This document shows, piece after piece, positions 1-64,000 of a DNA stretch of 64,000 bases; the stretch's first letter is position 1, and every line of letters starts with the position of its first letter. The notes under the pieces were generated by a model that saw only the letters and a list, made by a program, of their open reading frames with translations, was not told the origin of the DNA and made no database searches. This DNA comes from Deltaproteobacteria bacterium. Its GTDB lineage: Bacteria; Myxococcota; Myxococcia; Myxococcales; 40CM-4-68-19. The stretch is taken from positions 93,520-157,519 of the forward strand of contig VBKL01000053.1 in NCBI GenBank assembly GCA_005879805.1, given 5' to 3'. The position numbers and the translations under genes were made by a program.

Positions 1-525
1 GGGCTCGCCTACGACGACATCCTGCGATCGGTGGACGCGGCGGAGAAGCTGCCTTTCGTCGAGCCGGGCCGCACCTGCGCCGCCGGCGCGTCGTACGGTG
101 GCTACATGGTCGACTGGATCGCGGGCCACACCGATCGCTTCCGCTGCCTCGTCTCGCACGACGGCGTCTACGACATCGCCGCCATGTACGGATCGACCGA
201 GGAGCTGTGGTTCCCCGAATTTGAAATGGGCGGTCCGCCTTGGGAGGTGCCGGAGACTTATCGGAAGTGGAGCCCGAGCACATATGCGAAGAACTTCCGC
301 ACACCGACCCTGGTCGTACAGGGCGAGCTCGACTTCCGCGTTCCCGTCGAGCAGGGGCTGGGAATGTTCACGGCGCTGCAGCGGCAGGGCGTGGAATCGC
401 GGCTGCTCTACTTCCCCGACGAGGGGCATTGGGTGCTGAAGCCTCGCAACAGCCAGCTCTGGTACCATACGGTATTCGACTGGATCCGCGCGCACTCCGC
501 CCCGCGCAAGCAGGCCAATCGATAA
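1..525 (+). CDS. S9 family serine peptidase (prolyl oligopeptidase/dipeptidyl peptidase type), C-terminal part; 5' end lies outside the window
   Basis: Frame 1 is open from nt 1. It carries the nucleophile elbow GASYGGYM (GxSxGG) and the catalytic His context DEGHW. Stop at 523-525. Confidence 0.85.
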   Translation, partial: GLAYDDILRSVDAAEKLPFVEPGRTCAAGASYGGYMVDWIAGHTDRFRCLVSHDGVYDIAAMYGSTEELWFPEFEMGGPPWEVPETYRKWSPSTYAKNFRTPTLVVQGELDFRVPVEQGLGMFTALQRQGVESRLLYFPDEGHWVLKPRNSQLWYHTVFDWIRAHSAPRKQANR

Positions 526-532
526 TCGGGAG

Positions 533-2716
533 ATGGACCGGATGCGAAAGCAGTTGATCGCCCTCGCGCTCCTCGCGGCCTGCTCGTCGGGACCTTCGCC
601 GAAGCCCGAGCCGGCAGGCCCGGCTCCCGCATCGGTTTCGCAAACCGACACCCGGAACAAGAATCCCGCCGAGGTCGCCGCCAGCTCCGGCGCACCGCCC
701 AGCTCGGTCCCGGGCACGCCGCCGCCGCTGCCCGCGCAGACGGGCGGAGGCGAATCGGTTCCTCCGCTCGTCCGCATGGGCGTCGACGAGTCGGCGATGG
801 ATACGACGGTCGATCCCTGCCAGGACTTCTACAAGTTCGCCTGCGGCAACTGGTTGAAGAACAACCCCATCCCGGGCGATCGCGCGACCTGGGGCCGTTC
901 CTTCACCACCATCGCCGAGCACAACGAGGCGATCCTCCGGCAGATCATGGAGGCCGACGCGCGCGGCGAGGCGGACCCGGCCGACCCGTACGCCAAGAAG
1001 GTCGGCGACTTCTACGCAACTTGCATGGACGAGGACAAGGCGGAGACCGCCTCGCTGCAAACGCTCCACGAGGTGCTCGACGAGGTGAACAAGTCGGGCG
1101 ACCCGAGATCCCTCGCCCAGTTGGTGGGAAGGCTCCACAACCGCGGGGCGGCGCCCTTCTTCAGCGTCATCGCGCAGCAGGACTTCAAGGACGCGAAGCA
1201 GGTGATCGGGTCGGCCAACCAGGGCGGCCTGGGACTTCCCGACCGCGATTACTACCTGCAGGACAACGAGAAGATGAAGGCGATCCGCGGGCAGTACCAG
1301 GAGCACGTCGCGAAGATGATGCGCCTCGTGGGCGGGACGGAATCGGAAGCCGCGCTCGAAGCGGCGAAGGTCATGAAGATCGAGACCGCGCTCGCCAGGG
1401 TCTCGCTCGAGCGCGTGAAGCTGCGCGATCCGTACAACCGCGACCACCGCATCGATCGCAAGGGCCTCGCCCAGAAGACGCCGCACTTCGACTGGATCGG
1501 CTACTTCGCCTCGCGCAACCATCCCGGGATCGAGGACATCAACGTCACCTGGCCTCCCTTCTTCGAAGGCTTCGACAATCTCCTCATGCAAACCAGCATG
1601 GACGACCTGCACACCTACGTGCGGTGGCGCGTGGTCCAGGCGGCGGCTCCCGCGCTCGGCAAGGCCTTCGTCGAGGAAGACTTCGACATGAACAGGATCC
1701 TCACCGGGCAGAAGCAGCTTGCGCCCCGGTGGCGGCGCTGCGTGATGGCGACCGACCGCGCCCTGGGCGAGGCGGTGGGCCGCACCTTCGCGGCGAAGAA
1801 CTTCGGCGATCAGGGTAAACAGGTGGCAAAGCAGATGATCGAAGGCATCGAGAACGCCTTCGAGCACAATCTGCAGAACGTCTCCTGGATGGACGACACG
1901 GCGCGGAAGGCCTCGGCCGACAAGCTGCGCAAGATCAAGAACAAGGTCGGCTTCCCGGAGAAGTGGCGGAACTACGACTCGATGCAGATCGATCGCACTT
2001 CCTACTTGCAGAATCTAATGTCGGCCGCGCGCTGGGCCTCGGACTACAACCTCGACAAGATCGGCAAGCCGGTGAACCGCGACGACTGGAACATGTCGCC
2101 TCCGACCGTGAACGCCTACTACAACGCCGGCCTGAACGAGATGGTCTTCCCCGCCGGAATCCTGCAGCCTCCCTTCTTCGCTCCCGACGCGGAGGCCGCG
2201 GCGAATCAAGCGGGCGGCGGCATGGTGATGGGCCACGAGCTGACCCACGGCTTCGACGACCAGGGGCGCAAGTTCGACGGCGACGGCAACCTGCGCGAAT
2301 GGTGGAGCAAGGAAGTCGGCGACAGGTACAAGGAGCGCGCCGAGTGCGTGGCGAAGCAGTATGACTCGTACATCGCGGTCGACGAGCTCCACGTCAACGG
2401 CCACTTGACGCTCGGCGAGAACATCGCCGACGTCGGCGGCCTCAAGCTGACTCTCGCGGCAATGCGGGCGCGCGCCCAGCAGAGCTCCGCCCATTCGAAG
2501 TTCAGCGGGGACCAGGCCCTCTTCCTCTCCTTCGCGCAAGACTGGTGCACCAACGTGACGCCCGAGACCCTGCGCCTGCGGGTCTCGACCGATCCCCACT
2601 CGCCGCAGCAGTGGCGGGTGAACGGTCCGGTCTCGGACAACCCCGACTTCGCCAAGGCCTTCTCGTGTAAGTTGGGGACTCCGATGAACCCGACCAATCG
2701 CTGCGAGGTCTGGTAG
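533..2716 (+). CDS. M13 family zinc metallopeptidase (neprilysin/PepO-like) lipoprotein
   Basis: 727-aa ORF. Lipobox LALLAAC. Zinc motifs VMGHELTHGFD (HExxH) and GENIADVGG (ExxxD). Confidence 0.93.
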   Translation: MDRMRKQLIALALLAACSSGPSPKPEPAGPAPASVSQTDTRNKNPAEVAASSGAPPSSVPGTPPPLPAQTGGGESVPPLVRMGVDESAMDTTVDPCQDFYKFACGNWLKNNPIPGDRATWGRSFTTIAEHNEAILRQIMEADARGEADPADPYAKKVGDFYATCMDEDKAETASLQTLHEVLDEVNKSGDPRSLAQLVGRLHNRGAAPFFSVIAQQDFKDAKQVIGSANQGGLGLPDRDYYLQDNEKMKAIRGQYQEHVAKMMRLVGGTESEAALEAAKVMKIETALARVSLERVKLRDPYNRDHRIDRKGLAQKTPHFDWIGYFASRNHPGIEDINVTWPPFFEGFDNLLMQTSMDDLHTYVRWRVVQAAAPALGKAFVEEDFDMNRILTGQKQLAPRWRRCVMATDRALGEAVGRTFAAKNFGDQGKQVAKQMIEGIENAFEHNLQNVSWMDDTARKASADKLRKIKNKVGFPEKWRNYDSMQIDRTSYLQNLMSAARWASDYNLDKIGKPVNRDDWNMSPPTVNAYYNAGLNEMVFPAGILQPPFFAPDAEAAANQAGGGMVMGHELTHGFDDQGRKFDGDGNLREWWSKEVGDRYKERAECVAKQYDSYIAVDELHVNGHLTLGENIADVGGLKLTLAAMRARAQQSSAHSKFSGDQALFLSFAQDWCTNVTPETLRLRVSTDPHSPQQWRVNGPVSDNPDFAKAFSCKLGTPMNPTNRCEVW

Positions 2717-2718
2717 CC

Positions 2719-3066
2719 ATGGACAATGCCACTCTTTCGGCCCTCGTCCACCAGCTCGTTCCCATCGTCGCCATCCTCATCACCTTCGGCTGTCCGGTTG
2801 CGATCGTCTGGACCGTGAAGCACTTCAAGCTCAAGGATCGTGAGCTGGAGCTGGAGGCGCAGCTGCACAGCAGGGAGCTGGAGCTTCGCCTGCGGACGCT
2901 CGAGGCGCGGCAGGGGGCGGTGGAGACGGCGCTCACCGCGATCGGCGCGAGGCCGGTCGTTCTTCCGCCCGTCGAGCAGCGCATGTCACTCCTCGAGCCG
3001 TCGAGCACGTCGACCGAGAGCGCCGAGGTGCAGCCGGCCGACCCTCAGCGCGTGCGCAACCGCTGA
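2719..3066 (+). CDS. hypothetical single-pass membrane protein with a coiled-coil-like tail
   Basis: ATG lies 3 nt after the M13 stop. One hydrophobic helix (LVPIVAILITFGCPVAIVW) is followed by ELELEAQLHSRELELRLRTLE. Codons are GC3-rich. No family recognised. Confidence 0.55.
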   Translation: MDNATLSALVHQLVPIVAILITFGCPVAIVWTVKHFKLKDRELELEAQLHSRELELRLRTLEARQGAVETALTAIGARPVVLPPVEQRMSLLEPSSTSTESAEVQPADPQRVRNR

Positions 3067-3105
3067 AGGCGGCTCAACCCGCCTCGAGGAGGTCGAGGAT
3101 CTTCT

Positions 3106-3489
3106 TCATCCCGAGGGTTTCGACCACTGTAACCAGCCTACTTTGTTGAAGAGCTCGAACACGCCCGCCGTGAGGACGGCTACGCCGATGGAAGAAGCGA
3201 GATCGGTCCTCACCTCCGGTCCCCGGCCATTGTGCAAGCAGCACTCGTGAATGAGCTTGAGGCCCGAGTAGACACCGGTGGTGGTCCACATCCCTCGCCG
3301 GCCACCGAGGCGCTCGCCGAAGGTCACGATGAAGGCGCTCGAGGTCGCGTGCGCGCTGGCATTGGTCACCGCGACGGCGTTTCCGCGCAGATTGAAGACG
3401 GGACCAGAGCTGAAGAGAGGAAGATTCGGCTGATGCGGAGGCCACACGATCTCTCCGCTCCCCAGCAGCAACAACAACGCCAGCAACAT
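3106..3489 (-). CDS. hypothetical exported protein
   Basis: 127-aa ORF with a signal-like N-terminus MLLALLLLLGSG. No catalytic motif recognised. Confidence 0.45.
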   Translation of the reverse strand: MLLALLLLLGSGEIVWPPHQPNLPLFSSGPVFNLRGNAVAVTNASAHATSSAFIVTFGERLGGRRGMWTTTGVYSGLKLIHECCLHNGRGPEVRTDLASSIGVAVLTAGVFELFNKVGWLQWSKPSG

Positions 3490-3515
3490 CCCCCTACCCC
3501 TCCCCCGTAACCCCC
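3490..3515 (-). promoter_or_regulatory. G-quadruplex-forming motif directly abutting the start codon of the 3106..3489 gene
   Basis: The minus strand reads GGGGG-TTAC-GGGGG-A-GGGG-TA-GGGGG-ATG. That is four G-runs of at least 4 with loops of 4, 1 and 2 nt. It overlaps the only possible Shine-Dalgarno region. Confidence 0.6.
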
Positions 3516-3657
3516 AACCGCTGGGGCGCCCGAAAAAAAATTACGCATGATGTGTGGCCGGGCAACTTCCTCGAAGGTCCGGCGTGCGTTCCGCTACGGG
3601 GACACGCGGACCCGGAGAGGGAGTGAACGAGCGAGGGCTCAGAGCGTCGGGGCGGCT

Positions 3658-4167
3658 CTACTTGCGTGGCGGAACGTCGATCACGTGGTCCTGGTGCTCG
3701 GTGCTGCCGGGCGAAGCGAGGCTGAGCTTGATCGGCTGCGGGTACAAGTACCCCTGCGGGCCACCGATGGTCTCAGTAACGACGATCTGATCGCGCTCGA
3801 TCGACGTGACCTTGCCCCAGTTGTTGCCGACGTAGTCGCCGATGCGCACGAGCCAGGCGCGACTGTCGGGGGCCAGGAGGACGGCGCTTGGAGAAGCGGT
3901 GCCGGTCACTGTGCCCTTCAGGCTGAACTGATCGACGGGCCATTGCTGGATCGGCGTGGTCCCGCCGAGGTGGGCAGTCATGAACGGGTCGCGCTTGCCG
4001 ACCGGCGAGTAGACGTACAAGGCGTCCGTCCTGGGCGCGGACTGGGACGCGCTCGTAAGGTCCACGGTGGCCAGGCGCACCGGCGGGGGCGGCGCGGCCG
4101 GGGTATGCCGGGTTCCGCAAGCGGCGACGGAAATCGCAATTGCGAAGAGCGTGAGGATACGAGGCAT
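3658..4167 (-). CDS. PilP-like lipoprotein (type IV pilus assembly PilP family), orphan copy
   Basis: 169 aa. Lipobox ISVAAC, a Pro-rich linker, a DPF motif, then a beta-rich C-terminal domain (LKGTV...AVLLAPD...WLVRIGDYVG...GKVTSIERDQIVV). This fits the PilP architecture as I recall it. No pilMNOQ genes are nearby. Confidence 0.65.
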   Translation of the reverse strand: MPRILTLFAIAISVAACGTRHTPAAPPPPVRLATVDLTSASQSAPRTDALYVYSPVGKRDPFMTAHLGGTTPIQQWPVDQFSLKGTVTGTASPSAVLLAPDSRAWLVRIGDYVGNNWGKVTSIERDQIVVTETIGGPQGYLYPQPIKLSLASPGSTEHQDHVIDVPPRK

Positions 4168-4211
4168 CTTTGCACCCTGCGCGCGGGCTCCGCGCTGGAG
4201 CGAAGTCTACA

Positions 4212-4511
4212 CTACTCCCAGCGGTCCTTCTCTTTCCCTTCCTGGATTGTCTGCCATTGCATGTTCGAAGGGCGGTCCCGGCCACCACGCTTGAGCGGGA
4301 TGACGTGGTCGACGATGTATCCGGGGCAGGCACCCGACTTGCGACCAGTGGAGGGACAGGGGTTCTGCTGCATGAACCGCCGCCGCTGCTCGGGGTCGCG
4401 CTTGAGGCGGTCGTGGTGTCCAGGATGGTGGGGCGTCGCACGCCGGCGCGCCTGCGCGGCCTCGGGGGTAAAGGCGAGGAGACCAGCGACGACGAGCGCG
4501 CCGATGCGCAT
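4212..4511 (-). CDS. small secreted HNH-endonuclease-signature protein
   Basis: 99 aa with a signal peptide. CPSTGRKSGACPGYIVDHVIPLKRGGRDRPSNMQWQT carries the DH...N...N core of HNH proteins. Confidence 0.7.
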   Translation of the reverse strand: MRIGALVVAGLLAFTPEAAQARRRATPHHPGHHDRLKRDPEQRRRFMQQNPCPSTGRKSGACPGYIVDHVIPLKRGGRDRPSNMQWQTIQEGKEKDRWE

Positions 4512-4639
4512 GGAGAAGTACGGTACCGCGCGCGTGTGGCGCTGTCAGCGCGTTACGCCGCGTTCGGTTCGGACGCCGACTGTGCGGCGTGCGGTTCGAA
4601 TCCTGGCATCTTGATTGGGCGGTATCTGCCTGCACCGCA

Positions 4640-4657
4640 ACTTGCCCCGGGGCAAGT
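4640..4657. repeat. perfect 18-nt palindrome ACTTGCCCCGGGGCAAGT, 85 nt upstream of selC
   Basis: Self-complementary over all 18 nt when read directly. It could be a hairpin or a dimeric-protein operator. Confidence 0.6.
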
Positions 4658-4741
4658 GGGAATCGGAGACCCGACCGGGACAGATGGTGCGCTGCCAATT
4701 TTCTTCTCGGCGCTGCGGAGGAAGCTGTTAGATTCGGCGAC

Positions 4742-4840
4742 GGTAGCGCGTCCGGATCTGGTGACCGGCCCGGTCTTCAAAACCGGTGGCACGTGCTGAG
4801 AGGCATGTTCGGTGGGTTCGATTCCCATGCGCTACCGCCA
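4742..4840 (+). tRNA. selC: tRNA-Sec (anticodon UCA)
   Basis: 99 nt. The 8-bp acceptor is GGTAGCGC/GCGCTACC, followed by discriminator G and an encoded CCA. The anticodon arm is CCGGT-CTTCAAA-ACCGG. The long variable arm is ACGTGC-TGAGAG-GCATGT. The T arm is GTGGG-TTCGATT-CCCAT. This is the 8/5 geometry typical of bacterial tRNA-Sec. Confidence 0.9.
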
Positions 4841-4891
4841 CTACCTTCCTGAGCTACCTTCTGTTTTCTTCTGACGCAGTCCCGCTCTCCC

Positions 4892-5069
4892 CTACTTCTC
4901 TTCCCAGACGACGAGCTCCAGCAACCGGATCGGGCTTTCCTTGGCTGCGGGGCTCAGGTGCATGTATCGCTGCGTAGTGGTCGGGCTCGCATGGCCGGCG
5001 AGCTCCTGGATCGCCTTCGTCGTCGCGCCTCGGATTGCCGAGGCGCGAGCAGAACGTGTGCCGCAGAAT
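4892..5069 (-). pseudogene. tyrosine recombinase/integrase, 3'-terminal remnant with a 1-nt frameshift
   Basis: The reverse strand reads ILRHTFCSRL in one frame. After one extra nt at about 5039 it reads AIRGATTKAIQELAGHASPTTTQRYMHLSPAAKE...stop in another frame. These are the R-H...Y catalytic C-terminus of phage-type integrases. No N-terminal or core domain lies upstream. Confidence 0.75.
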
Positions 5070-5138
5070 CCACCTATGGCTGCATCGCACGGCGTCGGCC
5101 CGGATGCCGCGGTGACGACCGAGATTTACACTACACAG

Positions 5139-5459
5139 ATGACTCCTGGTGAGCGACGCTTCGACGAGGTGCTCTTGGCTCTTCGCGATATGTTTATGCG
5201 CGCGCAGGGGTCTTCGCCTATCATGCTTGAGGATCTGATCGATCCGACAGTGCGCCGAGAGCCGCGAACGCTGAATTACCTGGTCGCTTCGGCATCGGGC
5301 ACCTTGCAGGACCGGTACTTCACGCCTGCCAACGGGGATAAAATCACCGGGAACGAGAAGGATGAGTTCAATGCTCGGTATCGTGCCCTGCTCGACGAAG
5401 CGGTCGAGCTTGCTTGGCGCCTCTCGTTGCCAGCAGCTCGCGACCGATTCCGCCGGTAG
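5139..5459 (+). CDS. hypothetical protein (lower-GC orphan ORF next to the integrase remnant)
   Basis: ATG at 5139, 106 codons. GC is locally lower than in the flanks. No family recognised. Confidence 0.35.
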   Translation: MTPGERRFDEVLLALRDMFMRAQGSSPIMLEDLIDPTVRREPRTLNYLVASASGTLQDRYFTPANGDKITGNEKDEFNARYRALLDEAVELAWRLSLPAARDRFRR

Positions 5460-5559
5460 CTGATTGCGGGCACGGCGACGATTCATTGTCCGGAGCACTG
5501 CGCCCGCTGCGGAGAGATCAAGACTGCGTGCCCGGCGAGCTCCGGGATCGCCTTGGTCG

Positions 5560-5799
5560 TTATCTACCCGCGCCCCTCACTATCTCGACGAGCGCCGCGA
5601 GCTCCTCGCGGCAACTGGCGCAGAGCCTCTCGTGAGCGCAGGCCTTCTCGAGCCCTTCCGGGACCGCGCGGCCCTCGGCCCGAACCTCGGCGTACTCCGC
5701 CATGAGCGACAGGAAGTCGTCGCAGTCGATCTCGACGTCGCGCGTCTCGCGTGACGCGTTGAGAAGAGACCGCACTTGTTCGTCGCGAAGTCGCATCAT
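5560..5799 (-). CDS. RsrA-like zinc-binding anti-sigma factor (ZAS family)
   Basis: 79 aa. The Cys/His pattern DC-x29-H-x3-C-x2-C (IDCDDFLSLMAEY...CAHERLCASC) parallels the RsrA pattern C11...H37xxxC41xxC44. The start lies 5 nt downstream of the ECF sigma stop. Confidence 0.75.
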   Translation of the reverse strand: MMRLRDEQVRSLLNASRETRDVEIDCDDFLSLMAEYAEVRAEGRAVPEGLEKACAHERLCASCREELAALVEIVRGAGR

Positions 5800-5803
5800 G
5801 TCC

Positions 5804-6418
5804 TCACTCGAAAACCCAGAGTACGTCGGCCTCGCAGATCCCCAGCGCCTCGAGGTGCACCTTCACGCTCTTCCGCGCGTCATGACTCAGCTTATAGAGC
5901 GCGTTTTGCTTCATACCGAGCCGCTCCGCGATCTCCGCGTGTGGCATCCCTTCGAGCTCGGCCACGAGCACCGCGCGCTGCTTCTCCGTCAGTTTCCCCG
6001 CGATGACGTCCGCGAGCGCGCGCAGGACGCGCTCGCGCACCGCGCTCCGCTCTTGCGTCGCCTCCACCCGCGGCTCGAACACGAGAGGCGAACGCGCCCC
6101 CTCGAGCATCGCGTCGAAGGAGACGTCCCTCCACCGCTTGTGACGGAGGTCGTCGAAGGCGATGCGCATGGCGATCGAGAGCGCCCAGGTGGTGAACCGG
6201 CTCTCCCCCCGGAACCCACCGAGCCGCTCGCGAACGCGGAGGAGCGCCTCTTGCGCGAAGTCTTCGCAGAGATCCTCGTCCGCACCGCGCGCCGTGAGCA
6301 CTCTCATGAGCCCGGTGACGAGGACCTCGCGCAGATCGCGACGCGCGGCTTCCCCGTCGGCGCCGTCGTCCGCGATCGCGCGAACCCACTCGGCGTTCTC
6401 GCGGGGCGCTCGCCTCAT
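5804..6418 (-). CDS. ECF-type RNA polymerase sigma-70 family factor
   Basis: The region 2 motif is DLCEDFAQEALLRV...FRGESRFTTWALSIAMRIAFDDLR. The region 4 HTH is TEKQRAVLVAELEGMPHAEIAERLGMKQNALYKLSHDARKSV. I chose the ATG at 6418; the 357-aa ORF extension upstream is not sigma-like. Confidence 0.88.
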   Translation of the reverse strand: MRRAPRENAEWVRAIADDGADGEAARRDLREVLVTGLMRVLTARGADEDLCEDFAQEALLRVRERLGGFRGESRFTTWALSIAMRIAFDDLRHKRWRDVSFDAMLEGARSPLVFEPRVEATQERSAVRERVLRALADVIAGKLTEKQRAVLVAELEGMPHAEIAERLGMKQNALYKLSHDARKSVKVHLEALGICEADVLWVFE

Positions 6419-6604
6419 CTGGACGACCGTATCAGAGCAAAGTTGGTCGGGGAGAACGGCGCTCGCGGAGCTCACGTGCTGTACGACGAGCCGAGTGGGG
6501 AGGATCTTACGCGCCCGGTGGCTGGGTAAGAAATCGCATCGTCGGATCGTCGAAGGAACCGAGCAGACGGCCGTGATCGTCGCTCGGAAAGGTTCCGCCA
6601 CCCC

Positions 6605-7291
6605 ATGTCCAGCACCAACGCTCCCATCGCCGATCATCTCCTGGCTGATCGTGTCGCCGCATTTCACACCGAGCTCGCGAAGCAGGCGCCGGCCGAGGTC
6701 GTAAGGGCCCTGGTCAGCGAGATCGACGGCGTCGTGCGCTCCGGCGCTGGCGCAAAGGCGCCGCGTGTCGGGGACACGGCGCCGTCGTTCACGCTTCCCG
6801 ACGCCCAGGGCAAGCAGGTGTCGCTCGACTCGCTTCTGAAAGAGGGCCGCGTCGTGATCGCCTTCTACCGCGGTCAATGGTGCCCCTATTGCGACCTGCA
6901 GCTGCGCGCCTACCAGGAGGTCCTTCCGCGAATCAAGGCGCTCGGCGCGAACCTCGTCGCGATCTCTCCGCAGACGCCAGACGAGAGCCTGTCGACGGCA
7001 GAGAAGCGAAAGCTCGAGTTTCGCGTACTCTCGGACGCCGGCAACAAGGTCGCCCGGGGCTACGGGCTCGTGTGGAAGGTGCCGGCTGGTCTCGATGCGA
7101 TCCAGAAGGGCTTCGGCATCAACCTGGCGAAGTCGAATGGCGACGCCTCGAACGAGCTACCGGTTCCGGGGACCTTCGTCTTGGGAGCTGATGGCCGGAT
7201 CGCCTTCAGCTACGTGAATGCCGACTGGCGCGAGCGGCTCGAGCCCGCCGGGATCATCCGCGCCCTCGAAAGACTCGGGAGGGACGAGTGA
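6605..7291 (+). CDS. AhpC/TSA-family redoxin (peroxiredoxin-like, WCPYC active site)
   Basis: 228 aa. VGDTAPSFTLPDAQGKQVSL...VVIAFYRGQWCPYCDLQL is a thioredoxin-fold Prx-like motif. It is divergent from the ECF/ZAS pair. Confidence 0.85.
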   Translation: MSSTNAPIADHLLADRVAAFHTELAKQAPAEVVRALVSEIDGVVRSGAGAKAPRVGDTAPSFTLPDAQGKQVSLDSLLKEGRVVIAFYRGQWCPYCDLQLRAYQEVLPRIKALGANLVAISPQTPDESLSTAEKRKLEFRVLSDAGNKVARGYGLVWKVPAGLDAIQKGFGINLAKSNGDASNELPVPGTFVLGADGRIAFSYVNADWRERLEPAGIIRALERLGRDE

Positions 7292-7310
7292 GCGGTGTGC
7301 GGGCGGGCGC

Positions 7311-7460
7311 TCAGAGTGGACGCCGCCCCTGGATGATCCGGATCAGCACCACGACGATCGCGAGCACCAGCAGGATGTGGATGAACCCTCCTATCGTGTA
7401 CGAGCTGACGAGCCCCAGAGCCCAGAGCACGATGAGGATGATCGCGATGGTCCACAGCAT
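7311..7460 (-). CDS. small two-helix membrane protein (lmo0937/DUF5670-like)
   Basis: 49 aa, hand-translated as MLWTIAIILIVLWALGLVSSYTIGGFIHILLVLAIVVVLIRIIQGRRPL. It is below the ORF-track length cutoff. Confidence 0.6.
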   Translation of the reverse strand: MLWTIAIILIVLWALGLVSSYTIGGFIHILLVLAIVVVLIRIIQGRRPL

Positions 7461-7523
7461 GTTGCTACTGTAGCAGAACCATTTTCGAGGGGAGATTGCC
7501 GATCGCTGAGCGCGCTGCAGATC

Positions 7524-7892
7524 TCAGTTCGGGCGCGCCTTCAAGTAAAGCGGCCGATCGACTAGCGGGCACCAGTCGGGCCGCTGCGTCGCGACGTAGG
7601 CTACGGCCCGTCCTGCCACGGTGGGATGCTGGCAGGTCGAGCCCTTGCGTTCGAAGAGCGCGCATTCGTCGCAGGAAGAAACGAAAGTTGGCTCACCGCG
7701 AAGCTCCTTGCGGAGCCAATCGCAATTTCCCAAAGCCGAGTCGTTGAGAAGGCCGGCGATCTGCTCCAACCGGACGCGATTGCCGTAAGTGAAGATCGCC
7801 CGCCAGTTGGTTCCGTCAACCGTCTTGAGTATTTGATCGCCATCCACCTTGTAGGTGGCAAGCCGGCCGCGCTCTAGCTCGAACGGATCCAA
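7524..7892 (-). CDS. hypothetical Cys-containing protein
   Basis: 122-aa ORF with a TTG start. GC is somewhat lower than the flanks. Five Cys residues. No family recognised. Confidence 0.45.
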   Translation of the reverse strand: MDPFELERGRLATYKVDGDQILKTVDGTNWRAIFTYGNRVRLEQIAGLLNDSALGNCDWLRKELRGEPTFVSSCDECALFERKGSTCQHPTVAGRAVAYVATQRPDWCPLVDRPLYLKARPN

Positions 7893-8144
7893 GTCAAATT
7901 GAGATTGCTCCGCCCCAGGTAACGTTGCAAGGGCGAGCTTCGTGACCCCGCCTGGCGATGTGCGCGTTTTCCTGCGCGGTTGCTACCCTTGGTCGTTTCG
8001 TCGGCGGGGCGACGATCGGGCCCTCGGCCGGCGCCGCGGTAGCCGGAACTCCAAGAACGACCTAGCGGGGTGTGCGGATCGACTACCCGCTAAAGTTCCG
8101 GTTCCTGGGGCCGATCTCCTTCGCGCACCCGGGCCCGAGAGAAC

Positions 8145-8618
8145 ATGCCTCCCAAGTCCACCACATCCGCCGCTTGCGAAACCACCCGGGGTTACCTGCA
8201 CGATTGCACGGTGACTGGAACACACCGCAACGGCATCCGTGTGCTCGTAGTCGACGATCAGGCCTCCATCCGCCTACCGCTCTGCGACGAGCTGGGCGAG
8301 GCCGGGTTCGCGGTGAGCGCCGCCGCCAACGTCGCCGACGCGCTCTCTGTCGCCCGCGCGCAGCAGCCACAGGTGGTCGTCCTCGACCTGCTCCTCGGCA
8401 CCGAATCGGGACTGGACGTCGCGCGCACGTTGCGCGGCGAGCCCGGCGACAACCAACCCCTCATCATCGCCCTGTCGGGCCACACCGGCTCGCGTTTCGT
8501 GCGTGGCGCGGGCGAGGCCGGTTGCGATTTCTATCTCGCCAAGACCTCCTCGCGCGCGGAGTTGATCGCCGCCATCGATGGCCTGTTGGGCCTGTCGATG
8601 GCATCGTCCCATCCTTGA
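8145..8618 (+). CDS. stand-alone response regulator receiver protein (CheY-like)
   Basis: IRVLVVDDQ...VVVLDLLLGTESGLDV...LIIALSGHT...FYLAKT supplies the acidic pocket, phospho-Asp, S/T and K positions. The true start may be downstream of 8145. Confidence 0.8.
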   Translation: MPPKSTTSAACETTRGYLHDCTVTGTHRNGIRVLVVDDQASIRLPLCDELGEAGFAVSAAANVADALSVARAQQPQVVVLDLLLGTESGLDVARTLRGEPGDNQPLIIALSGHTGSRFVRGAGEAGCDFYLAKTSSRAELIAAIDGLLGLSMASSHP

Positions 8619-9952
8619 ACCTCGGACGGACCTCCGGCGCCCCCGAACGCGCGCTCGTCCGCGCCGTCGGTATCGTGGGGCTCGCCGCCGGGATCGTGAA
8701 CGTCACCATCGGCGGCGGGATCTTCCGCCTGCCGAGCGGCGTCGCCGCCCTGCTCGGCGCGGCCGCCCCCCTTGCCTATATCGTTTGCGCCGCCGCCATG
8801 GCGCTCGTCGTCCTCTGCTTCGCCGAGGCGGCAAGCCGCGTCTCGCTGACGGGCGGCGTGTACGCGTACGTCGAGGTGGCCTTCGGGCCGCTGGTCGGCT
8901 TCGTCACCGGCGTCCTGCTCTGGGTCGGGCTCACCTCGGCGCTCGCGGCAGTGTCCTCGTTCTTCGCCGATTCCATCGCTGCGCTCGTCCCGGCGCTCGC
9001 GTCCGCGAATGCTAAGAGAGCGGTGATCCTCGTCGTCTTTGCGCTCCTCGCCGGCCTCAACGTGCGCGGGGTGCGCGGAGCGAGCCGCTTCAACACCGTC
9101 CTGACTGCGGCGAAGCTCGTCCCGCTGCTCGTGCTGATCGGATTCGGATTCCTCGCCTTGCGCGCCGAAAACCTGCGCTGGACCGGGACACCTTCTGGCG
9201 GCGACGTCGCGCGCGCCTCGCTGCTCCTCATCTTCGCCTTCCTCGGCATCGAGGCCGCGCTGGTGCCCGGCGGCGAGGTCCGCGATCCAGCGCGCACCGC
9301 TCCCCGCGCCATCTTCCTCGCCATGGTGGCGATCGTCGCCATCTACCTCGCCGTCCAGATCGCGGCGCAGGGAGTGCTCGGGCCGTCGCTCGCCACGCAG
9401 GCGACTCCGCTGGCCGCGGCAGCCGGCGTTGCCGCCGGTCCATGGGGACGCACGCTCATCCTGGTCGGCTCCTCGCTCTCGATGTTCGGCTACGTGAGCG
9501 GCATGACGCTTTCGGTCCCCCGCATGCTCTTCGCCTTCGCGCGCGACGGATTCCTTCCCGCCGCCGTCTCGAGCGTCCATCCACGCTTCCGCACTCCGCA
9601 CGTCGCCATCGCGATCCAGGCGGCGATCGCCGCTCTGCTCGCCCTCACCGGCAGCTTCGAGCCGCTCGCCATCCTCGCCAACGGATCCGTCTTGCTCGTC
9701 TACGCCGGCTGCTGCCTCGCCGCGCTGGAACTGCGCCGCCGCGACGTCCGCCTGGAAGGCGCGCCTCCGGTGTTTCGCGGTCGCGCGATGTCCGTCGTTC
9801 CCTGGCTCGCGCTCGCCTTCATCGTCTGGCTTCTCGCCAGTCTCCGGCTTCGCGAATGGATCGCCGTCGTCGCGGTCGCTCTCGTCGCCCTCCTCGCTTA
9901 CCGCGTCGCTCGCTGGCGCACGAAGGTCGCGCCAGACGCTCGCGAGGGTTAG
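8615..9952 (+). CDS. APC-family amino acid permease
   Basis: About 445 aa and highly hydrophobic, with about 12 predicted helices (GIVNVTIGGGIFRLPS..., FAFLGIEAALVPGGEV...). The only in-frame start is TTG 8615, which overlaps the receiver gene stop (cTTGAa). The upstream 180 aa of ORF 8072..9952 is Arg-rich shadow. Confidence 0.8.
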   Translation: MNLGRTSGAPERALVRAVGIVGLAAGIVNVTIGGGIFRLPSGVAALLGAAAPLAYIVCAAAMALVVLCFAEAASRVSLTGGVYAYVEVAFGPLVGFVTGVLLWVGLTSALAAVSSFFADSIAALVPALASANAKRAVILVVFALLAGLNVRGVRGASRFNTVLTAAKLVPLLVLIGFGFLALRAENLRWTGTPSGGDVARASLLLIFAFLGIEAALVPGGEVRDPARTAPRAIFLAMVAIVAIYLAVQIAAQGVLGPSLATQATPLAAAAGVAAGPWGRTLILVGSSLSMFGYVSGMTLSVPRMLFAFARDGFLPAAVSSVHPRFRTPHVAIAIQAAIAALLALTGSFEPLAILANGSVLLVYAGCCLAALELRRRDVRLEGAPPVFRGRAMSVVPWLALAFIVWLLASLRLREWIAVVAVALVALLAYRVARWRTKVAPDAREG

Positions 9953-10767
9953 AACGCGAACGCGATCGACGCGCCGGACGAGGCGGCCTGGCCAGCTCGG
10001 CCATTCTCCGACGATATGTGCGTAATCGAGACGACGGTTCCGGCCGCGGCGCCCAGCGCGGCGCCGGTCAGCACGTCCGTCGCCCAGTGTCGATCCGCGC
10101 CGATGCGCAACAGTCCCGTCAGCGATGCGACGGCCAGCGCCGCCGGACAGACGACCCCGTCGGCGGCTCCGTACAGGTTCAGGCGCCCATGCTGGAAGCA
10201 GAGCAGCGTCGCCGAGGTGAACGCGAACGAGGTATGACCGCTGAAGAACGACGTGTTCCGATCGTCCGGCGAGGTGCAGGCCGGCCGCCCCGCGGTGCCG
10301 CAACCCTGCGCGAAAGGCCGCTCCCGGCCGACCGCCCGCTGCACGATCGACGTCAAGAGCCCGTTGATGGCGAACGCCTCCGCGTCGACCGCGAGGAGCC
10401 GCCGGGCGACGTCGCCCCTGCCTTTCGAGATCCAGGTCGCGAGCCCCGCATCGACAATCAGCGGGTAGGCGATGAGCCCCAGCTCTCCGACGTCGCTTGC
10501 TCTGGCCGCGGCGGTGCGACCGCCATCTGACTTCGCACCGAGGGCGTCGCGCACCGGGCCGTCGAAGAGGATGGGCCCGGACCAGCGAGCGGATCCGGGC
10601 GCGTGCCAGAACGATTCGACGAGCAGCGCCACGGCGCCGGTTGCGCCGATGCCCGCGACCTCGCCCGCGGACACGGTATGGACGTTGCTGCCGAAATCGG
10701 AAGCCGCGCTCGCCAGTCCGGGGAGCAGCAGCGCGAACAGCAGGGCTGCGCGACGCGAACGAATCAT
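9949..10767 (-). CDS. PAP2-family phosphatase, exported/membrane
   Basis: Signal peptide present. PAP2 motifs: GRERPF, FFSGHTS, RIGADRHWATDV. Confidence 0.85.
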   Translation of the reverse strand: MIRSRRAALLFALLLPGLASAASDFGSNVHTVSAGEVAGIGATGAVALLVESFWHAPGSARWSGPILFDGPVRDALGAKSDGGRTAAARASDVGELGLIAYPLIVDAGLATWISKGRGDVARRLLAVDAEAFAINGLLTSIVQRAVGRERPFAQGCGTAGRPACTSPDDRNTSFFSGHTSFAFTSATLLCFQHGRLNLYGAADGVVCPAALAVASLTGLLRIGADRHWATDVLTGAALGAAAGTVVSITHISSENGRAGQAASSGASIAFAF

Positions 10768-10804
10768 GCGGGTTCTCGTCGCGCAGCTCGGATCCCGGAG
10801 CCGC

Positions 10805-12157
10805 CTACTTCGTCGCCACCGCGGTAGCGCGCGGCTTCACCTCGCGCCCGCCGTTGTAGATCGCGACGAGCTGCCGGGTGTTCCGGATGTCCTCGAGCGG
10901 GTCTGCCTGGAGGACGAGGAAGTCGGCTCGCTTCCCGGCCTCCAACGTGCCGCGATCGGAAGCCCGGATCATCCCCGCGCTGCCCTTGGTCGCGGCCACG
11001 AGCGCCTGCATCGGCGTGAGGCCCGCCTTCACCATCAGCTCGAGCTCGCGGTGCTCCGCCCATCCGGGCACGCGAACGGGCTGGGCACCCGAATCGGTCC
11101 CGAACGCAATCTTCACGCCCGCGTCCTGCAACTTCTTCAAGTTGCGCATCCCGGTCGCCCCGGCCGCCTTGGTCTTGGGCACGTTGGGATCGTTGCGCAC
11201 CTTGTTCTTGTACTCGTCGCTCTGGACCATCTTGATGGTCTCGGGGCTCACCGCCTGGACGAGCATCGGATCCTGCAAGAACGACGGATCCTCCGCGAAC
11301 ATGTAGCCGGACTCGTCGACGTTGAGGGTCGCGACGTAGAAGGTTCCCTTCTTCTTCATCTGCCCGATCAAGTCCGCGTCCACTTCCTGGTCGCGGACGC
11401 TGTGGGCGAGCGCGTCGATTCCGTCGGCAACGAGGCCTTTGGCGTCGGCGAGATAGAACACGTGCGCCGCGACCGGGATCTTGTGCTTGTGCGCCTCGGC
11501 GATGGCGGCCTTGTACATGGCGGGATCCATCTTCGGGAACTTCCCGTAGATGTCGTCCACCCAGAGCTTGAGCATGTCGGGTTTGTGCGTCGCCACCTCG
11601 CGGACGTCCTTCACCGCCTCGTCCACGGTCTTCGGGCGATAGACCTGGTCAGGAGCGACCGGGACCGGCGGGGCCGCGTCGGGCACGCCGATGCCGCGGC
11701 CGGCGAGGAAGAGCGAAGCGCCCGGCCCTTTCGTCTTCCGCTGCTGGTCGCGGATCTCGTAGCCCAGATCGCGATTGAGCCCGAGCGCCATCACCGAGGT
11801 GACGCCGTACTGCTCGTACTGCGCGAGCTGCGACTCGACGTTCTCGCGCGTGTATCCCTCGGCGCTGTTCTTTCCGTTGACGACGAGGCCGACGTGGCCG
11901 TGCGCGTTGATGATGCCGGGCATGATGGTGCGCCCGTGGACGTCCACCACCCGGGCTCCCTGGGGCTTCTTCACCTTGGCGGCGGGACCTACGGCAACGA
12001 TCTTGTCGTCCTTCACGACGATGACGCTATTCGCCACCGCGGGCCGGCCCGTGCCGTCGATGAGCCGGGCCCCCTCGAACACCGTGGTCTGGGAATCCGC
12101 CGCCAGAGCAGCCGACGACGTCACGCAAGCGAGCGCGAGCAGCAGGACGTTTTTCAT
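10805..12157 (-). CDS. amidohydrolase-family metallohydrolase, exported
   Basis: The ATG at 12157 is preceded by GGAGA. Signal peptide MKNVLLLALACVTSSAALA. Metal motif PGIINAHGHVG (HxH). Confidence 0.85.
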   Translation of the reverse strand: MKNVLLLALACVTSSAALAADSQTTVFEGARLIDGTGRPAVANSVIVVKDDKIVAVGPAAKVKKPQGARVVDVHGRTIMPGIINAHGHVGLVVNGKNSAEGYTRENVESQLAQYEQYGVTSVMALGLNRDLGYEIRDQQRKTKGPGASLFLAGRGIGVPDAAPPVPVAPDQVYRPKTVDEAVKDVREVATHKPDMLKLWVDDIYGKFPKMDPAMYKAAIAEAHKHKIPVAAHVFYLADAKGLVADGIDALAHSVRDQEVDADLIGQMKKKGTFYVATLNVDESGYMFAEDPSFLQDPMLVQAVSPETIKMVQSDEYKNKVRNDPNVPKTKAAGATGMRNLKKLQDAGVKIAFGTDSGAQPVRVPGWAEHRELELMVKAGLTPMQALVAATKGSAGMIRASDRGTLEAGKRADFLVLQADPLEDIRNTRQLVAIYNGGREVKPRATAVATK

Positions 12158-12264
12158 GATGGTCTCCGTGGGGCGACCGGGCCGCCAGGCAGGCAAATAG
12201 CACTCCCGGGCCCGGAAAATCGAGTCGCGGTACGCCGCCGGGTCCGCGATAGAGTGCGCCGCCC

Positions 12265-13878
12265 ATGAGCGCGGAGGCAAATGCGGCGCCGGCCACTGCC
12301 TGGTCGCCGCTACGGCTGGACGTCTTCCGCGCTCTCTTCCTCGCGGCCACCATCTCCAACATCGGCACCTGGATGCACGAGGTCGGCGCCGCCTGGCTGA
12401 TGACCTCGCTCACCACCTCTCCGCTCCTCGTCGCCCTGCTCGGGACCGCCTCCAGCCTTCCCCTCTTCCTCTTCGCCCTTCCCGCCGGCGCCATCGGCGA
12501 CCTCGTCGACAAGCGCAAGTACCTGCTCTTTACGCAGACGTGGATGACCGTCGTCGCGGGCGTCCTCGGCGTGGTGACGCTCTTCGGCTGGATGACGCCC
12601 TGGTTGCTTCTCTCGCTCACTTCCGCCCTCGGAATCGGCGTCGCCATGAACCAGCCGGTGTGGCAGGCGATCGTTCCGGAGATCGTCCCCCGCGAGGAGC
12701 TCGCCAAGGCGATCACCTTGTCCGGCGTCTCGCTCAATCTCGCGCGGGCGATTGGTCCCGCGGTGGCGGGCCTCATCCTCGCCGCGACGAGCCCCGGAGT
12801 CGTCTTCCTGCTCAACGCCGCGTCCTTCGTCGCCGTAGTTTTTGTCCTCTACCGCTGGGAGCGGATCCCGACCGACAGCGGCCTTCCCGCGGAACACGCC
12901 GGATCGGCCGTACGGGCCGGCCTGCGCTACCTGCGCCATGCTCCGGATTTCCAGGCCGTGCTCATGCGGACGGGCCTCTTCGTCGTCTCGGCGAGCGCCG
13001 TCTGGGCGCTGTTGCCCCTGGTCGGCCGCCAGAGCCTCGGCCTCGATTCCCTCGGCTACGGATTGCTCGTCGGCGCCCTCGGGACGGGGGCGGTCCTGAT
13101 GGCGATGGCCCTGCCGCGCGTCCGCGCCCGACTCTCCGTGGATCAACTGGTCTGGATCGCCACCGCGGCATTCGCGCTCGTGGCGTTCACGCTCGCCTTC
13201 GTGCACGTGGCGCCCCTCGTGTACCTCGCGATGGCGCTCGCGGGGGCCGCGTGGATTTCCACCATGTCGAGCTTCAACGTCGCCGCGCAGTTGACCTCGG
13301 CGTCCTGGGTGCGCAGCCGCGCGCTCGCCGCCTATTCGATCGCGTTTCAAGGAGGACTCGCGCTGGGAAGCGCGCTCTGGGGGACGGTCGCTTCGCGGTT
13401 CGGGATCGGCACCGCGCTGGCAATCGCGGGCGTGGGCCTGCTCGTCGGATTGGCCGTCAGCCGCGGTTACCCGCTCACGGGTCGCGAGGATCGCGACCTG
13501 AGCCCGTCGATGCACTGGCCCCAGCCACTCCTCGTCCCGGAGGCGCGCCCGAGCGACGGACCGGTGCTGGTCGTCATCGAGTACTTCGTCTCGCCCGAAA
13601 ATGCCGTGCCGTTCCTGGACGCCGTCCACGAGATGGAACGGGTGCGCAGGCGCGATGGCGGGATGGAGTGGTCGGTCTACCAGGACGCCGCCGACCACAC
13701 CCGGTACGTGGAGACGTTCCTCGCCGAGTCGTGGACCGAGCACCTGCGCCAGCACCACCGCGTCACCATGGCCGACCGCGAGATCGAGCGCCGCATCCGC
13801 AGCTTCTGCATCGAGGGGAGGCCGGGGCGCGTCCTGCATCTGTTGCACGTCCGGCCGCCGGAGAAGAAACCAACATGA
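12265..13878 (+). CDS. MFS transporter with a C-terminal soluble ~100-aa extension
   Basis: 537 aa. There are 12 hydrophobic segments, and the LPAGAIGDLVDKRK loop is typical of MFS. The C-terminal tail is VLVVIEYFVSPENAVPFLDAVHEMERVRRRDGG. Confidence 0.85.
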   Translation: MSAEANAAPATAWSPLRLDVFRALFLAATISNIGTWMHEVGAAWLMTSLTTSPLLVALLGTASSLPLFLFALPAGAIGDLVDKRKYLLFTQTWMTVVAGVLGVVTLFGWMTPWLLLSLTSALGIGVAMNQPVWQAIVPEIVPREELAKAITLSGVSLNLARAIGPAVAGLILAATSPGVVFLLNAASFVAVVFVLYRWERIPTDSGLPAEHAGSAVRAGLRYLRHAPDFQAVLMRTGLFVVSASAVWALLPLVGRQSLGLDSLGYGLLVGALGTGAVLMAMALPRVRARLSVDQLVWIATAAFALVAFTLAFVHVAPLVYLAMALAGAAWISTMSSFNVAAQLTSASWVRSRALAAYSIAFQGGLALGSALWGTVASRFGIGTALAIAGVGLLVGLAVSRGYPLTGREDRDLSPSMHWPQPLLVPEARPSDGPVLVVIEYFVSPENAVPFLDAVHEMERVRRRDGGMEWSVYQDAADHTRYVETFLAESWTEHLRQHHRVTMADREIERRIRSFCIEGRPGRVLHLLHVRPPEKKPT

Positions 13879-13918
13879 CGCGCAGGCTCTCGACACCGGC
13901 GCGCGCGTTTCGCTATGG

Positions 13919-14884
13919 ATGCGCGGGATGAGCGTCCGAACGGCCTTCCGCGTCGCCGCCGTCCAGCCGCCTTCCTTCGCCGGAGCCGAGGAGCATCGGA
14001 ACGCCGCGCAAGCGTGCGCGTTCGTCGACGAGGCCGCCGACGCCTCTGCGAGCTACGTGGTCTTTCCGGAGGGCTATCCCGGACCGTATTCCGGACCGAT
14101 GGAGAACGACGCGGTCGCCAGGCTGCAAGAACGGGCGCGCGCGCGCAGGGTCTGGGTGAGCGCCGGAAGGCTCGAACCGGGATCGACGCCGGACACCTTC
14201 CATATCGCCCACGTCCTCATCGACGACCGCGGCGAGATCCGCAAGAGCTACCGCCGCGTCCAGCCCAACCATCCCGTCTTCAACGCCTACCTGATGGGCG
14301 GCCGCCATCACGTCCTGCCGGGCGACGAGCTGATGACGGTGGACGCGCCCTTCGGACGCATCGGCATGCTCATCTGCTCGGAGCTGTTCGTGCCCGAGCT
14401 GTCGCGCATCCTCATGCTGCGCGGCGCCGATCTCATCGTCGCGCCCGGAGGCGGCGTGCACGGGCCGACCCGCACCCGGCTCACCGACACCTGGCGCGCC
14501 GTCGCTCGCGCCCGCGCCGCCGAGAATCTCGTCTACGTGGTCGTGACGCAGAACCTCTTCTCTCCGGCGCTGCGGGGGAGGACGTGCATCGCTTCTCCCG
14601 AGGCGATGCTCGCGCAGCGCGACGATCCCGGCATCGCGCTCGCCGATTTGGACCTCGATCGCCTGCGCGAGATTCGATCCCATTACTACGACGAAGAGAT
14701 CCTCTCGCCGCCGCAGAAGGACAATCAGGTCTACCTCTGCCGGCCGGGACAGTCGCACGACCGGCGCCCGGAGCTGTACGGGGAATTGACCCGACCGCAG
14801 CCCGATGCCTTCGAATACCATTACGAGCGCCGCGGCCTCGATACCTGGCGCGCCGAGTACGAGAAGATCAAAAGGAGACCGTGA
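13919..14884 (+). CDS. carbon-nitrogen hydrolase (nitrilase superfamily)
   Basis: The E-K-C triad contexts are VVFPEGY, RKSYRRVQP and GMLICSELF. An alternative ATG lies at 13928. Confidence 0.85.
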   Translation: MRGMSVRTAFRVAAVQPPSFAGAEEHRNAAQACAFVDEAADASASYVVFPEGYPGPYSGPMENDAVARLQERARARRVWVSAGRLEPGSTPDTFHIAHVLIDDRGEIRKSYRRVQPNHPVFNAYLMGGRHHVLPGDELMTVDAPFGRIGMLICSELFVPELSRILMLRGADLIVAPGGGVHGPTRTRLTDTWRAVARARAAENLVYVVVTQNLFSPALRGRTCIASPEAMLAQRDDPGIALADLDLDRLREIRSHYYDEEILSPPQKDNQVYLCRPGQSHDRRPELYGELTRPQPDAFEYHYERRGLDTWRAEYEKIKRRP

Positions 14885-15964
14885 ATGTCGACCGGTGATC
14901 CGCAGGCCCCACAGAACAAGGTCCAGCTCGCCGCCAGCCACTGGAAGCCGCGGTTCACCGCCAACGGCATCGACGTCAACGATTTCGAAAAGGTCCAGGG
15001 CGGGACGACGGAATGGAAGGACTGGGGGCCGAACTGGATGAAGGTCGGCGACATGCACCGCGCGCTCGCGGAAGAGGCCGAGGGCAAGGGGCGCAAGGTC
15101 ACCGCCGCCGAGGCGTATCAGCGCGCGGCCTGGTGCTACCACCTCGGGAAGTTCCTCTGGTTCGAGGATCGCGCGACGCACGACAAGCTGCGCGAGGCGT
15201 GCATCGCCACTTACCGCAAAGCGCTTCCGAACCTCGATCCGCCCGGCGAGCGCATCGAGATTCCCTTCGAAGGGGCAGTGATCCCGGGCATCCTGCGCAA
15301 ACCGTCCGATGTGAGCCGGCCGCCCCTCGTGCTGATGGTCCCCGGGCTCGACTCCTCCAAGGAAGAGCTCTTCGCCATGGAGAACGACTTCCTGCGGCGA
15401 GGGATGGCGACGCTGTCGGTGGACGGACCGGGCCAGTCGGAGAACGCGCCGCGATTCCCCATCCGGGCCGAATGGGCTTCCGTGATCGCCGCCATCTTCG
15501 ACGGCCTGCGCGACCGCAAGGACGTCGATCGCGACCACGCCGGCCTGATGGGCATCAGCATGGGAGGCATCTACGGGCCCCGGGCGGCAGCGCACGAAAA
15601 ACGGCTGCGCGCGGTCATCGCGCTCGCCGGCCCGTACGATCTCTCCGAATGCTGGCCGGCCTTGAACCCGCTCACCCGCGGCGGCTACATCTTCTATACG
15701 AAGTCGCGGGACGAGGCGGAGGCATTCGAGAAGGCGAAGACGCTCACCCTTCGCGGCATCCTCGCCAAGGTGACCTGCCCGCTCCTCGTCGTGCACGGCG
15801 CGAAGGACCGGCTCTTTCCGCCCGAGCAGGCGGAACGGATCGCGCGGGAGGCGCCCCGGGCGACGCTGCTCATGTACCCGGACGGGAACCACGTCTGTAA
15901 CAACATCCCTTACAAGTACCGCCCGGCGATGGCCGACTGGATGCGCGAGCAGCTCACCACGTGA
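14885..15964 (+). CDS. alpha/beta hydrolase
   Basis: The ATG lies immediately after the preceding stop. Nucleophile elbow GISMGG, plus VVHGAKD and a late His (DGNHV). Confidence 0.85.
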   Translation: MSTGDPQAPQNKVQLAASHWKPRFTANGIDVNDFEKVQGGTTEWKDWGPNWMKVGDMHRALAEEAEGKGRKVTAAEAYQRAAWCYHLGKFLWFEDRATHDKLREACIATYRKALPNLDPPGERIEIPFEGAVIPGILRKPSDVSRPPLVLMVPGLDSSKEELFAMENDFLRRGMATLSVDGPGQSENAPRFPIRAEWASVIAAIFDGLRDRKDVDRDHAGLMGISMGGIYGPRAAAHEKRLRAVIALAGPYDLSECWPALNPLTRGGYIFYTKSRDEAEAFEKAKTLTLRGILAKVTCPLLVVHGAKDRLFPPEQAERIAREAPRATLLMYPDGNHVCNNIPYKYRPAMADWMREQLTT

Positions 15965-17669
15965 CGGTGGTGCCAACCATCAAAAGGTGGCGATCGTAGC
16001 TGCGCGCGTCGGAGGTAGCGGATCCTCGCGGGCCCGATGACCCGGACTCGGTATCGGACCGGTTGAGGAGCAGATCGTAGCGCATCGAGAGCGAGAGGCT
16101 CTTGGTGAGCGCCGTCGACGCGGAAAACCCGCCGAACCATCGCCGATCGTTCCGGTGCCGGTCGGATCCGCCCCGCCCGTCGGAAACGAGGACGTCGTCG
16201 AAGTAGCTCCGCGACTCGTAGCCGGCGGTCACGTCGAACGAGCCGTACGCTCCGGTGATCCTGGTCGACGCCCAGAGCGCGTTCCCCAGGTATGCGAACG
16301 GATTCTGCGAGGCGCCGGCGGTCTGCAGCGACGATCCGATCAGCTCCGCGCGCAATCGGTACCCGACGTCCAGCGACAGCGACTTGAATCGCACCTGCTG
16401 GGTCAGCGCGGCGTCCGTGCGCGAACCGGTGAGGTAATCGAAATCGGAATCGATGCCCTGCTTGCGCATCCAGCCGACATCGACGCGGGTAGTGGTCCAA
16501 TCGCCCTCGTCGATCGCCGCCCACGCCGACGCGCCTGCGACCGCCTGCAGCCCGCGGAACCGCGAGACGCCGGTGAAGCTGACCTGCCCGCTCAGGGCGG
16601 CGCCGATGCGGAGATTGTCGCGGATCGCCAGCTCCAAGGCCGAAGCCAGCTCATGCTGCTGCAGACTGAGATCGGAGGCAGCGTCGGTGAGATAAGCGAC
16701 CTGATTGAAAACGTACGCGATCTCGGCGCCGAGAGCATCGCTCAGCCTCGGGCGCACCGCGAGTGCCACGTCCGCCGTCGCCACCCCGCTCGCGTTCTCG
16801 GTGGGCGAGCGCCGGGCGACGCCCTCGAAGAAGCCCGTCTGCAGGGGATCGTTGTCGAATCCCGCGGCGAGCCGCACGGCGCCCTCCCACCCCTTGCGGG
16901 AGGGCAACCCGCCGGCGAGCGCCTGCAGATAGTCGTGCGCCGTGCGGGCATCGTCCTCGTCGAGCCTGCGCCGGAGGGACTCGTTCAGGTCCGCGCGCGC
17001 TTCGCCGCGCGCTCCCAGCCGGAAGGACGACGCGCCGGACATGATCAGGCTGCGCCCGTCCGCCGGATCGAGCTCGGATGCGCGCCGGAAATGGCCGCGG
17101 GCTTCCTCGAAGCGGCCGGCATCGTACGCCGCGAGACCTTCGCGGTACTCGGCGGTGGCGCGCTCGCTTCCCTTGACACCGATGTTCGACTCGAGATCGG
17201 CGACGAGGTCCGCCTCGGCAGACTTCGCCGAGGCGCGTGCGCGGCGCGCTATCTGTCGGGCGCGCTCCGGGGAGCCGCCATCGAGGGCGGCGTAGGAGGC
17301 GTTGACGAGCGACAAGGTGGCGAGCGAGGGGTCGAGCGAGGCGGCCGTCAGATATTCGGCCTCGGCTTCGCCGAATCGTTCGAGCTCGTACAAACAGGCT
17401 GCGCGGTTGTAGTGGAAGAGTCCGGCTGCCGGCGGATCGGAAGCACGTTGCGCGAGGTCGAGCGCCTCGAGCGCTTCAGAGGGATGCCCCGAGCGGAACC
17501 GCGCAAGGGCGGCGAGGTAGAGCGCGGCGCCCTGTTGCGGCGGCTCGGCGGCGGCCGTCGCCAGCGCATCAGCTCGCTGGTAATCGCCCTGCGCGAACGC
17601 CGTCTCCGCGGCCTGCAGGGGGCCAGGTGGTGCCGCTGTCGCCGCGGCGAGCGCGAGGACTGCGATCAT
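15954..17669 (-). CDS. TPR-repeat protein fused to a C-terminal outer-membrane beta-barrel-like domain
   Basis: 571 aa with a signal peptide. The N-terminal half has TPR-like A/L/Y repeats. The C-terminal half has alternating amphipathic strands and ends ...LLMVGTTVTW (aromatic terminus). Confidence 0.7.
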   Translation of the reverse strand: MIAVLALAAATAAPPGPLQAAETAFAQGDYQRADALATAAAEPPQQGAALYLAALARFRSGHPSEALEALDLAQRASDPPAAGLFHYNRAACLYELERFGEAEAEYLTAASLDPSLATLSLVNASYAALDGGSPERARQIARRARASAKSAEADLVADLESNIGVKGSERATAEYREGLAAYDAGRFEEARGHFRRASELDPADGRSLIMSGASSFRLGARGEARADLNESLRRRLDEDDARTAHDYLQALAGGLPSRKGWEGAVRLAAGFDNDPLQTGFFEGVARRSPTENASGVATADVALAVRPRLSDALGAEIAYVFNQVAYLTDAASDLSLQQHELASALELAIRDNLRIGAALSGQVSFTGVSRFRGLQAVAGASAWAAIDEGDWTTTRVDVGWMRKQGIDSDFDYLTGSRTDAALTQQVRFKSLSLDVGYRLRAELIGSSLQTAGASQNPFAYLGNALWASTRITGAYGSFDVTAGYESRSYFDDVLVSDGRGGSDRHRNDRRWFGGFSASTALTKSLSLSMRYDLLLNRSDTESGSSGPRGSATSDARSYDRHLLMVGTTVTW

Positions 17670-18073
17670 CGATGCGGTCGGTCCGAGGGAACGCCCGGGT
17701 TGCCCGGCGGGGGGCGCGGTCCGCGCTGCCCGTCACCAGAAGAACTGCCGCGATTGTCCTGCTCCCGGGCGCGATCGGGAGTACGCAGCGCGGGCCGCTC
17801 GACCGGCTTCACGTCTCCGGGTTGCACCGGCGCACGGGTGGCCGTGCGCATCCGATCGAGGACGGTCTCGACGCGTTCGCCGGGAGCGATCACGTCCACC
17901 CGGTGGGAGGCCCTCACGCGGACCGGGCGATCGAGCTTCGAGGCGGCCGAATTGTCCGGCCGCACCGGAAGAGGACGAGGCGCATCGGCAGCGGTGTTCT
18001 GCGCGAACGCCACTCGCGACGCGCCGAGCAGCGCGACGGCCGCGAACGCGGCGATGAGGGGCGACCTGTTCAT
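17666..18073 (-). CDS. hypothetical secreted Pro/Arg-rich protein
   Basis: Signal peptide MNRSPLIAAFAAVALLGASRVAFA. Start and stop overlap both neighbours (ATGA), which implies an operon. Confidence 0.55.
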   Translation of the reverse strand: MNRSPLIAAFAAVALLGASRVAFAQNTAADAPRPLPVRPDNSAASKLDRPVRVRASHRVDVIAPGERVETVLDRMRTATRAPVQPGDVKPVERPALRTPDRAREQDNRGSSSGDGQRGPRPPPGNPGVPSDRPHR

Positions 18074-18642
18074 CCTTCCACGACCTCCAGCACGACATCT
18101 TCGTCGATACGTTGCTCGCCGATGCGGGTGCTCACCGTCAAGCGATACCTTCCCGGCGTCTGCCCACGCACCGCGATGGGAATGTCATTGTCGCCCGCGT
18201 GCAAGGGTTGCGACCACTCGAAGCTGCGCTGCGGCAATTCCTGGCCGTCAGCCCAGAAGTAGAGGCCTTCCGGGAGGCTGATGCGGATGTGGGCGCTCTC
18301 GACGGCGACCTCGGCAGTCAGGTTTACGCGCACCACCGCGACCTTGGTCGCAGGAAACTGCGCCACGACTGCCCCGCCGTGGGAACGGGACAAGTCGTGC
18401 AACTGGCCGAGGACGAGGAACACGGCGAGGCCGGCGGCGATGCCGAAAGCGGGCCACAGCAGGCGCGGTTCGGTCCGCAAGGAGGGCCACAAGCGGCGCC
18501 AGATGCCCGGAGTATCCGGCGCTCCCGCGGAGACGAGACGGCGGTGGAGCGACGCCGAGAACCCCTCATCGGGCGCGTCCACCTTGAGTTCCCGGAGCCG
18601 ATCGCGCAGGTCGCGACCTTCGCTCCCGCCGGTCGTCTTCAT
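18070..18642 (-). CDS. putative single-pass anti-sigma factor
   Basis: The ATG at 18642 overlaps the sigma stop (ATGA) and has an AAGGAGAGG RBS. It has a cytoplasmic N-terminus, one TM helix (LLWPAFGIAAGLAVFLVLG) and a beta-rich periplasmic domain. Confidence 0.65.
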   Translation of the reverse strand: MKTTGGSEGRDLRDRLRELKVDAPDEGFSASLHRRLVSAGAPDTPGIWRRLWPSLRTEPRLLWPAFGIAAGLAVFLVLGQLHDLSRSHGGAVVAQFPATKVAVVRVNLTAEVAVESAHIRISLPEGLYFWADGQELPQRSFEWSQPLHAGDNDIPIAVRGQTPGRYRLTVSTRIGEQRIDEDVVLEVVEG

Positions 18643-19286
18643 GAACCTCTCCTTGGAAGGTGTGACGAAGGCAACACGGCGGGTGTTCCCGGTTCCGCGG
18701 GAGGGACCGAGCGCTCGCCTTCCTCTGCTTCGCCGAGGAGCCGGCGGAGATGGGAGCGGCCGCGGGAGAGGCGCGACTTGACCGTTCCCACAGGGACGTT
18801 CTCGATGGCGGCCACCTCGTCGTAGGTCCGGCCTTCGATGTCGAAGAGCACGAGCGCAGTGCGAAACTCCGACGGCACCTGGCGCAGCGCCCGCCACAGA
18901 CGCTCGCGCTCCTCTTCGCGATCGAGCCTCTCGTCCGCGGGCGCGCCGCCGGCGAGGTCGCGCGTGTGACCGGGCTGCAGCGATTCCTCGCGCGAGCGCT
19001 CGCGCCCCGCCCGGCTCTTGGTCGCATCGAGGAACACGTTGCGCACCACCGCATACAGCCAGGTCGAGAAGGCGGACTGGTACCGGAACAGACGCAGGCT
19101 CTTGTACACCTTGAGCAGCGCCTCCTGCGCGAGGTCGTCGGCGTCGGAATCGGAGGCCGCGAAGCCGCGCGCGAACCGCCTCACCCGCGGCAGGTGCTCG
19201 GCGAGCAGCGTCTCGAAGGCGCGGACGTCGCCGTCCTGCGCTTTCTCGATGAGCAGGTCGATGTCGTCGCCGCTCGCCACGCGCAC
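18639..19286 (-). CDS. ECF-type RNA polymerase sigma factor
   Basis: DADDLAQEALLKVYKSLRLFRYQSAFSTWLYAVVRNVFLD is region 2. FRTALVLFDIEGRTYDEVAAIENVPVGTVKSRLSRGRSHL is region 4. I chose GTG 19286, which sits 7 nt after GGAG. Confidence 0.88.
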   Translation of the reverse strand: MRVASGDDIDLLIEKAQDGDVRAFETLLAEHLPRVRRFARGFAASDSDADDLAQEALLKVYKSLRLFRYQSAFSTWLYAVVRNVFLDATKSRAGRERSREESLQPGHTRDLAGGAPADERLDREEERERLWRALRQVPSEFRTALVLFDIEGRTYDEVAAIENVPVGTVKSRLSRGRSHLRRLLGEAEEGERSVPPAEPGTPAVLPSSHLPRRGS

Positions 19287-19348
19287 AACGTTACTCCAGC
19301 GAAGGCGCCCCCAGGAACTTGATTGCGCGGGCCTCCGTCCCATCGGGC

Positions 19349-20197
19349 ATGACGAACGACTCCCCGAAGACGACCCGCAGATCGGTCGTCGCCACGGCTT
19401 CTGCACTGGCCGTGACGACGATCACGATGGTATTCGCCTGTAGCCAGTCGAGCGATGTCCTCTCGTCCTCGACCACCGCCTCGGCACTGTCGAGCGCGAT
19501 TGTCGCCGAGACCTCCGCATCCGGCACCCTCATCTGCGCCCCCGCGCAAGTCCAGATCGATGCCTGCAGCGGCAAGGCCGTCAGCGATTCCTGCTCGCTC
19601 AGCGCCACGGACGGCGGTACCACCGTCACCGGAACCTGCCGCGCCACCGTCGACGGCAAGACCGTCGCTTGCGCTCCCAATCCCCCGTCGCCGCCCCAGG
19701 CGCTCGTCGATGCTTGCGCCGGCAAGGCGAAGGGCGATTCGTGCACGGGCACCGAGCGCGACGGGGACACGTTGACCGGAGCGTGCGGCACCCGGACCGG
19801 AAGCGACACGCTGGTGTGCTTGCGCGTGCACAATCCCCCGCAGGTGGCCATCGATGCTTGCACGGGTCTCGCGGCCGACGACGCCTGCACGCTGCCCGGC
19901 CATGACGACGGCGGAACCATCGCCGGCACCTGCAGCAACGGCCCGACCGGAACGGCCACCCTCGCCTGCTCTCCGACGCGCGTGAGGGCTGATGCGACCG
20001 CTGCTTGCGCCGGTCTCGCCGACGGAGCGGCGTGCACCTTGACCTCGCATCGGGACAGCGTCAGCGGCACCTGCACGACTCCTTCCGCGGGCGGGTCTGC
20101 AGTCTGCGTCGTTGCCTGCGTCGACCTGCGCGGATCGTTCGACTGCGCCCGCGGCCATGACGACGGCGACGGGGACCATCGCGGAGGCCACCGCTGA
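19349..20197 (+). CDS. Tat/lipobox-signal Cys-rich repeat lipoprotein (4 tandem ~45-aa repeats)
   Basis: The signal is MTNDSPKTTRRSVVATASALAVTTITMVFAC. It is followed by four repeats of the form IDAC-x-G-x5-6-C-x12-14-G-x-C-x10-12-C (4 Cys each). The tail is His/Asp/Gly-rich (GHDDGDGDHRGGHR). Confidence 0.7.
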   Translation: MTNDSPKTTRRSVVATASALAVTTITMVFACSQSSDVLSSSTTASALSSAIVAETSASGTLICAPAQVQIDACSGKAVSDSCSLSATDGGTTVTGTCRATVDGKTVACAPNPPSPPQALVDACAGKAKGDSCTGTERDGDTLTGACGTRTGSDTLVCLRVHNPPQVAIDACTGLAADDACTLPGHDDGGTIAGTCSNGPTGTATLACSPTRVRADATAACAGLADGAACTLTSHRDSVSGTCTTPSAGGSAVCVVACVDLRGSFDCARGHDDGDGDHRGGHR

Positions 20198-20234
20198 TCG
20201 GATTTGGACCTCGAGACTCCTCCCTCGATGTCCA

Positions 20235-20280
20235 GAGGGCGGCGCCGGACCCGAGACCGGCGTCGCCCTCGATTCTTTTG
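20235..20280 (+). terminator. Rho-independent terminator after the Cys-rich lipoprotein gene
   Basis: The stem GAGGGCGGCGCCGG / CCGGCGTCGCCCTC is 14 bp with one G-U pair. The loop is ACCCGAGA, followed by GATTCTTTTG. Confidence 0.7.
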
Positions 20281-20304
20281 TAGGCTCCTTTGAAGGAGGC
20301 GACG

Positions 20305-20815
20305 ATGAACACGAGGCGCGAGGTGCTGAAGGCGCTCTCCGCGCTCGGGATTCGGCGCCTCGACCTGCGCGCCACTCCCCGGAGCGCTGGTGGACATCTG
20401 GCACTGCGATGCCGTGGGCATTTATTCGGACGTGCAGGGAGCGACGGGAGAGAACTTCCTGCGCGGCTACCAGACCACGGACGCGAGCGGCGTCGCGTCG
20501 TTCACGACGATCTATCCGGGCTGGTACACGGGGCGGGCGGTGCACATCCACGTGAAGGTGCGCCTGTTTGATTCGGCGAACAATGTGACGACCGAGGCGA
20601 CGACGCAGATTTTCTTCGACGATGCGGTGAGCGACGCGGTTTTCCGGAGCGCGGCGCCGTATTCGTCGCGACCGGCGCGGGACACACGGAACGGGGCGGA
20701 TGGGACTTACGGTAACCGGACGGTGCTCCTGGCTAGCCTGCAGGTGGATGCGGTGGCAGGGTACTCGGGGACGTTTCCTCTAGCGGTGCGGGTGGGGCAG
20801 GTGAACGCGGGCTGA
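20305..20815 (+). pseudogene. secreted intradiol ring-cleavage dioxygenase, disrupted by an internal deletion plus frameshift
   Basis: AAGGAGG and ATG 20305 give the Tat signal MNTRREVLKALSALGI. At about 20350-20366 the frame changes to ...STCAPLPGALVDIWHCDAVGIYS...GRAVHIHVKV (ORF 20390..20815). The region between the signal and the C-x-P-L-x-G-A-x-VDIWHCDA motif is absent. Confidence 0.75.
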
Positions 20816-20865
20816 GCCCACCCTTGCTTGTCCCGGGACAAGCGATCGGCGACGGCTCCGCTAGA

Positions 20866-21912
20866 TCAGGAGACTACCAGCGCGGCGCGCCCCACCACCG
20901 CGTTGTCGCGTAGCAGTTGGTGCGCCGTCTCCGCTTCCTCGAGAGGAAACGTGCGCGTCACCACGGCGCGCAGCCGCTTCGTGCGCAGGAGCTCGAGCGT
21001 CGTTTCCAGCTCCGCCAGCGACACGTACCGCGAGCCATGGATCTCGAGCATCTTGCGGAGCATGAGGCCCGGGTCGACGCGGAAGGTCGGGTCCTTCTTG
21101 AAGACGGCCTGCGGGCGGTTGCCGACGATGACGAGGCGGCCGCCCGGGGCGAGAGAGCGGATGCAGGCCTCGAGCGTCTCGGCGGAGGCGACGAAGTCGA
21201 GGGCAGCGTCCACGCCCTGACCCGAGGTTTGCGCGAGCGCCTGCTGCGCGATGTCGCCGCGGCGTCCGTCGATGACCGCGTCGCCCCCCACGGCCTTCAC
21301 CATCTCGAGCTTGTCGTCGGCGACGTCCGCGCCCAGGACCGATCCGCCGCACAGCTTGGCGACCTGCACCGCATGGATTCCCACGCCGCCGCCGGCGCCG
21401 ACGATGAGCACGCGGTCTCCGGGGCCGATGCGGGCTTCCTCGCGGCAGGCGTGCACGGGCGTCGCCAGCGCGTCGGTGGCGACCGCGGCTTCGAGATCGG
21501 ACACGCCCTCGGGGATTTTGCAGAGGTTGAGCGCGGGCACCGAGACGAATTCCGCGTACCCGCCGTCGGCCGCCATTCCGAGATAGCCGCCGAAGTTGCG
21601 GCAGAGCGTCTCCCGCCCGCTGCGGCAGTACGAGCAGGCGTGGCACGTCAGGTAGAAGTGGCACGCGACCCGATCGCCCGGCTTCACGTTGCGTACGAGC
21701 GGGCCGACCTCGACCACCTCGCCGGCGATCTCGTGACCCGGAATGCGCGGGAACGAGGTCACGAGGCCAGGATTGGCGGTCATGATGACGACGGTCAGAC
21801 CCACGCCGGTCGCGCGCACCCGAACGACAGCCCCGTCCGGCGCGACGGCGGGAACGGGAACCGACTCCAGCCGCACGGCGCCGCCCGATTCCCGCAGCAC
21901 CATGGCGCGCAT
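20866..21912 (-). CDS. zinc-dependent alcohol dehydrogenase (MDR family; butanediol/threonine dehydrogenase-like)
   Basis: 348 aa. GHEIAGEV is present, the structural zinc site is CHACSYCRSGRETLC, and the Rossmann motif is IVGAGGGVG. Confidence 0.9.
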   Translation of the reverse strand: MRAMVLRESGGAVRLESVPVPAVAPDGAVVRVRATGVGLTVVIMTANPGLVTSFPRIPGHEIAGEVVEVGPLVRNVKPGDRVACHFYLTCHACSYCRSGRETLCRNFGGYLGMAADGGYAEFVSVPALNLCKIPEGVSDLEAAVATDALATPVHACREEARIGPGDRVLIVGAGGGVGIHAVQVAKLCGGSVLGADVADDKLEMVKAVGGDAVIDGRRGDIAQQALAQTSGQGVDAALDFVASAETLEACIRSLAPGGRLVIVGNRPQAVFKKDPTFRVDPGLMLRKMLEIHGSRYVSLAELETTLELLRTKRLRAVVTRTFPLEEAETAHQLLRDNAVVGRAALVVS

Positions 21913-21917
21913 GGTGT

Positions 21918-22862
21918 TCACGCGCTCTTCGTCTCGAGGCCGTCGCTCACGGCGATGTTTTCCGGCTTCAGCCGCAGCTGCGCTGACTTGGCTTCCAGCT
22001 CGAGGAGGGCAGCGAAGTCGCAGTCGACGTAGCCATTGCCGATGAGAGTCTGCACCACCTCGCGGGTGGCGGCGGCGACCGGCATCGGCACTTCGCGCTT
22101 GCGCGCCTCGGCGAGCCCGAGGTCGAGATCCTTGCGCAGCAGCAACGGAGTGAAGGTGGGCGCGAAGTCGAGGTTCACGAAGGCCGGCGTCTTGTAGCGG
22201 GTGAAGGTCGAGCCCATCACGCTCTTGTTGATGAAGTCGAGGAAGGCGTGGCGCGGGACGCCCGCCTTCTCCGCCAGCACGGTGATCTCCGCCAGCGACT
22301 GCGCGACGATGCCGAGGAAGACGTTGTGGCAGATCTTCACGGTGCGAGCGAGCTCGCCTTCGCCGACGTAGCTCACCCCTTCGCCGAGCCTTTCCAGATA
22401 CGGCAGCGCTTCTTCGTACGCTTCCTTCGAGCCGGAGACGACCACGCTGAGGCGTCCGGCCTTCACCACCTTGCCGTTGCCGCTCACCGGCGAGGCGAGG
22501 AACTGCGTGCCGGCGGCGGCCGCCGCGGCGCGCACCTTGGCGGAGGCTTCCTGGGACACGGTGGAGCAGTCCACCAGGATGCGCGGGCGGCGGCCGGGGC
22601 TCGCGAGGACCCCTTTGTCCCCCATCGTCACCGCAATGAGGTCCTCGGGCCCGGAAACCATGGTGAAGACGATGTCCCGGTCGGCCAGATCGGCCGGCGA
22701 GCCGACGATGACGGCGCCGTACGCGGTGAGCCCTTCCGCCTTCGAGCGGGTGCGGTTGTAGACGGCGACGTCGCAACCCTTCTCGAGGAGGCGTTTGGCC
22801 ATCGGGAAGCCCATCCGGCCCGTCCCGATCCACCCGAGCTTGTGGCCTTTCGATCCGCTCAT
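21918..22862 (-). CDS. NAD(P)-dependent 3-hydroxyisobutyrate dehydrogenase-family oxidoreductase
   Basis: LGWIGTGRMGFPMAKRL is the dinucleotide fold, and ASPVSGN...GRLSVVVSG is the family core. Confidence 0.88.
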   Translation of the reverse strand: MSGSKGHKLGWIGTGRMGFPMAKRLLEKGCDVAVYNRTRSKAEGLTAYGAVIVGSPADLADRDIVFTMVSGPEDLIAVTMGDKGVLASPGRRPRILVDCSTVSQEASAKVRAAAAAAGTQFLASPVSGNGKVVKAGRLSVVVSGSKEAYEEALPYLERLGEGVSYVGEGELARTVKICHNVFLGIVAQSLAEITVLAEKAGVPRHAFLDFINKSVMGSTFTRYKTPAFVNLDFAPTFTPLLLRKDLDLGLAEARKREVPMPVAAATREVVQTLIGNGYVDCDFAALLELEAKSAQLRLKPENIAVSDGLETKSA

Positions 22863-22969
22863 CGGCGCTCCGTTCGTGCAATCGATTGCAGGGCCCGGAG
22901 CTTAGGCGATGGATGGTTGGTGTCGCAAGGAAGAGTGCGGTGCCAATCGCCGGACGGTATATCTGCGGC

Positions 22970-24013
22970 ATGTTCCGGCCCCGCGTGACCCTTCGCGACG
23001 TCGCCCGGCGGGCACGCGTGCACACCTCGACGGCCTCCAGGGTCCTCAATCCCGCCACCCGGGAGCTGATTACCGAGCCCATCGCGCGCCGGGTCACGAC
23101 GGCGGCGGAGCAGCTCGGATACCAGCCGAATCCAAACGCTTACAGCTTGAAGACCAACCGCACGCGGACCGTCGGGGTGATCATCCCCGACATCGCGAAC
23201 CCCGTCTTCCCTCCCATCCTCCGTGGAATCGAGGACGCTTTCGCCGAGTCGGGGTACACGGCGGTCCTTGCAAATACCGACAACGACGGTGACCGCGAGG
23301 GAACCATCTTCCAGGAGATGCTCGCGCGGCGGGTGGACGGGCTGATCCTCGCCACCGCGCGACGGCGCGATCCGCTGGTCGATCGCTGCCTCCTGGAGAA
23401 GATCCCGGTCGTCCTCATCAACCGCACCGTGGATCGCGGCGACGTTTCCTTCGTGGTCAACGACGACACCTTTGGCATCGGCCTCGCCGTCGCGCACCTC
23501 GCGGCGATGGGTCACGTCCGCATCGCCCACCTCTCGGGTCCGCTCACGCTCTCGACCGGCTTCTCCCGTCACCGCGGCTTCGTCCGCGCCATGAAGAAAG
23601 GCGGCCTGCGCGCCGAACCCAAGCGCATCGGCGTGTGCGGCGGTTTCACCGAGAGCGAAGGCAGGCGTGCGTTCCTCGAGTTGCGAGAGCGCGACCGCAC
23701 CTTCACCGCAGTCGTCGCGGCGAACGACATGATCGCCCTCGGCTGCTACGACGCCGCTCGGGAGATCGGCCTGCGCATCCCCGGGGATTTCTCGGTGACC
23801 GGATTCAACGACATGCCCTTCCTGGACAAGCTGCAACCTTCGCTCACCACGGTGCGGATCCCGCATTACCAGATGGGAGCGCAGGCGGCGCGGACGCTGC
23901 TCGCGAGGCTCAATGGGGGGCTCGCGGCAGTGGAGCACGTGACGCTCTTGCCCGAGCTCGTCGCGCGCGATTCGACCGCGGCACCCTCGAGGAGGACGAG
24001 ACGCGGGCGCTGA
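22970..24013 (+). CDS. LacI-family transcriptional regulator
   Basis: The N-terminal HTH is VTLRDVARRARVHTSTASRVLN. The periplasmic-binding-fold core is VGVIIPDIANPVF...VVAANDMIALG. Confidence 0.9.
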   Translation: MFRPRVTLRDVARRARVHTSTASRVLNPATRELITEPIARRVTTAAEQLGYQPNPNAYSLKTNRTRTVGVIIPDIANPVFPPILRGIEDAFAESGYTAVLANTDNDGDREGTIFQEMLARRVDGLILATARRRDPLVDRCLLEKIPVVLINRTVDRGDVSFVVNDDTFGIGLAVAHLAAMGHVRIAHLSGPLTLSTGFSRHRGFVRAMKKGGLRAEPKRIGVCGGFTESEGRRAFLELRERDRTFTAVVAANDMIALGCYDAAREIGLRIPGDFSVTGFNDMPFLDKLQPSLTTVRIPHYQMGAQAARTLLARLNGGLAAVEHVTLLPELVARDSTAAPSRRTRRGR

Positions 24014-24014
24014 C

Positions 24015-25112
24015 TCAGAGATCGCGCGCCCAGTCCCTGCCCTCGAGGATCTCCTTCACCCGCCGCAGGAACGAGGCCGAGTACGCGCCGTCGAAAGCGC
24101 GGTGATCGAACGACTGCGCGAGAACGCCGATGGGCCGCACCGCGAGGGCATCGCCCACCACGGCCGGCCGCTTCGTCACGGCGTCGAGGGAAAGGATGGC
24201 AACCTGGGGCGGGTCGATGATCGGCACGGTGAGCAGTGTGCCGAACTTCCCCGAATTGGAGATGGTGTAGGTCGCGCCGGATACTTCGTCCGCGGAGAGG
24301 CGTTTGTCGCGGGCCTTCTCCGCAAGCCCACGCATCCGCCGCGCCAGATCGGCGACGCCGAGGTTTCCCGCGTCCTTCACGACCGGGACGAGGAGGCCCT
24401 CGGTGCCCAGGTCGACGGCGACGCCCAGGTGGACCGCCCCGTGCAGGACCAGCCCATCTCCCTCCACGCTCGCATTGACGTTGGGGAACTCGCGGATGGC
24501 GGCGCAGACGGCATGCGCGACGAACGGCAGCAGGGTCAGGTTGAAGCCTTCCTTCGCCTTCCAGGCCTCCGCGGCGGCGAGCCGGACCTCCTCGACGGGC
24601 AGGAAATCCACCTCCACCGCCTGGAGCACGTGAGGAATGGTCCGCCAGGACAGCGCCATCCGCTCGGCGGTCACCTTCCGGATCCGGCTGAAGGGCACGA
24701 CCTTGCGTTGCGGCGCCCCGCGCTGCGCCAAGTGCGCGAGGACGTCGTCGCGCGTGATGCGGCCGCCAGCGCCGGTCCCCTGGATCGCCGCGGCGTCGAG
24801 TCCGTGCTCGGCGAGGAGCTTGCGCACCACCGGAGAGAGGCGTGTCTCCTGCACTCCTGGCTCGCGCGTAGCTTGAGACCCCGGCTCGGAGATCACGGCC
24901 AGCTTCTCACCGACCCGCACCGTCGCGCCTTCTGCGACGAGGATCGCGCTCACCACACCCGTCGCGGGCGACGGCACGTCCATGTCCACCTTGTCGGTAT
25001 TGACCTCGAAGAGCGGCTCATCCTTCTCGACACGCTCGCCGACCTTCTTCCGCCAGGCGATGACGGTGCCTTCCTTCACCGTCTCGCCGAGCTGGGGCAT
25101 GACGACGTCCAT
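24015..25112 (-). CDS. 2-oxoacid dehydrogenase complex E2 (dihydrolipoamide acyltransferase; AcoC-like)
   Basis: It has a lipoyl domain (EVNTDKVDMDV), an E3/E1-binding domain (SPVVRKLLAEHGLD) and the catalytic motif DHRAFDG. Confidence 0.9.
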   Translation of the reverse strand: MDVVMPQLGETVKEGTVIAWRKKVGERVEKDEPLFEVNTDKVDMDVPSPATGVVSAILVAEGATVRVGEKLAVISEPGSQATREPGVQETRLSPVVRKLLAEHGLDAAAIQGTGAGGRITRDDVLAHLAQRGAPQRKVVPFSRIRKVTAERMALSWRTIPHVLQAVEVDFLPVEEVRLAAAEAWKAKEGFNLTLLPFVAHAVCAAIREFPNVNASVEGDGLVLHGAVHLGVAVDLGTEGLLVPVVKDAGNLGVADLARRMRGLAEKARDKRLSADEVSGATYTISNSGKFGTLLTVPIIDPPQVAILSLDAVTKRPAVVGDALAVRPIGVLAQSFDHRAFDGAYSASFLRRVKEILEGRDWARDL

Positions 25113-26089
25113 CAGCCCGCATTCCTACGAACGGTCTCGACGATCCGATCCACGGTGGGCACCGCGTTGTCTTCGAGCAGATCGGCGGCGGGCAGCGGTA
25201 CGTGAGGCGTGGTGATGCGCACGATGGGCCCGTCGAGATCGTAGAAGCACTCCTCCGCGACGAGCGAGGCGATCTCCGCTCCCCAACCGCACAGCCGCGG
25301 ATTCTCCTCGACCGTGTAGAGGCGACCCGTCTTCCGCACCTCTTCGAAGATGGTCTTCGTGTCGAGCGGCACGAGAGATCGGACGTCGACCACCGTGGCC
25401 GAGATTCCGTCCTCCGCGGCCAGCCGCTCGGCGGCTTGCAGCGACTTCGGAACCATCGCCGCGAGAGCCACGATGGTGACGTCCTCTCCCTGGCGCACGA
25501 CTTTCGCGGTGCCGAGGCGATCGACGATTTCGCCGTCGGGCACCTCGCCTTTCGTCGAGTAGAGCCCTTTGTGCTCGAAGAAGATCACGGGATCGGGATC
25601 CCGCACCGCGGCCGCGAGCAACCCTTTCACGTCCAGAGGCGTCGAGGGCGCGACGACCTTCAGGCCGGGAATCGCCATCGCCCAGTTCTCCACGCTCTGC
25701 GAATGCTGGGCGCCGAAGCGCGACCCGTAGCCGTTCGCCGTGCGGATGACGAGCGGCAGCGCGATCTGTCCCGCGGTCATGTAGCGGGTCTTGGCGATCT
25801 CGTTGGCGATCATGTCCCAGCAGACCGCGAAGAAATCGGAGAACATGATCTCCGCGATCGGTCGCAGCCCGGTCATCGCCGCTCCCATCGCCGCCCCGAT
25901 GATCGCCTGCTCGGAAATGGGCGTGTCTCGCACGCGCCTGGGCCCGAACCGCTCGAGGAGCCCGAGGGTGGTCTTGAAGACTCCGCCCGCAGCGCCGATG
26001 TCCTCGCCGAGGAAGACCACGCTCTCGTCGCGCGCCATCTCCTGCGCAATGCCGGCGGCGACGGCGTCCCGGTAGGTCAGTTCCGCCAC
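25112..26089 (-). CDS. 2-oxoacid dehydrogenase E1 beta subunit (AcoB-like)
   Basis: The GTG start lies 6 nt after GGAGG. AELTYRDAVAAGIAQEMARDESVVFLGEDIG is typical of transketolase-like E1 beta. 325 aa. Confidence 0.9.
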   Translation of the reverse strand: MAELTYRDAVAAGIAQEMARDESVVFLGEDIGAAGGVFKTTLGLLERFGPRRVRDTPISEQAIIGAAMGAAMTGLRPIAEIMFSDFFAVCWDMIANEIAKTRYMTAGQIALPLVIRTANGYGSRFGAQHSQSVENWAMAIPGLKVVAPSTPLDVKGLLAAAVRDPDPVIFFEHKGLYSTKGEVPDGEIVDRLGTAKVVRQGEDVTIVALAAMVPKSLQAAERLAAEDGISATVVDVRSLVPLDTKTIFEEVRKTGRLYTVEENPRLCGWGAEIASLVAEECFYDLDGPIVRITTPHVPLPAADLLEDNAVPTVDRIVETVRRNAG

Positions 26090-27078
26090 GACGATCCTCC
26101 GTCGGCCCACACGTCCTTCTCGATGACCTCGACCCCCGAAGGCGGACAAGCCTTGGCGGCCTCGGTAGCCTCGTCCACCGCGCGCTCCACGGCGCGCTCG
26201 ATGTCGCGCAGGGCGTTCTCCTCGATTCCCATCCCGACCAACCGGACCCGGTAGAGCACGACGGGGTCCTTCTTCAACCAGTCGTCGAGCTCCCCCACCG
26301 GCCGGTACTTGCCGGGATCGGCGCGCGAGTGCCCGCTCGTCCGGTAGGTCAAAGCCTCGACCAGCGACGGACCGCCGCCGTCCCGCGCTTTGCCGATGCA
26401 TTCCCGCGCGGTGCGGTGAACGACGTCGGCGTCATTTCCGTCGATGAGGATCTTCTCGAGTCCGTACGCGCAGGCGCGGTCCGCGGCAGGATTCGCGACC
26501 GCCGTCACCTCACGGATCGGCGTGTACTCCATGTACTGGTTGTTCTCGCAGACGAAGATGACGGGGAGCTTCCAGACGGCGGCGAGGTTCAGCGCCTCGT
26601 GGAAGGCGCCGATGTTGGTCGTGCCGTCTCCGAAGAAGCAGACCGATACTTGATCCGTTCCGCGGACCTGCGCCGACCACGCCGCGCCGGCAGCCACCGG
26701 AAGATGAGCTCCGACGATGGCGTAGGAGCCCATCGCGCCGTGCTCGACGCTGGTGAGGTGCATCGAGCCGCCCTTTCCCCCCATGAGCCCGCATTTGCGA
26801 CCCATCAGCTCGCCGAGGACGCCGACCATCGGCGCGCCGCGGGCGAGCGTGTGGGCGTGGCCGCGATAGGTGCAGAAGGTGTAGTCGTCCTTCCGCATCG
26901 CCACCGCGAAGCCGGCGGCGACCGCTTCCTGGCCGAGCGAGAGATGGCTCGTGCCCTTCACGAGGTTCTGCAAGAAGAGATCATAGGCGCGCTTCTCCAG
27001 CACGCGGATCTCGACTAGCGACCGGTAGAGCGCGAGCCGCGTCGCTCGATCCATGTCGTCAGTAGGCGTTCGCGACAA
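26077..27078 (-). CDS. TPP-dependent 2-oxoacid dehydrogenase E1 alpha subunit (AcoA-like)
   Basis: The TPP motif is GDGTTNIGAFHEALNLAAVWKLPVIFVCENN. 333 aa. Confidence 0.9.
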   Translation of the reverse strand: MSRTPTDDMDRATRLALYRSLVEIRVLEKRAYDLFLQNLVKGTSHLSLGQEAVAAGFAVAMRKDDYTFCTYRGHAHTLARGAPMVGVLGELMGRKCGLMGGKGGSMHLTSVEHGAMGSYAIVGAHLPVAAGAAWSAQVRGTDQVSVCFFGDGTTNIGAFHEALNLAAVWKLPVIFVCENNQYMEYTPIREVTAVANPAADRACAYGLEKILIDGNDADVVHRTARECIGKARDGGGPSLVEALTYRTSGHSRADPGKYRPVGELDDWLKKDPVVLYRVRLVGMGIEENALRDIERAVERAVDEATEAAKACPPSGVEVIEKDVWADGGSSWRN

Positions 27079-28378
27079 ACAGTTCCTCGGCGGGAAAGAG
27101 TGTGATCACGCGGTGCCCGTCCTTGGTCACGACGACCTCCTCTTCAATCCGCGCCGCCGAATGCCCGTCCTTCGCCGGGCAATAGGTCTCGAGAGCGAAG
27201 ACCATGCCTTCCTGGATCTCCATCGGCCGGTCGAAGGAGACTAGGCGGCTGATGATGGGCCGCTCGTGCAACGCGAGGCCGAGGCCGTGGCCGAACTGGA
27301 GCGCGAAGGCCTCCATCTCGTTGGCGAAGCCGAACTCCTCGGCCTTGGGCCAGCAGGCGGCGAGCTTGTCAGTCGTGACGCCGGGCTTCACCAGCTCGAT
27401 GGAGGCGTCCATCCATTCGCGGGCCTTGCGGTAGGCGTCCCTTTGCACGTCGGTCGCGCGGCCCACGTTGAAGGTCCGGTAATAGCAGGTCCGGTAACCG
27501 GTGAACGACTGGATGATGTCGAAGAACGCCTGGTCGCCCGGCCGGATGATGCGGTCGGTGAAGTTGTGCGGATGCGGGCTGCAGCGCTCGCCCGCGATGG
27601 CGTTGATCCCCTCGACGTCGTCGGAGCCCATCTCGTAGAGCGTCTTGTTGGCGAGCGCGACGATGTCGCACTCCCGGACGCCTGGCTTCAGGTGGTCGGA
27701 GATGACCTGGTACACGCCGTCGACCATCGCCGCCGACATGTTGAGGAGCATGATCTCGTCGACGTTCTTGATCTGGCGCGCGTCGAGCATCGTCTGCTGC
27801 GCGTCGCGTACTTCGAGCCCGGCATCGCGCAAGGCGAAGATCATCGGCAATTCTGCGATGTCGACGCCGATGGGCATCCCCGCGACGCCCTGCTCCTTGA
27901 GGATGGACTTGATCTCTTCCGCGGCGCGCTTGAAAAGGCCGACTTCCGGAGCGACGGAGCCGCGGAGGCCCACCATCCCGGCGAGGCAGTGATCTCGCGG
28001 AAGCCAGGGGGCGTACAGGCGGTGGTGGACGGCCGCGGAACCGAAATCCCACAGCCACGGCTCGCCGTTCCCGGTGAGGAGCGCGAACCGGCACATCTTG
28101 TCGCGCGACCATTCGCCGATGACTGTGCTGGTCAAGTAGCGGATGTTGTTGTTGTCGAAGCAAAGCACGGATCCGAGTTGCGATCCGGCGAGCGCTTGAC
28201 GCGCCCTGGCAAGCCGGTAGTCGTGCAGCCTGCGGAAGTTGACCCGCTCCTCGAAATCCACGGCGGAATGCCCGTGGGCGGGGATCTCCCGGCTCCAGTT
28301 GTAGCCGGGCTTCAAGGCCTCGCCGCCGAGGACCGTGTCCCTGGTGATCTCCTTGGGCTCGCGCGGATGGTCGGGCAT
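27059..28378 (-). CDS. M24-family metallopeptidase-fold hydrolase (creatinase/Xaa-Pro peptidase-like)
   Basis: 439 aa from ATG 28378. The pita-bread C-terminal domain has metal-ligand contexts FDIIQSF..GY, QFGHGLGL and ETY..IEEEV. Confidence 0.8.
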   Translation of the reverse strand: MPDHPREPKEITRDTVLGGEALKPGYNWSREIPAHGHSAVDFEERVNFRRLHDYRLARARQALAGSQLGSVLCFDNNNIRYLTSTVIGEWSRDKMCRFALLTGNGEPWLWDFGSAAVHHRLYAPWLPRDHCLAGMVGLRGSVAPEVGLFKRAAEEIKSILKEQGVAGMPIGVDIAELPMIFALRDAGLEVRDAQQTMLDARQIKNVDEIMLLNMSAAMVDGVYQVISDHLKPGVRECDIVALANKTLYEMGSDDVEGINAIAGERCSPHPHNFTDRIIRPGDQAFFDIIQSFTGYRTCYYRTFNVGRATDVQRDAYRKAREWMDASIELVKPGVTTDKLAACWPKAEEFGFANEMEAFALQFGHGLGLALHERPIISRLVSFDRPMEIQEGMVFALETYCPAKDGHSAARIEEEVVVTKDGHRVITLFPAEELFVANAY

Positions 28379-28502
28379 GCGAAGGCCTCGGGGCCGGAAA
28401 TTGCGCAAACGATTGCAGCCTTTCATTCCATGCCGCCCTTTGATGGTCAACGGGCACGGTCCCTGCTTGACCGCGAACTCCGGCGGCGGGTACGGTCGTC
28501 GG

Positions 28503-29168
28503 ATGTCGAAGCAACGCATCAGCTACGTCGATCCCGATAGCATCGCCGATCCGAAGATGAAGGCGGAGCTCGACCGCTGCCGGCGGGAAGGAACGCCGAG
28601 GCCGGAGAGCCAGGCGGTGCGCGCGCACGTGCCGGCCGTTTTCTGGTCGTTCACCGATACCTGGCGCGAAGTCTTCCACCACGGCGTGCTCGACCACAGC
28701 ATCAAGGAGCTTTGCCGCGTCTACGTCTCGCGATCGGTGAAGTGCGAGTACTGCGGCAACCAGCGCTCGGTGAAGTCGGCGAAGGCCGGGCTCACCGAGG
28801 CGCACTACCTCGACCTCCTCGAGTTCGAGTCCTCCAACCGCTTCGGCCCCCGCGAGAAGGCCGCCCTCGCCTATACCGAAGCGATCGTCTGGGACCTGGA
28901 AACCGACGACGCGATGTGGGATCGGCTGCGCGCCCACTTTACCGAGCCGGAGCTGGTCGAGCTCGGCTACTTCGTCGCCATCACCATGGGCCAGCAGCGG
29001 TGGTTGCGGACCCTGAACATCGACCACCACCAGGTGCTCGCCGGCACGTCCGCCTCGATGGCGCCGGGGATGGCAACCAAGGAAGAGCTCGAGCGCACCA
29101 AGGCGTCGGCGGACTACTGGGCGAAGAAGGATGCCGATTCCGGCCAGCGGCCTCCGGGCGCCGGCTGA
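28503..29168 (+). CDS. carboxymuconolactone decarboxylase/AhpD-like family protein
   Basis: 221 aa. LCRVYVSRSVKCEYCGNQR is the CMD-family CxxC context. Confidence 0.75.
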   Translation: MSKQRISYVDPDSIADPKMKAELDRCRREGTPRPESQAVRAHVPAVFWSFTDTWREVFHHGVLDHSIKELCRVYVSRSVKCEYCGNQRSVKSAKAGLTEAHYLDLLEFESSNRFGPREKAALAYTEAIVWDLETDDAMWDRLRAHFTEPELVELGYFVAITMGQQRWLRTLNIDHHQVLAGTSASMAPGMATKEELERTKASADYWAKKDADSGQRPPGAG

Positions 29169-29185
29169 GCCGGTCCGGCCGGCGC

Positions 29186-30004
29186 ATGCGAAACGCCATC
29201 GTGCAGCAAGACAGCTCCGGAGATCCGCCGCGCATCTCCGTATCCGGAGCGGGAATGCGCTACGGCGCTCTGCATGTCTTCAAGGACGTCAGCCTCACGG
29301 TGGGGCGGCGCGAGATCGTCTCCATCGTCGGTCCCTCGGGCTGCGGCAAGACCACCCTGCTCCGTTGCCTCGACGGCCTCATCCCGATGAGCGAAGGCGT
29401 CGTCCTCTTCGACGGCGCCGAGGTGAAGGGTCCACCGCCGAAGATGGCGATGGTGTTCCAGCATTTCGGGCTCTTCCCCTGGAAGACCGTGCGCGGAAAC
29501 GTCTCGTACGGGCTCGCAATGCAGGGTGCGTCGCGCGCGGAGATCGCGACGCGTGTCCCCGAGGTCATCCGCCTCGTCGGCCTCGAGGGCTTCGAGGAGG
29601 CCTATCCCTACCAGCTCTCGGGCGGCATGCAGCAGCGCTGCGGCCTCGCCCGCGCTCTCGCCGTGGATCCCGACGTCCTGCTCCTCGACGAGCCGTTCGC
29701 CGCCATCGACGCGCAGACCCGCGAGATCCTCCAGTTCGAGCTCTTGCGCATCTTCGGGCTCCGGCCGACCGCCATGGTCTTCGTCACCCATTCCATCGAG
29801 GAGGCGGTGCTGATGGGCGATCGGGTGGTGGTGTTGAAGGGGAAGCCGAGCTCGGTCGCGGAGGTCGTGGAGGTCACGCTGCCGCGCCCGCGCACCCGCG
29901 ACACGCTCGCCTCTCCGCGCTTCGCCGAGCTACGCGAGCACGTGTGGAAGACCTTGATGGACGAGGCACGCAGGGCGGAGTTCAGACTCGGGGGTCCTTC
30001 ATGA
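29186..30004 (+). CDS. ABC transporter ATP-binding protein (NitT/TauT family)
   Basis: Walker A GPSGCGKTT, signature LSGGMQQR, Walker B LLLDEP. Confidence 0.92.
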   Translation: MRNAIVQQDSSGDPPRISVSGAGMRYGALHVFKDVSLTVGRREIVSIVGPSGCGKTTLLRCLDGLIPMSEGVVLFDGAEVKGPPPKMAMVFQHFGLFPWKTVRGNVSYGLAMQGASRAEIATRVPEVIRLVGLEGFEEAYPYQLSGGMQQRCGLARALAVDPDVLLLDEPFAAIDAQTREILQFELLRIFGLRPTAMVFVTHSIEEAVLMGDRVVVLKGKPSSVAEVVEVTLPRPRTRDTLASPRFAELREHVWKTLMDEARRAEFRLGGPS

Positions 30005-30990
30005 GATCGATGTCGAGAGCGCTTTGCGGCGCGGCCATGGCCTTTGCCTCTGCGCCCGCATTCGCGGAAAAGCTCACGTTGGCGATGCCGGGCGTCCCGC
30101 CCGTCTTCGGCAGCGTCGTCACCTACGTCGCCAAGGAAGAGGGCTTCTTCAAGAAGCACGGCGTGGACGTCGAGGTGCGCAACTTCGACTCGGGCGCCGC
30201 GGCGGCCCAGGCGGTGGTGGCGGGGAGCATCGACGCCTCGCTGTCGCCCACTCCGGTGATCGTGCGCATGATCTCCAACGCCGGCGTCGATCTCGTCTCC
30301 TTCTACGGAATGCCGAACCCCGACTGGCTGCTCGGCTCCGTCGACCCTTCTCTCTCGAAGTGCCAGGACGTGAAGGGCCAGGGCGTCGGAGTGGACTCGA
30401 TCGGCGGCGCCCGCGCGGTGGCCCTCGAGCAGCTCATCCGGCCCTGCGGATTGAAGGTCGATCAGGTGAAGCTCGTGCCCCTCTCCACCAACGTCGGGGC
30501 GGCGATGCTCGCCGGTCAGCTCAAGCTCGGCGTGCTCCACCTCGACGACGTGCCCGTCCTCGAGGAGCAGCTCGGCAAGAAGCTCACCGTCGTGCAGTCG
30601 TTCAAGGACGTGAACCAGCGCAGCCACTACCTGGTGATGGTGGCGCTGCGCGACAAGCTGAAGGAGAAGCGCGACTCCTACGTGCGCCTGGTCGCAGCCC
30701 TCATCGACGCGACGAAGTTCACTCTCGACTCCAAGAACCTGGACCGCGTGGCGCAGATCGCCACGGTTACCGGACGGACGCCCAAGACGGCGAAAGAGAC
30801 GCTGCCGCTCTTTGTCCGCATCGAGCTGTGGCCGGCCGGGAACGACGGCCTCGGCAAGGACAACCTCGAGGCCGTAGTCGCCACCGAGAAGGAACTGGGC
30901 GGCATCAAGCCGGGGAAGACTCCCGTTGCCTACGAGAAGCTCGTCGATCGCACGGTGTGGAAGGACGCCAAGGCCCTCGCGGGCAAGTGA
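30001..30990 (+). CDS. ABC transporter substrate-binding protein (NMT1/SsuA-like), paralog 1
   Basis: The ATGA overlaps the ATPase stop. Signal peptide present. The sequence is clearly similar by eye to the next gene. Confidence 0.85.
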   Translation: MRSMSRALCGAAMAFASAPAFAEKLTLAMPGVPPVFGSVVTYVAKEEGFFKKHGVDVEVRNFDSGAAAAQAVVAGSIDASLSPTPVIVRMISNAGVDLVSFYGMPNPDWLLGSVDPSLSKCQDVKGQGVGVDSIGGARAVALEQLIRPCGLKVDQVKLVPLSTNVGAAMLAGQLKLGVLHLDDVPVLEEQLGKKLTVVQSFKDVNQRSHYLVMVALRDKLKEKRDSYVRLVAALIDATKFTLDSKNLDRVAQIATVTGRTPKTAKETLPLFVRIELWPAGNDGLGKDNLEAVVATEKELGGIKPGKTPVAYEKLVDRTVWKDAKALAGK

Positions 30991-30997
30991 GGCCCCG

Positions 30998-32008
30998 ATG
31001 ACCCGCAAAGCGATAAGTTTCCTCGCGCTGGTCCTGGTCGCATTGCCGGCCCGCGATGCGATGACCGCCGACGCGCCCGGGAAGATGACCATCGCCGTCC
31101 CCGGCATCCCGCCGGTGTTTTCGGGGCTCTTCGTCTACGTCGCCAAGGAAGAGGGCTTCTTCAAGGACCAGGGCCTCGACGTGGAGGTCCGGCCCTTCGA
31201 CTCGGGCGCGTCCGCAGCGCAGGCGGTGGTGGCGGGCAACGTCGACCTCTCGCTTTCGCCGACCGCGGCGATCGTGCGGATGATCTCCAATGCCGGGGTC
31301 GATCTCGTCGGCATCTACGGCCAGGAGCATCCCGACTGGCTCCTCGCCTCGGCCGACGGCAAGAGCAATAAGTGCGCGGACCTCAAGGATCAGCCGGTGG
31401 GCGTCGATTCGGTGGGAGGAGCCCGCGCCGCGGCGCTCGCCCAGTTCCTGCGGCCCTGCGGGCTCAAGGTCGATCAGGTGAAGCTCGTGAGCCTCAGCTC
31501 CAACGTCGGCGCCGCGATGATCGCGGGACAGATCAAGTTCGGGGTCCTCCACACCGACGACGTGCCGGTGCTCGAAGAGCAGATGAAGCGGAAGCTGACC
31601 ATCGTCTCCTCGATCCGCGACGTCGATCCCCACTCGCACTACAACCTGCTCGTCACGACACGGAACAACCTCAAGACGCGGCGCGACGCGTACGTGCGCG
31701 CCGTCGCCGGTCTCATGGAGGCCGCGAAGTACATCGCCGACCCGAAGAACGCCGACCGGGTGGCGAAGATCGCGACGGTGACCGGCCGGACCGAGAAGGT
31801 AGCGAAAGAGGCGCTGCGCACCTTCGTGCAGATCGACTTCTGGCCGGCCCGGGGCGACGGCCTCACCCGGGCGAATCTGGAGAAGGCGGTCAAGACCGAG
31901 CAGGATCTCGGCGGAATCAAGCCTGGCAAGGAGCCGGTGGGCTACGAACGGCTCGTCGATCGGAGCGTCTCCCGCGACGCGAGCTCGCTCGCCAGCAAGG
32001 GACGCTGA
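30998..32008 (+). CDS. ABC transporter substrate-binding protein (NMT1/SsuA-like), paralog 2
   Basis: Signal peptide MTRKAISFLALVLVALPA. It shares blocks such as PPVF..YVAKEEGFFK..DVEVR.FDSGA.AAQAVVAG and IVRMISNAGVDLV with paralog 1. Confidence 0.85.
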   Translation: MTRKAISFLALVLVALPARDAMTADAPGKMTIAVPGIPPVFSGLFVYVAKEEGFFKDQGLDVEVRPFDSGASAAQAVVAGNVDLSLSPTAAIVRMISNAGVDLVGIYGQEHPDWLLASADGKSNKCADLKDQPVGVDSVGGARAAALAQFLRPCGLKVDQVKLVSLSSNVGAAMIAGQIKFGVLHTDDVPVLEEQMKRKLTIVSSIRDVDPHSHYNLLVTTRNNLKTRRDAYVRAVAGLMEAAKYIADPKNADRVAKIATVTGRTEKVAKEALRTFVQIDFWPARGDGLTRANLEKAVKTEQDLGGIKPGKEPVGYERLVDRSVSRDASSLASKGR

Positions 32009-32013
32009 ACGCG

Positions 32014-32778
32014 ATGCGCCGCCCCGGGTCCGGCAAGGACCGCCTGGTCGTCCTCGCCAGCCTGGGCGCCGGAATCCTCCTCTGGGAATTCGGAACCCGC
32101 CGCCTGAGCCCTGCCGTCGCGGCGCCCTTCTCGGCCACCATGTCGCGTCTGTGGGAAATGACCGTGAGCGGCGAGCTGCCGACCACCTTGGTTGGATCGC
32201 TGGTGCTCTTCGCCGTGGGTCTCGGGATGGCGGTGGTGGTCGCCCTCCCTCTCGGCCTTCTCCTCGCGCGCCTGCCCGTCGTGCGCATCGCGCTCTCCGA
32301 CTACATCGCCCTCGGGAACGCGATGCCGATGGTGGCCCTCATCCCCTTCATCCTCTCGCTCTTCGGGCTCGACTTCGGGGCCAAGGTGCTGGTGGTGTTT
32401 CTCTTCGCCTTCTTCCCGGTGCTCTACAACACGGTCGAAGGCGCCCGCAGCATCCGGCCGGAGCTCATCGAGGTGGCCCGCTCGTTCCGCTCCGGCGAGT
32501 GGGCCATCTGGCGCGACGTGATGATCCCCGCCGCTTTCCCCTACGCGATGACCGGCGTGCGTCAGGCGATCGGACGCGCTCTCGTGGGAATGGTAGCCGC
32601 GGAATTCTTCCTCAGCGCGAGCGGGATCGGGCAGCTGCTCCTCATCTCGGCGCGGAACTTCGACACGGCCGGCCTGTTCGCCGCCGTCCTCGTCATCACC
32701 GTCCTCGGCTTCGCCCTCATGGGCCTCGGCCGGGCGCTCGAGGATCGCTTCACCGTCTGGCGGGGCACGGGGCGCTGA
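32014..32778 (+). CDS. ABC transporter permease (BPD inner-membrane component)
   Basis: 254 aa. The EAA-loop context is EVARSFRSGEWAIWRDVMIPAAFPY. Confidence 0.88.
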   Translation: MRRPGSGKDRLVVLASLGAGILLWEFGTRRLSPAVAAPFSATMSRLWEMTVSGELPTTLVGSLVLFAVGLGMAVVVALPLGLLLARLPVVRIALSDYIALGNAMPMVALIPFILSLFGLDFGAKVLVVFLFAFFPVLYNTVEGARSIRPELIEVARSFRSGEWAIWRDVMIPAAFPYAMTGVRQAIGRALVGMVAAEFFLSASGIGQLLLISARNFDTAGLFAAVLVITVLGFALMGLGRALEDRFTVWRGTGR

Positions 32779-33605
32779 TGCGGGCCGGGCCGGCGGCGAT
32801 CGGGCTCACGGCTTCCGCCTCCTCCCGGCCGCTCGGCCGGCGTCTCGCGGAATCGTCGGTCGCGCTCAAGCTCGCGGGCGGCGCCTTCGTCCTCGGGGCC
32901 TGGGAGATCGTCGTCCGGCTTCTGGCTCCGGCGTACGTGGCGAAGCCGAGCGGCATCTTCGCCGCCCTTCCCGGCGTGGTCACCAGCGCTCCGGTACTCG
33001 GCGCCGCCGGGATCACCCTCTCCGCGGTGGCCGAGGGCCTCGTCATCGCGGTCGTTTCCGGTGTCCTCGTCGGGCTCTTCATGGGCAGCCTCCGCCTCGC
33101 CGAGCGCGCGCTATCCCTCTACGTCAACGGGCTCTATGCCATGCCGATGGTGGCCATCGTCCCTCTGCTCACCATCTGGTTCGGCTACACCTCCGCGGCG
33201 CGTCTCGCCACCATCATCTTCGCTTCCTTCTTCCCTATCGCCATGAACGTCGCCGACGGCGCGCGCTCCGTTCCCGCCGAATATCTCGAGGTGGCGCGCG
33301 CCTGTCGGGCCCGCCCGCACCAGATCTGGTTCGGCATCACCTTGCCGTCGTCGCTGCCATACCTGATCGCCGGTATCCGGCTCGCGGTGGGGCGCGCCCT
33401 CGTCGGTGCAGTGGTGGCCGAATTCATCATTTCCGTCGATGGACTCGGCTTCTACATCCTCTTTCAGTCTCGGACTTTCCATCACAACGAGGCGCTCGTG
33501 GCGGTGCTCCTCCTGGCGGGTTTCGCGGTGGTGGTGGACGCCGCCATCGACTGGATCGTGCGCTCTCGCCTGCGCTGGTATCGGGCCGGCGAGAAGACGG
33601 CCTGA
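32778..33605 (+). CDS. ABC transporter permease, second subunit
   Basis: The start overlaps the previous stop (TGATG). EVARACRARPHQIWFGITLPSSLPY is the EAA-loop context. Confidence 0.88.
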   Translation: MRAGPAAIGLTASASSRPLGRRLAESSVALKLAGGAFVLGAWEIVVRLLAPAYVAKPSGIFAALPGVVTSAPVLGAAGITLSAVAEGLVIAVVSGVLVGLFMGSLRLAERALSLYVNGLYAMPMVAIVPLLTIWFGYTSAARLATIIFASFFPIAMNVADGARSVPAEYLEVARACRARPHQIWFGITLPSSLPYLIAGIRLAVGRALVGAVVAEFIISVDGLGFYILFQSRTFHHNEALVAVLLLAGFAVVVDAAIDWIVRSRLRWYRAGEKTA

Positions 33606-33708
33606 CGCAGCCCGGCAGGAGCGCTCCCGCCCAGCAGGACCGAGGGGTCTGGAATCTGGCGATCGATTTGTGCAATCGTTCGCACGCGTCCAACCCAAGG
33701 AGGCTGAC

Positions 33709-35289
33709 GTGACCGTAAGATCCTTCTCTCTCGTTGCGGCGCTCGTGCTCGTGCCTGCGATGGCACGCTCGGAAGCCGCTGCAGAACCCGCCGCCGCTCC
33801 CGCAGCCCCCGCCGCCGCTGCCGAACCCGCCGACCAGCAGACTCCGTCGGCAGGACCCGGCAGCTCGAGCAGCGTCGTCATTCCGCCCAAGCTGCAGGAG
33901 CGGACCGACTTCCAGCTCTCGCTCACCACCCTCGAGGCGCTGCGCAAGAAGGGCGCGATCACCGAGGACGAGTACAACTCGGCCCTGCGCGATCTGATCA
34001 GCGTAGGGCAGCGCGCCTCGTCCGCGCCGACTTTCGTGGTCGGCCGCTTCGTGACGACCCTCTACGGCTACCTGGAAGGCGACGTGATCCACGACAGCCA
34101 GCGCGCCGCCCTCGATTCCTACGGCGGAAACCCGACGCTGCAACTGCCCGGCACCTTCCTCGGCGACAACGGCAGGACCGTGTTCAGCTCACGGGGCACG
34201 CGGCTCGGCATGCGCTTCGCCGCGCCCGAGGTAAGCGGAATCCGCGTGCGCGCGAACTTCGAGATGGACTTCGTCGGCAATCAGCCCGGCACTCCCGCGA
34301 CGACTCCACCGACCACGGCGCGCACCATCAGCGAAGCGAACTTTTTCGCCAACGCCACTCCGCGCATCCGCATCGCCCTCGCCCAGGTCGACACCGACTT
34401 CGTGACGCTCTCCATCGGGCAGACCTGGAACCTGATGGCTTTCGCCGCGGCCTACCTGCCCACCAGCGTCCAGCCGCAGGGCCTGCCCGGACAGCTCTTC
34501 GGCAGGAACCCGCAGGTGCGCCTGAGCCACATCTTCGACGCCAAGGTGTTCTCCGTCGAGGCGGCCGCCGCGGCGGTGCGCTCTCCACAATTCGACGCGG
34601 AGATGCCTGACCTCCAGGGTGGCCTCAAGTTCAACATCAATGGCTGGACCGGCGTGCAATCGATCGGGTCGACGGCAACCGTAGTCAGCCCGGCTTCCAT
34701 CGCGGTCACCGGCAGCACGCGCAAGATCAAGATGGCGAGCGCCGTCTCGGGAGCGAATGCCTTGGCCTACGACACCGTGGTCGGCAACGTGGTGGCCCTC
34801 AACGCCTTCGTGCCCCTGATTCCGGCGAGCCAGCGCGGTCCGTTCGCCCTCTCGCTGCTCGGAGAGGCCTCCACCGGCACGGGGATGGCCGACCTCTTCA
34901 CCGGTCTGAGCGGAGGCGCGGCCATCGGTACGCCAATCGGCGTCACCGCGGCCAACTACGCCGGATTCACCGACATCGACGCCGGCATCGCGGGATTCAA
35001 CCGGGCCGGCAAGCTCGACACCGTCGACTTCCGCACCCTGCTCGTCGGCGCGCAGTTCTCGCTGGGGAAGGTCGTCCTCGCCGGCAGCTACAGCAACGTC
35101 TACTCGGACAACGCCCAGCAGTTCGCTGGGACGTGGAACCAGCAGGCCTGGTGGGACGCGAACCTCTTCGTCGATCCGTGGACGGGGGTGCGGTTCGGCC
35201 TCGAGTTCGCCCGCACCCTGCAGCGCAGGACCACCAACCAGCTCGCGAACAACTCCCGCGTGTTCTTCGGCACCTTCTTCCTCTTCTGA
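33709..35289 (+). CDS. outer-membrane porin-like beta-barrel protein
   Basis: AAGGAGG then GTG 33709. A signal peptide is followed by an Ala/Pro-rich linker and a short SHOCT-like segment (LRKKGAITEDEYNSALRDLI). Long alternating beta strands follow, ending ...RVFFGTFFLF. Confidence 0.75.
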   Translation: MTVRSFSLVAALVLVPAMARSEAAAEPAAAPAAPAAAAEPADQQTPSAGPGSSSSVVIPPKLQERTDFQLSLTTLEALRKKGAITEDEYNSALRDLISVGQRASSAPTFVVGRFVTTLYGYLEGDVIHDSQRAALDSYGGNPTLQLPGTFLGDNGRTVFSSRGTRLGMRFAAPEVSGIRVRANFEMDFVGNQPGTPATTPPTTARTISEANFFANATPRIRIALAQVDTDFVTLSIGQTWNLMAFAAAYLPTSVQPQGLPGQLFGRNPQVRLSHIFDAKVFSVEAAAAAVRSPQFDAEMPDLQGGLKFNINGWTGVQSIGSTATVVSPASIAVTGSTRKIKMASAVSGANALAYDTVVGNVVALNAFVPLIPASQRGPFALSLLGEASTGTGMADLFTGLSGGAAIGTPIGVTAANYAGFTDIDAGIAGFNRAGKLDTVDFRTLLVGAQFSLGKVVLAGSYSNVYSDNAQQFAGTWNQQAWWDANLFVDPWTGVRFGLEFARTLQRRTTNQLANNSRVFFGTFFLF

Positions 35290-35340
35290 AATCCGCCCCG
35301 GAGGCGGTCCCTCTCCGGGGGCCGCCTCGGCGGTGCCGCG

Positions 35341-35964
35341 ATGAAGCTCTACGAGGCGGTCCGGTCGTCGGCGTCGTTCCGCGTCCGGATCGCGCTCAAC
35401 TTGAAGTCGCTGCCGTACGAATCGGTCGTCCTCGATCTGCGCAAGGGCGCTCACCGGTCGCCGGATTACGCCCGCGTCAACCCCGCACAAGCGGTCCCTG
35501 CGCTCGTCGACGGGAGTCATACGCTCGCGCAGTCGATGGCCATCCTCGAGTACCTCGACGAGACCCATCCCCGCCCGCCGCTCCTGCCTGCGGCGCCCCT
35601 GGAGCGGGCACGAGTTCGCGGCATCTCGCAGCTCATCTCTTGCGACATCCATCCACTCGACAACTTGCGCGTGCTCTTCAGGCTCGAGAAAGAGCTTCAC
35701 CTCGACCAGTCGGCCATCGACGCGTGGTACCACCACTGGGTCCACGAGGGCTTCCGCGCCCTCGAGCAGATCCTCGCCGAACCCGCAACCGGCGAGTTCT
35801 GCCACGGCGACGCCCCGACGATGGCGGACTGCTGCCTCGTCCCGCAGGTCGTGAACGCCGTGCGCTTCAAGGTCGATCTGGGGAGCTATCCGCGCATCGT
35901 TCACATCCATGAAGCGTGCATGAGGATCGAGGCCTTTGGGAAGGCGCACCCAGACCGGCAGTGA
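35341..35964 (+). CDS. maiA: maleylacetoacetate/maleylpyruvate isomerase (zeta-class GST)
   Basis: SSASFRVRIALNLK is the zeta-GST signature context, with ..VNPAQAVPALVDG..LAQSMAILEYLDE. Confidence 0.88.
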   Translation: MKLYEAVRSSASFRVRIALNLKSLPYESVVLDLRKGAHRSPDYARVNPAQAVPALVDGSHTLAQSMAILEYLDETHPRPPLLPAAPLERARVRGISQLISCDIHPLDNLRVLFRLEKELHLDQSAIDAWYHHWVHEGFRALEQILAEPATGEFCHGDAPTMADCCLVPQVVNAVRFKVDLGSYPRIVHIHEACMRIEAFGKAHPDRQ

Positions 35965-36020
35965 AACTCTCGGCCCCTTCGCGTCGGCCCAGCTCGACGA
36001 AGTGAGGCCCGGCCGGCCGA

Positions 36021-36047
36021 TTGACAGTTCGGGCCGCCTGCGAGAAT
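36021..36047 (+). promoter_or_regulatory. candidate sigma-70 promoter for the tlpA-like/Sec-Prx pair
   Basis: A perfect TTGACA (36021-36026) is followed, 15-16 nt later, by GAGAAT/AGAATC. A perfect -35 hexamer is unusual in this GC-rich background. It would give a very short leader before ATG 36060. Confidence 0.3.
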
Positions 36048-36059
36048 CCTGCGCTCCTC

Positions 36060-36575
36060 ATGAGGCAACGGTCCTTGCGAGCGGGCCTGCTCCTCGCCAT
36101 CGGAATGGCTTTTGGCGTCCTCGCGCAAGACTCGGACGTCTTCATCCTGCGCGAGCATACGCCCGCTCCGGCGTTCTCCCTCCCCGATCTCTCCGGCAAG
36201 AAGTTCGACTCCAAAGCGCTCGCGGGAAAGGTCGCCGTGCTCAGCTTCGGCGCCACCTGGTGCTCGAGCTGCACGAGCGAGCTCAAGAGCCTGGAGAACC
36301 TGCAGGCGAAGTTCCCGAAGGATCTCACCGTCTACTTCGTCGCCATGGACGGCCGCGGAGAGAAGGACGTCAAACCGTACCTGGAAAAGCACGGACACAA
36401 GATCCGCACGCTCCTCGACCCGCAGATGGAAGTGGCACGACGGTACGGTGTCCGCTGGCTCCCGGTGACGGTGGTGCGCGACCGCAAAGGTGTCATCGTC
36501 GGCCGGGCCATCGGCGCGCGCGAGTGGGACGGGAAAGAGGCGCTCGCGTTCATACAGCCACTTACCGGACGATGA
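36060..36575 (+). CDS. exported TlpA/ResA-like thiol-disulfide oxidoreductase (WCSSC)
   Basis: Signal peptide MRQRSLRAGLLLAIGMAFGVLA|QD. PAPAFSLPDLSGKKFDS...VAVLSFGATWCSSCTSEL is the thioredoxin-fold motif. Confidence 0.85.
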   Translation: MRQRSLRAGLLLAIGMAFGVLAQDSDVFILREHTPAPAFSLPDLSGKKFDSKALAGKVAVLSFGATWCSSCTSELKSLENLQAKFPKDLTVYFVAMDGRGEKDVKPYLEKHGHKIRTLLDPQMEVARRYGVRWLPVTVVRDRKGVIVGRAIGAREWDGKEALAFIQPLTGR

Positions 36576-36601
36576 TCTTCACCTCGAGAAGGCGAGGTTC
36601 C

Positions 36602-37144
36602 ATGAGGAACGTGACGAGGATTGTGGTCGGGGTGGTGGCGCTCTTCGCAGGCGCGCCGGTGCTCCCTGCGGCGGCCGTGCAGATCGGCGACAAGGCGCCC
36701 GCCTTCGCCCTGCCCGCGACGACCGCCGAGAAGGTTTCGCTCGCGGACTACCTCGGCAAGAAGAACGTGGTGCTGTTCGGGTTCATCGGCGCTTTCACTC
36801 CGACCTGAACGCGCGAAGTCGCGGCTTTCCAACTTGACCTGCCCAAGTTCGAAAGCCGCAATGCCCAGGTCCTGGGCATCAGCACCGACTTCGTGCCGGC
36901 CAGCCAGGCGTGGAGCGAGAAGATGGGCCTCACCTTCCCGCTGCTCAGCGATATGCCCCGGACGACGCTGGAGGCCTACGGATTCCTCGAGACCGATCCC
37001 AAGAACCGGCTCTATCGTTACGCCAAGCGGGCTTATGCAATTATCGACAAGTCGGGAACGGTTCGATATAGGAAGGTCCTCGATAGTCCCAAGGATCTGG
37101 TCACGAACGACGAGCTGCTCGCCGAGCTCGACAAGCTGAAATAG
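36602..37144 (+). CDS. selenocysteine-containing peroxiredoxin (BCP/AhpC-TSA fold), exported; UGA 36806-36808 decoded as Sec
   Basis: ATG 36602 plus a signal peptide. The sequence reads ..VVLFGFIGAFTPT-[TGA]-TREVAAFQLDLPKFESRNAQVLGISTDF..LTFPLLSD... The TGA sits where Prx proteins have the peroxidatic Cys (FTPxCTxE). The same frame stays open to TAG 37142-37144, and a SECIS-like hairpin follows. Confidence 0.85.
36821..36859 (+). promoter_or_regulatory. SECIS-like hairpin downstream of the in-frame UGA
   Basis: GCGGCTTTC-C-AACTTG-[ACCTGCC]-CAAGTT-C-GAAAGCCGC. It has 9 + 6 perfect base pairs around a 1x1 C/C internal loop and a 7-nt apical loop. It starts 12 nt after the TGA. Confidence 0.8.
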
Positions 37145-37160
37145 CCGGTCTCCCGCCGAT

Positions 37161-37559
37161 CTACCCAACAGATCGCCAACGATTCCGTTCGAAGTCGTAG
37201 AACGACCATGCGAAGGGCGGCCACACGAAGCAACCGAACCTGAGGAGCTCTCCAGGACTGTACCGATAATAAAACTCGTTGAAGGCGAGCGCATACTTCG
37301 CCTTGGGAACCGAGGGAAGGAAGTCCGGCACCAACCCCTGTAAAGCGTCGGGATATCGATCGTGTCTGGCCTTGTATTCCTTGATTGCCGAAACCACCTG
37401 ATCTCCTCGCGTCCGCGCCAACCGGTTGTTGAAGTTGATGGTTGCCATCACGGCGACTAGCGTCAAAGCGTGGATTCCCAACTTGGCCAGGCGCTTGCCA
37501 TGAAACGTCTGCCCCAGGGTCAGGATGATGACGAGCTTGAGTCCTTCCCAGAGGACCAT
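37161..37559 (-). CDS. hypothetical membrane protein (lower GC)
   Basis: 132 aa with two hydrophobic segments. No alternative start exists upstream before an in-frame stop. No family recognised. Confidence 0.45.
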   Translation of the reverse strand: MVLWEGLKLVIILTLGQTFHGKRLAKLGIHALTLVAVMATINFNNRLARTRGDQVVSAIKEYKARHDRYPDALQGLVPDFLPSVPKAKYALAFNEFYYRYSPGELLRFGCFVWPPFAWSFYDFERNRWRSVG

Positions 37560-37608
37560 TCCCGTGAGTGCCGCGAAAGCGAATCCACCATCGCCGAGGC
37601 CGAAGACA

Positions 37609-39540
37609 TTACGTGATCAATCGCGCGATGATCGCGGTCAGTTCGCCGGGCTCGATCGGCTTGGCCAGATGCGCCTGAAACCCCGACTCGAGGGCCTGGC
37701 TCCGGTCCTCATCGCGCGCGAATGCGGTCAGGGCGACCGCGGGGATTCCGCTCATGCCATTGCCCTCGCCGGCGCGGATCTTGCGGATCAAGCAGTACCC
37801 ATCGTGCTCGGGCATTCCTATGTCGCTGACCAGGACATCCGGCTTGAACCGCTCGAGCACGGCCAGCGCCTCGTCGACACAGCCAGCCGTGGCTGTCTCG
37901 GCTCCTGCGTGCTCCAGGATCATGCTCAGTAGCTCACGGGCATCGGCATCGTCGTCCACGACGAGGATCTTGACGCCTTTGAGCGCCGGTGCTCCGGACC
38001 TCACCGCGCCCTCGTGGGAAGGCGATATTCGCTCGGCGGCGTCAGCCCGGCTGCTCATGATGGGAAGTTCGACCGTGAAGTTCGCGCCTCGTCCGTCGCC
38101 CGCGCTCTGCGCGCGGACCGTCCCACCATGGAGGTCGACGATGTGGCGAACGATGGCGAGGCCCAGCCCGAGACCGCCGGTCCTGCGTTGCCCCTGCCGG
38201 AACCGGTCGAAAATTTCGGGCAGCAGCTCGGGTTTGATGCCCATTCCCGTGTCGGCCACCGTGATCCGCGCGATCGATCCCCTGCGCTCAAGGCCAACGT
38301 GCACCTTCGCCTGCGGCTCGCTGAACTTGATCGCGTTCGAAAGCAGGTTCCAGACGACCTGCTGCAGCCGAGCGGGATCCGCGAGCACCGGACCGGCGTC
38401 CGGATCGACCGCGACCTCGAGCTCGATCCTCTTCATGTCGGCAAGGCCCTGGACAGCATCGATCGCCGCCTCGAGGACCACGACCGGATCGACCGGCCGC
38501 CGATCGACCTGGAGCTTGCCGGTCACGATGCGCGACACGTCCAGCAGGTCCTCGATCAGTTGCGCGAGAAGCTTCGTGTTCCGGTCGATCACTTCCAGGC
38601 CGTGCGCGGCCCGGGCGGAGGCGAGCGCTCCCACGCGCAGGAGCCGTGCCCATCCGAGCATGGCGGTGAGCGGCGTGCGCAGCTCATGCGAAACCATCGC
38701 CAGGAATTCGTCCTTCGCCTTGTCCGCCGCGCGCAGCTCGCGCCGGGAATCCTCCAGGTCGCGCACGACCCGCTCGTACGCGCGCATGTCGCGCAGGATG
38801 CCGATTGCCCCGATGACGGTACCGTCAGGATCGCAGAGGGCCGAAGCGTTGAGCGTGGTCGGGATCACCTCGCCCGACGCGCTGCGGGGATTCAGCCGGA
38901 CGTTGCGCGTGACGCCGCGCTCGACCACCTCGCGCAACGCGGCGATGAACTCGCGGGTCTCGTCGGCGGAGATGATGCGCGACAACGATTGCTCGATGAC
39001 CTCGTCCGGACGAAACCCGAGCAGCGTGAACACGGCGTCGTTGGCTTGGAGGATCTTGCCCCGCAAATCGCTGACGAAGACCGGATCTGGAGCGTTCTTG
39101 ATCAGGCTCTCCGCGTATGCGCGAGCCTTGTCCAGCTCGCGCATGTCGCGAAGAATCCCGATGACGCCAATGGGCTGCCCGCGGCCGTTGCGCAGCGCCG
39201 AAGCGTTCAATGTGGTCGGAATCACTTCGCCCGACGCGCTGCCGGCGTTGAGGCGGACGTTTCGCGTCACCCCCTGCTCGACGACCTCGCGCACCGCGGC
39301 GATGAACTCGTAGGTCTCCCTCTCGCTCAGGAAGCGGGACAGCGACTGCTCGAGCACCTCGTCGCGGCGGAGGCCGAGCAGTTGCGAGACCGCCTCGTTC
39401 GCCTCCAGGATCTTCCCGTGCAAGTCGCACACGAAGACAGGATCGGGCGCATTGGCGACAATGACGTCCGCCGCAAGGCTGCCCTGAACATCAGCCGCCG
39501 AGAACCCGTCTGCGCCTACCATGGCCATCTGCCGCTGCAC
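37609..39540 (-). CDS. hybrid sensor histidine kinase (2x PAS - HisKA - HATPase_c - receiver)
   Basis: The H-box is FLAMVSHELRTPL. The N/G boxes are NLLSNAIKF and DTGMGI...GGLGLGLAIV. The C-terminal receiver is ILVVDDD...VLVSDIGMPEHDG...LTAF...HLAKP. Confidence 0.92.
   Translation of the reverse strand: MQRQMAMVGADGFSAADVQGSLAADVIVANAPDPVFVCDLHGKILEANEAVSQLLGLRRDEVLEQSLSRFLSERETYEFIAAVREVVEQGVTRNVRLNAGSASGEVIPTTLNASALRNGRGQPIGVIGILRDMRELDKARAYAESLIKNAPDPVFVSDLRGKILQANDAVFTLLGFRPDEVIEQSLSRIISADETREFIAALREVVERGVTRNVRLNPRSASGEVIPTTLNASALCDPDGTVIGAIGILRDMRAYERVVRDLEDSRRELRAADKAKDEFLAMVSHELRTPLTAMLGWARLLRVGALASARAAHGLEVIDRNTKLLAQLIEDLLDVSRIVTGKLQVDRRPVDPVVVLEAAIDAVQGLADMKRIELEVAVDPDAGPVLADPARLQQVVWNLLSNAIKFSEPQAKVHVGLERRGSIARITVADTGMGIKPELLPEIFDRFRQGQRRTGGLGLGLAIVRHIVDLHGGTVRAQSAGDGRGANFTVELPIMSSRADAAERISPSHEGAVRSGAPALKGVKILVVDDDADARELLSMILEHAGAETATAGCVDEALAVLERFKPDVLVSDIGMPEHDGYCLIRKIRAGEGNGMSGIPAVALTAFARDEDRSQALESGFQAHLAKPIEPGELTAIIARLIT
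38725..39455 (-). repeat. tandem duplication of a ~120-codon PAS module inside the histidine kinase gene
   Basis: Two consecutive units share long identical blocks: APDPVFV.DL.GKIL.AN.AV..LLG.R.DEV.EQSLSR, GVTRNVRLN..SASGEVIPTTLNASAL and IG.IGILRDMR. Confidence 0.8.
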
Positions 39541-39731
39541 AGGTAATCATCGTTTCGCTAGCGCACCCGTCGTCCTGGTAGTGGGGATACGCAGGGCGTG
39601 GAAGATGCCCTTTTTGTCGTCAATCCTGACGACATCGCGGTCGTCCAGCGTGCCGGAGTGGGCCTGGTTCGCCGCCTCGGCGACGGCGCGAACGCCTGCT
39701 CACCGCGGCAGGCTCTCGAGTCGGCCTCCCT

Positions 39732-40757
39732 TCAAAGCTCCTCTTCCCGCCAGATTCCGAGTGCTTTCTGCACCGGCCGGTCGGAGAAGGAGAAGAGCAC
39801 GGTCTCTTCCTGCGCCTCGTGCGAGACCTCGTGCCAGGAAGGGACGACGAACAAGTCCTTCGGGCCCCAGTCGAAGACTTCTTTACCGATCTTCGATCGC
39901 CCGCGGCCTTCGACCACGCTGAACACGGTCCCGTCGGTCGATCGATGTCGCCTTCCCTTGAAGCCCGCCGGCAAGAGCTGGATGAAGGCCGCGATGGTCG
40001 GCATCGGATAACCGCCGGTCGCCGGATTCGCATATTGCATCTTGATGCCGTGGGACGGATGCGGCGGCCCGGCGCGCTGCAAGCGCGAAAGCGCGTCGCG
40101 CGTCTTCTCGTACGGATAGCTGAAGACCGGCGTCGTTCGCGAAGCTGGCTGATACTCGAGCGGCAACAGATTCTGCCCGTACCGCGAGTGCGCGTCGCCC
40201 TCCGGCCGCACGCTGGGCTGGACCTCCTGCGGGTAACGCTCGGCGAAGCCCGCGTCGAAGAAGGCGATCATCGGGATGTCCAGTCCGTCCAGCCAGATGA
40301 CCGGCTCTTTTCCGGGATTGCCGTGGTCGTGGAAGGTCCAGGAGGGCGTGACGATGAAATCCGCCGGGCGCATGGTGGCGCGCTCGCCGTCCACCGCCGT
40401 GTAGGCACCGCTGCCCTCGACGACGAAACGGAGCGCCGACTGGGCGTGCCGGTGGCTCGGCGCCACCTCTCCGGGAAGGATCAGCTGCAAGCCGGCATAG
40501 AGCGTGTGGGTGATCGACGAATGCCCGCGCAGGCCGGGGTTCTCGAGCACCAGCACGCGCCGCTCCGCCTCCTTGGCGGTGATGAGCCGACCCGCTTCGA
40601 GGAGAAGGGGGCGCGCCGTCTGGTAGCGCCAGAGCGCCGGGACGCACGGCGTGCGCGGCCTTTGCGGCACCAGATCGCCGAGCACCTCCCAGAGCGGCGT
40701 GAGGTTCTCGCCGCTGATCCTTTCGTAGCACTCCTTGCGCTCGGGGTTCTTCTCGGG
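39732..40757 (-). pseudogene. gentisate 1,2-dioxygenase (bicupin), 5' end lost at a deletion junction with the upstream MFS gene
   Basis: Homology starts at [25 protein letters not shown] (normally about residues 5-30). Cupin motifs such as [16 protein letters not shown] are present. No in-frame start codon or RBS exists, because the frame runs straight into MFS coding sequence in another frame. Confidence 0.75.
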
Positions 40758-41929
40758 ATGCGGCCGATCCCCAGCGCCCAGCCGACGCCGGTCGAGCGGA
40801 TGGCGGTGGGATACGACTCGGCGGTGAGGGCGTTGGCGCCGATCTGCCCGCCCACCACGCAGAACCCGGCGCCGAAGATGGTGGCGACGAGCAGGGTCGT
40901 CGAGGCGGCGGCGGTGCCGATGAGGACGACGAACGCGCCCGCTCCGAGATAGGTGAGGGCGAGCATCGCGTAAGGCGAGAAGCGATCGAAGAGCCTGCCG
41001 AGAAGCAGCGTCCCGGCGATGCCTCCCACCTGGAACATGGCGGTGATCACGGCGGCGTTCGCAACCGGGATTCCCGCGTCGTGGATGATGGTCGGGAGCC
41101 AGCTGGTCAGGAAGTAGAGATCGAGCAGGCTCATGAAGAACACCACCCAGGTGAGGAGCGTGAAGCGGCCGCGGCCCTCGGCGAAAAGCTGCGCCACCAC
41201 GAATCCCTTGGGCTTGTGCTCCTCCACCGTGAACACGGCCGCAGGATCCGGCCGCATCGACGGGTCGATCCGCTCCAGGATCGACGCGACCTCCGCGTTC
41301 CGCCCGCCTCGCACGACCAGATACCGGATCGATTCGGGGAGGCCCCGCGGCAGGAAGGCGAAGAAAAGGCACGGCACCGCACCGCCCACCACGAAGACGG
41401 CTTTCCAGCCGAACCGGGCGATGAGCCCGGCCGCGGCCAGACCACCGAGCGCTGCGCCGAGCGAGAAGCCGCAGAACATGATCATGATGGTGGTCGCCCG
41501 CACCCGCCTCGGCGCGTACTCGGTGGTGAGGGCGATGGCGTTGGGCATCGCGCCGCCGAGCCCGAGTCCGGTAAGGAAGCGGAAGGCGAGCAAGACCTGC
41601 AGCGAATTCGCCGTCGCGGTGAGCAGCGAGAGGACGCCGAAGAAGAGCGTGCAGAAGAGCAGGACGGGCCGGCGTCCGAAGCGGTCCGCAATGGGACCGA
41701 AGGCGAGCGCGCCCACCATGAGCCCGGTGAGCCCGGCGGCGAAGACCGGACCGAGGTCCTGCCGCTGCACGTGCCACGACTTCACGATGGCGGGAGCGAC
41801 GTACCCGATGGCCTGGGTATCGAAGCCGTCGATGAGCACGATGAGCGCGCAGAGCGCCACCACTTGCAGCTGGAAGCCGCCGAAGCGCCGGTCGATGAAT
41901 CCCTGGACGTTCACGATCGGGGCCTTCAT
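40757..41929 (-). pseudogene. aromatic acid/H+ symporter-type MFS transporter (PcaK/GenK-like), 3' end lost
   Basis: 391 aa of good MFS sequence run up to ...[19 protein letters not shown]. After that the frame reads Arg/Ser-rich nonsense across the dioxygenase gene to a stop at 40481. The last helix or helices are missing. Confidence 0.75.
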
Positions 41930-43170
41930 GCTCTGCCCTCCTCCAGCGTCTTGCGATCGTATCCCGCGACCTGCTTGTAGCGGTCCGAGATCGCTCGCAG
42001 CTCAGCTTCGCTGATCACGTCCTCGATGCGCTCGAAGGGCTTGTCGCCGCTGCGCAGATAGACCTCGCGCAGGATGGCGTCCGGCGGATTCTGCCGATTC
42101 ATCCGCACGACGTTGGAGGTAGCGGGAAGCCTCTGCGCCTCGTAGGCTGCGAGCGCCTCACGCGGGTCGTCCTTGCTCGACAGCTCCGCGGCCAGCACCC
42201 GGGCGTCGAGGATGGCCTGTCCGGCGCCGTTCGAGCCGCGCGGAACCATCGGGTGCGCCGCGTCGCCGAGGAGCGTCACCCGCCCCTTCGTCCAGAAGGA
42301 GAGCGGATCCTGGTCCACCATGGGGAACTCGAGGATCGAGTCCGCCGCCTGCAGGAAGGCGGGAACGTCGAGCCAGGGAAAATGCCAGTCCTCGAAGGCG
42401 CGGAGGAAGTCGCTCAGCTCGCCGCGGCGGTTCCAGTCGCGCGCGACGTGCCTCGGCGTTTCCACCTCGGCGACCCAGTTGACGAGCTGTCGCCCTTGCG
42501 GGTCGACGCGGTTGCGGATGGGGTAGATGACCATCTTCCCCGTGGCGAGCCAGCCGGCCCGCACCATGCTCGCGCCGGAGAGGAACGCCGGCCACCGCGT
42601 CACGCCTCGCCACATGTTGACGCCGGAGTAGAGCGGCTCGCCCTCTTCCGGATGGAGCTGCTTGCGGATGCGCGAATGGATCCCGTCGCAGCCGACCACC
42701 ACGTCGCCGCTCTGGGGCGGAAGGTCCTCTCCGGTGGTCGCGTCCTGGAAGAGCGCTGTCGCGCTCGAACCGTCCTGCTCGAACCCGACGCACTTCCAGC
42801 CCGCTTTCACCCGGTCCGCGCCGACGCGCTTGCGCACCGCCTCGTGGAGCACCGCTATTAGATCTCCCCGGTGGATGGAGTACTGCGGCCAGTCGTATCC
42901 GGCGGCGCGGCCGAGCGCCTCCCGGAAGATGAGCTGGCCGAAGCGGTTGAAGAAGACCGCTTCCTGGGTGGGAACGGCGACGCGTGCCAGGTCGGTTTCC
43001 AGCCCGAGCGCGATGAGCTCCTTGGCCGCGTGGGGCAGGATGTTGATCCCGACGCCGACGGCGCGCATCTGCGGCACCGACTCGTAGACGCGAGAGGAGA
43101 CGCCGGCCCGTTGCAGCGTCAGGGCCAGGGTCAGTCCGCCGATTCCCCCGCCCACGATCACCACGTCCAT
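41926..43170 (-). CDS. FAD-dependent aromatic monooxygenase (3-hydroxybenzoate 6-hydroxylase/salicylate hydroxylase-like)
   Basis: [17 protein letters not shown] is the FAD fold. DGIHSRIR and [24 protein letters not shown] are also present. The stop overlaps the MFS start (ATGA). Confidence 0.88.
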
Positions 43171-43189
43171 GAAACGGCTCCCGCGGTAG

Positions 43190-43860
43190 TCAGTCCCTTT
43201 CCGCGACCACCGGATTGCGCAGGATCCCGATGCTCGAGATCTCGACCTCGGCGACATCGCCAGCCTTCATGAAGACGGGCGGCTCGCGCTTGAACCCGAC
43301 GCCCCCCGGGGTACCGGTGGCGATCACGTCGCCGGGAAGCAGCTCGGTGAAGCCGGTCAGATATTCGATGATGGTGGGGATGTCGAAGATCATTAAATCG
43401 GTGGGCGCCCGCTGCATCTCGTTGCCGTTGAGCCGCGTGAAGCGCGCGTTCCGATGACGACCGCCAGCTCGCCCTCGTAGTCGAAGTCCTTCGCGTTGCG
43501 AGGAAGCACGAGGGCCTGCCCGTGGCCCACCTGCGTGTCCGGATAGCGGATGAAGAGCGCGGGATGGGCGGTCGGATCGCGGTGACCCGTTTCGTCGCGA
43601 TGTGCGTGGTAATTGAGCCCGACGCAGAGAATCTTCGCAGCGTCGGGAATGACCGGCCGGAGCTCCACGTCGGCGGGGCGGTGATCGGGGCGCTTCCCCA
43701 CCGCGGCCTTGCGAGCCTCCCCGAGCGCTCCCGCCTCGAGAACGCTCTTCAGCGTCGGATAGCGCGATTCGCCGAGATGGCGCCGGAGGTCGACGACGCC
43801 GTCGCCGACGACCGCACCGTAGGAAACCTTGCCCTGGACGGCATAAGTGGCGAGCTTCAC
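43190..43860 (-). pseudogene. fumarylacetoacetate hydrolase-family enzyme (fumarylpyruvate hydrolase-like) with an internal deletion and frameshift
   Basis: The N-terminal part runs from GTG 43860 to ...DFDYEGELAVVIG. At 43441-43452 the reading switches frame to ...RFTRLNGNEMQRAPTDLMIFDIPTIIEYLTGFTELLPGDVIATGTPGGVG. The central segment seen in FAH-family proteins is absent. Confidence 0.78.
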
Positions 43861-43900
43861 GCGCTCCGCATAGCGGAAAGCGCCCCCGATTGACAATCCG

Positions 43901-44713
43901 TCATTCCAGCAGCTGCTGCATCTCCGCGTACGGAATCGCACCTTGGGCGAGCGACCGGTAGGTGCCGCTGTCGAGAAGCTCACGCACGATGGTGGCGGCG
44001 AGGCCGTATGCCGCCCGCGCCATGCCCGATCCGACGCTCGCCCGCCGCACGCCGAGCCGTTCGAGTTCCGGGATCGGCGGAGACTTCGGCGAGATGAGCA
44101 CGTTGAGCGGACCGCGGATCTCGCGAACGAGCGCGGAGATGCGCTCGGGGTCCACGACCCAGGGCACGAAGGCACAGTCGGCCCCGGCGGCGAGATAGGC
44201 GTTCGCGCGGCGGATTGCTTCGGCCATCCGCTCCGCGGCGGGAACGTCCTCGACGCCGAACACGTCGGTCCGCGCATTGATGACGAGCGGCTCGGCCGCG
44301 GAACGCGCTGCGCGGATGCGAGCCACCTGGGCCTCGACGGGCAGGAGGCGCCCGTCGGTCGCCGTGTCCTCGAGGTTGATTCCTACCGCGCCACAGGCGA
44401 GCACCGCCCGGGCCGTCTGCGCCGCATCGTCGGTCGTCTGGCCGTAGCCCGCCTCCACGTCCGCCGAAACAGGAAGGGAGACGCAGCCAGCGATCCGTCC
44501 GACCAACTCGATCATCTCGTCGCGCGAGATGCGCTCGCCGTCGGGATAGCCGTAGATGGCCGCGACCGCGGCGCTGGAAGTCGCCAGCGCGGGAAGTCCC
44601 GCCTTCGCCACGATGCGGGCGCTTGCGCAGTCCCAGACGTTGGCCAGGACGAGCAGGCGCGGCCCCTGGTGCAGCGCGCGCAGGGTGTTCGCCTTCTCCA
44701 GAACGGTCGGCAT
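43901..44713 (-). CDS. isocitrate lyase/PEP mutase-family enzyme (methylisocitrate lyase-like)
   Basis: GGGAGG then ATG 44713. LVLANVWDCASARIV, PVSADVEAGYG, GINLED and INARTD are family motifs. 270 aa. Confidence 0.85.
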   Translation of the reverse strand: MPTVLEKANTLRALHQGPRLLVLANVWDCASARIVAKAGLPALATSSAAVAAIYGYPDGERISRDEMIELVGRIAGCVSLPVSADVEAGYGQTTDDAAQTARAVLACGAVGINLEDTATDGRLLPVEAQVARIRAARSAAEPLVINARTDVFGVEDVPAAERMAEAIRRANAYLAAGADCAFVPWVVDPERISALVREIRGPLNVLISPKSPPIPELERLGVRRASVGSGMARAAYGLAATIVRELLDSGTYRSLAQGAIPYAEMQQLLE

Positions 44714-45436
44714 CGTCGTCCTCCCGCAGCGAGGCGAGTGCAGGGTCGCGCTGAAGCTCGAATCGGTGAAGGTGTTCGCGACCCACCAGCCGACGCCCAT
44801 GCCAGCCACCGCGGGGAGGCGCGGAACGAGGGCGCCGCGGACTTCCTTGGCGACGGACTTGGTCAGATGTCGTGCCTCGCGCGCTCCGCGGGCCATGCCG
44901 GGCGGGAGAGCGGCTCCGCCGTACGGTGCGAGTACGCGGTCGCGGTCCTCGCAGGCACGCAGGGCAGCGGCGCGGGCGGCCCGGGCCAGTTCCGCGGCCG
45001 GAACGGTGAGCGAAGAATCGTCGTCGAGGGCGTCGCCGCCCAGCCGCTCCCAGGCGACGGACAGTTCCTTGCGCGCCCGGTACAGGCGGGCCCGCAGGAC
45101 GCCGCGATGGGCGAGGCCGCGCAGGATCACCAGGGGCCGGACGAGCGCGGGCACCTCGGCGTAGTCGGCGCGGTCGTCGTCGAGAGAGCGGCCCAGCGAA
45201 CTGGTGATCGCGTCGCACTTCGAGCGGCGTTCCCCGACTTCGTGCAGCGACTCGGAGAGGCGCTCGGCGAGATCGTCGCGGGAGCCCAGCGACTCGCCGA
45301 GCTTTTGCAGAGCGAAACCGTGCTCGCGAAGCGCGCGGCGCTCCTGGCGAGAGAAGCGGAAGGCAGCGATGCCCGCCGAGACGCGCTCCCGGATGGGGAC
45401 GTGCTTCGGCGGAGGAACGGAGAGAGTGGATTCCAC
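44714..45436 (-). CDS. hypothetical protein-coding region with no stop codon before the downstream ICL/PEPM gene (same frame)
   Basis: 241 codons with clear GC3-rich coding bias, starting at ATG 45436. There is one hydrophobic segment near the end (LPAVAGMGVGWWVA). It reads straight through the downstream RBS and ATG, so it is either a fusion or a gene truncated at its 3' end. Confidence 0.45.
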
Positions 45437-45513
45437 GGGCGGAAATCTAGCGGCCTCCCCAGGTAGCCGCGCAATGCGCGCATGTGGGGCCGCGCACGGC
45501 GATGTGCGCGCCT

Positions 45514-46290
45514 CTACCCTCCCAGGAAGAGGCGTCCCACCTCGGGATCCTCGAGGAGCTCCCTTCCCGTCGCCGCTCTCGCCACCTTGCCGGCCACCAG
45601 CACGTAGCCTACGTCGGCGAACTCGAGCCCTTTCTTGGCGTTCTGCTCGACCATGACGATCGACTTACCCTCTTGACGCTGGAGGTCGGTGAGGATCTCG
45701 AACACCATGTCGATGTAGCGCGGCTCGAGGCCGATGGAGGGCTCGTCGACGAGCAGGACCTTGGGGTCCATGACCAGCGCCCGGGAGATTTCCAGAAGCC
45801 GCCTCTCGCCGCCCGAGAGCACGCGTGCCGGTTGCCGGCGGCGGTCGGCGAGCCGTTTGTACTTCGCGAAGACGCGCTCGGCGGCCTCCTTCGCCTGCTG
45901 CGGACGGTCCATGAGATACCCGCCCATCCACAGGTTCTCCTCGACGGTCATGTCGGGGAAGACGGAGTTGTCCTGCAGCACGTAGGCGACGCCCGAGCGC
46001 CGGAGCTTTTGATTCGGCGAGATTCTCGTGACGTCCTCGCCCGCCACCCGGATGGTCCCTTCCAGGATGCGGGTGAAGCCGTAGATCGAATGCAGCACGG
46101 TCGACTTGCCCGCCCCGTTCGGGCCGATGAGGCAGAGCGAGCGCCCGGGCGCGACGACCAGATCGATGCCGTGCAGGATCTCCATCCGGCCGTAGCCGGC
46201 GCGAAGCCTTTCGAGGGAGAGCAGTGGCTCGCCTCCCGCCAGGAGGCGGAGCTCTTCGCGGGAGGGTCCGGAATCGGGAACGGCCAGCAT
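45514..46290 (-). CDS. livF: branched-chain amino acid ABC transporter ATP-binding protein
   Basis: Walker A GPNGAGKST, signature LSGGERRLL, Walker B LLVDEPS. Confidence 0.9.
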   Translation of the reverse strand: MLAVPDSGPSREELRLLAGGEPLLSLERLRAGYGRMEILHGIDLVVAPGRSLCLIGPNGAGKSTVLHSIYGFTRILEGTIRVAGEDVTRISPNQKLRRSGVAYVLQDNSVFPDMTVEENLWMGGYLMDRPQQAKEAAERVFAKYKRLADRRRQPARVLSGGERRLLEISRALVMDPKVLLVDEPSIGLEPRYIDMVFEILTDLQRQEGKSIVMVEQNAKKGLEFADVGYVLVAGKVARAATGRELLEDPEVGRLFLGG

Positions 46291-47033
46291 CAGTGCGCGC
46301 CCAGGTAGGCCTCGATCACGCGTTTGTCGCTCTTCACCGCCGCGGGCTCGCCTTCGGCGAGCAGCTCGCCGTGGGCGAGGCAGTAGATGTACTGGGCGAG
46401 CCCCATCACCACCCGCATGTTGTGCTCGATGACGAGGAGCGTGATGCCCAGCTCCGCGTTGATCCGGCGGAGCCGGTCGATGAGATCGTTGATGAGCGTC
46501 GGGTTGATTCCCGCCGTCGGCTCGTCGAGGAGCAGCATGCGCGGCTCGCTCATCAGCGCCATCGCCAGCTCGAGGAGCTTCTGCTGACCAAAAGAAAGGT
46601 CGCCCGCGCGCAGGTGGCGCTTGGCGTGGAGCCCGACGAACTGAAGGAGATCCTCCGCCTTCTTGGTTTCCGCCGCCGAGGGACGTGCGAGCATCGACCG
46701 CCAGGAGAGCGCCGCCGGCGGAACGCTGATGAGCAGGTTCTGGACGCAGGTCATCTTCCCGTAGATGCGCGTCTGCTGGAAGGTGCGAAGGAGGCCCAGG
46801 CGCGCGATCTGCGGCACTCGCAGCCGCGAGACCTCCTCTCCACGAAACTTGATGGAGCCCGAGTCGATGGGATGCGTTCCCACGATGGAGCTGAAGAGCG
46901 TCGTCTTGCCCGATCCGTTGGGACCGATGAGCCCGTAGATCTTCCCTTCGGGGACCGAGAGGCTCACGTCGCGGTTCGCCACCACGCCGCCGAAGGTCTT
47001 GCGGACGCGCGTCACCTCCAGGATGGGCGTCAC
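46290..47033 (-). CDS. livG: branched-chain amino acid ABC transporter ATP-binding protein
   Basis: The GTG start lies 6 nt after GGAGG. Walker A GPNGSGKTT, signature LSFGQQKLL, Walker B LLLDEPT. Confidence 0.9.
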   Translation of the reverse strand: MTPILEVTRVRKTFGGVVANRDVSLSVPEGKIYGLIGPNGSGKTTLFSSIVGTHPIDSGSIKFRGEEVSRLRVPQIARLGLLRTFQQTRIYGKMTCVQNLLISVPPAALSWRSMLARPSAAETKKAEDLLQFVGLHAKRHLRAGDLSFGQQKLLELAMALMSEPRMLLLDEPTAGINPTLINDLIDRLRRINAELGITLLVIEHNMRVVMGLAQYIYCLAHGELLAEGEPAAVKSDKRVIEAYLGAH

Positions 47034-48007
47034 CCGCTTGCCTCCGCGGGCTTCGCTTCTTCCACCCGGTGCCCGAATTTCTCCGGCCACTTCTCCCGCG
47101 CCCAACCCAGGATCCCGACGGGAAAGAAGATGACGATGACCACGATGAGGAAGCCGAGCGCCACCTGCTGCCAGTCGAGCAGGTATGTCCAGAACAGCTC
47201 CTTCGTGATGTGGAAGATGACGGCGCCGAGGACGGGGCCCCAGAGCGTGCCCTTCCCTCCCAGGATTGCCATGAGGACCATCCACACGCCGTACGTCGAA
47301 CCCGCGAAGGCCGTCTCGCGGGGATCGATGAACCCGCTGACGTTGCCGACGATCGCTCCGCCGATGCCGAGGAAGAATGCGGACACGCACCAGGCGGCTG
47401 TCTTGTAGCGAGTGGTCCACAGACCCATCGCCTCGGCCTTGTCCTCGTCGTCGCGGATGGCGTTGACGGCGAGGCCGAACCGTCCCCCGTAGAGCCAGCG
47501 CAGGGTGAAGAACGTGGCCACCGCCAGAGCAGCCGCCAGATAGTAGAAGAACGTCTCGCGTCCGCCGAGGGCGCCCGGATACTGCGGTGGAACCATCCCG
47601 CCGCCTCCGCCGACGAAATCCCATCCGGCGGCCAGCTCTCCCGCCGCGATGCCGAGGCCGAGCGTGCCGATGGCGAAGTAATGTCCGCGCAACCCGAGAA
47701 TCCCCGACCCGAGGATGGCCGCGACCGCGACGGCCGCCGCCGCGCCGGCCGCGATGCCGAGAGCGAGCGTCGCCGGATAGGAGAAGTGCGCGTCGCGCTG
47801 CACGACTGCGCACACGTACATCCCGATGCCAAAGAAGAGGACGTTGCCGAACGAGTTGTAGCCCATCTGCCCGCCGAGCAGGTCCCAGGTGAGCGAGAAG
47901 ACGATCATGATGACGAGGTAGGACATCTGCGTGCGCCAGGCGGGAAGCAGCGCGGGGAAGGCGATCAAGAAAGCGAGAACGGCGGCGCGGAGGATCGAGC
48001 GCTTCAT
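47030..48007 (-). CDS. livM: branched-chain amino acid ABC transporter permease
   Basis: 325 aa and polytopic. Start and stop overlap the neighbouring genes. The upstream part of the 746-aa ORF is shadow. Confidence 0.88.
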   Translation of the reverse strand: MKRSILRAAVLAFLIAFPALLPAWRTQMSYLVIMIVFSLTWDLLGGQMGYNSFGNVLFFGIGMYVCAVVQRDAHFSYPATLALGIAAGAAAAVAVAAILGSGILGLRGHYFAIGTLGLGIAAGELAAGWDFVGGGGGMVPPQYPGALGGRETFFYYLAAALAVATFFTLRWLYGGRFGLAVNAIRDDEDKAEAMGLWTTRYKTAAWCVSAFFLGIGGAIVGNVSGFIDPRETAFAGSTYGVWMVLMAILGGKGTLWGPVLGAVIFHITKELFWTYLLDWQQVALGFLIVVIVIFFPVGILGWAREKWPEKFGHRVEEAKPAEASG

Positions 48008-48903
48008 GCCAGATACCGGCGCTGACGCGCGAGCACGATCCGCCGCGAGATGAGGATGACGACGAGGAGACCGTAGACGAACGCGATCTGGTACTCGGCG
48101 CCGAACAGGAAAGCCGAGATGTTCTCCGCGGCGCCGAGCCCTATCGCGGTCGCAAGCACGGCCGAGATGTTTCCCAGCCCGGCGACGATCACGATCATGA
48201 AGGAACGGATGGTGTAGGGCAGGCCGATGTACGGGTCGACCAGATACGTCATCGCCACCAGCGCGCCCGAGGCGCCGCAGATGGCGGCGTTGACCCCGAA
48301 GGTCCAGGCATAGACGCGATCGGTGTCGATACCCATCACCCGGGCCGCTCGCGCGTTCTGCGCGGTAGCGCGGATTGCCTGGCCCATCCGCGTACCGCGC
48401 AAGAACCAGACGAGGACGCCGCCCGTGGTGAGCGCGGCTGCGAAGGAGATGATCTTGATCCAGGTCACGGTGACCGCGCCACCGAACATCGAGATGGTGC
48501 CGAATCCGGCCTGCGGCGTCCTCACGTCGGGCGAGAACGCCACCTTGGCAAGCTGCTGGATGAGGATGCTCAGCCCGAAGGTGGCGAGGATGGAGATGAA
48601 GAGATCCTTGTCGACGATGCGGAAGATGACGACGCGGTAGAGGAGCCACCCGACCACGAACAACAGCGCGGCCGCGACCGGCACCCCGAAGAGGGGGTTG
48701 ATGCCCGCCTTGAAAAGGAAGAAGGCGACGTATCCCCCGAGCATCACCAATTCGCCCTGCGCGACGTTGATGATGTTGAGGACGCCCCAGACGAGCATCA
48801 TGCCGTAGGCGGCGAGGGCGAAGATGGCGCCGATCAAGATCCCGTCGAGGAGGAGTTGGACGGTCAGGATGGGCGCGTCGAAGAGGAGGCGGAGGTTTTC
48901 CAA
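48004..48903 (-). CDS. livH: branched-chain amino acid ABC transporter permease
   Basis: 299 aa and polytopic, a LivH-like pattern. Confidence 0.88.
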   Translation of the reverse strand: MENLRLLFDAPILTVQLLLDGILIGAIFALAAYGMMLVWGVLNIINVAQGELVMLGGYVAFFLFKAGINPLFGVPVAAALLFVVGWLLYRVVIFRIVDKDLFISILATFGLSILIQQLAKVAFSPDVRTPQAGFGTISMFGGAVTVTWIKIISFAAALTTGGVLVWFLRGTRMGQAIRATAQNARAARVMGIDTDRVYAWTFGVNAAICGASGALVAMTYLVDPYIGLPYTIRSFMIVIVAGLGNISAVLATAIGLGAAENISAFLFGAEYQIAFVYGLLVVILISRRIVLARQRRYLA

Positions 48904-48906
48904 GAG

Positions 48907-50148
48907 TTAATTCGTCGGCAGCTTCCGCGGGTACTTGATCTTCGTCTCCGCCCACTTGCTGGGGAACACCACTTTGTAGTCGCCGCCCTGCACCTGGTAC
49001 AGCACCATCGGCTTCTTGGTGTTCTTTCCCGTCTCGTCGAACTTGATGGGTCCGTAGAAGGTCATCACGTCGGTCTTGGCGATGGCGTCGCGGACCTTGG
49101 CGGGATCGAGCGAGCCCGCCCTCTGGAACGCATCGGCGAAGACCAGCACCGAGGCAGTCGACTCGGCGGCCTGGTACGGCGCCGGATAGTTGAACTCCTT
49201 CTGGAAGGTCTTCGCGTAATCGTCGGCGCTGCCGAACCACTTGTCTTTGTAGGCGAGCGTCCGATCCCACTGCGAAGCGCAGAGGATGCCTTCCGCCTGC
49301 TTGCCCATCGTCTCGGCGATCTTCGCCGAGTCGCAGTGGGTGGTGGCGACGATGGGAACGTCGATCTTCATCTCCGAGGTCTGCCGGACGAGCAGCGTGG
49401 CGCCTTTCTCGTGACCGGAGACGAGGAGCAGATCCGGCTTCACCGCCTTCACCTTGGTGAGCGTGGCGGCCATGTCGTTGATCTCGGGCGGAAGCTTGTC
49501 GTCGACGAGCACCTTCATGCCGTGCTTCTTCGCCGCCTCGAGGATGCCGGCGCGGACGTCGAGGCTGAAGGGATCGTTCTCGAAGGCCATGGCGATCTTC
49601 ATCGACTTCGGATCGCGGCCGTTCTCCTTCGCCACCTCGGCGGCCATGTTGACCGCGTCGCGCAGGTAGTAGTCCGAGGTGGAGAGCACCCCGAACAGGT
49701 ACTTGTAACCCTCGGTGAAGAGCTCGCGGGCAGCGCCGTTCCCCTCGACGTGCGGCACCTTGTACTTCTCGGTGATGGGCGCGATCGCCTTGGTGAGGCC
49801 GGAGCTGTACGCGCCGAGGAGGAACTTGACGCCGTCCTGGTTGATGAGGCGCTCGGCCAGCTGCGCGCCGCGCGCCGGCGTGGATTCGTCGTCGTAGTAG
49901 ACAATCTTGAGCTTGTACGACTTGCCGCCCACCTTCACGCCTCCCATCTCGTTGAGGCGCTTGATGGCGAGGTCGTAGCCGTCCTTCGTGTTCTTGCCGT
50001 TCACCGAGTACTTGCCGGTGAGCGAGACCGCCGCCCCCAGGTTGATGGTGTCGCCCTCGGTCTGCGCGGTGGCGCCCGTCGGCCCGTACAGAAACAGGAG
50101 CGCCGCTGAGGCCAGTGCCAGTGCCATCTTCCCGGTTGCCGTCGACAT
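48907..50148 (-). CDS. ABC transporter substrate-binding protein (Leu/Ile/Val-binding protein family)
   Basis: 413 aa with a signal peptide. INLGAAVSLTGKYSVNGKNTKDGYDLAI is a type-I PBP motif. Confidence 0.88.
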   Translation of the reverse strand: MSTATGKMALALASAALLFLYGPTGATAQTEGDTINLGAAVSLTGKYSVNGKNTKDGYDLAIKRLNEMGGVKVGGKSYKLKIVYYDDESTPARGAQLAERLINQDGVKFLLGAYSSGLTKAIAPITEKYKVPHVEGNGAARELFTEGYKYLFGVLSTSDYYLRDAVNMAAEVAKENGRDPKSMKIAMAFENDPFSLDVRAGILEAAKKHGMKVLVDDKLPPEINDMAATLTKVKAVKPDLLLVSGHEKGATLLVRQTSEMKIDVPIVATTHCDSAKIAETMGKQAEGILCASQWDRTLAYKDKWFGSADDYAKTFQKEFNYPAPYQAAESTASVLVFADAFQRAGSLDPAKVRDAIAKTDVMTFYGPIKFDETGKNTKKPMVLYQVQGGDYKVVFPSKWAETKIKYPRKLPTN

Positions 50149-50205
50149 CGTCGTTCCTCCGGTGCGCGAAGTTTTGGCCTTACGTCTTATGCGAATCCGG
50201 CGTTT

Positions 50206-51759
50206 TCAACTATCCCTTCGCTGCGGAACGATCCGCTGCAGGACGGCTTCGTCGCCGTTTGCGATGGCTACTTCCCCTTCCAGACGCTCGAAATTGCGGC
50301 CGATGGTCGCGAGGGCGAGCGTCTTTCCCCCCTTCCGGTAGGCGATCGCGCAGTCGTCCTTCTCGATCGAGCCGCTCACGTCGATCCGGTCGAAGGAAGC
50401 GGCATGTCCGAGATAGCTGATCGATACCTCGAAATGGTTGCTCCAGAAGAACGGCACGGCATCGAAGGCCGCGTTCTCGCCCAGCAAGTTGCGCGCGACG
50501 CACTGTCCCATCCGCTCCGCCACCACCCAGTGCTCGATGCGGATGGATTCCCCGGTGCGCGGGTCGGGAAAGCGGGCATTGTCGCCGGCGGCCCAGATGC
50601 CCGGAGCGCTGGTGCGGAGGTTGCGATCGACGACGATGCCCTTGTCGACGCGAAGTCCGGCCCTTTCCGCGAGAGCCAGGTCGGGACGGACGCCGACGCC
50701 CATCACTGCCACGTCGGCGGGCAGCGCGGTGCCGTCGGAAATCCGGACCATGCCCGCCTCGATTGCTTGCGGCGTGCGGCCGAGGTGGAAGACGACGCCG
50801 TGCGCCTCGTGCACGGAGCGGACGTGAAGGCCGACCTCGCGGCCGAGGACACGCTCCATGGGAACTTCCTCGGGCGCGACGACGTGTACCTCGAGGCCCC
50901 GGGTGCGCAGGGAAGCCGCGGCCTCGAGGCCGATGAAGCTGGCGCCGATCACCACGGCGCGCTTCGCCCCGGATGCCGCCGCGATGATCTTCCTCGAGTC
51001 CGCGAGCGTGCGGAGGGTGAAGACGTGCGGCAGATCCGCGCCCGGGATTGGCAACCGGATCGGTACCGCTCCCGTGGAGAGAATGATCGCCTCGGCCTCG
51101 ACGTCTTTGCCATTCTCGAGGCCCAGCCTCTTCTTTCCGGCATCGAGCGAGATGGCGCGGTCCCTCACCCTCTCGATGCGCTGCTCAGCGAACCAGTCCG
51201 GTGGCCGGAGGGGAATCCATTCCTCGGGAGCGCTTCCCGCGAGGTAGTCCTTGGACAGGTTCGGGCGATCCGAAGAAGCATCGGGGTCCGGATCGACGAG
51301 CGTGATCGAGCCCCCGTACCCATGACGGCGAAGCATCTCGGCGGCCGCGAATCCAGCCGCGCCGCCCCCGACGATGGCGACCGAACGCGGGCCGCCGCTC
51401 GCCTTGGGCATGGGAGCGTCCGGAAGCTTTTCCGCCACCCGGAACCGGCCGCCGTCGCGCTCGACGCGGTACCGGGCGATGGGAAAGAGAGCGGGCGCCG
51501 CGATCGGCTCTCCCGTACGAAGGTCGAAACAGGCATGGTGCCAGGGGCAGCGGACGGTGTTGCCGACGATCAGGCCCTCCCCGAGCGGACCGCCGTAGTG
51601 GGTGCAACTTGCTCCGACGGCGACCACGTCGTTGCCCGCGCGGCAGGCGATGACGGCCTCTCCGCTTACCTGGCCGGCGAAGGGCGTGGCGCCCTCGAGG
51701 CGCGAGACTTCGGTCCACTGTCCAAGATCGGGGCCCTTCGGCGGCTCGTTTCCACTCAT
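50206..51759 (-). CDS. Rieske [2Fe-2S] domain fused to an FAD/NAD(P)-dependent pyridine nucleotide-disulfide oxidoreductase (AIF/ferredoxin-reductase-like)
   Basis: The Rieske motifs are CTHYGGPL...CPWHHACF. VAIVGGGAAGFAAA and AVVIGASFIGLEAA are the dinucleotide folds. Confidence 0.9.
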   Translation of the reverse strand: MSGNEPPKGPDLGQWTEVSRLEGATPFAGQVSGEAVIACRAGNDVVAVGASCTHYGGPLGEGLIVGNTVRCPWHHACFDLRTGEPIAAPALFPIARYRVERDGGRFRVAEKLPDAPMPKASGGPRSVAIVGGGAAGFAAAEMLRRHGYGGSITLVDPDPDASSDRPNLSKDYLAGSAPEEWIPLRPPDWFAEQRIERVRDRAISLDAGKKRLGLENGKDVEAEAIILSTGAVPIRLPIPGADLPHVFTLRTLADSRKIIAAASGAKRAVVIGASFIGLEAAASLRTRGLEVHVVAPEEVPMERVLGREVGLHVRSVHEAHGVVFHLGRTPQAIEAGMVRISDGTALPADVAVMGVGVRPDLALAERAGLRVDKGIVVDRNLRTSAPGIWAAGDNARFPDPRTGESIRIEHWVVAERMGQCVARNLLGENAAFDAVPFFWSNHFEVSISYLGHAASFDRIDVSGSIEKDDCAIAYRKGGKTLALATIGRNFERLEGEVAIANGDEAVLQRIVPQRRDS

Positions 51760-51777
51760 GACGTCCTCTCCTGCTTC

Positions 51778-52887
51778 CTAGACCTGGGCCGCGCCGCGAA
51801 ACACGCGATCGGCGAGGGCCGCGACGGGAACCGCGAAAAGGACGATCGCCGTCATCCAGAAGCGATGACCATAGTTCGAGGCATCCCACATCCGATACGG
51901 GGCGAACACTGCCATCTGCGCGGCACAAAGGGCGGCGCAGAGGGCGGCCTCGGCACGCGCCCGCCGCGCGAGGAGGAAGAAGCCGGGCACCGCGAAGAGC
52001 GCTTGAGGCGCGGAGCGCAAGAGCCCGAGTCGAGGATCGACGATCTGCGACCAGAGGCCGGCGAAAAACGGCCGATCGAACATCAGCCGGTGGCTCGGCT
52101 CGATCCGGAATCCTTCGCCGAGGACGCGATCGTAGGGCGTGACGAACGGCGATCCGAACATGTGGAAATCGAGCAGCGCGAGAGCGAGCAACACCGGCGC
52201 GGCCGCGAGCGCGAAGCGGATCGAGGGCCGCAGCCCGGAGGTCGCGATCGCGTAGGTGCCGGCGATCGGCAGGAAGACGAGGTTCGTCCACTTGGCGGCG
52301 ATGGCGAGACCGAAGAGGAGGCCGGCGGCGGCCAAGCGGCGGCTCACGAGCGCGAGATAGCCGCCCACCACCAGCACGGAGGAGAAGACGTCCGGCGAGA
52401 AGTTGTACGCGACGGGCCGCAGGAAGGATCCGAAGGCGAACCAGACCGCGACGACCAGGGCCACGCCGTCCGAGGTCAGGCGCCGTGCGAGGAAGAACAC
52501 GAGCACGTCGAGGAGCGCAACCTGCAGCACGTTGAAGGCGAGAAGCCCCTGGTCGCCCAGCGACGCATAGAAGGGCAGCGCCGCGAGGGGGAGGAGAATC
52601 GGGTGCTTCGGATACCACTCGCCGCGGGCTCCGAGCGCCACCTGGCCCTGCGGGCGCACCACGTTCCAGGCCATGTCGTCGTGGAGATCGAGATCCTTCT
52701 CGCGCAAAAGTGACAGAGCCGTCGCGCGATAGAAGGGGCAGTCGCCCGGAAGATACGTGGGGAGATGGAACGGCCGGCCGTCGCTCCCGCGGTACACGCG
52801 ATCCTCGATCTGCGGCCGGACCTCGTCGAAGTAGAGGCCGGCGACGACGGCGAGGAAGAGCGCCGCAGCGGGAGCTCCCGCCCTCAC
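51778..52887 (-). CDS. polytopic membrane protein, GT-C glycosyltransferase-like (putative)
   Basis: 369 aa with at least 9 hydrophobic segments. The first extracytoplasmic loop is acidic (EKDLDLHDD), as in ArnT/PMT-type enzymes. Weak assignment. Confidence 0.5.
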   Translation of the reverse strand: MRAGAPAAALFLAVVAGLYFDEVRPQIEDRVYRGSDGRPFHLPTYLPGDCPFYRATALSLLREKDLDLHDDMAWNVVRPQGQVALGARGEWYPKHPILLPLAALPFYASLGDQGLLAFNVLQVALLDVLVFFLARRLTSDGVALVVAVWFAFGSFLRPVAYNFSPDVFSSVLVVGGYLALVSRRLAAAGLLFGLAIAAKWTNLVFLPIAGTYAIATSGLRPSIRFALAAAPVLLALALLDFHMFGSPFVTPYDRVLGEGFRIEPSHRLMFDRPFFAGLWSQIVDPRLGLLRSAPQALFAVPGFFLLARRARAEAALCAALCAAQMAVFAPYRMWDASNYGHRFWMTAIVLFAVPVAALADRVFRGAAQV

Positions 52888-54044
52888 AGATGGACCTGCG
52901 CGATCCAGCGGGGCCAGAGCGAGTCGTTATGGATGCACTCCGCGAGGAAGGCGAAGATGGCGAGCCGGGCAAGGCGGACGGCAGGCCTGCGCGCCGGCGC
53001 GCCGAGCCAGGGCACCAGCGCCATCGAGTACCACGAGTAGTTCTGCCGCACCTGGGTCAGGACCAGCGCCAGCCAGGCAACGAGGCCCGCGTCGAGCGGC
53101 GAGCGCGCCCAGACGAAAACGGCTCCCGCGGCCACGGCGAGAGCGGCCCCTTCCAGGAGCGCGGCACGATCGAGGGCAGCGGTTCGCAGGAAGAGGGGAT
53201 TCATTTGCATCGGGTAGTCGAGAAGTCCCGGCAACGCGAGCGCGAAGGTCGCGACGGAGACGGCGAGAAAGAGCACTCCGACGGCGATCTTCACCTGGTC
53301 GGTGCGCTGCAACGCCGTGCGTCCGCGGAACACCAGCACGGCGGCGGCGAGGCCCCAGGGCACGTAGTACAGGGCGCGGAAATGAAGCAGCATCGCCACC
53401 CCGAAGGCGAGGAACGCCGAGGCCCCGAAGCCCGCGGCGAGGAACGCGTCGCAGAGGAGCAGCGGCAACACGATCGAGGCGTCGTAGAAACCCTCTAGCG
53501 ACCAGTGGATGAGGACGCTCGCGCCGAGCAGGGCGCAGAAGGCGCCGAGCGGGCCGTCGACGCGATCGAGGATGGCGAAGATGGCAACGTGGGCCAGGGC
53601 CAGGCAGAGGACCACCAGCAGCCGGTCGATGGTCGCCGCGCGGATCGGCGTAAAATGGTAGAGCGCCGCCATCGGCGCGAAGAGCAGCAGATCGCCCGGC
53701 GGGTAGAAGCGCGTCAGGAAAGGCCACGACTGCTGCATCGGCTTCTGCGCGGGCCATCCGTCCACGTGGAAGAGACAGCCGTCGGGGCAATCGACGATGT
53801 CGGGCGGCAGCGCCGCGCGTTCTCTGGGCGTGACCCTCCGCTCCATCCCGGCGAGCGGGGTCGTCCATTGGCGCACGCCGGCGCGCGGGAAATGCCGCGC
53901 GTCGTTCATGTGCGAGAAGTGATCGGTGAAGAAGCCGTTCGAGAGATCGCCGAAGGGATGCACCTTGCGGGTCATCTCCCACGCGGAGAACCCCGCGAAC
54001 GATGCGGCGGTGAGTGCGACGGCAAGCCGCCTTCGCCAAGGCAC
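52884..54044 (-). CDS. polytopic membrane protein of unknown function
   Basis: The stop overlaps the start of 51778..52887 (4 nt). Many hydrophobic segments. The start is uncertain; I chose GTG 54044 to avoid overlapping the divergent M28 gene. Confidence 0.5.
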   Translation of the reverse strand: MPWRRRLAVALTAASFAGFSAWEMTRKVHPFGDLSNGFFTDHFSHMNDARHFPRAGVRQWTTPLAGMERRVTPRERAALPPDIVDCPDGCLFHVDGWPAQKPMQQSWPFLTRFYPPGDLLLFAPMAALYHFTPIRAATIDRLLVVLCLALAHVAIFAILDRVDGPLGAFCALLGASVLIHWSLEGFYDASIVLPLLLCDAFLAAGFGASAFLAFGVAMLLHFRALYYVPWGLAAAVLVFRGRTALQRTDQVKIAVGVLFLAVSVATFALALPGLLDYPMQMNPLFLRTAALDRAALLEGAALAVAAGAVFVWARSPLDAGLVAWLALVLTQVRQNYSWYSMALVPWLGAPARRPAVRLARLAIFAFLAECIHNDSLWPRWIAQVHL

Positions 54045-54127
54045 GACGCCTTCTACCGGGGGCGGCCGCAAGGGACAAGGAACCCGCCCCCATGCCAGAG
54101 TGCGCCTCCCGCAAGGAGGATGTCGCA

Positions 54128-55555
54128 ATGGCGCTCGCAGTTCTCTTCCTCGTCGCCGCACCCTACCCTCCGGCGCTCGCCGAGCGGGTCGTCGGAACCG
54201 CCTTGCGCGACGGCGTCGCGTACTCGCGGCTGCAAGACCTGACCGATTCGGTGGGACCGCGGCTGACTGGCTCGCCCGGAGCGGAAGCCGCGGTGGCCTG
54301 GGCCCTGCAAAAGTTCCAGGAGGACGGCGTATCCGCGCACACCGAGCCCGCCACCGTTCCCCACTGGGTGCGCGGCGAGGAACGCGCCGAGCTTCTGCCC
54401 GCGAAAGGCGTCGCCGGATTGAAGCTCGCCGTGACCGCGCTCGGCGGAAGCCCGGGCACGCCGTCCGACGGGATCGAGGGCGACATCGTCGAGGTGCATA
54501 CCCTCGCCGAGCTGCAGGCGCTGGGCGCCAGCGCGAAGGGCAAGATCGTCTTCTTCAACCACGCGATGAGCACGGCGTCCGGGAAGACGACCGGCTACGG
54601 CGCTTTCGTCGATCTGCGAACGCACGGGCCCGCCGAGGCAGCGAAAGCCGGGGCGGCAGGCGCGTTCGTGCGGTCTCTCGCGACCGCCAGCTTCCGCTCG
54701 CCGCATACCGGCGCGACCGATTTCGCGGAGGGGGCTCCCAAGGTGCCGGCGGCGGCCATCTCGACCGAGGATGCCGACCTCTTCCACCGCCTGCTCGCGA
54801 AAGGCGCGCAGGTGCGCGTGAAGTTGTGGCTCGGGTGCAAGACGCTGCCCGACGTGCAGTCGGCGAACGTGGTCGCCGAGGTGCGCGGCCGCGAGAAGCC
54901 CGAGGAAGTCGTGCTCCTCGGAGCGCATCTCGATTCCTGGGACCTGGCGCAGGGGGCGATCGACGACGGCGCCGGCGCGGTGATCGTGATGGAGGCCGCC
55001 CGTCTCGCCGCGCAGCTTCGTCCAGCACCCCGTCGCACGATTCGCGTGGTCCTCTTCATGAACGAGGAGAACGGGCTCGCCGGCGGGAAGGCGTACGCCA
55101 AGGCCCATGCAGCCGAGGCACCCCGCCACGTCGCAGCCCTCGAATCGGACAGCGGAGCAGGCCGCCCGCTCGGCATCGTCCTCCGCGCCGGCGGAGACGG
55201 AAAGGCGCTCCTTGCGCCCTGGCTCGCGCCGCTGCAGACCGTCGGCGCAGCCAGCTTCGTCGACGGCGAGGCCGGAGGCGCGGACATCTCCCCGCTCGGA
55301 CCGCTGCAGGTTCCTTTCGTCAGCGTGCGCCAGGACAACACGCACTACTTCGACTTGCACCACAGCGCGGCCGATACTTTCGACAAGGTCGATCGCGACG
55401 CTCTTTCCAGGACGGCTGCCGCAGTCTCCTGGGTCGCGGTCTCGCTCGCCGAGATGGAAGGAACGCTGGTGCGGCCTCCTCCGACGCCGCCCCGCCAGCG
55501 CGCTGCTCCGGATCAACCGCAGCCGGCGGCCACGCCGCCACGGAGCAATCGATGA
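54128..55555 (+). CDS. M28-family metallopeptidase (aminopeptidase), exported
   Basis: Signal MALAVLFLVAAPYPPALA. Zinc ligand contexts are GAHLDSWDLAQGAIDDGAG, MNEENGLAG and HHSAADT. A PA-domain-like insert is present. Confidence 0.88.
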   Translation: MALAVLFLVAAPYPPALAERVVGTALRDGVAYSRLQDLTDSVGPRLTGSPGAEAAVAWALQKFQEDGVSAHTEPATVPHWVRGEERAELLPAKGVAGLKLAVTALGGSPGTPSDGIEGDIVEVHTLAELQALGASAKGKIVFFNHAMSTASGKTTGYGAFVDLRTHGPAEAAKAGAAGAFVRSLATASFRSPHTGATDFAEGAPKVPAAAISTEDADLFHRLLAKGAQVRVKLWLGCKTLPDVQSANVVAEVRGREKPEEVVLLGAHLDSWDLAQGAIDDGAGAVIVMEAARLAAQLRPAPRRTIRVVLFMNEENGLAGGKAYAKAHAAEAPRHVAALESDSGAGRPLGIVLRAGGDGKALLAPWLAPLQTVGAASFVDGEAGGADISPLGPLQVPFVSVRQDNTHYFDLHHSAADTFDKVDRDALSRTAAAVSWVAVSLAEMEGTLVRPPPTPPRQRAAPDQPQPAATPPRSNR

Positions 55556-56862
55556 TGGTCACGTTGCGCAGCTACGTGGAGGATCGCTGGGTCGAAGGCC
55601 AGGGGGGCCTGTCAACCTTGGTGAACCCGGCTACGGAAGAGCCGCTCGCGCGCGCCGGAACCTCGGGCATCGATTTCGGCAAGTCGCTCGACCATGCGCG
55701 CACCCGCGGCGGGCCCGCGCTCCGCGAGCTGACCTTCGCGCAGCGCGGTGAGCTGTGCCGTGCCTGGTCGAAAGCGCTCCATGCCGCGCGGGACGAGTTG
55801 AGCGAGAAGGCGGCGACTGCGCTCCTCGGGGGAATGCCGATCCTGAGCAAGCCCGCGACCAGCACGGCGCTCGTCGCGCATCGGGTGGCGGAGATCGGGA
55901 TCCCGCTCCTCCCCAAGGGGAGCTTCGGGTTTCTCGCCGGCTCGACCGGAGATCTGCTCGATCGGCTCGGGCCGCAAGACGTGGTGGCGTTCACCGGCTC
56001 GTCCCAGACGGCGAACAAGCTTCGCGAGCAGCTCTCCCGGCGGGGAGCGCGGCTCAACGTGGAGGCCGATTCGCTCAATGCCGCGGTGCTAGGTCCCGAC
56101 GTGCATCCGGGGAGCGCCACTTGGGATCTGTTCGTCGCCGACGTGGTCCGCGACATGACGCAGAAGACCGGCCAGAAGTGCACGGCGGTCCGTCGCATCT
56201 TCGCTACGAGCGCCCAGAAGCAGGAGGTACGGGACGCGCTCGTCGAGCGGCTCTCGGCGGTTCGAGTCGGCGATCCCGCGCGAACCGAAGTGACCATGGG
56301 GCCGGTGTCGACCGCCGATCAGCTTCGCGACGTGCGCGCCGGGATCGGGCGCCTCGCGAAGGAGGCCGAGGTCGTGGTGGGTGGCGACGCGCCCCCCAAG
56401 GCGCTCGCGCCGGACGGCAAGGGCTACTTCGTGGCCCCGACGCTTCTCGTCGCCCGCGACGCGCAGGCCGCCCGCGCGATCCACGAGGACGAGGTGTTCG
56501 GGCCGGTGGCGACGCTCTGCATCGCGGAGGCGGACAAGCTCGCCGATCTGGTGAGGCGCGGAGGTGGCGGCCTCGTCTGCTCGGCGTTCAGCGACGACCG
56601 CGATTTCCTGCGCAAGCTCGTCCTCGCCGTCGCGCCTTACCACGGGCGCATCTACCTGGGGAGCGAGAAAGTTGCAGGTCAAACCTTCGGTCCGGGCACC
56701 GTGCTTCCGCAACTCGTCCACGGAGGGCCGGGCCATGCGGGCGGCGGCGAGGAGCTGGGTGGAACGCGCGGCATGCAGCTCTACTCGCAGCGCGTCGCTC
56801 TGCAGGGCGACCGCGCAATCCTCGACGCGGTCGCGCCGATGCTCGCGAAGCAGGAGGCGTGA
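55552..56862 (+). CDS. PaaZ-type aldehyde dehydrogenase (3,4-dehydroadipyl-CoA semialdehyde dehydrogenase-like) carrying an in-frame internal deletion; probably inactive
   Basis: It retains KPATSTA, FTGSSQTA, VEADSLNA (Glu) and GQKCTAVRR (Cys). The sequence goes directly from ..KALHAARDEL to SEKAATALLGGMPILSKPAT at about 55795-55805. This skips the segment that in ALDHs contains the FNFP Asn. It is 436 aa, versus the roughly 510-530 I recall for the family. Confidence 0.7.
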   Translation: MMVTLRSYVEDRWVEGQGGLSTLVNPATEEPLARAGTSGIDFGKSLDHARTRGGPALRELTFAQRGELCRAWSKALHAARDELSEKAATALLGGMPILSKPATSTALVAHRVAEIGIPLLPKGSFGFLAGSTGDLLDRLGPQDVVAFTGSSQTANKLREQLSRRGARLNVEADSLNAAVLGPDVHPGSATWDLFVADVVRDMTQKTGQKCTAVRRIFATSAQKQEVRDALVERLSAVRVGDPARTEVTMGPVSTADQLRDVRAGIGRLAKEAEVVVGGDAPPKALAPDGKGYFVAPTLLVARDAQAARAIHEDEVFGPVATLCIAEADKLADLVRRGGGGLVCSAFSDDRDFLRKLVLAVAPYHGRIYLGSEKVAGQTFGPGTVLPQLVHGGPGHAGGGEELGGTRGMQLYSQRVALQGDRAILDAVAPMLAKQEA

Positions 56863-56963
56863 GCCGTCTCTTCCTTCAGTGACCGAACAGCATCGCGACG
56901 TTCACCCAGAAGAGATTTCCCCCCTTCGAGCCCGTCGTCGGCGCACGAGCCATTGACAGCGGG

Positions 56964-57572
56964 TCAAGGAGCGAGCTCCCCGGCGACGCTGAAGCACAGG
57001 CAAAAGCCTGCCGCGCTGGGTCCGGGCGCAAGACCGCTGCTGACGCCCGGGTTCCGATTGGGATCGAAGCCCGGAGGTGGCCCCGTGCCACGCCAGTTCA
57101 GGACATCCAGCTCGAGGCCGAGCGCGAGCCTGGGAAGGATGAAGGCGCGAAAGCCGACACCCGCCTGGGTCGCGAGTCCCACCTCCCCGACGGTTGCAAC
57201 GCTCTCGTCGACGTCGGTACTCGCGCGGACGAGACGGCCGACCCCGACTCCGAGCTGAAACAGTCCCTGGAACCGGCCGGGATTGTGGAAACGCACCTCG
57301 CCGAGAAAGGACCAGGCGCGGTTCCCGGCGCCGCGTCCGAATCCGCCCTGCCCGCCCGGGATGAAGTCGACGCCTTCCGGGCCGAGGACCCCGGTCACTC
57401 GCAGACCAGGTTCGAAGAATTCCCAGAAATCCATCCCCGCGCGAACGGACAACACTGGCGCGAGGACGGAAGAATCGATCGCTCCGCCAGCGCCCGCGCC
57501 CAGCTCCAGACGCACATCGCCGCCTCTCGCGGCCGCCGGCAGTGCGAGGAGGATTCCGAGCAGCGCGCGCAC
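56964..57572 (-). CDS. small outer-membrane beta-barrel protein (possibly frameshifted near its 3' end)
   Basis: A signal peptide is followed by alternating Gly/aromatic beta strands. A more typical terminal strand (GGNLFWVNVAMLFGH-stop at 56876) lies in another frame downstream. Confidence 0.55.
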   Translation of the reverse strand: MRALLGILLALPAAARGGDVRLELGAGAGGAIDSSVLAPVLSVRAGMDFWEFFEPGLRVTGVLGPEGVDFIPGGQGGFGRGAGNRAWSFLGEVRFHNPGRFQGLFQLGVGVGRLVRASTDVDESVATVGEVGLATQAGVGFRAFILPRLALGLELDVLNWRGTGPPPGFDPNRNPGVSSGLAPGPSAAGFCLCFSVAGELAP

Positions 57573-57667
57573 GGCGCGGCCTCATGCATTCCTCGTACTA
57601 GCTGCGCTCGCGAATGATTCCGCGCTATTTCGCAGCCGAGCGCGCGAGGGACCGCGACAACCGTGTC

Positions 57668-58386
57668 CTACTGCGTCGCGTGCCACTCCGCGTAGAGCTT
57701 GTCCGCCTCGGCGACGAAGTCCTCATGCCGCGGCCGCCAGTCGAGCTCGGTGCGCGCCTTCTCGCTCGAGACCTTCTGGTCGAGGGCCAGCGCATCGGCG
57801 AACGGGCCCATCTGCGCCCTCGCCTTCTCGATGGGCTGGACCGAGACCTCACCCTTTCCCGCAGCGCGGCTGCAGGCCTCGGCGATCTCGCGCAGCGTGT
57901 GGGTGGATGCATCGGCGGCGTGGAAGATCGATCCGGCGGGAGCGCGCTCGACGAGGCGCACGTAGAGCTCGGCGAGATCGTCGCGGTGCACGAGCGGCCA
58001 GTGGTTGTTTCCTTCGCCGATCATCTGCGCGGCGCCGTGCTTCGAGGCCGTGCCGAAGAACATGGCGGGGACGCCGCCCGGGCCGCCGTAGACGATCCCC
58101 GGACGCACCACCACGGCGCGGATGCCGTCCTTCGCCAGGTCGAGAGCAGCCTGCTCGTGCGCGGGTCGCCACGCCACCGCCTGGGCTGGCTTGAGCGGGT
58201 GCTTCTCGTCGGCGGCATCGCCCTCGGTGTTGCCGAGGACCCAGATGCCGCTCGTGTAGATGAACGTCCCTCCGACGCTGCCGTGGAGAAGCTCGCGCGC
58301 GGTGGAACGTCGTGGCCGGCCTTCTTCAGGCGCAGTGCGACAGCGCTGCCGATGTACCCGGTCCCGCCGGTGACGAACACCTTCAT
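57668..58386 (-). pseudogene. NAD(P)-binding epimerase/dehydratase-type SDR with an internal deletion and frameshift
   Basis: ATG 58386 gives MKVFVTGGTGYIGSAVALRLKKAGHDV. At about 58300-58306 the frame changes to ARELLHGSVGGTFIYTSGIWVLG...WRPRHEDFVAEADKLYAEW. Most of the Rossmann beta2-beta4 region is missing. Confidence 0.75.
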
Positions 58387-58685
58387 CGAGGCTGGTCCTC
58401 CAATATGGCTCGGGCGGAGTCTCTACGCCGAGCGAGCCTTTCCGCCAAGAGGATCCACGTCCGTCCTGGTCCGCGGCCGGGCAGGCGCCTGCATAGCCGG
58501 CTACGCACCGCCACCGCCGCTTCGCGGCAAAACGGTGGGACATGTGGGTGTGATACGTACCCGGAATGTACCTAAGCGCTCGAAGTGTTTGGGGTTCGTA
58601 GCCTGACGCACGCCGACATTAAACGGTCTCGTGTTTGCTACAAGGCAGTGACGGGCACGTAACGCCACGCGGGAGTCAGCACCGA

Positions 58686-59586
58686 ATGCACGGCAACGTC
58701 GAGCGCCTTCCGGTCACCCAGAAGAAGGTCGCAGTCCTCCTCAACGGAAATGCCCGGGCCGTCACCGAGCAGCTCCGCCGGGAGCTCGAGCAGTTCGTTC
58801 CGCCCGAGGACCTCTTCTTCTCCCGCAGCTTCGAAGACGCCCGCAGCATCGCCCGGACCGTGCTCGATCGCGGCTACGGCACCGTGCTCACCGGCGGCGG
58901 CGACGGCACCTTCGTCGGCTACGTGAACTGCATCTACGACGAGGTGGCGCGCGGCCAGCCCCACCTCTTCGTCCGGGCCAGCGGCGGCAGCGCCGCCCCT
59001 CTCGCGGCCTCCCACAGCTTCCAGCTCCCCCGCTTCGGCGTCCTGCGTCTCGGGACCGGCAACGCGCTCGCGGAGTTTGCGGGCGCGTCCGGCCGGCGCC
59101 GTGCTCTCCGAGCGCACCGTTCCCATGGTCGAGGTGGTGAACACCGGCTCCCCGGCGCAGCAACTCGACTGGACCGGCAAGCCCGTCGGCCGCGAGATCC
59201 GTCGTGGCGACGTCATCTACCGCGGCCCCTGCCGGATCGCCGCGGCCGGCACGGTCCCCTGCTACGGCTTCGGCTTCCGCATCTTCCCCTTCGCCTTGCG
59301 CGCGCCGGGCCAGTTCCAGCTGCGGCTCTCCTCGATGAGCCTGCCGCAGATGCTGTCGCAGGCTCCGCGCATCTGGCGCGGCATCACGCCGCGCAAGGGC
59401 GTCGCCGATTTCCTCTGCGACAGTGTCCACGTGAAGTTCGATCGGGAGATGCCGTTCCAGATCGGCGGGGACGCGGAAGGGTATCGCAGGGAGCTCGAGC
59501 TCGAGATGTGCGATCAGCCGCTCGAGCTGCTGGACTTCAATTGCGGGCCGCTCTTGCAGGGGCGGCGGCCGTTCGCTAGCGCTTAA
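58686..59586 (+). pseudogene. diacylglycerol/lipid kinase catalytic-domain protein (YegS/LCB5 family), frameshifted
   Basis: The sequence is KKVAVLLNGNA...VLTGGGDGTF...LRLGTGNALAEFAGASG. The frame then switches at about 59091-59101 to VLSERTVPMVEV...AAAGTVPCYGFGFRIFPFA...QIGGDAEG, ending at TAA 59584-59586. Confidence 0.7.
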
Positions 59587-59626
59587 ACCCCGATCCGTCT
59601 CCAATAGACCGTTGACGTGAGCGTTG

Positions 59627-59686
59627 ACGTTGACGTAGTCGGCGACGTCAACGTCCACGATACCCGGGTAGCGTCCGGACGTTTTT
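59627..59686. terminator. bidirectional terminator region between convergent genes (three palindromes)
   Basis: ACGTTGACGT-agtcggcg-ACGTCAACGT (59627-59654) is a 10-bp perfect stem. It is followed by TACCCGGGTA (59661-59670) and CGTCCGGACG (59672-59681), then TTTTT. Confidence 0.6.
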
Positions 59687-61010
59687 AGAGCACGTTGCTC
59701 GCCAGCTCCGCGAGCGCGCTTCGCTCACCTTTGGTGAGCGTGATATGCCCCGCGAGCTTCTCGTTCCGGAACTTGTTCACCACGTGAATGAGCCCGTTGT
59801 TGGTCGAATCCACGTACGGATTATCGATCTGGTACGGGTCCCCCGTGAGCACGATCTTCGTGTTGTCGCCGACCCGCGTGATGATCGTCTTCACCTCGTG
59901 GGGCGTGAGGTTCTGCGCCTCGTCCACGATGATGAACTGATTGGGGATGCTCCTGCCGCGGATGTAGGTGAGCGGCTCGATTGCGACGAGCCCGAGATCG
60001 ATCAGCTCCTTGTAGCTCCTCCCCGCCTTGCGGTCCGCCTTCGACAACCCCATGAGGAACTCGACGTTGTCGTAGATGGGCTGCATCCACGGGTTGAGCT
60101 TCTCCTCGACGGTTCCCGGCAGATATCCGATGTCCTTCCCGAGCGGGAAGACAGGACGCGAGACGAGCATCTTCTGGAAGACCTGCTCCTCCATCGTCTT
60201 CTGCAGGCCGGCGGCGATGGCGAGGAGCGTCTTTCCGGTGCCCGCCTTCCCGACGATGGTGACGAGCTTGATCTCGTCGTTCAAGAGCAGGTCGAGAGCG
60301 AAGCTCTGCTCCTTGTTGCGCGGCCGTAGCCCCCAGGCGCCCTCCTTGAGCGACTTCATCAGCGGCACGAACTTGCCGCGGGAGGCGTTGTACTTGGCGA
60401 GCGCGGTGTGGTTCGGCGCCTCGCGGTCCTTGAGGAGCGCGAACTCGTTGGGCGCGACGTGGCCGGCCATCTCCTCCGGCACGGCGAGCTCCGCATGCGA
60501 GTAGAACCCGTCGATGTCGGCGCGCGCGACCTCCACCTCGCGCACGCCCATGTAGACCTCGGGGTTCTCGATCTTGTCGTTGCGGTAGTCCTCGCTCGGG
60601 AGGCCGAGCGCGTCCGCGCGGATGCGCAGGTTCACGTCCTTGGAGACGAAAACGCAGCGCAGATTGGGCTCGCGCTCCTTGAGGTCCGCGGCGAGGGCGA
60701 GGATGCGGTTGTCGGCCAGGTGGCCGTTCATCAGCTGCCGCGGGAGGTCCTTGTGCGTGAAGAGCACGCGCAACGTCCCGCCGCCCTCCAGGGTGACCCC
60801 CTCGGTGAGCGAGCCGCCCTCGGTGCGGAAGGAGTCGAGGTCGCGGGAGACCTGGCGCGCATTGCGGCCCAGCTCCGAGGCGTCCCGCTTGAACTTGTCG
60901 ATCTCCTCGACCACGTAGATCGGGATGACGACGTTGTTCTCTTTGAACTTGTAGAGCGCGCTCGGGTCGTGGAGGAGGACGTTCGTGTCGAGGACGTAGT
61001 TCTTGCGCAA
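59685..61010 (-). CDS. PIN-domain/PhoH-like ATPase (PhoH2/YlaK type)
   Basis: The TTG start lies 8 nt after GGGAG. YVLDTNVLLHDP is the PIN domain. GKAGTGKT is Walker A, with IIVDEAQN and the GDPYQID PhoH core. Confidence 0.9.
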   Translation of the reverse strand: MRKNYVLDTNVLLHDPSALYKFKENNVVIPIYVVEEIDKFKRDASELGRNARQVSRDLDSFRTEGGSLTEGVTLEGGGTLRVLFTHKDLPRQLMNGHLADNRILALAADLKEREPNLRCVFVSKDVNLRIRADALGLPSEDYRNDKIENPEVYMGVREVEVARADIDGFYSHAELAVPEEMAGHVAPNEFALLKDREAPNHTALAKYNASRGKFVPLMKSLKEGAWGLRPRNKEQSFALDLLLNDEIKLVTIVGKAGTGKTLLAIAAGLQKTMEEQVFQKMLVSRPVFPLGKDIGYLPGTVEEKLNPWMQPIYDNVEFLMGLSKADRKAGRSYKELIDLGLVAIEPLTYIRGRSIPNQFIIVDEAQNLTPHEVKTIITRVGDNTKIVLTGDPYQIDNPYVDSTNNGLIHVVNKFRNEKLAGHITLTKGERSALAELASNVL

Positions 61011-61141
61011 CGACGGAGCTCCCTGCGTTGGAGGCCTTGCGTCCTTGGTCCTGCCGGCGCGGCAAGAACCCGGATCGTAGATCGGACCCCGCCGGAAGCG
61101 AAGCCGGATCTTCTCGCGAAGTCGTCCTGCGACCGTGCGAG

Positions 61142-61426
61142 CTATTCGAACTTGAAGAGGACCTCGTCGTCCTTGACGTAGCCGAGCCGCTCGCGGGCAG
61201 CCTTTTCCAGCGCCTGCGTCTCTCCCGGGCCGGACATGTGCTTGACCCGCCGCGACAGGCGCGCGTTCTCCTCGCGAAGGGCTGCGTTGGCCGTTTCCTG
61301 CCGCGCGGCATCGGCGCCGAGCTTGCGCAGGAGCCTCATGCCTTTCGCGTCCCAGAAGGCGGCCGCGGCGATGACGATGGCAAGGATGGCCGCCCCGAGG
61401 AGCAGCCGTCCGGGTCGCAAGGGCAT
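61142..61426 (-). CDS. ftsB: septum formation initiator (FtsB/DivIC family)
   Basis: It has a single TM helix (LLLGAAILAIVIAAAAF) and a coiled coil (ETANAALREENARLSRRV). The C-terminus is RERLGYVKDDEVLFKFE. Confidence 0.8.
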   Translation of the reverse strand: MPLRPGRLLLGAAILAIVIAAAAFWDAKGMRLLRKLGADAARQETANAALREENARLSRRVKHMSGPGETQALEKAARERLGYVKDDEVLFKFE

Positions 61427-61487
61427 CGCGCGACCGTACACGGGGGCCATGGACCCGCAAGGAAAAAACAAGTCGCCTATTAGATGC

Positions 61488-61997
61488 TCAGCGCTTCGGC
61501 TGCCGCGCCTGGCAGGCCTTGCACAAGCCGTAGAGCTCGAGCTTGTGCCGGGTGACGAGGAACCCGTGCTGCCGGGCGACGAGGTCCTGCAATTCCTCGA
61601 TGCGCTCGTTCTCGAACTCGATGATGGCGTGGCAGCTCGTGCAGATGAGGTGGTCGTGGTGGTGGCGGCCGATGGCCGCCTCGTAGCGCGTCTGCCCGTC
61701 CTCGAAGTGCCTTGGGCTCGCGAGCCCCGAGTCGGCGAGGATCTTCATGGTGCGGTAGACGGTGGCCGCGCCGATGTTCTCGTCCCGCTCCTGCACCTTG
61801 CTGAGCAGCTCGTCGACGCTGAGGTGGCCGGTGGCGCCGAAGAACGTGTCGACGATGAGGTCGCGCTGGCGGGTGGCCTTGAGGCCGCGCTCGGCGATCC
61901 ATTCGTTCAGGCGCGTCCGCGCCTCGGCCGGAGTGGCGGCGTCGGGAGGCGGCCGGACACGTGCCCTGGGCGCTGGCGTTTGTGAGCGAGTGGTCAT
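61488..61997 (-). CDS. fur: Fur-family transcriptional regulator
   Basis: SVDELLSKVQERDENIGAATVYRTMKILADSGL is the winged helix. The metal sites are HHHDHLICTSC ... LYGLCKAC. Confidence 0.9.
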   Translation of the reverse strand: MTTRSQTPAPRARVRPPPDAATPAEARTRLNEWIAERGLKATRQRDLIVDTFFGATGHLSVDELLSKVQERDENIGAATVYRTMKILADSGLASPRHFEDGQTRYEAAIGRHHHDHLICTSCHAIIEFENERIEELQDLVARQHGFLVTRHKLELYGLCKACQARQPKR

Positions 61998-62027
61998 CGG
62001 CTACCTGCCTCCCTCGCGGGGGGCCGG

Positions 62028-62048
62028 TGAAATTGATTCTCAAATTCA
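62028..62048. promoter_or_regulatory. Fur-box-like inverted repeat upstream of fur
   Basis: TGAAATTGA-ttc-TCAAATTCA is a 9-nt inverted repeat with one mismatch. It is an AT-rich island 31-51 nt upstream of the fur start codon in otherwise GC-rich DNA. Confidence 0.55.
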
Positions 62049-62080
62049 ACTGTAGCGCCGCCCGGCGGAGTGTCAAGCCG

Positions 62081-62782
62081 CTACCGGATCCAGCCCCGAT
62101 CGCGGGCGAATGCCCGCCATTGCTCCTGCGCGCTCTCGCCCGTCGCACCGGGAGCCGCGTCGCCCCCGGTCATGCGCACGAGCGATGCGCGCGCAGTCTC
62201 CCGTACGCGAGGGTCGGGATCCGCGAGATGCTCGATGAGCGGCCCGGCGTACCGCGCGGGATCATTGCGGTATCCCGCAAGCTCGGCGGCGAGGTGGCGC
62301 AACTGCGCCTGCGGGGAAGAGAGAAAGACCACGACGTCGTCGCGGGCGGCTTCCGGCGGCGCCGCCAGGCGCTCGCGCGACCCGGGAAGTAGCAGCACCC
62401 AGACGAGGGCGCCGAGCCCGATCTGGAAGAGCCCGGTAGCGGCCGGATACTTCTTCGCCCGGACGAGCGCGAGCCGGTAGACGGCGAAGACGATGAGGAA
62501 GATGCCGAAGAGGATCGGCGCGGCCTGCGCCTCCTTCATGCCGAGCTGGCGGCCGCCGATGCTTCCGCCCGCCCAGAAGGTGAGGAGCGCGCTCGCGACC
62601 AGGAGCGCGTAGAGGGCGGGCCGCAGGATGCGCACGAAGGCCAGGCCGACGCGGGTGCGCAGCCGTCGCGGATCGCGGACTCCTTCCAGCGCCTCGCTCA
62701 CGACGGCTCTGTAACGCGTGGCGGCCGCTCCGTCCAGGGAACGGTACACAACATTTGACTTCGCGTCGGGCCACGGCCACAA
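62081..62782 (-). CDS. hypothetical membrane protein with a HEAT-like C-terminal segment
   Basis: There are three hydrophobic helices. The C-terminal LIEHLADPDPRVRETARASLVRMTG is HEAT/PBS-lyase-like. The start is uncertain (possibly GTG about 62701). Confidence 0.5.
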   Translation of the reverse strand: MWPWPDAKSNVVYRSLDGAAATRYRAVVSEALEGVRDPRRLRTRVGLAFVRILRPALYALLVASALLTFWAGGSIGGRQLGMKEAQAAPILFGIFLIVFAVYRLALVRAKKYPAATGLFQIGLGALVWVLLLPGSRERLAAPPEAARDDVVVFLSSPQAQLRHLAAELAGYRNDPARYAGPLIEHLADPDPRVRETARASLVRMTGGDAAPGATGESAQEQWRAFARDRGWIR

Positions 62783-63516
62783 CGTTCCGCCTCGTGCGGG
62801 GCGTTCCGGGCGACGTGCCGAGAGCGAGGCAGCTGCCCGGCGTGGCCAGCGGGCCGCCCGTGCGCCGCCGCGCCCACCCGCCGGAGCCAGCTGCGACCCT
62901 GGGGGCCCCGCCGGAGGCTACCGCCCCGCCCGCGGAACCCTCCGCCGCGCCGGACGTCGCGGCGCAGGCGAAAAAGCTCCGCACGCTCCTCGGCGAGATC
63001 GGGCCGAGACGAAGGGCGCTGGCGAAAGAGCTCGGCAGCAAGGGCCGGCCGCTCAGCACCCCCGTCCTGCTCGCCCGGTTCCGCGCGGCGGGCCTCGAGC
63101 GCGAGCTGGGGCAGCGCGAGCGCGATCTCCTGCGGGCGCTCTTCGCCCGCCATCGCGGCGGAGAGCGGAAGGTCGCCGGGGACCTCGAGCTCTCGCTCGA
63201 CGAACTCAAGACCCTGGTCCGCGAGCGCGGCCTCGCCCGCGAAATCGAGGCCATGCGCGAGCGCTACCGGGGCGAGGCGCGAAAAGCGGATTGGCCGTCC
63301 GCACAACTGTCGAACCTGGCTCTGCGACGGGCGTGGCTCGAGGATCTCGGCATCCATGCCGAGCTGTCGAGCGGGGCCGTCCAGCGCGCCGGCCGGGTCT
63401 GGGAGAAGGCCAGGCGCTCGAAGGATCCGGTGCAGGCGCTCCGCCGCGAGCTGCGGATCGGCCCGGCCGAGGCCCGCGTCCTCCGCGACCTGTTGTCGCG
63501 TTCAACGCCGGCATGA
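62755..63516 (+). CDS. hypothetical protein (Arg/Glu/Leu-rich, helical)
   Basis: The coding bias is good from about 62950 onward (AAQAKKLRTLLGEIG...). The 5' end is uncertain and overlaps the divergent gene as called. Confidence 0.45.
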   Translation: MTSRRATATTFRLVRGVPGDVPRARQLPGVASGPPVRRRAHPPEPAATLGAPPEATAPPAEPSAAPDVAAQAKKLRTLLGEIGPRRRALAKELGSKGRPLSTPVLLARFRAAGLERELGQRERDLLRALFARHRGGERKVAGDLELSLDELKTLVRERGLAREIEAMRERYRGEARKADWPSAQLSNLALRRAWLEDLGIHAELSSGAVQRAGRVWEKARRSKDPVQALRRELRIGPAEARVLRDLLSRSTPA

Positions 63517-63560
63517 TCGGGGCTGCTCGCCCGCTCGGTTTTGTGGATATCCTCCCGATC

Positions 63561-63902
63561 ATGCCGATCTACGAGTTCGTCTGCGAGGCGTGCGGCAACA
63601 TCGTCGAGCGCCTGCAGAAGCTGTCCGACCCCCCTCCCGACGCCTGCCCGGAGTGCGGCGGCAAGATGGCGAAGATCATGAGCCGCAACTCGTTCCAGCT
63701 CAAAGGCGGCGGATGGTACCGGGACCTCTACGGGTCCAGCTCGTCGAAGACCGCCAACCAGAGCACGGAGGCGAAGCCGGCCGGCAAGGACGCCGAGAAG
63801 AAGGACGGCGGCGACAAGCCCGCGGCGGCCCCGGCGGAGGCGCCGGCGGCGGCGCCCAAAGAGACGGCCGCGCCGAAGGAAACGAAGAAGGACGCTACGT
63901 GA
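63561..63902 (+). CDS. FmdB-family zinc-ribbon protein
   Basis: MPIYEFVCEACGNIVERLQKLSDPPPDACPECGG has the characteristic CxxC...CxxC N-terminus. The tail is low-complexity Ala/Pro/Lys. Confidence 0.85.
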   Translation: MPIYEFVCEACGNIVERLQKLSDPPPDACPECGGKMAKIMSRNSFQLKGGGWYRDLYGSSSSKTANQSTEAKPAGKDAEKKDGGDKPAAAPAEAPAAAPKETAAPKETKKDAT

Positions 63903-64000
63903 GCAACAGCTGCTGGGAGGCCGTCCCCTCCTCGGCGGTCAGCAGCATGGCGAGCCGGCGGGCGCGATCGAACGAGACGCCTTTCCGGTCGTGCTTGAGG
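63894..64000 (-). CDS. C-terminal end of an unidentified protein (5' part outside the window)
   Basis: The reverse frame reads ...LKHDRKGVSFDRARRLAMLLTAEEGTASQQLLLT-stop with GC3-rich codons. No family assignable from 35 residues. Confidence 0.35.

Follow-up and report, generated by a model that had tools for sequence, protein, structure and literature searches.

Recurrent losses of about 200 bases in a deltaproteobacterial sequence are almost certainly assembly joins with the gap omitted

Eight missing blocks in the window

The window, i.e., the whole 64-kb stretch of deltaproteobacterial DNA analysed here, lacks eight clean blocks of 180–246 bp each when compared with more than 40 near-identical contigs that other assemblies have recovered from the same soil population. 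The sequence does contain these internal losses of ∼200 bases, yet almost certainly as assembly joins from which a gap has been omitted and not as biological deletions. We put a probability of about 0.9 on the reading that the junctions are scaffold joins whose gaps collapsed, with N runs removed or contigs abutted at zero length, an artefact that creates false pseudogenes. The organism itself has full-length genes; the population encodes all of them intact.

The reference contigs come from independent assemblies, are 99.2–100% identical to the window, and include MEGAHIT k141 contigs, CRIT18-1 scaffolds, JGI contigs, and the NCBI MAG GCA_005879295.1. Genes were defined by direct comparison with these sister contigs, GC3/Viterbi frame segmentation being too coarse for the purpose. 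Each of the eight blocks is found in 3–11 other contigs (flanks 99.2–100% identical), every other assembly of the population carries full-length alleles at 99.9–100% identity, and the window alone lacks the blocks. The losses measure 60–82 codons, within the 50–85 codons estimated in a preliminary description of this DNA, and five of the eight shift the reading frame. The same description had called the recurrence of such losses unusual; there are more of them than it noted. Against eight losses of 180–246 bp, the 64 kb holds no indel of 1–179 bp, a size pattern far beyond chance. All but one of the eight junctions fall within the right-hand 23 kb, and the window contains no N.

Affected genes

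We number the junctions J1–J8 from left to right. Five of them (J1–J3, J5, and J6) had already been named in the preliminary description, and comparison with the sister contigs confirms all five as real, within a few bases of where they had been placed. At J1, between 20350 and 20351, 212 bp are missing from a Dioxygenase_C gene on the + strand (ATG at 20305, stop at 20815). The loss takes codons 16–86 of a 240-aa intradiol dioxygenase and shifts the frame. The 212 bp are present in L091 and L101 (scaffold_3 of SAMN08902837) and in L097, and the intact 240-aa product matches PF00775. At J2 (40756–40758, centred on 40757), 204 bp are missing where an MFS gene meets a cupin (gentisate-dioxygenase-like) gene, both on the − strand. 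The loss takes MFS residues 392–454 and the stop codon that follows them, as well as the initial 13 nt of the cupin gene (its first four codons), leaving an MFS read-through ORF of 482 aa (40481–41929). This junction had been thought to remove an intergenic region as well; the loss of the MFS 3′ end and the first cupin codons is real, but intact alleles have no intergenic region, the end of one gene overlapping the other by 1 nt. Eleven contigs span J2, 10 of them uninterrupted (L001, L078, L079, L081–L083, and L085–L087 among them), and L080 has an N run there.

Two further losses follow within 4 kb of J2 on the − strand. J3, between 43440 and 43441, lacks 190 bp of an FAA_hydrolase (FAH) gene (43190–43896), i.e., codons 153–216 of 298, with a shift of frame; seven spanning contigs have the block intact. 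J4, between 44733 and 44734, lacks 180 bp: a 288-aa ORF loses residues 235–288 and its stop codon, and 16 nt of spacer are gone as well. This is the missing stop that had been observed in the ORF upstream of the ICL-like gene: the loss fuses the 288-aa ORF to the PEP_mutase gene in a 511-aa ORF (43901–45436, − strand). Nine spanning contigs contain the J4 block.

J5, between 55801 and 55802, is an in-frame loss of 246 bp (residues 84–165 of 518) from an aldehyde dehydrogenase gene on the + strand (55552–56862), and J6, between 58306 and 58307, is a frame-shifting loss of 181 bp (codons 27–87 of 299) from an NAD-dependent epimerase/SDR gene on the − strand (57668–58386); eight spanning contigs have each of these blocks intact. 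A frameshift had also been considered possible in an OMP gene at 56876–57100. It does not exist: eight other assemblies are collinear with the segment 55802–58306, and L107 matches it at 100% identity. The damage reported near 59095 in a DAGK_cat lipid kinase gene (58686–59586, + strand) is real, although it is not a plain frameshift. It is a loss of 215 bp at 59097–59100 (J7) that takes about codons 139–210 of 371 and shifts the frame; nine spanning contigs have the block. J8, between 62782 and 62783, lies outside the range described earlier and lacks 206 bp where two divergent ORFs meet. A 281-aa ORF on the + strand loses its first 37 codons (remnant 62783–63516), a 238-aa HEAT-repeat ORF on the − strand loses its first five (remnant 62081–62782), and the 79-nt divergent intergenic region is missing too. 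Seven spanning contigs contain the J8 block. The affected genes thus extend beyond aromatic catabolism to the lipid kinase, the NAD-epimerase, the ALDH, the HEAT-repeat ORF, and unannotated ORFs.

The length difference by itself would also fit an ancestral window, with insertions (mobile elements, introns, or inteins) in the other assemblies. It is all that this reading accounts for, and the gene content refutes it. The extra blocks encode conserved family cores, and single collinear Pfam matches run through them in the intact alleles (FAA_hydrolase, PF01557, positions 1–214/214 at J3; Aldedh, 1–406/461; Epimerase, 1–236/240). Moreover, a frame shift results from five of the eight losses, and the blocks have no common sequence or terminal repeats. 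We give insertions practically no chance.

Junction sequences and mutational spectrum

By base-by-base inspection, exact microhomology at J1–J8 is 0, 2, 0, 0, 0, 0, 4, and 0 bp (TC at J2, where it makes the position ambiguous, and GGCG at J7), which is the chance expectation; the search for microhomology proposed in the preliminary description thus yields nothing above that level. An apparent enrichment was rejected: BLAST overlaps hinted at 4–6 bp at three junctions but are in fact over-extensions through mismatches. No restriction-site pattern, GATC or otherwise, is visible by eye at the block boundaries. At five of the eight junctions, the lower-coordinate flank begins with an identical dinucleotide (TC when read in minus orientation; P about 1e-4, uncorrected). 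The collapsed-gap reading gives no account of this shared start, and we count it against that reading.

Clean junctions with little or no microhomology resemble NHEJ products, and the sizes are unusually uniform. Both features would suit a sub-lineage that carries eight double-strand-break or NHEJ-type (microhomology-independent) deletions of ∼200 bp and was recovered by this sample's assembly. We nonetheless consider real deletions very unlikely. Apart from its eight losses, the window has two private SNPs and no private small indels in the ∼48 kb that at least three other assemblies cover; there is no mutational decay, and eight large losses on such a background match no known spontaneous spectrum. 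Eight unrelated genes would have been destroyed within 42 kb. In addition, no tested junction or deletion-specific product occurs in any other assembly, several of which come from the same site. Three deletion-specific products, including the 511-aa fusion at J4 and the deleted product of J5, are not on record in a collection of 153 billion gene positions, and junction-spanning patterns of J3 and J5 have 0 matches in JGI metagenome contigs; by these products and patterns, the deleted alleles are not recoverable from independent data.

One explanation that had been offered combines a specific deletion process with relaxed selection on the catabolism of aromatics. It finds no support: the window has just two private SNPs and no private small indels, the affected genes are not confined to aromatic catabolism, and no independent assembly has any of the tested junctions. 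There is, likewise, only a very slim chance that a sub-population underwent a burst of uniform, microhomology-free end-joining deletions of ∼200 bp concentrated in 23 kb. If true, such a burst would imply a size-constrained, localised process of DNA breakage and repair.

Contig boundaries at the junctions

The junctions are assembly breakpoints. For three of the eight, a contig start or the end of an N-gap in the SAMN08902837 assembly falls on exactly the same base: L080 (scaffold_3) starts exactly at window position 43440 (J3), a 10-N gap of L080 ends exactly at 40756 (J2), and a 10-N gap of L109 (scaffold_68) ends exactly at 62782 (J8). Further contig ends cluster close by. L004, L006, and L007 end within the missing block of J3 or ≤5 bp from it; 59–70 bp from J5, L006 starts, L109 ends, and L004 turns chimeric; and inside the missing block of J6, L001 starts, L112 ends, and L109 has a 56-bp defect of its own. 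By our own tally, ∼10 of ∼62 true contig ends in the sister assemblies lie within ∼75 bp of a junction, versus ∼3 expected, a ∼3-fold enrichment. A systematic assembly or consensus artefact was the other explanation offered in the preliminary description, and these boundaries, together with the full-length alleles in all other assemblies, support it.

The contig starts at three junction boundaries could also be produced by a deletion polymorphism in the de Bruijn graph of SAMN08902837, and on the real-deletion reading the graph branches of the deleted alleles would make sister assemblies break at the same places. However, an allele bubble would show k-mer overlap, whereas the left contigs in the SAMN08902837 assembly stop 4–34 bp before the boundary, some of them ending in junk sequence. 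Comparable defects occur at other places in a sibling deposited MAG, which also speaks against real deletions; its N runs have true missing lengths of ∼157 and ∼255 bp. Narrow sizes, chance-level microhomology, and the lack of Ns would also follow if the blocks had been cut out after assembly by editing or masking unrelated to contig boundaries (e.g., random or deliberate excision in data preparation). Random excision, however, cannot account for three of the eight sites, which match to the base the points where contigs start or N-gaps end in an independent sister assembly. Nor can it account for the excess of contig ends from other assemblies at the junctions, and we regard post-assembly excision as highly improbable.

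The sister assemblies are likewise fragmented in the right-hand 23 kb, where the sibling MAG is only 95% identical to the window, compared with ∼99% in the left part; together, these observations suggest strain heterogeneity that breaks assembly graphs in this region. The missing blocks themselves were considered as strain-hypervariable segments and rejected as such, with 0–1 variable positions in five of the eight. In a scan of GTDB genomes, the best match of a 413-aa binding protein is at 88% aa identity in Myxococcales MAGs, whose loci have no syntenic flanks and no homologues of the affected genes.

Probable origin of the missing blocks as collapsed gaps

Under the collapsed-gap reading, the window would come from the MAG of a Myxococcales-like soil deltaproteobacterium, as a scaffold built from short metagenomic reads. 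Read pairs would have linked two neighbouring contigs at each of eight points while the intervening 180–246 bp were presumably never assembled, and the flanks now abut without N. The N runs may have been stripped during sequence preparation or deposition, or a scaffolding or curation step may have shut the gaps at zero length. Every collapsed gap would then mimic an internal deletion or frameshift of its host gene. The narrow size range may reflect gaps that exceed the reach of the largest k-mer or read but are shorter than the library insert.

The frequency and the size of the gaps can be compared with those of the sister scaffolds. These contain ∼20 N-gaps in ∼180 kb, or ∼1 per 9 kb; with eight in 64 kb, the junctions of the window are equally dense. 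The N-gaps of the CRIT18-1 sister scaffolds conceal 4–199 bp, and the window has no small gap at all; its size distribution is therefore unlike simple N-stripping of a scaffold from the CRIT18-1 pipeline, which would not yield so tight a range as 180–246 bp, and this counts against the collapsed-gap reading. Missing lengths that match the window losses in size are seen only in the sibling IDBA MAG, in just two gaps.

Implications and comparison with known systems

Taken at face value, the window would contain eight pseudogenes and a decaying gentisate/aromatic catabolic cluster. Unmarked collapsed gaps in MAG scaffolds lead to false truncations, fusions (e.g., the 511-aa and 482-aa ORFs), and frameshifts, and recognizing them is of use in quality control. 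Such false gene defects spread into protein databases and into analyses of pseudogenes or 'relaxed selection', and they can be located to within a few bases from motif order alone.

Pseudogenes form by deletion in genomes undergoing reductive or relaxed-selection decay, as in Mycobacterium leprae and Rickettsia. The window resembles these genomes in that internal losses and broken frames occur in several genes that are otherwise conserved. Unlike them, it has no excess of substitutions, no small indels, and no stop-codon mutations; the intact alleles are 99.9–100% identical in the flanks, and the losses are common to no relative. Deletions mediated by replication slippage or microhomology arise between short direct repeats. 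They too can remove blocks of ∼0.2 kb inside genes, but six of the eight window junctions have no microhomology and the 2 and 4 bp at the other two are at chance level.

It is documented that gaps and local assembly errors in MAGs built with IDBA-UD or metaSPAdes can leave protein sequences incomplete or incorrect (PMC7111523; Chen et al. 2020, Genome Res). The window differs from ordinary short-read MAG scaffolding gaps in that its flanks are directly abutted without Ns and its missing lengths are unusually uniform (180–246 bp). In other respects it resembles them (PMC7111523): the breaks fall at contig boundaries, presumably bridged by read pairs alone, they occur about once per 8–9 kb as in the sister scaffolds, they yield truncated or frameshifted gene calls, and other assemblies of the population supply the complete sequence.

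Eight blocks are absent from the window

The window has a G+C content of 65–71% and contains no N in its 64 kb. By exact-protein look-up, an identical periplasmic binding protein (window 48907–50148, minus strand) occurs in 23 soil-metagenome contigs, and look-ups stepping along the entire window yielded more than 40 sister contigs. These comprise MEGAHIT-style k141 contigs (ENA ERZ272.../ERZ273...), scaffolds named ‘CRIT18-1_SAMN089028xx’, JGI contigs (Ga0066xxx and Ga0209xxx), one Logan contig, and two contigs from the NCBI MAG GCA_005879295.1. All are 99.2–100% identical to the window in their aligned parts; the nearest other species in a GTDB scan are Myxococcales and Deltaproteobacteria MAGs with at most 88% amino acid identity.

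Local BLAST alignments of the sister contigs to the window are long and gap-free, broken only at eight points (J1–J8), where every sister contig carries extra sequence that the window lacks. Junctions, loss sizes and microhomology were read off base by base. The window has lost 212 bp at J1 (20350/20351), 204 bp at J2 (40757), 190 bp at J3 (43440/43441), 180 bp at J4 (44733/44734), 246 bp, in frame, at J5 (55801/55802), 181 bp at J6 (58306/58307), 215 bp at J7 (59097–59100), and 206 bp at J8 (62782/62783). There are no further length differences; window 1–20350 and 20351–40756 are collinear with the sister contigs. A preliminary description, which read genes against expected motif order, had proposed recurrent internal losses; these are real and extend to eight sites. 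The five junctions it named, in an intradiol dioxygenase, an MFS–gentisate dioxygenase pair, an FAH-family hydrolase, a PaaZ-type aldehyde dehydrogenase (ALDH) and an SDR, correspond to J1, J2, J3, J5 and J6, each a few bases at most from its proposed position. The missing stop codon of the ORF upstream of the ICL gene is the J4 loss. A defect in the lipid kinase is likewise genuine, but it is the J7 block loss rather than a simple frameshift. The suspected OMP frameshift at 56876–57100 does not exist: eight assemblies align collinearly with window 55802–58306, and one sister contig (L107) matches this stretch identically. J8, beyond the range first described, is a loss of like kind that removes a divergent promoter region together with the 5′ ends of the two ORFs on either side, one of 281 aa and the other a HEAT-repeat ORF of 238 aa.

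Gene tables of intact sister contigs give the normal products: Dioxygenase_C (240 aa), MFS (454 aa), Cupin_2 (345 aa), FAA_hydrolase (298 aa), an unannotated ORF (288 aa), PEP_mutase (270 aa), Aldedh (518 aa), Epimerase (299 aa), DAGK_cat (371 aa), and two ORFs of 281 and 238 aa. In the intact alleles, Pfam matches extend collinearly across the residues that the window lacks (e.g., FAA_hydrolase 1–214/214, Aldedh 1–406/461, Epimerase 1–236/240). It is therefore the window that is derived and shortened; the same matches refute insertions in all other genomes. Window 39732–45436 has a gentisate-type aromatic catabolic gene order (cupin dioxygenase, MFS, FAD monooxygenase, FAA hydrolase, PEP-mutase/ICL-like) and adjoins a branched-chain-type ABC importer. 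This cluster is whole in every sister assembly.

The losses do not resemble spontaneous mutation

Each missing block is present in 3–11 other assemblies, and comparison of the sister contigs shows that the blocks are not unusually variable. Exact-protein look-ups returned no public record of the in-frame ALDH lacking 82 residues, and there is none of the 511-aa fusion of the 288-aa ORF to the PEP mutase or of the 482-aa MFS read-through. Patterns spanning J3 and J5, with 0–30 intervening bases allowed, gave zero matches in JGI metagenome contigs; this population is present in several JGI samples.

A pile-up of sister contigs (∼48 kb at ≥3-fold cover) places the window at odds with all other assemblies at four positions; two reflect alignment over-extension at J1, leaving two private SNPs. 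Over the same ∼48 kb the window has no private small indels. A spectrum of eight deletions of 180–246 bp with two substitutions and no 1–179-bp indel is not one that spontaneous mutation produces, and no decay accompanies it. Real end-joining deletions within a sub-lineage are thus very improbable: this spectrum contradicts them, no junction is common to any other assembly, and sister contigs end before they reach the boundaries instead of overlapping them. The deletion process under relaxed selection initially considered is unsupported.

Microhomology is 2 bp at J2, 4 bp at J7, and 0 bp at J1, J3, J4, J5, J6 and J8. This is the chance level, which excludes slippage and overlap-based joining; the flanks are simply concatenated. 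At J1, J2, J3, J5 and J6 the lower-coordinate flank (window 20350, 40757, 43440, 55801 and 58306) begins with TC on the minus strand (on the plus strand, GA precedes the junction), a pattern noticed post hoc (five of eight; binomial P ∼1 × 10−4, uncorrected).

Junctions coincide with assembly breakpoints

The window junctions are contig boundaries. In the SAMN08902837 assembly, scaffold_3 (92 kb) starts exactly at window 43440 (J3), a 10-N gap in scaffold_3 ends exactly at 40756 (J2), and a 10-N gap in scaffold_68 ends exactly at 62782 (J8). Scaffold_68 also has its own 56-bp defect within the J6 block and an end 70 bp from J5, and scaffold_1066 has one end within the J3 block and is chimeric from 63 bp off J5. 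The chimeric end of scaffold_1066 (L004:1–314) is 314 bp of foreign sequence. Contigs from other pipelines (L084, L006, L007, L001 and L112) end, as a group, at J2, J3, J5 and J6. By our own count, ∼62 contig ends are true ends, and about 10 of them are no farther than ∼75 bp from a junction, versus about three expected. Arbitrary excision after assembly, which leaves this base-exact match to another assembly's boundaries unaccounted for, is likewise very improbable.

Sister scaffolds carry ∼20 N-gaps in ∼180 kb (∼one per 9 kb); the window, with eight junctions over its 64 kb, contains no N. In the sibling MAG GCA_005879295.1, N runs of 97 and 235 hide ∼157 and ∼255 bp, the same size class as the window losses. 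Losses without any N occur in this MAG as well: in contig VBLJ01000248.1, 53 bp are missing opposite window 21402–21454, which splits an ADH gene, and 36 bp opposite 20308–20343, in a dioxygenase signal peptide.

Seven of the eight junctions lie within the right-hand 23 kb, where sister assemblies are fragmented too. The sibling MAG is ∼95% identical to the population consensus on the right (window about 52000–64000; L110 versus L105) and ∼99% on the left (about 14000–27000; L092 versus L091). Divergence and clustering together fit an assembly graph broken up by strain heterogeneity, and the sequences suggest that a divergent strain co-occurs or that the segment there is recombinant.

Collapsed scaffold gaps as the probable source of the losses

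With the blocks missing only in the window, junctions at contig boundaries, and decay absent, we assign a probability of roughly 0.9 to collapsed scaffold gaps, by N-run removal or zero-length abutment, as the source of all eight losses. The window would be a paired-end scaffold with eight inter-contig gaps collapsed, its N runs perhaps taken out at deposition or data preparation, or its contigs abutted at zero gap length. The narrow size range may lie between the bridging limit of the largest k-mer or read and the span of the insert size. The losses are more uniform than the CRIT18-1 scaffold gaps (4–199 bp), with small gaps absent, so the window's pipeline differed from that of CRIT18-1. The systematic assembly artefact offered as the other explanation in the preliminary description is thus the supported one, given the blocks in other assemblies and the junctions at contig boundaries. 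In MAGs from IDBA-UD and metaSPAdes, scaffolding gaps and local assembly errors affect protein sequences (Chen et al. 2020, PMC7111523). Here, the scaffold joins produce spurious pseudogenes and ORF fusions, which are of little interest scientifically but serve as a quality flag.

Other genes in the window

NMT1-type ABC substrate-binding genes at window 30123–30950 and 31135–31962 are tandem paralogues with 73.6% DNA identity. At 36602–37144 (plus strand), every sister assembly has calls for a pair of short ORFs, of 68 and 73 aa, that match AhpC-TSA/Redoxin weakly and adjoin an intact 171-aa redoxin (36060–36575). They look like a genuinely split redoxin paralogue common to the whole population, in contrast to the J1–J8 losses, which are found in the window only.

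Follow-up and report, generated by a model that had tools for sequence, protein, structure and literature searches.

Peroxiredoxins that use selenocysteine (Sec) in a TxxU motif are an established and long-known selenoprotein family, and the kind of enzyme described here is not new. Their biochemical prototype is PrxU of Eubacterium acidaminophilum. A catalogue from 2006 contained 12 members, three of them from Anaeromyxobacter (PMC1794560), 253 were counted in the GOS metagenome (PMC2398784), and 91 have been reported from 78 organisms (PMC5029168). The family (PF00578, TxxU) is also included in a review table of prokaryotic selenoprotein families (PMC13188914). Like its members, the protein encoded at 36602-37144 on the plus strand of our 64-kb window (the whole stretch of DNA analysed) belongs to the AhpC/TSA group, has a T-x-x-U motif and carries a SECIS-type hairpin just past the UGA. 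The second closely related system is the ScsB → TlpA → PprX pathway of Caulobacter crescentus, for which peroxide reduction in the periplasm has been shown experimentally (PMC3322552). By analogy with its TlpA→PprX step, our main reading, to which we assign a probability of roughly four in five, is that the locus encodes a periplasmic selenoperoxidase that would be recycled by a TlpA-like partner.

From ATG 36602 to TAG 37144 the sequence forms one AhpC/TSA frame of 180 codons. Translation revealed a single interruption, the TGA at 36806-36808 (plus strand), which is codon 69 and lies in the context GAFTPT-TGA-TREVAAF, giving the motif F-T-P-T-U-T-R-E. The initial annotation had noticed that ORF 35936..36808 stops at this TGA and that ORF 36893..37144 continues in the same frame, and had joined them into a 180-codon AhpC/TSA protein with the TGA in the place of the peroxidatic Cys of Prx/BCP proteins. 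We reproduced the coordinates of both ORFs and found the single internal stop as described. The Pfam AhpC-TSA model (PF00578) matches residues 28-156 of the read-through protein over model positions 1-123 of 124, at 114.5 bits (cutoff 26; E = 3.7e-33), and the domain therefore spans the TGA. Moreover, the closest PDB sequences are BCP/PrxQ proteins (E = 1.3e-23), and the U69 codon aligns with the catalytic Cys of these structures (FTQVCTKE in 2ywn, FSPVCTKE in 2cx3) as well as with that of Cys-containing homologues, which bears out its assignment to the peroxidatic position. A systematic scan of the window left 36806 as the sole credible recoded TGA. Two other candidates on the minus strand, the in-frame TGAs at 50206 and 61488, were rejected because translation showed ordinary neighbouring genes that lie in one frame by coincidence. 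The first TGA ends a Rieske/reductase gene that precedes a gene for a substrate-binding protein, the second a Fur-like gene that precedes a PhoH-like one. A scan for promoters and terminators from 35800 to 37700 gave nothing usable.

The TGA could in principle be a true stop, in which case the locus would be a pseudogene or would comprise two small genes, one for an N-terminal stub and one for a C-terminal fragment with a start of its own. This is how gene callers treat it: as the initial annotation had anticipated, they split the gene, and in three metagenome assemblies the locus appears as fragments of 68 aa and 73 aa. Many of its database relatives are C-terminal stubs of 107-110 aa, others being full-length with a 'W' at the Sec column, and as an ordinary stop, TGA is also the codon that coding-like ORFs in the window use most often. 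Against a true stop stands the conservation of the codon. We compared 70 species-representative genome loci with at least 45% identity to the peroxiredoxin, which come from about eight phyla (Myxococcota, Rokubacteria/Methylomirabilia, Acidobacteriota, Planctomycetota, Beta- and Gammaproteobacteria, Entotheonellaceae/Tectimicrobiota and Nitrospinota). All 70 have TGA at the identical, catalytic codon, and in all 70 the peptide sequence is conserved on both sides of it, also over the 28 codons that separate the TGA from GTG 36893, the first point at which translation could restart. Given this identity of the codon in 70/70 loci, the pattern of TGA and frame is far beyond chance, and, judged by its conservation, the frame downstream of the TGA is evidently translated in the 70 genomes. 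Furthermore, neither fragment alone would make up a complete thioredoxin fold, a hairpin past the TGA is conserved and covaries, and the window encodes a tRNA-Sec. We consider a true stop extremely improbable. The comparison of orthologues at this column, which had been suggested from the outset, returned Cys codons (TGC or TGT) in nine more distant loci (L071-L078, L080), and among the loci compared the Cys form was not seen in any orthologue above about 43% identity. At the level of sequence, the analysis confirms 36602-37144 as a real gene for a peroxiredoxin predicted to use Sec, with a recoded TGA at its active site.

Beginning 12 nt past the TGA, the gene contains a SECIS-like hairpin (36821-36859, plus strand) with the sequence GCGGCUUUC-C-AACUUG-[ACCUGCC]-CAAGUU-C-GAAAGCCGC. 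Its lower stem has 9 bp and is separated by a C/C internal loop from an upper stem of 6 bp (36831-36836 with 36844-36849), which closes a loop of 7 nt (36837-36843). The hairpin is the core of the minimum free energy (MFE) fold of 36800-36870 (-27.7 kcal/mol, z = -3.6), and only one of 200 shuffled versions of this segment folded as well. On its own it reaches -22.8 kcal/mol, compared with a mean of -11.6 for synonymous recodings, of which none out of 300 was as stable, and it includes the rare codons GCT (7%), CAA (14%), CTT (6%) and GAA (21%). We found the hairpin in all 70 orthologue loci. Pair 33-61 is never broken among the distinct sequences (CG in 49, UA in 10, UG in 6), and the compensatory changes in the hairpin include synonymous ones. 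The covariation score of 0.176 compares with 0.140 for shuffles, 0/500 of which reach the observed value, slid registers score far lower, and RNAalifold independently recovered the same hairpin core. A lower-stem register shifted by one, which is favoured in single-sequence folds from betaproteobacteria, was discarded: it shows no covariation, whereas the register seen in the window covaries. The initial annotation had described the element as having the place and shape of a bacterial SECIS, and this description gains from finding it conserved, covarying and favoured beyond the needs of the peptide.

Published criteria for bSECIS elements are a loop of 3-9 nt, an upper stem of 4-16 bp, a distance from UGA to loop of 16-37 nt and an MFE of at most -7.5 kcal/mol (PMC13188914). 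With a loop of 7 nt, an upper stem of 6 bp, a spacing of 28 nt and an MFE of -22.8 kcal/mol, the hairpin lies within these limits. The bSECIS model also demands a G among the first two loop positions, and some real bSECIS elements fail the model (PMC13188914). The predicted loop, ACCUGCC, starts with A and C and has no G there; only opening the closing pair G36836-C36844 would give a loop with the required early G, the 9-nt GACCUGCCC. Rfam searches of 36700-36960, at gathering thresholds as well as at permissive E-values, returned no SECIS family and only chance matches to miRNA models; Rfam apparently has no applicable bacterial SECIS model.

A tRNA-Sec gene (selC, anticodon UCA) had been reported at 4742-4840 on the plus strand, and it was found there by both ARAGORN and Rfam RF01852 (72.3 bits, gathering score 47, E = 7.4e-13). 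It lies 32 kb from the peroxiredoxin gene. The ORF adjoining selC, 3547-4614, has no Pfam match. A Pfam scan of 37 ORFs from the window detected none of selA, selB and selD. This result, together with the W at the Sec position in some public translations, would fit a UGA that is read through without selenium, as Trp or Cys, either by near-cognate decoding or in a reassigned code. The hairpin would then be kept merely through the peptide AAFQLDLPKFE, and it does sit in a strongly conserved peptide segment. Such a reading has to contend with the use of TGA elsewhere in the window, where it ends 19 of the 31 ORFs that a coding-composition filter classed as coding-like and also the partner gene only 230 nt upstream of the recoded codon; the genetic code is therefore not reassigned. 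An enzyme with Trp in place of the peroxidatic residue would have no catalytic activity. Moreover, the hairpin is far more stable than its synonymous recodings, employs rare codons and shows compensatory changes that are in part synonymous, and a tRNA-Sec is encoded in the same window. We regard decoding without selenium as very improbable and retain Sec as the residue predicted at codon 69.

The peroxiredoxin starts with a predicted Sec-type signal peptide (MRNVTRIVVGVVALFAGAPVLPAAA, 36602-36676, plus strand), with cleavage expected before VQIGDKAP. Positive residues at its N-terminus are followed by a hydrophobic core, with a Kyte-Doolittle maximum of 3.1 over 10 residues, and by an end of the AxA type. 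By the same heuristic criteria, signal-peptide-like presequences are present in all reconstructed peroxiredoxin orthologues, so that the signal peptide proposed in the initial annotation would be a family-wide feature. The mature protein contains no Cys in 57/57 orthologues and can thus be described as a "1-Sec" peroxiredoxin. The conserved catalytic Arg of peroxiredoxins corresponds to Arg143 (codon 37028-37030, plus strand; R118 in mature numbering), which is invariant in two protein alignments, A1 and A3. The T-x-x-U motif, F-T66-P-T-U69 in the window protein, is kept by most orthologues; its Thr is missing in L035, L039 and L052, which read FGGVU or FGRSU. Ile62 takes the place of the Pro in the canonical PxxxTxxC motif (F-I-G-A-F-T-P-T-U versus Y-P-A-A-F-T-Q-V-C in 2ywn), and this Pro is absent across the clade, orthologues included. 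In a Nitrospinota subclade, both the Thr of T-x-x-U and the partner gene are lacking.

Because the Pro is missing in the whole clade, and Thr and partner are missing in the Nitrospinota subclade, peroxidase chemistry is not guaranteed. The protein might be an exported selenoprotein that is not primarily a peroxidase and that would form, with its neighbour, a thiol/selenol-disulfide oxidoreductase pair acting on envelope proteins, for example in the reduction of sulfenic acids, methionine sulfoxide or metal centres. Several non-peroxidase clients of TlpA-family proteins are known, and the ScsB study also encountered a Prx-like protein of unknown function (PMC3322552). The residues that the window protein and most of the clade have kept, Thr-x-x-U and the invariant Arg, speak for a peroxidase instead, as do the best structure matches, which are bona fide BCP/PrxQ and AhpE peroxidases and extend over the whole domain. 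In addition, a single, highly nucleophilic Sec that relies on an external dithiol for resolution matches the classic layout of a 1-Cys Prx. An oxidoreductase role of this kind is in our view unlikely, and we prefer to interpret the protein as a putative peroxidase.

The proposed reductant is encoded at 36060-36575 on the plus strand. It is a TlpA/ResA-like thioredoxin-fold oxidoreductase of 171 aa, most likely starting at ATG 36060 and ending 26 nt before ATG 36602, with a predicted signal peptide, MRQRSLRAGLLLAIGMAFGVLA, and the active site WCSSC at 36258-36272. The initial annotation had placed a signal-peptide-bearing WCSSC protein 26 nt upstream of the peroxiredoxin gene, and its coordinates and motif were reproduced, export again being predicted from the sequence. 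A second in-frame ATG at 36572 is also possible as the start of the peroxiredoxin gene, and it overlaps the stop of the partner gene as ATGA. The partner matches Pfam AhpC-TSA, Redoxin, Thioredoxin_2 and Thioredoxin_8 above threshold, best on PF00578/PF08534, and its best NCBIfam scores are both below the cutoff (ResA 67 versus 170, TlpA 54.6 versus 230).

Of the 65 loci that could be tested, 63 have a TlpA-like gene directly upstream of the peroxiredoxin gene and on the same strand. This conserved adjacency supports the functional link between the two genes that had been suggested for the window. The TlpA-like gene is the sole neighbour conserved across clades: all-against-all ORF clustering over 71 loci identified no third conserved gene, only clade-specific metabolic genes. 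DsbD, CcdA and ScsB were found neither near the cassette nor among the conserved neighbours or the scanned ORFs of the window, and a membrane electron donor of this kind may lie elsewhere in the genome. The first active-site Cys of the partner is itself encoded as TGA (W-U-x-x-C) in 56 of the 63 paired loci, and this TGA is followed by a conserved, covarying SECIS-like hairpin with GU in the loop. The W-U-x-x-C partners with their own hairpin in 56 loci indicate that both active sites track selenium use.

We infer from these features the incorporation of selenium, the export and peroxidase activity of the protein, the role of the partner as reductant and an electron donor upstream of it. The region 36060-37144 would represent a small cassette of two genes, arranged like an operon, that serves to reduce peroxide in the cell envelope. 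Sec would be inserted at UGA 36806-36808 under the direction of the hairpin at 36821-36859, which may serve SelB and the tRNA-Sec from 4742-4840 as a bacterial SECIS element. The peroxiredoxin would then be exported via its Sec-type signal peptide, leaving a Cys-free mature enzyme in which the selenolate of Sec69, aided by Thr66 and Arg143, could attack peroxide and become a selenenic acid. Since the peroxiredoxin has no internal resolving Cys, the selenenic acid would be attacked by the first Cys in the WCSSC of the exported partner to give a selenenylsulfide, which the second Cys would resolve. Electrons for returning the oxidised partner to its reduced state would presumably come from a membrane shuttle of the kind represented by DsbD, CcdA and ScsB.

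The locus is a clean and verifiable case of a selenoprotein that is broken by standard pipelines, in a clade matched by no NCBIfam model. The annotation error is common to 70 species-representative genomes, 56 of which also have a second mis-called selenoprotein adjoining the first. A curated model for the gene pair would mend many annotations, and corrected calls would raise the selenoproteome estimates for soil and freshwater Burkholderiales, Myxococcota, Rokubacteria and Entotheonella. Beyond annotation, the conserved sequence features suggest that a selenium-based peroxide defence may be at work in the bacterial envelope. Moreover, the natural contrast between Cys and Sec forms of the partner offers a way to test why Sec is preferred.

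In comparison with the Sec-peroxiredoxins known so far, the window protein differs in its predicted signal peptide, in having no resolving Cys and in the replaced Pro of the PxxxTxxU motif. It is furthermore obligately paired with a TlpA-like gene, and the loci compared yielded no Cys-form orthologue beyond about 43% identity. The window peroxiredoxin reaches the cutoff of no NCBIfam model: it scores 46.3 bits against a cutoff of 270 with the PrxU equivalog NF040737, and 25 bits against 298 with Prx-SUH. The W-U-x-x-C partners in 56 genomes fit the description of the Prx-like thiol:disulfide oxidoreductase or 'Prx-like 1' selenoproteins (PF00578, UxxC; PMC13188914, PMC2398784). Unlike these, the partner in the window has the Cys form, WCSSC, and is therefore not a selenoprotein. 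Tentatively, and with somewhat more reservation than conviction, we suggest that the exported, Cys-free 1-Sec peroxiredoxin and its TlpA-like partner could constitute a distinct, uncurated envelope module of about eight phyla. In most lineages both proteins would be selenoproteins, with turnover via a Se-Se intermediate. The search recovered no close orthologue of the Cys form, and the hairpin of the peroxiredoxin departs from the bSECIS loop rule.

The closest structures, archaeal BCP/PrxQ (2ywn, 2cx3, 3hjp) and AhpE of M. tuberculosis (1xxu), match nearly the entire mature protein with E-values from 1.3e-23 to 4.5e-16 and place Sec on the peroxidatic Cys. They are cytoplasmic Cys enzymes with the canonical Pro, and their overall similarity to the window protein is modest. 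PprX of Caulobacter has a peroxidatic Cys, the canonical PxxxTxxC motif and a resolving Cys, whereas the window protein has Sec and no other Cys. The window genes, unlike those of the Caulobacter pathway, are adjacent and conserved as a pair, with no ScsB, DsbD or CcdA found nearby. What the window locus shares with Caulobacter TlpA→PprX is the combination of a BCP/PrxQ-type peroxiredoxin and a CxxC TlpA-like protein, both exported, as heuristics predict for the two proteins of the window.

The 180-codon gene at 36602-37144 (+) is interrupted once, by a stop codon within the peptide GAFTPT*TREVAAF. ORF search and translation reproduced the coordinates, frame and TGA (36806-36808) of the initial annotation: the TGA ends one ORF (35936..36808), and a second ORF (36893..37144) lies in the same frame. 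When the stop is translated as Cys, Pfam AhpC-TSA matches residues 28-156 (model positions 1-123 of 124, E = 3.7e-33), and since this match spans the TGA, a single thioredoxin-fold domain is cut by it. Judged by its sequence, this is a true, mis-annotated selenoprotein gene of known kind, and the initial interpretation as a selenocysteine (Sec) peroxiredoxin with a redox partner is supported at that level.

A search covering 5.8 billion proteins yielded two kinds of close relatives, namely sequences of 107-110 aa beginning just past the Sec position and full-length sequences with a 'W' in the Sec column, both of which are the expected output of gene callers on meeting an in-frame TGA. We compared codons in 80 loci from species-representative genomes. 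At 45% identity or above, every locus (70 of 70) has TGA as the aligned codon, and Cys codons (TGC or TGT) occur there in nine more distant loci (30-43% identity). The MAGs that contain the 70 loci are labelled Myxococcaceae/Myxococcales, Rokuibacteriota, Methylomirabilia, Acidobacteriota/Thermoanaerobaculia, Planctomycetota, Beta- and Gammaproteobacteria (mostly Burkholderiales), Entotheonellaceae/Tectimicrobiota and Nitrospinota. Moreover, the peptide is conserved on either side of the TGA, including the 28 codons ahead of the first possible restart codon, so that a pseudogene with a true stop at this position is very unlikely. The same holds for a reassigned code in which TGA would be a sense codon genome-wide, because TGA stops the partner gene 230 nt upstream as well as 19 of the 31 window ORFs passing a coding-composition filter; it is an ordinary stop in this genome. 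As had been predicted for gene callers, the same locus in soil and other metagenome assemblies (L081-L083) is split into separate products of 68 and 73 aa. Several full-length database translations, mostly from JGI (P0001, P0014, P0017, P0018, P0020, P0032, P0037), show Trp in place of Sec, apparently because the TGA was read in the style of code 4. Some MAG labels look implausible ('Bordetella parapertussis' for loci L021, L029, L034, L049, L053 and L062, 'Streptomycetaceae' for L057), and the cassettes of these loci group with environmental Burkholderiales/Betaproteobacteria.

The hairpin at 36821-36859, which begins 12 nt past the TGA, has the place and shape initially proposed for a SECIS element, and forms the core of the MFE fold of 36800-36870 (-27.7 kcal/mol, z = -3.6; 1 of 200 shuffles folds as well). 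The same hairpin folds at the same place in 70/70 orthologues. In a gap-free alignment of these 70 sequences (65 distinct) with the window-type structure imposed, 80.8% of cells pair and the covariation score is 0.176, compared with 0.140 ± 0.005 in shuffles, none of 500 reaching the observed value; shifting the register by 1 to 3 columns lowers the score markedly. No sequence breaks pair 33-61 (CG in 49, UA in 10, UG in 6), and essentially every sequence forms pairs 34-60, 35-59 and 36-58 plus five of six in the upper stem. RNAalifold recovered the same core without an imposed structure. The strongly conserved peptide AAFQLDLPKFE, within which the hairpin lies, does not account for it by itself. 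The hairpin uses codons rare in the window (GCT 7%, CAA 14%, CTT 6%, GAA 21%), and when its 15 codons were recoded synonymously 300 times according to window codon usage, no variant was as stable as the original (-22.8 kcal/mol versus a mean of -11.6; z = -3.9). On other clades this test was weaker (median z = -1.75), with codon usage being that of the window rather than their own. Checked against the bacterial SECIS model given in a 2026 review (PMC13188914), the hairpin stays within limits for its 7-nt loop, 6-bp upper stem, 28-nt distance from UGA to loop and MFE. The G that the model asks for among the first two loop nucleotides is there only with the closing G-C pair opened; some real SECIS elements fail the published model (PMC13188914). 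An Rfam scan of the hairpin region returned no matching family.

The tRNA-Sec gene reported at 4742-4840 was recovered by both ARAGORN and Rfam (RF01852, 72.3 bits; gathering score 47), and no selA, selB or selD was found among the 37 ORFs scanned within the 64-kb window. The selC neighbourhood is unannotated: the flanking ORFs 3547-4614 (+) and 4854-5498 (-) lack a Pfam match, and the composition filter points to 3658-4206 (-) and 4212-4544 (-), on the opposite strand, as the possible true genes. A second AhpC/TSA-family ORF, 6605-7291 (+), starts about 1.8 kb past the tRNA on its downstream side; it is an uninterrupted Cys form of 228 aa with WCPYC and no obvious signal peptide. A further ORF, 28305-29168 (+), belongs to the carboxymuconolactone decarboxylase (CMD/AhpD-like) family, a redox family with known Sec forms, and has no in-frame TGA.

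The closest solved structures by sequence are archaeal BCP/PrxQ proteins (2ywn at 1.3e-23, then 2cx3 and 3hjp) and M. tuberculosis AhpE, with whose peroxidatic Cys Sec69 aligns. Both Thr66 (T-x-x-U) and Arg143, the catalytic Arg, are conserved; the Pro of PxxxTxxC is missing clade-wide and replaced by Ile in the window protein. By simple criteria, all reconstructed orthologues share a presequence that combines basic residues with a hydrophobic core and closes with an AxA-type motif directly ahead of the conserved (V/L)(Q/E)(V/I)GDxAP, in line with the signal peptide proposed initially. None of 57 reconstructed orthologues has a Cys in its mature sequence, making this a '1-Sec' peroxiredoxin that would need an external resolving thiol. 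No NCBIfam model matched at its cutoff, including that of the characterised Sec-peroxiredoxin PrxU (46 vs 270) and Prx-SUH (25 vs 298). One subclade (L035, L039, L052) lacks the Thr (FGGVU or FGRSU) and may differ in chemistry or partner: L035 and L052, labelled Nitrospinota, have no upstream TlpA-like gene, and L039, labelled only 'bacterium', has too little upstream DNA to judge. Locus L033 carries a second, divergent TGA-containing paralogue (5487-5963; 34% identity) 1.5 kb downstream of the first. An unrelated-looking Sec-peroxiredoxin from Terriglobia (L079:4001-4405, FTGGUTTE) is without the conserved hairpin sequence, and its signal-peptide-like N-terminus contains a Cys and could be a lipoprotein signal.

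For the partner gene, ATG 36060 is the most likely start; its end at 36575 (+) leaves 26 nt to ATG 36602, the gap given initially, and its WCSSC motif is at 36258-36272. A second in-frame ATG, at 36572, shares bases with the partner's stop codon (ATGA, 36572-36575); its use would extend the N-terminus by MIFTSRRRGS and might couple translation of the two genes. The orthologues agree better with ATG 36602. Among the 65 Sec loci with enough upstream DNA, 63 have a TlpA/ResA-like gene directly upstream in the same orientation, an adjacency that supports the proposed functional pairing; both exceptions come from one Nitrospinota MAG. ORF clustering over 71 loci identified it as the sole neighbour conserved across clades, the others that recur being metabolic genes restricted to particular clades, with neither DsbD nor CcdA among them. 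The partner is a Cys form in the window and its nearest relatives (WCSSC, WCPTC or WCASC; L001-L007). In 56 loci among L008-L070, from Betaproteobacteria/Burkholderiales, Entotheonella, Planctomycetota and others, its first active-site Cys is a TGA (W-U-x-x-C; e.g. L011:3327-3947), and a conserved hairpin, UGCCCUC-CGUGCA-GAGGGCA, which has a GU-containing loop and shows compensatory variants, starts 22 nt downstream, so that those genomes carry a two-selenoprotein cassette. The switching of the partner nucleophile between Cys and Sec, beside a Sec-only peroxiredoxin without a resolving residue, is a good circumstantial argument for a reaction between the two active sites.

By anatomy and by analogy with the experimentally established ScsB→TlpA→PprX pathway of Caulobacter (PMC3322552), we infer that both proteins would be exported by the Sec pathway, and that the Sec69 selenolate would reduce peroxide and become a selenenic acid. 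Attack by Cys68 of the partner WCSSC would then give a Se-S bond (Se-Se in most other lineages), to be resolved by partner Cys71, and a putative membrane electron shuttle would regenerate the partner. The main functional rival, in which the pair acts on protein substrates instead of peroxides, is the less likely reading and has in its favour the missing canonical Pro and the subclade without Thr.

Peroxiredoxins with Sec (PF00578, TxxU) form an established family, which the 2026 review lists (PMC13188914); twelve were counted in 2006, three of them in Anaeromyxobacter (PMC1794560), and 253 in the GOS data (PMC2398784). The window gene falls within this definition and its kind is therefore not new. 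The GOS study also reported other neighbouring selenoprotein pairs, the Sec-peroxiredoxin/TlpA-like pair not among them (PMC2398784). The conserved two-gene cassette deserves curation. The clade described here is predicted to be exported, is Cys-free, has no close Cys orthologue in the genomes sampled, and is consistently paired with a TlpA-like gene, in most cases another selenoprotein; these features do not appear in the part of the literature surveyed and are possibly novel.
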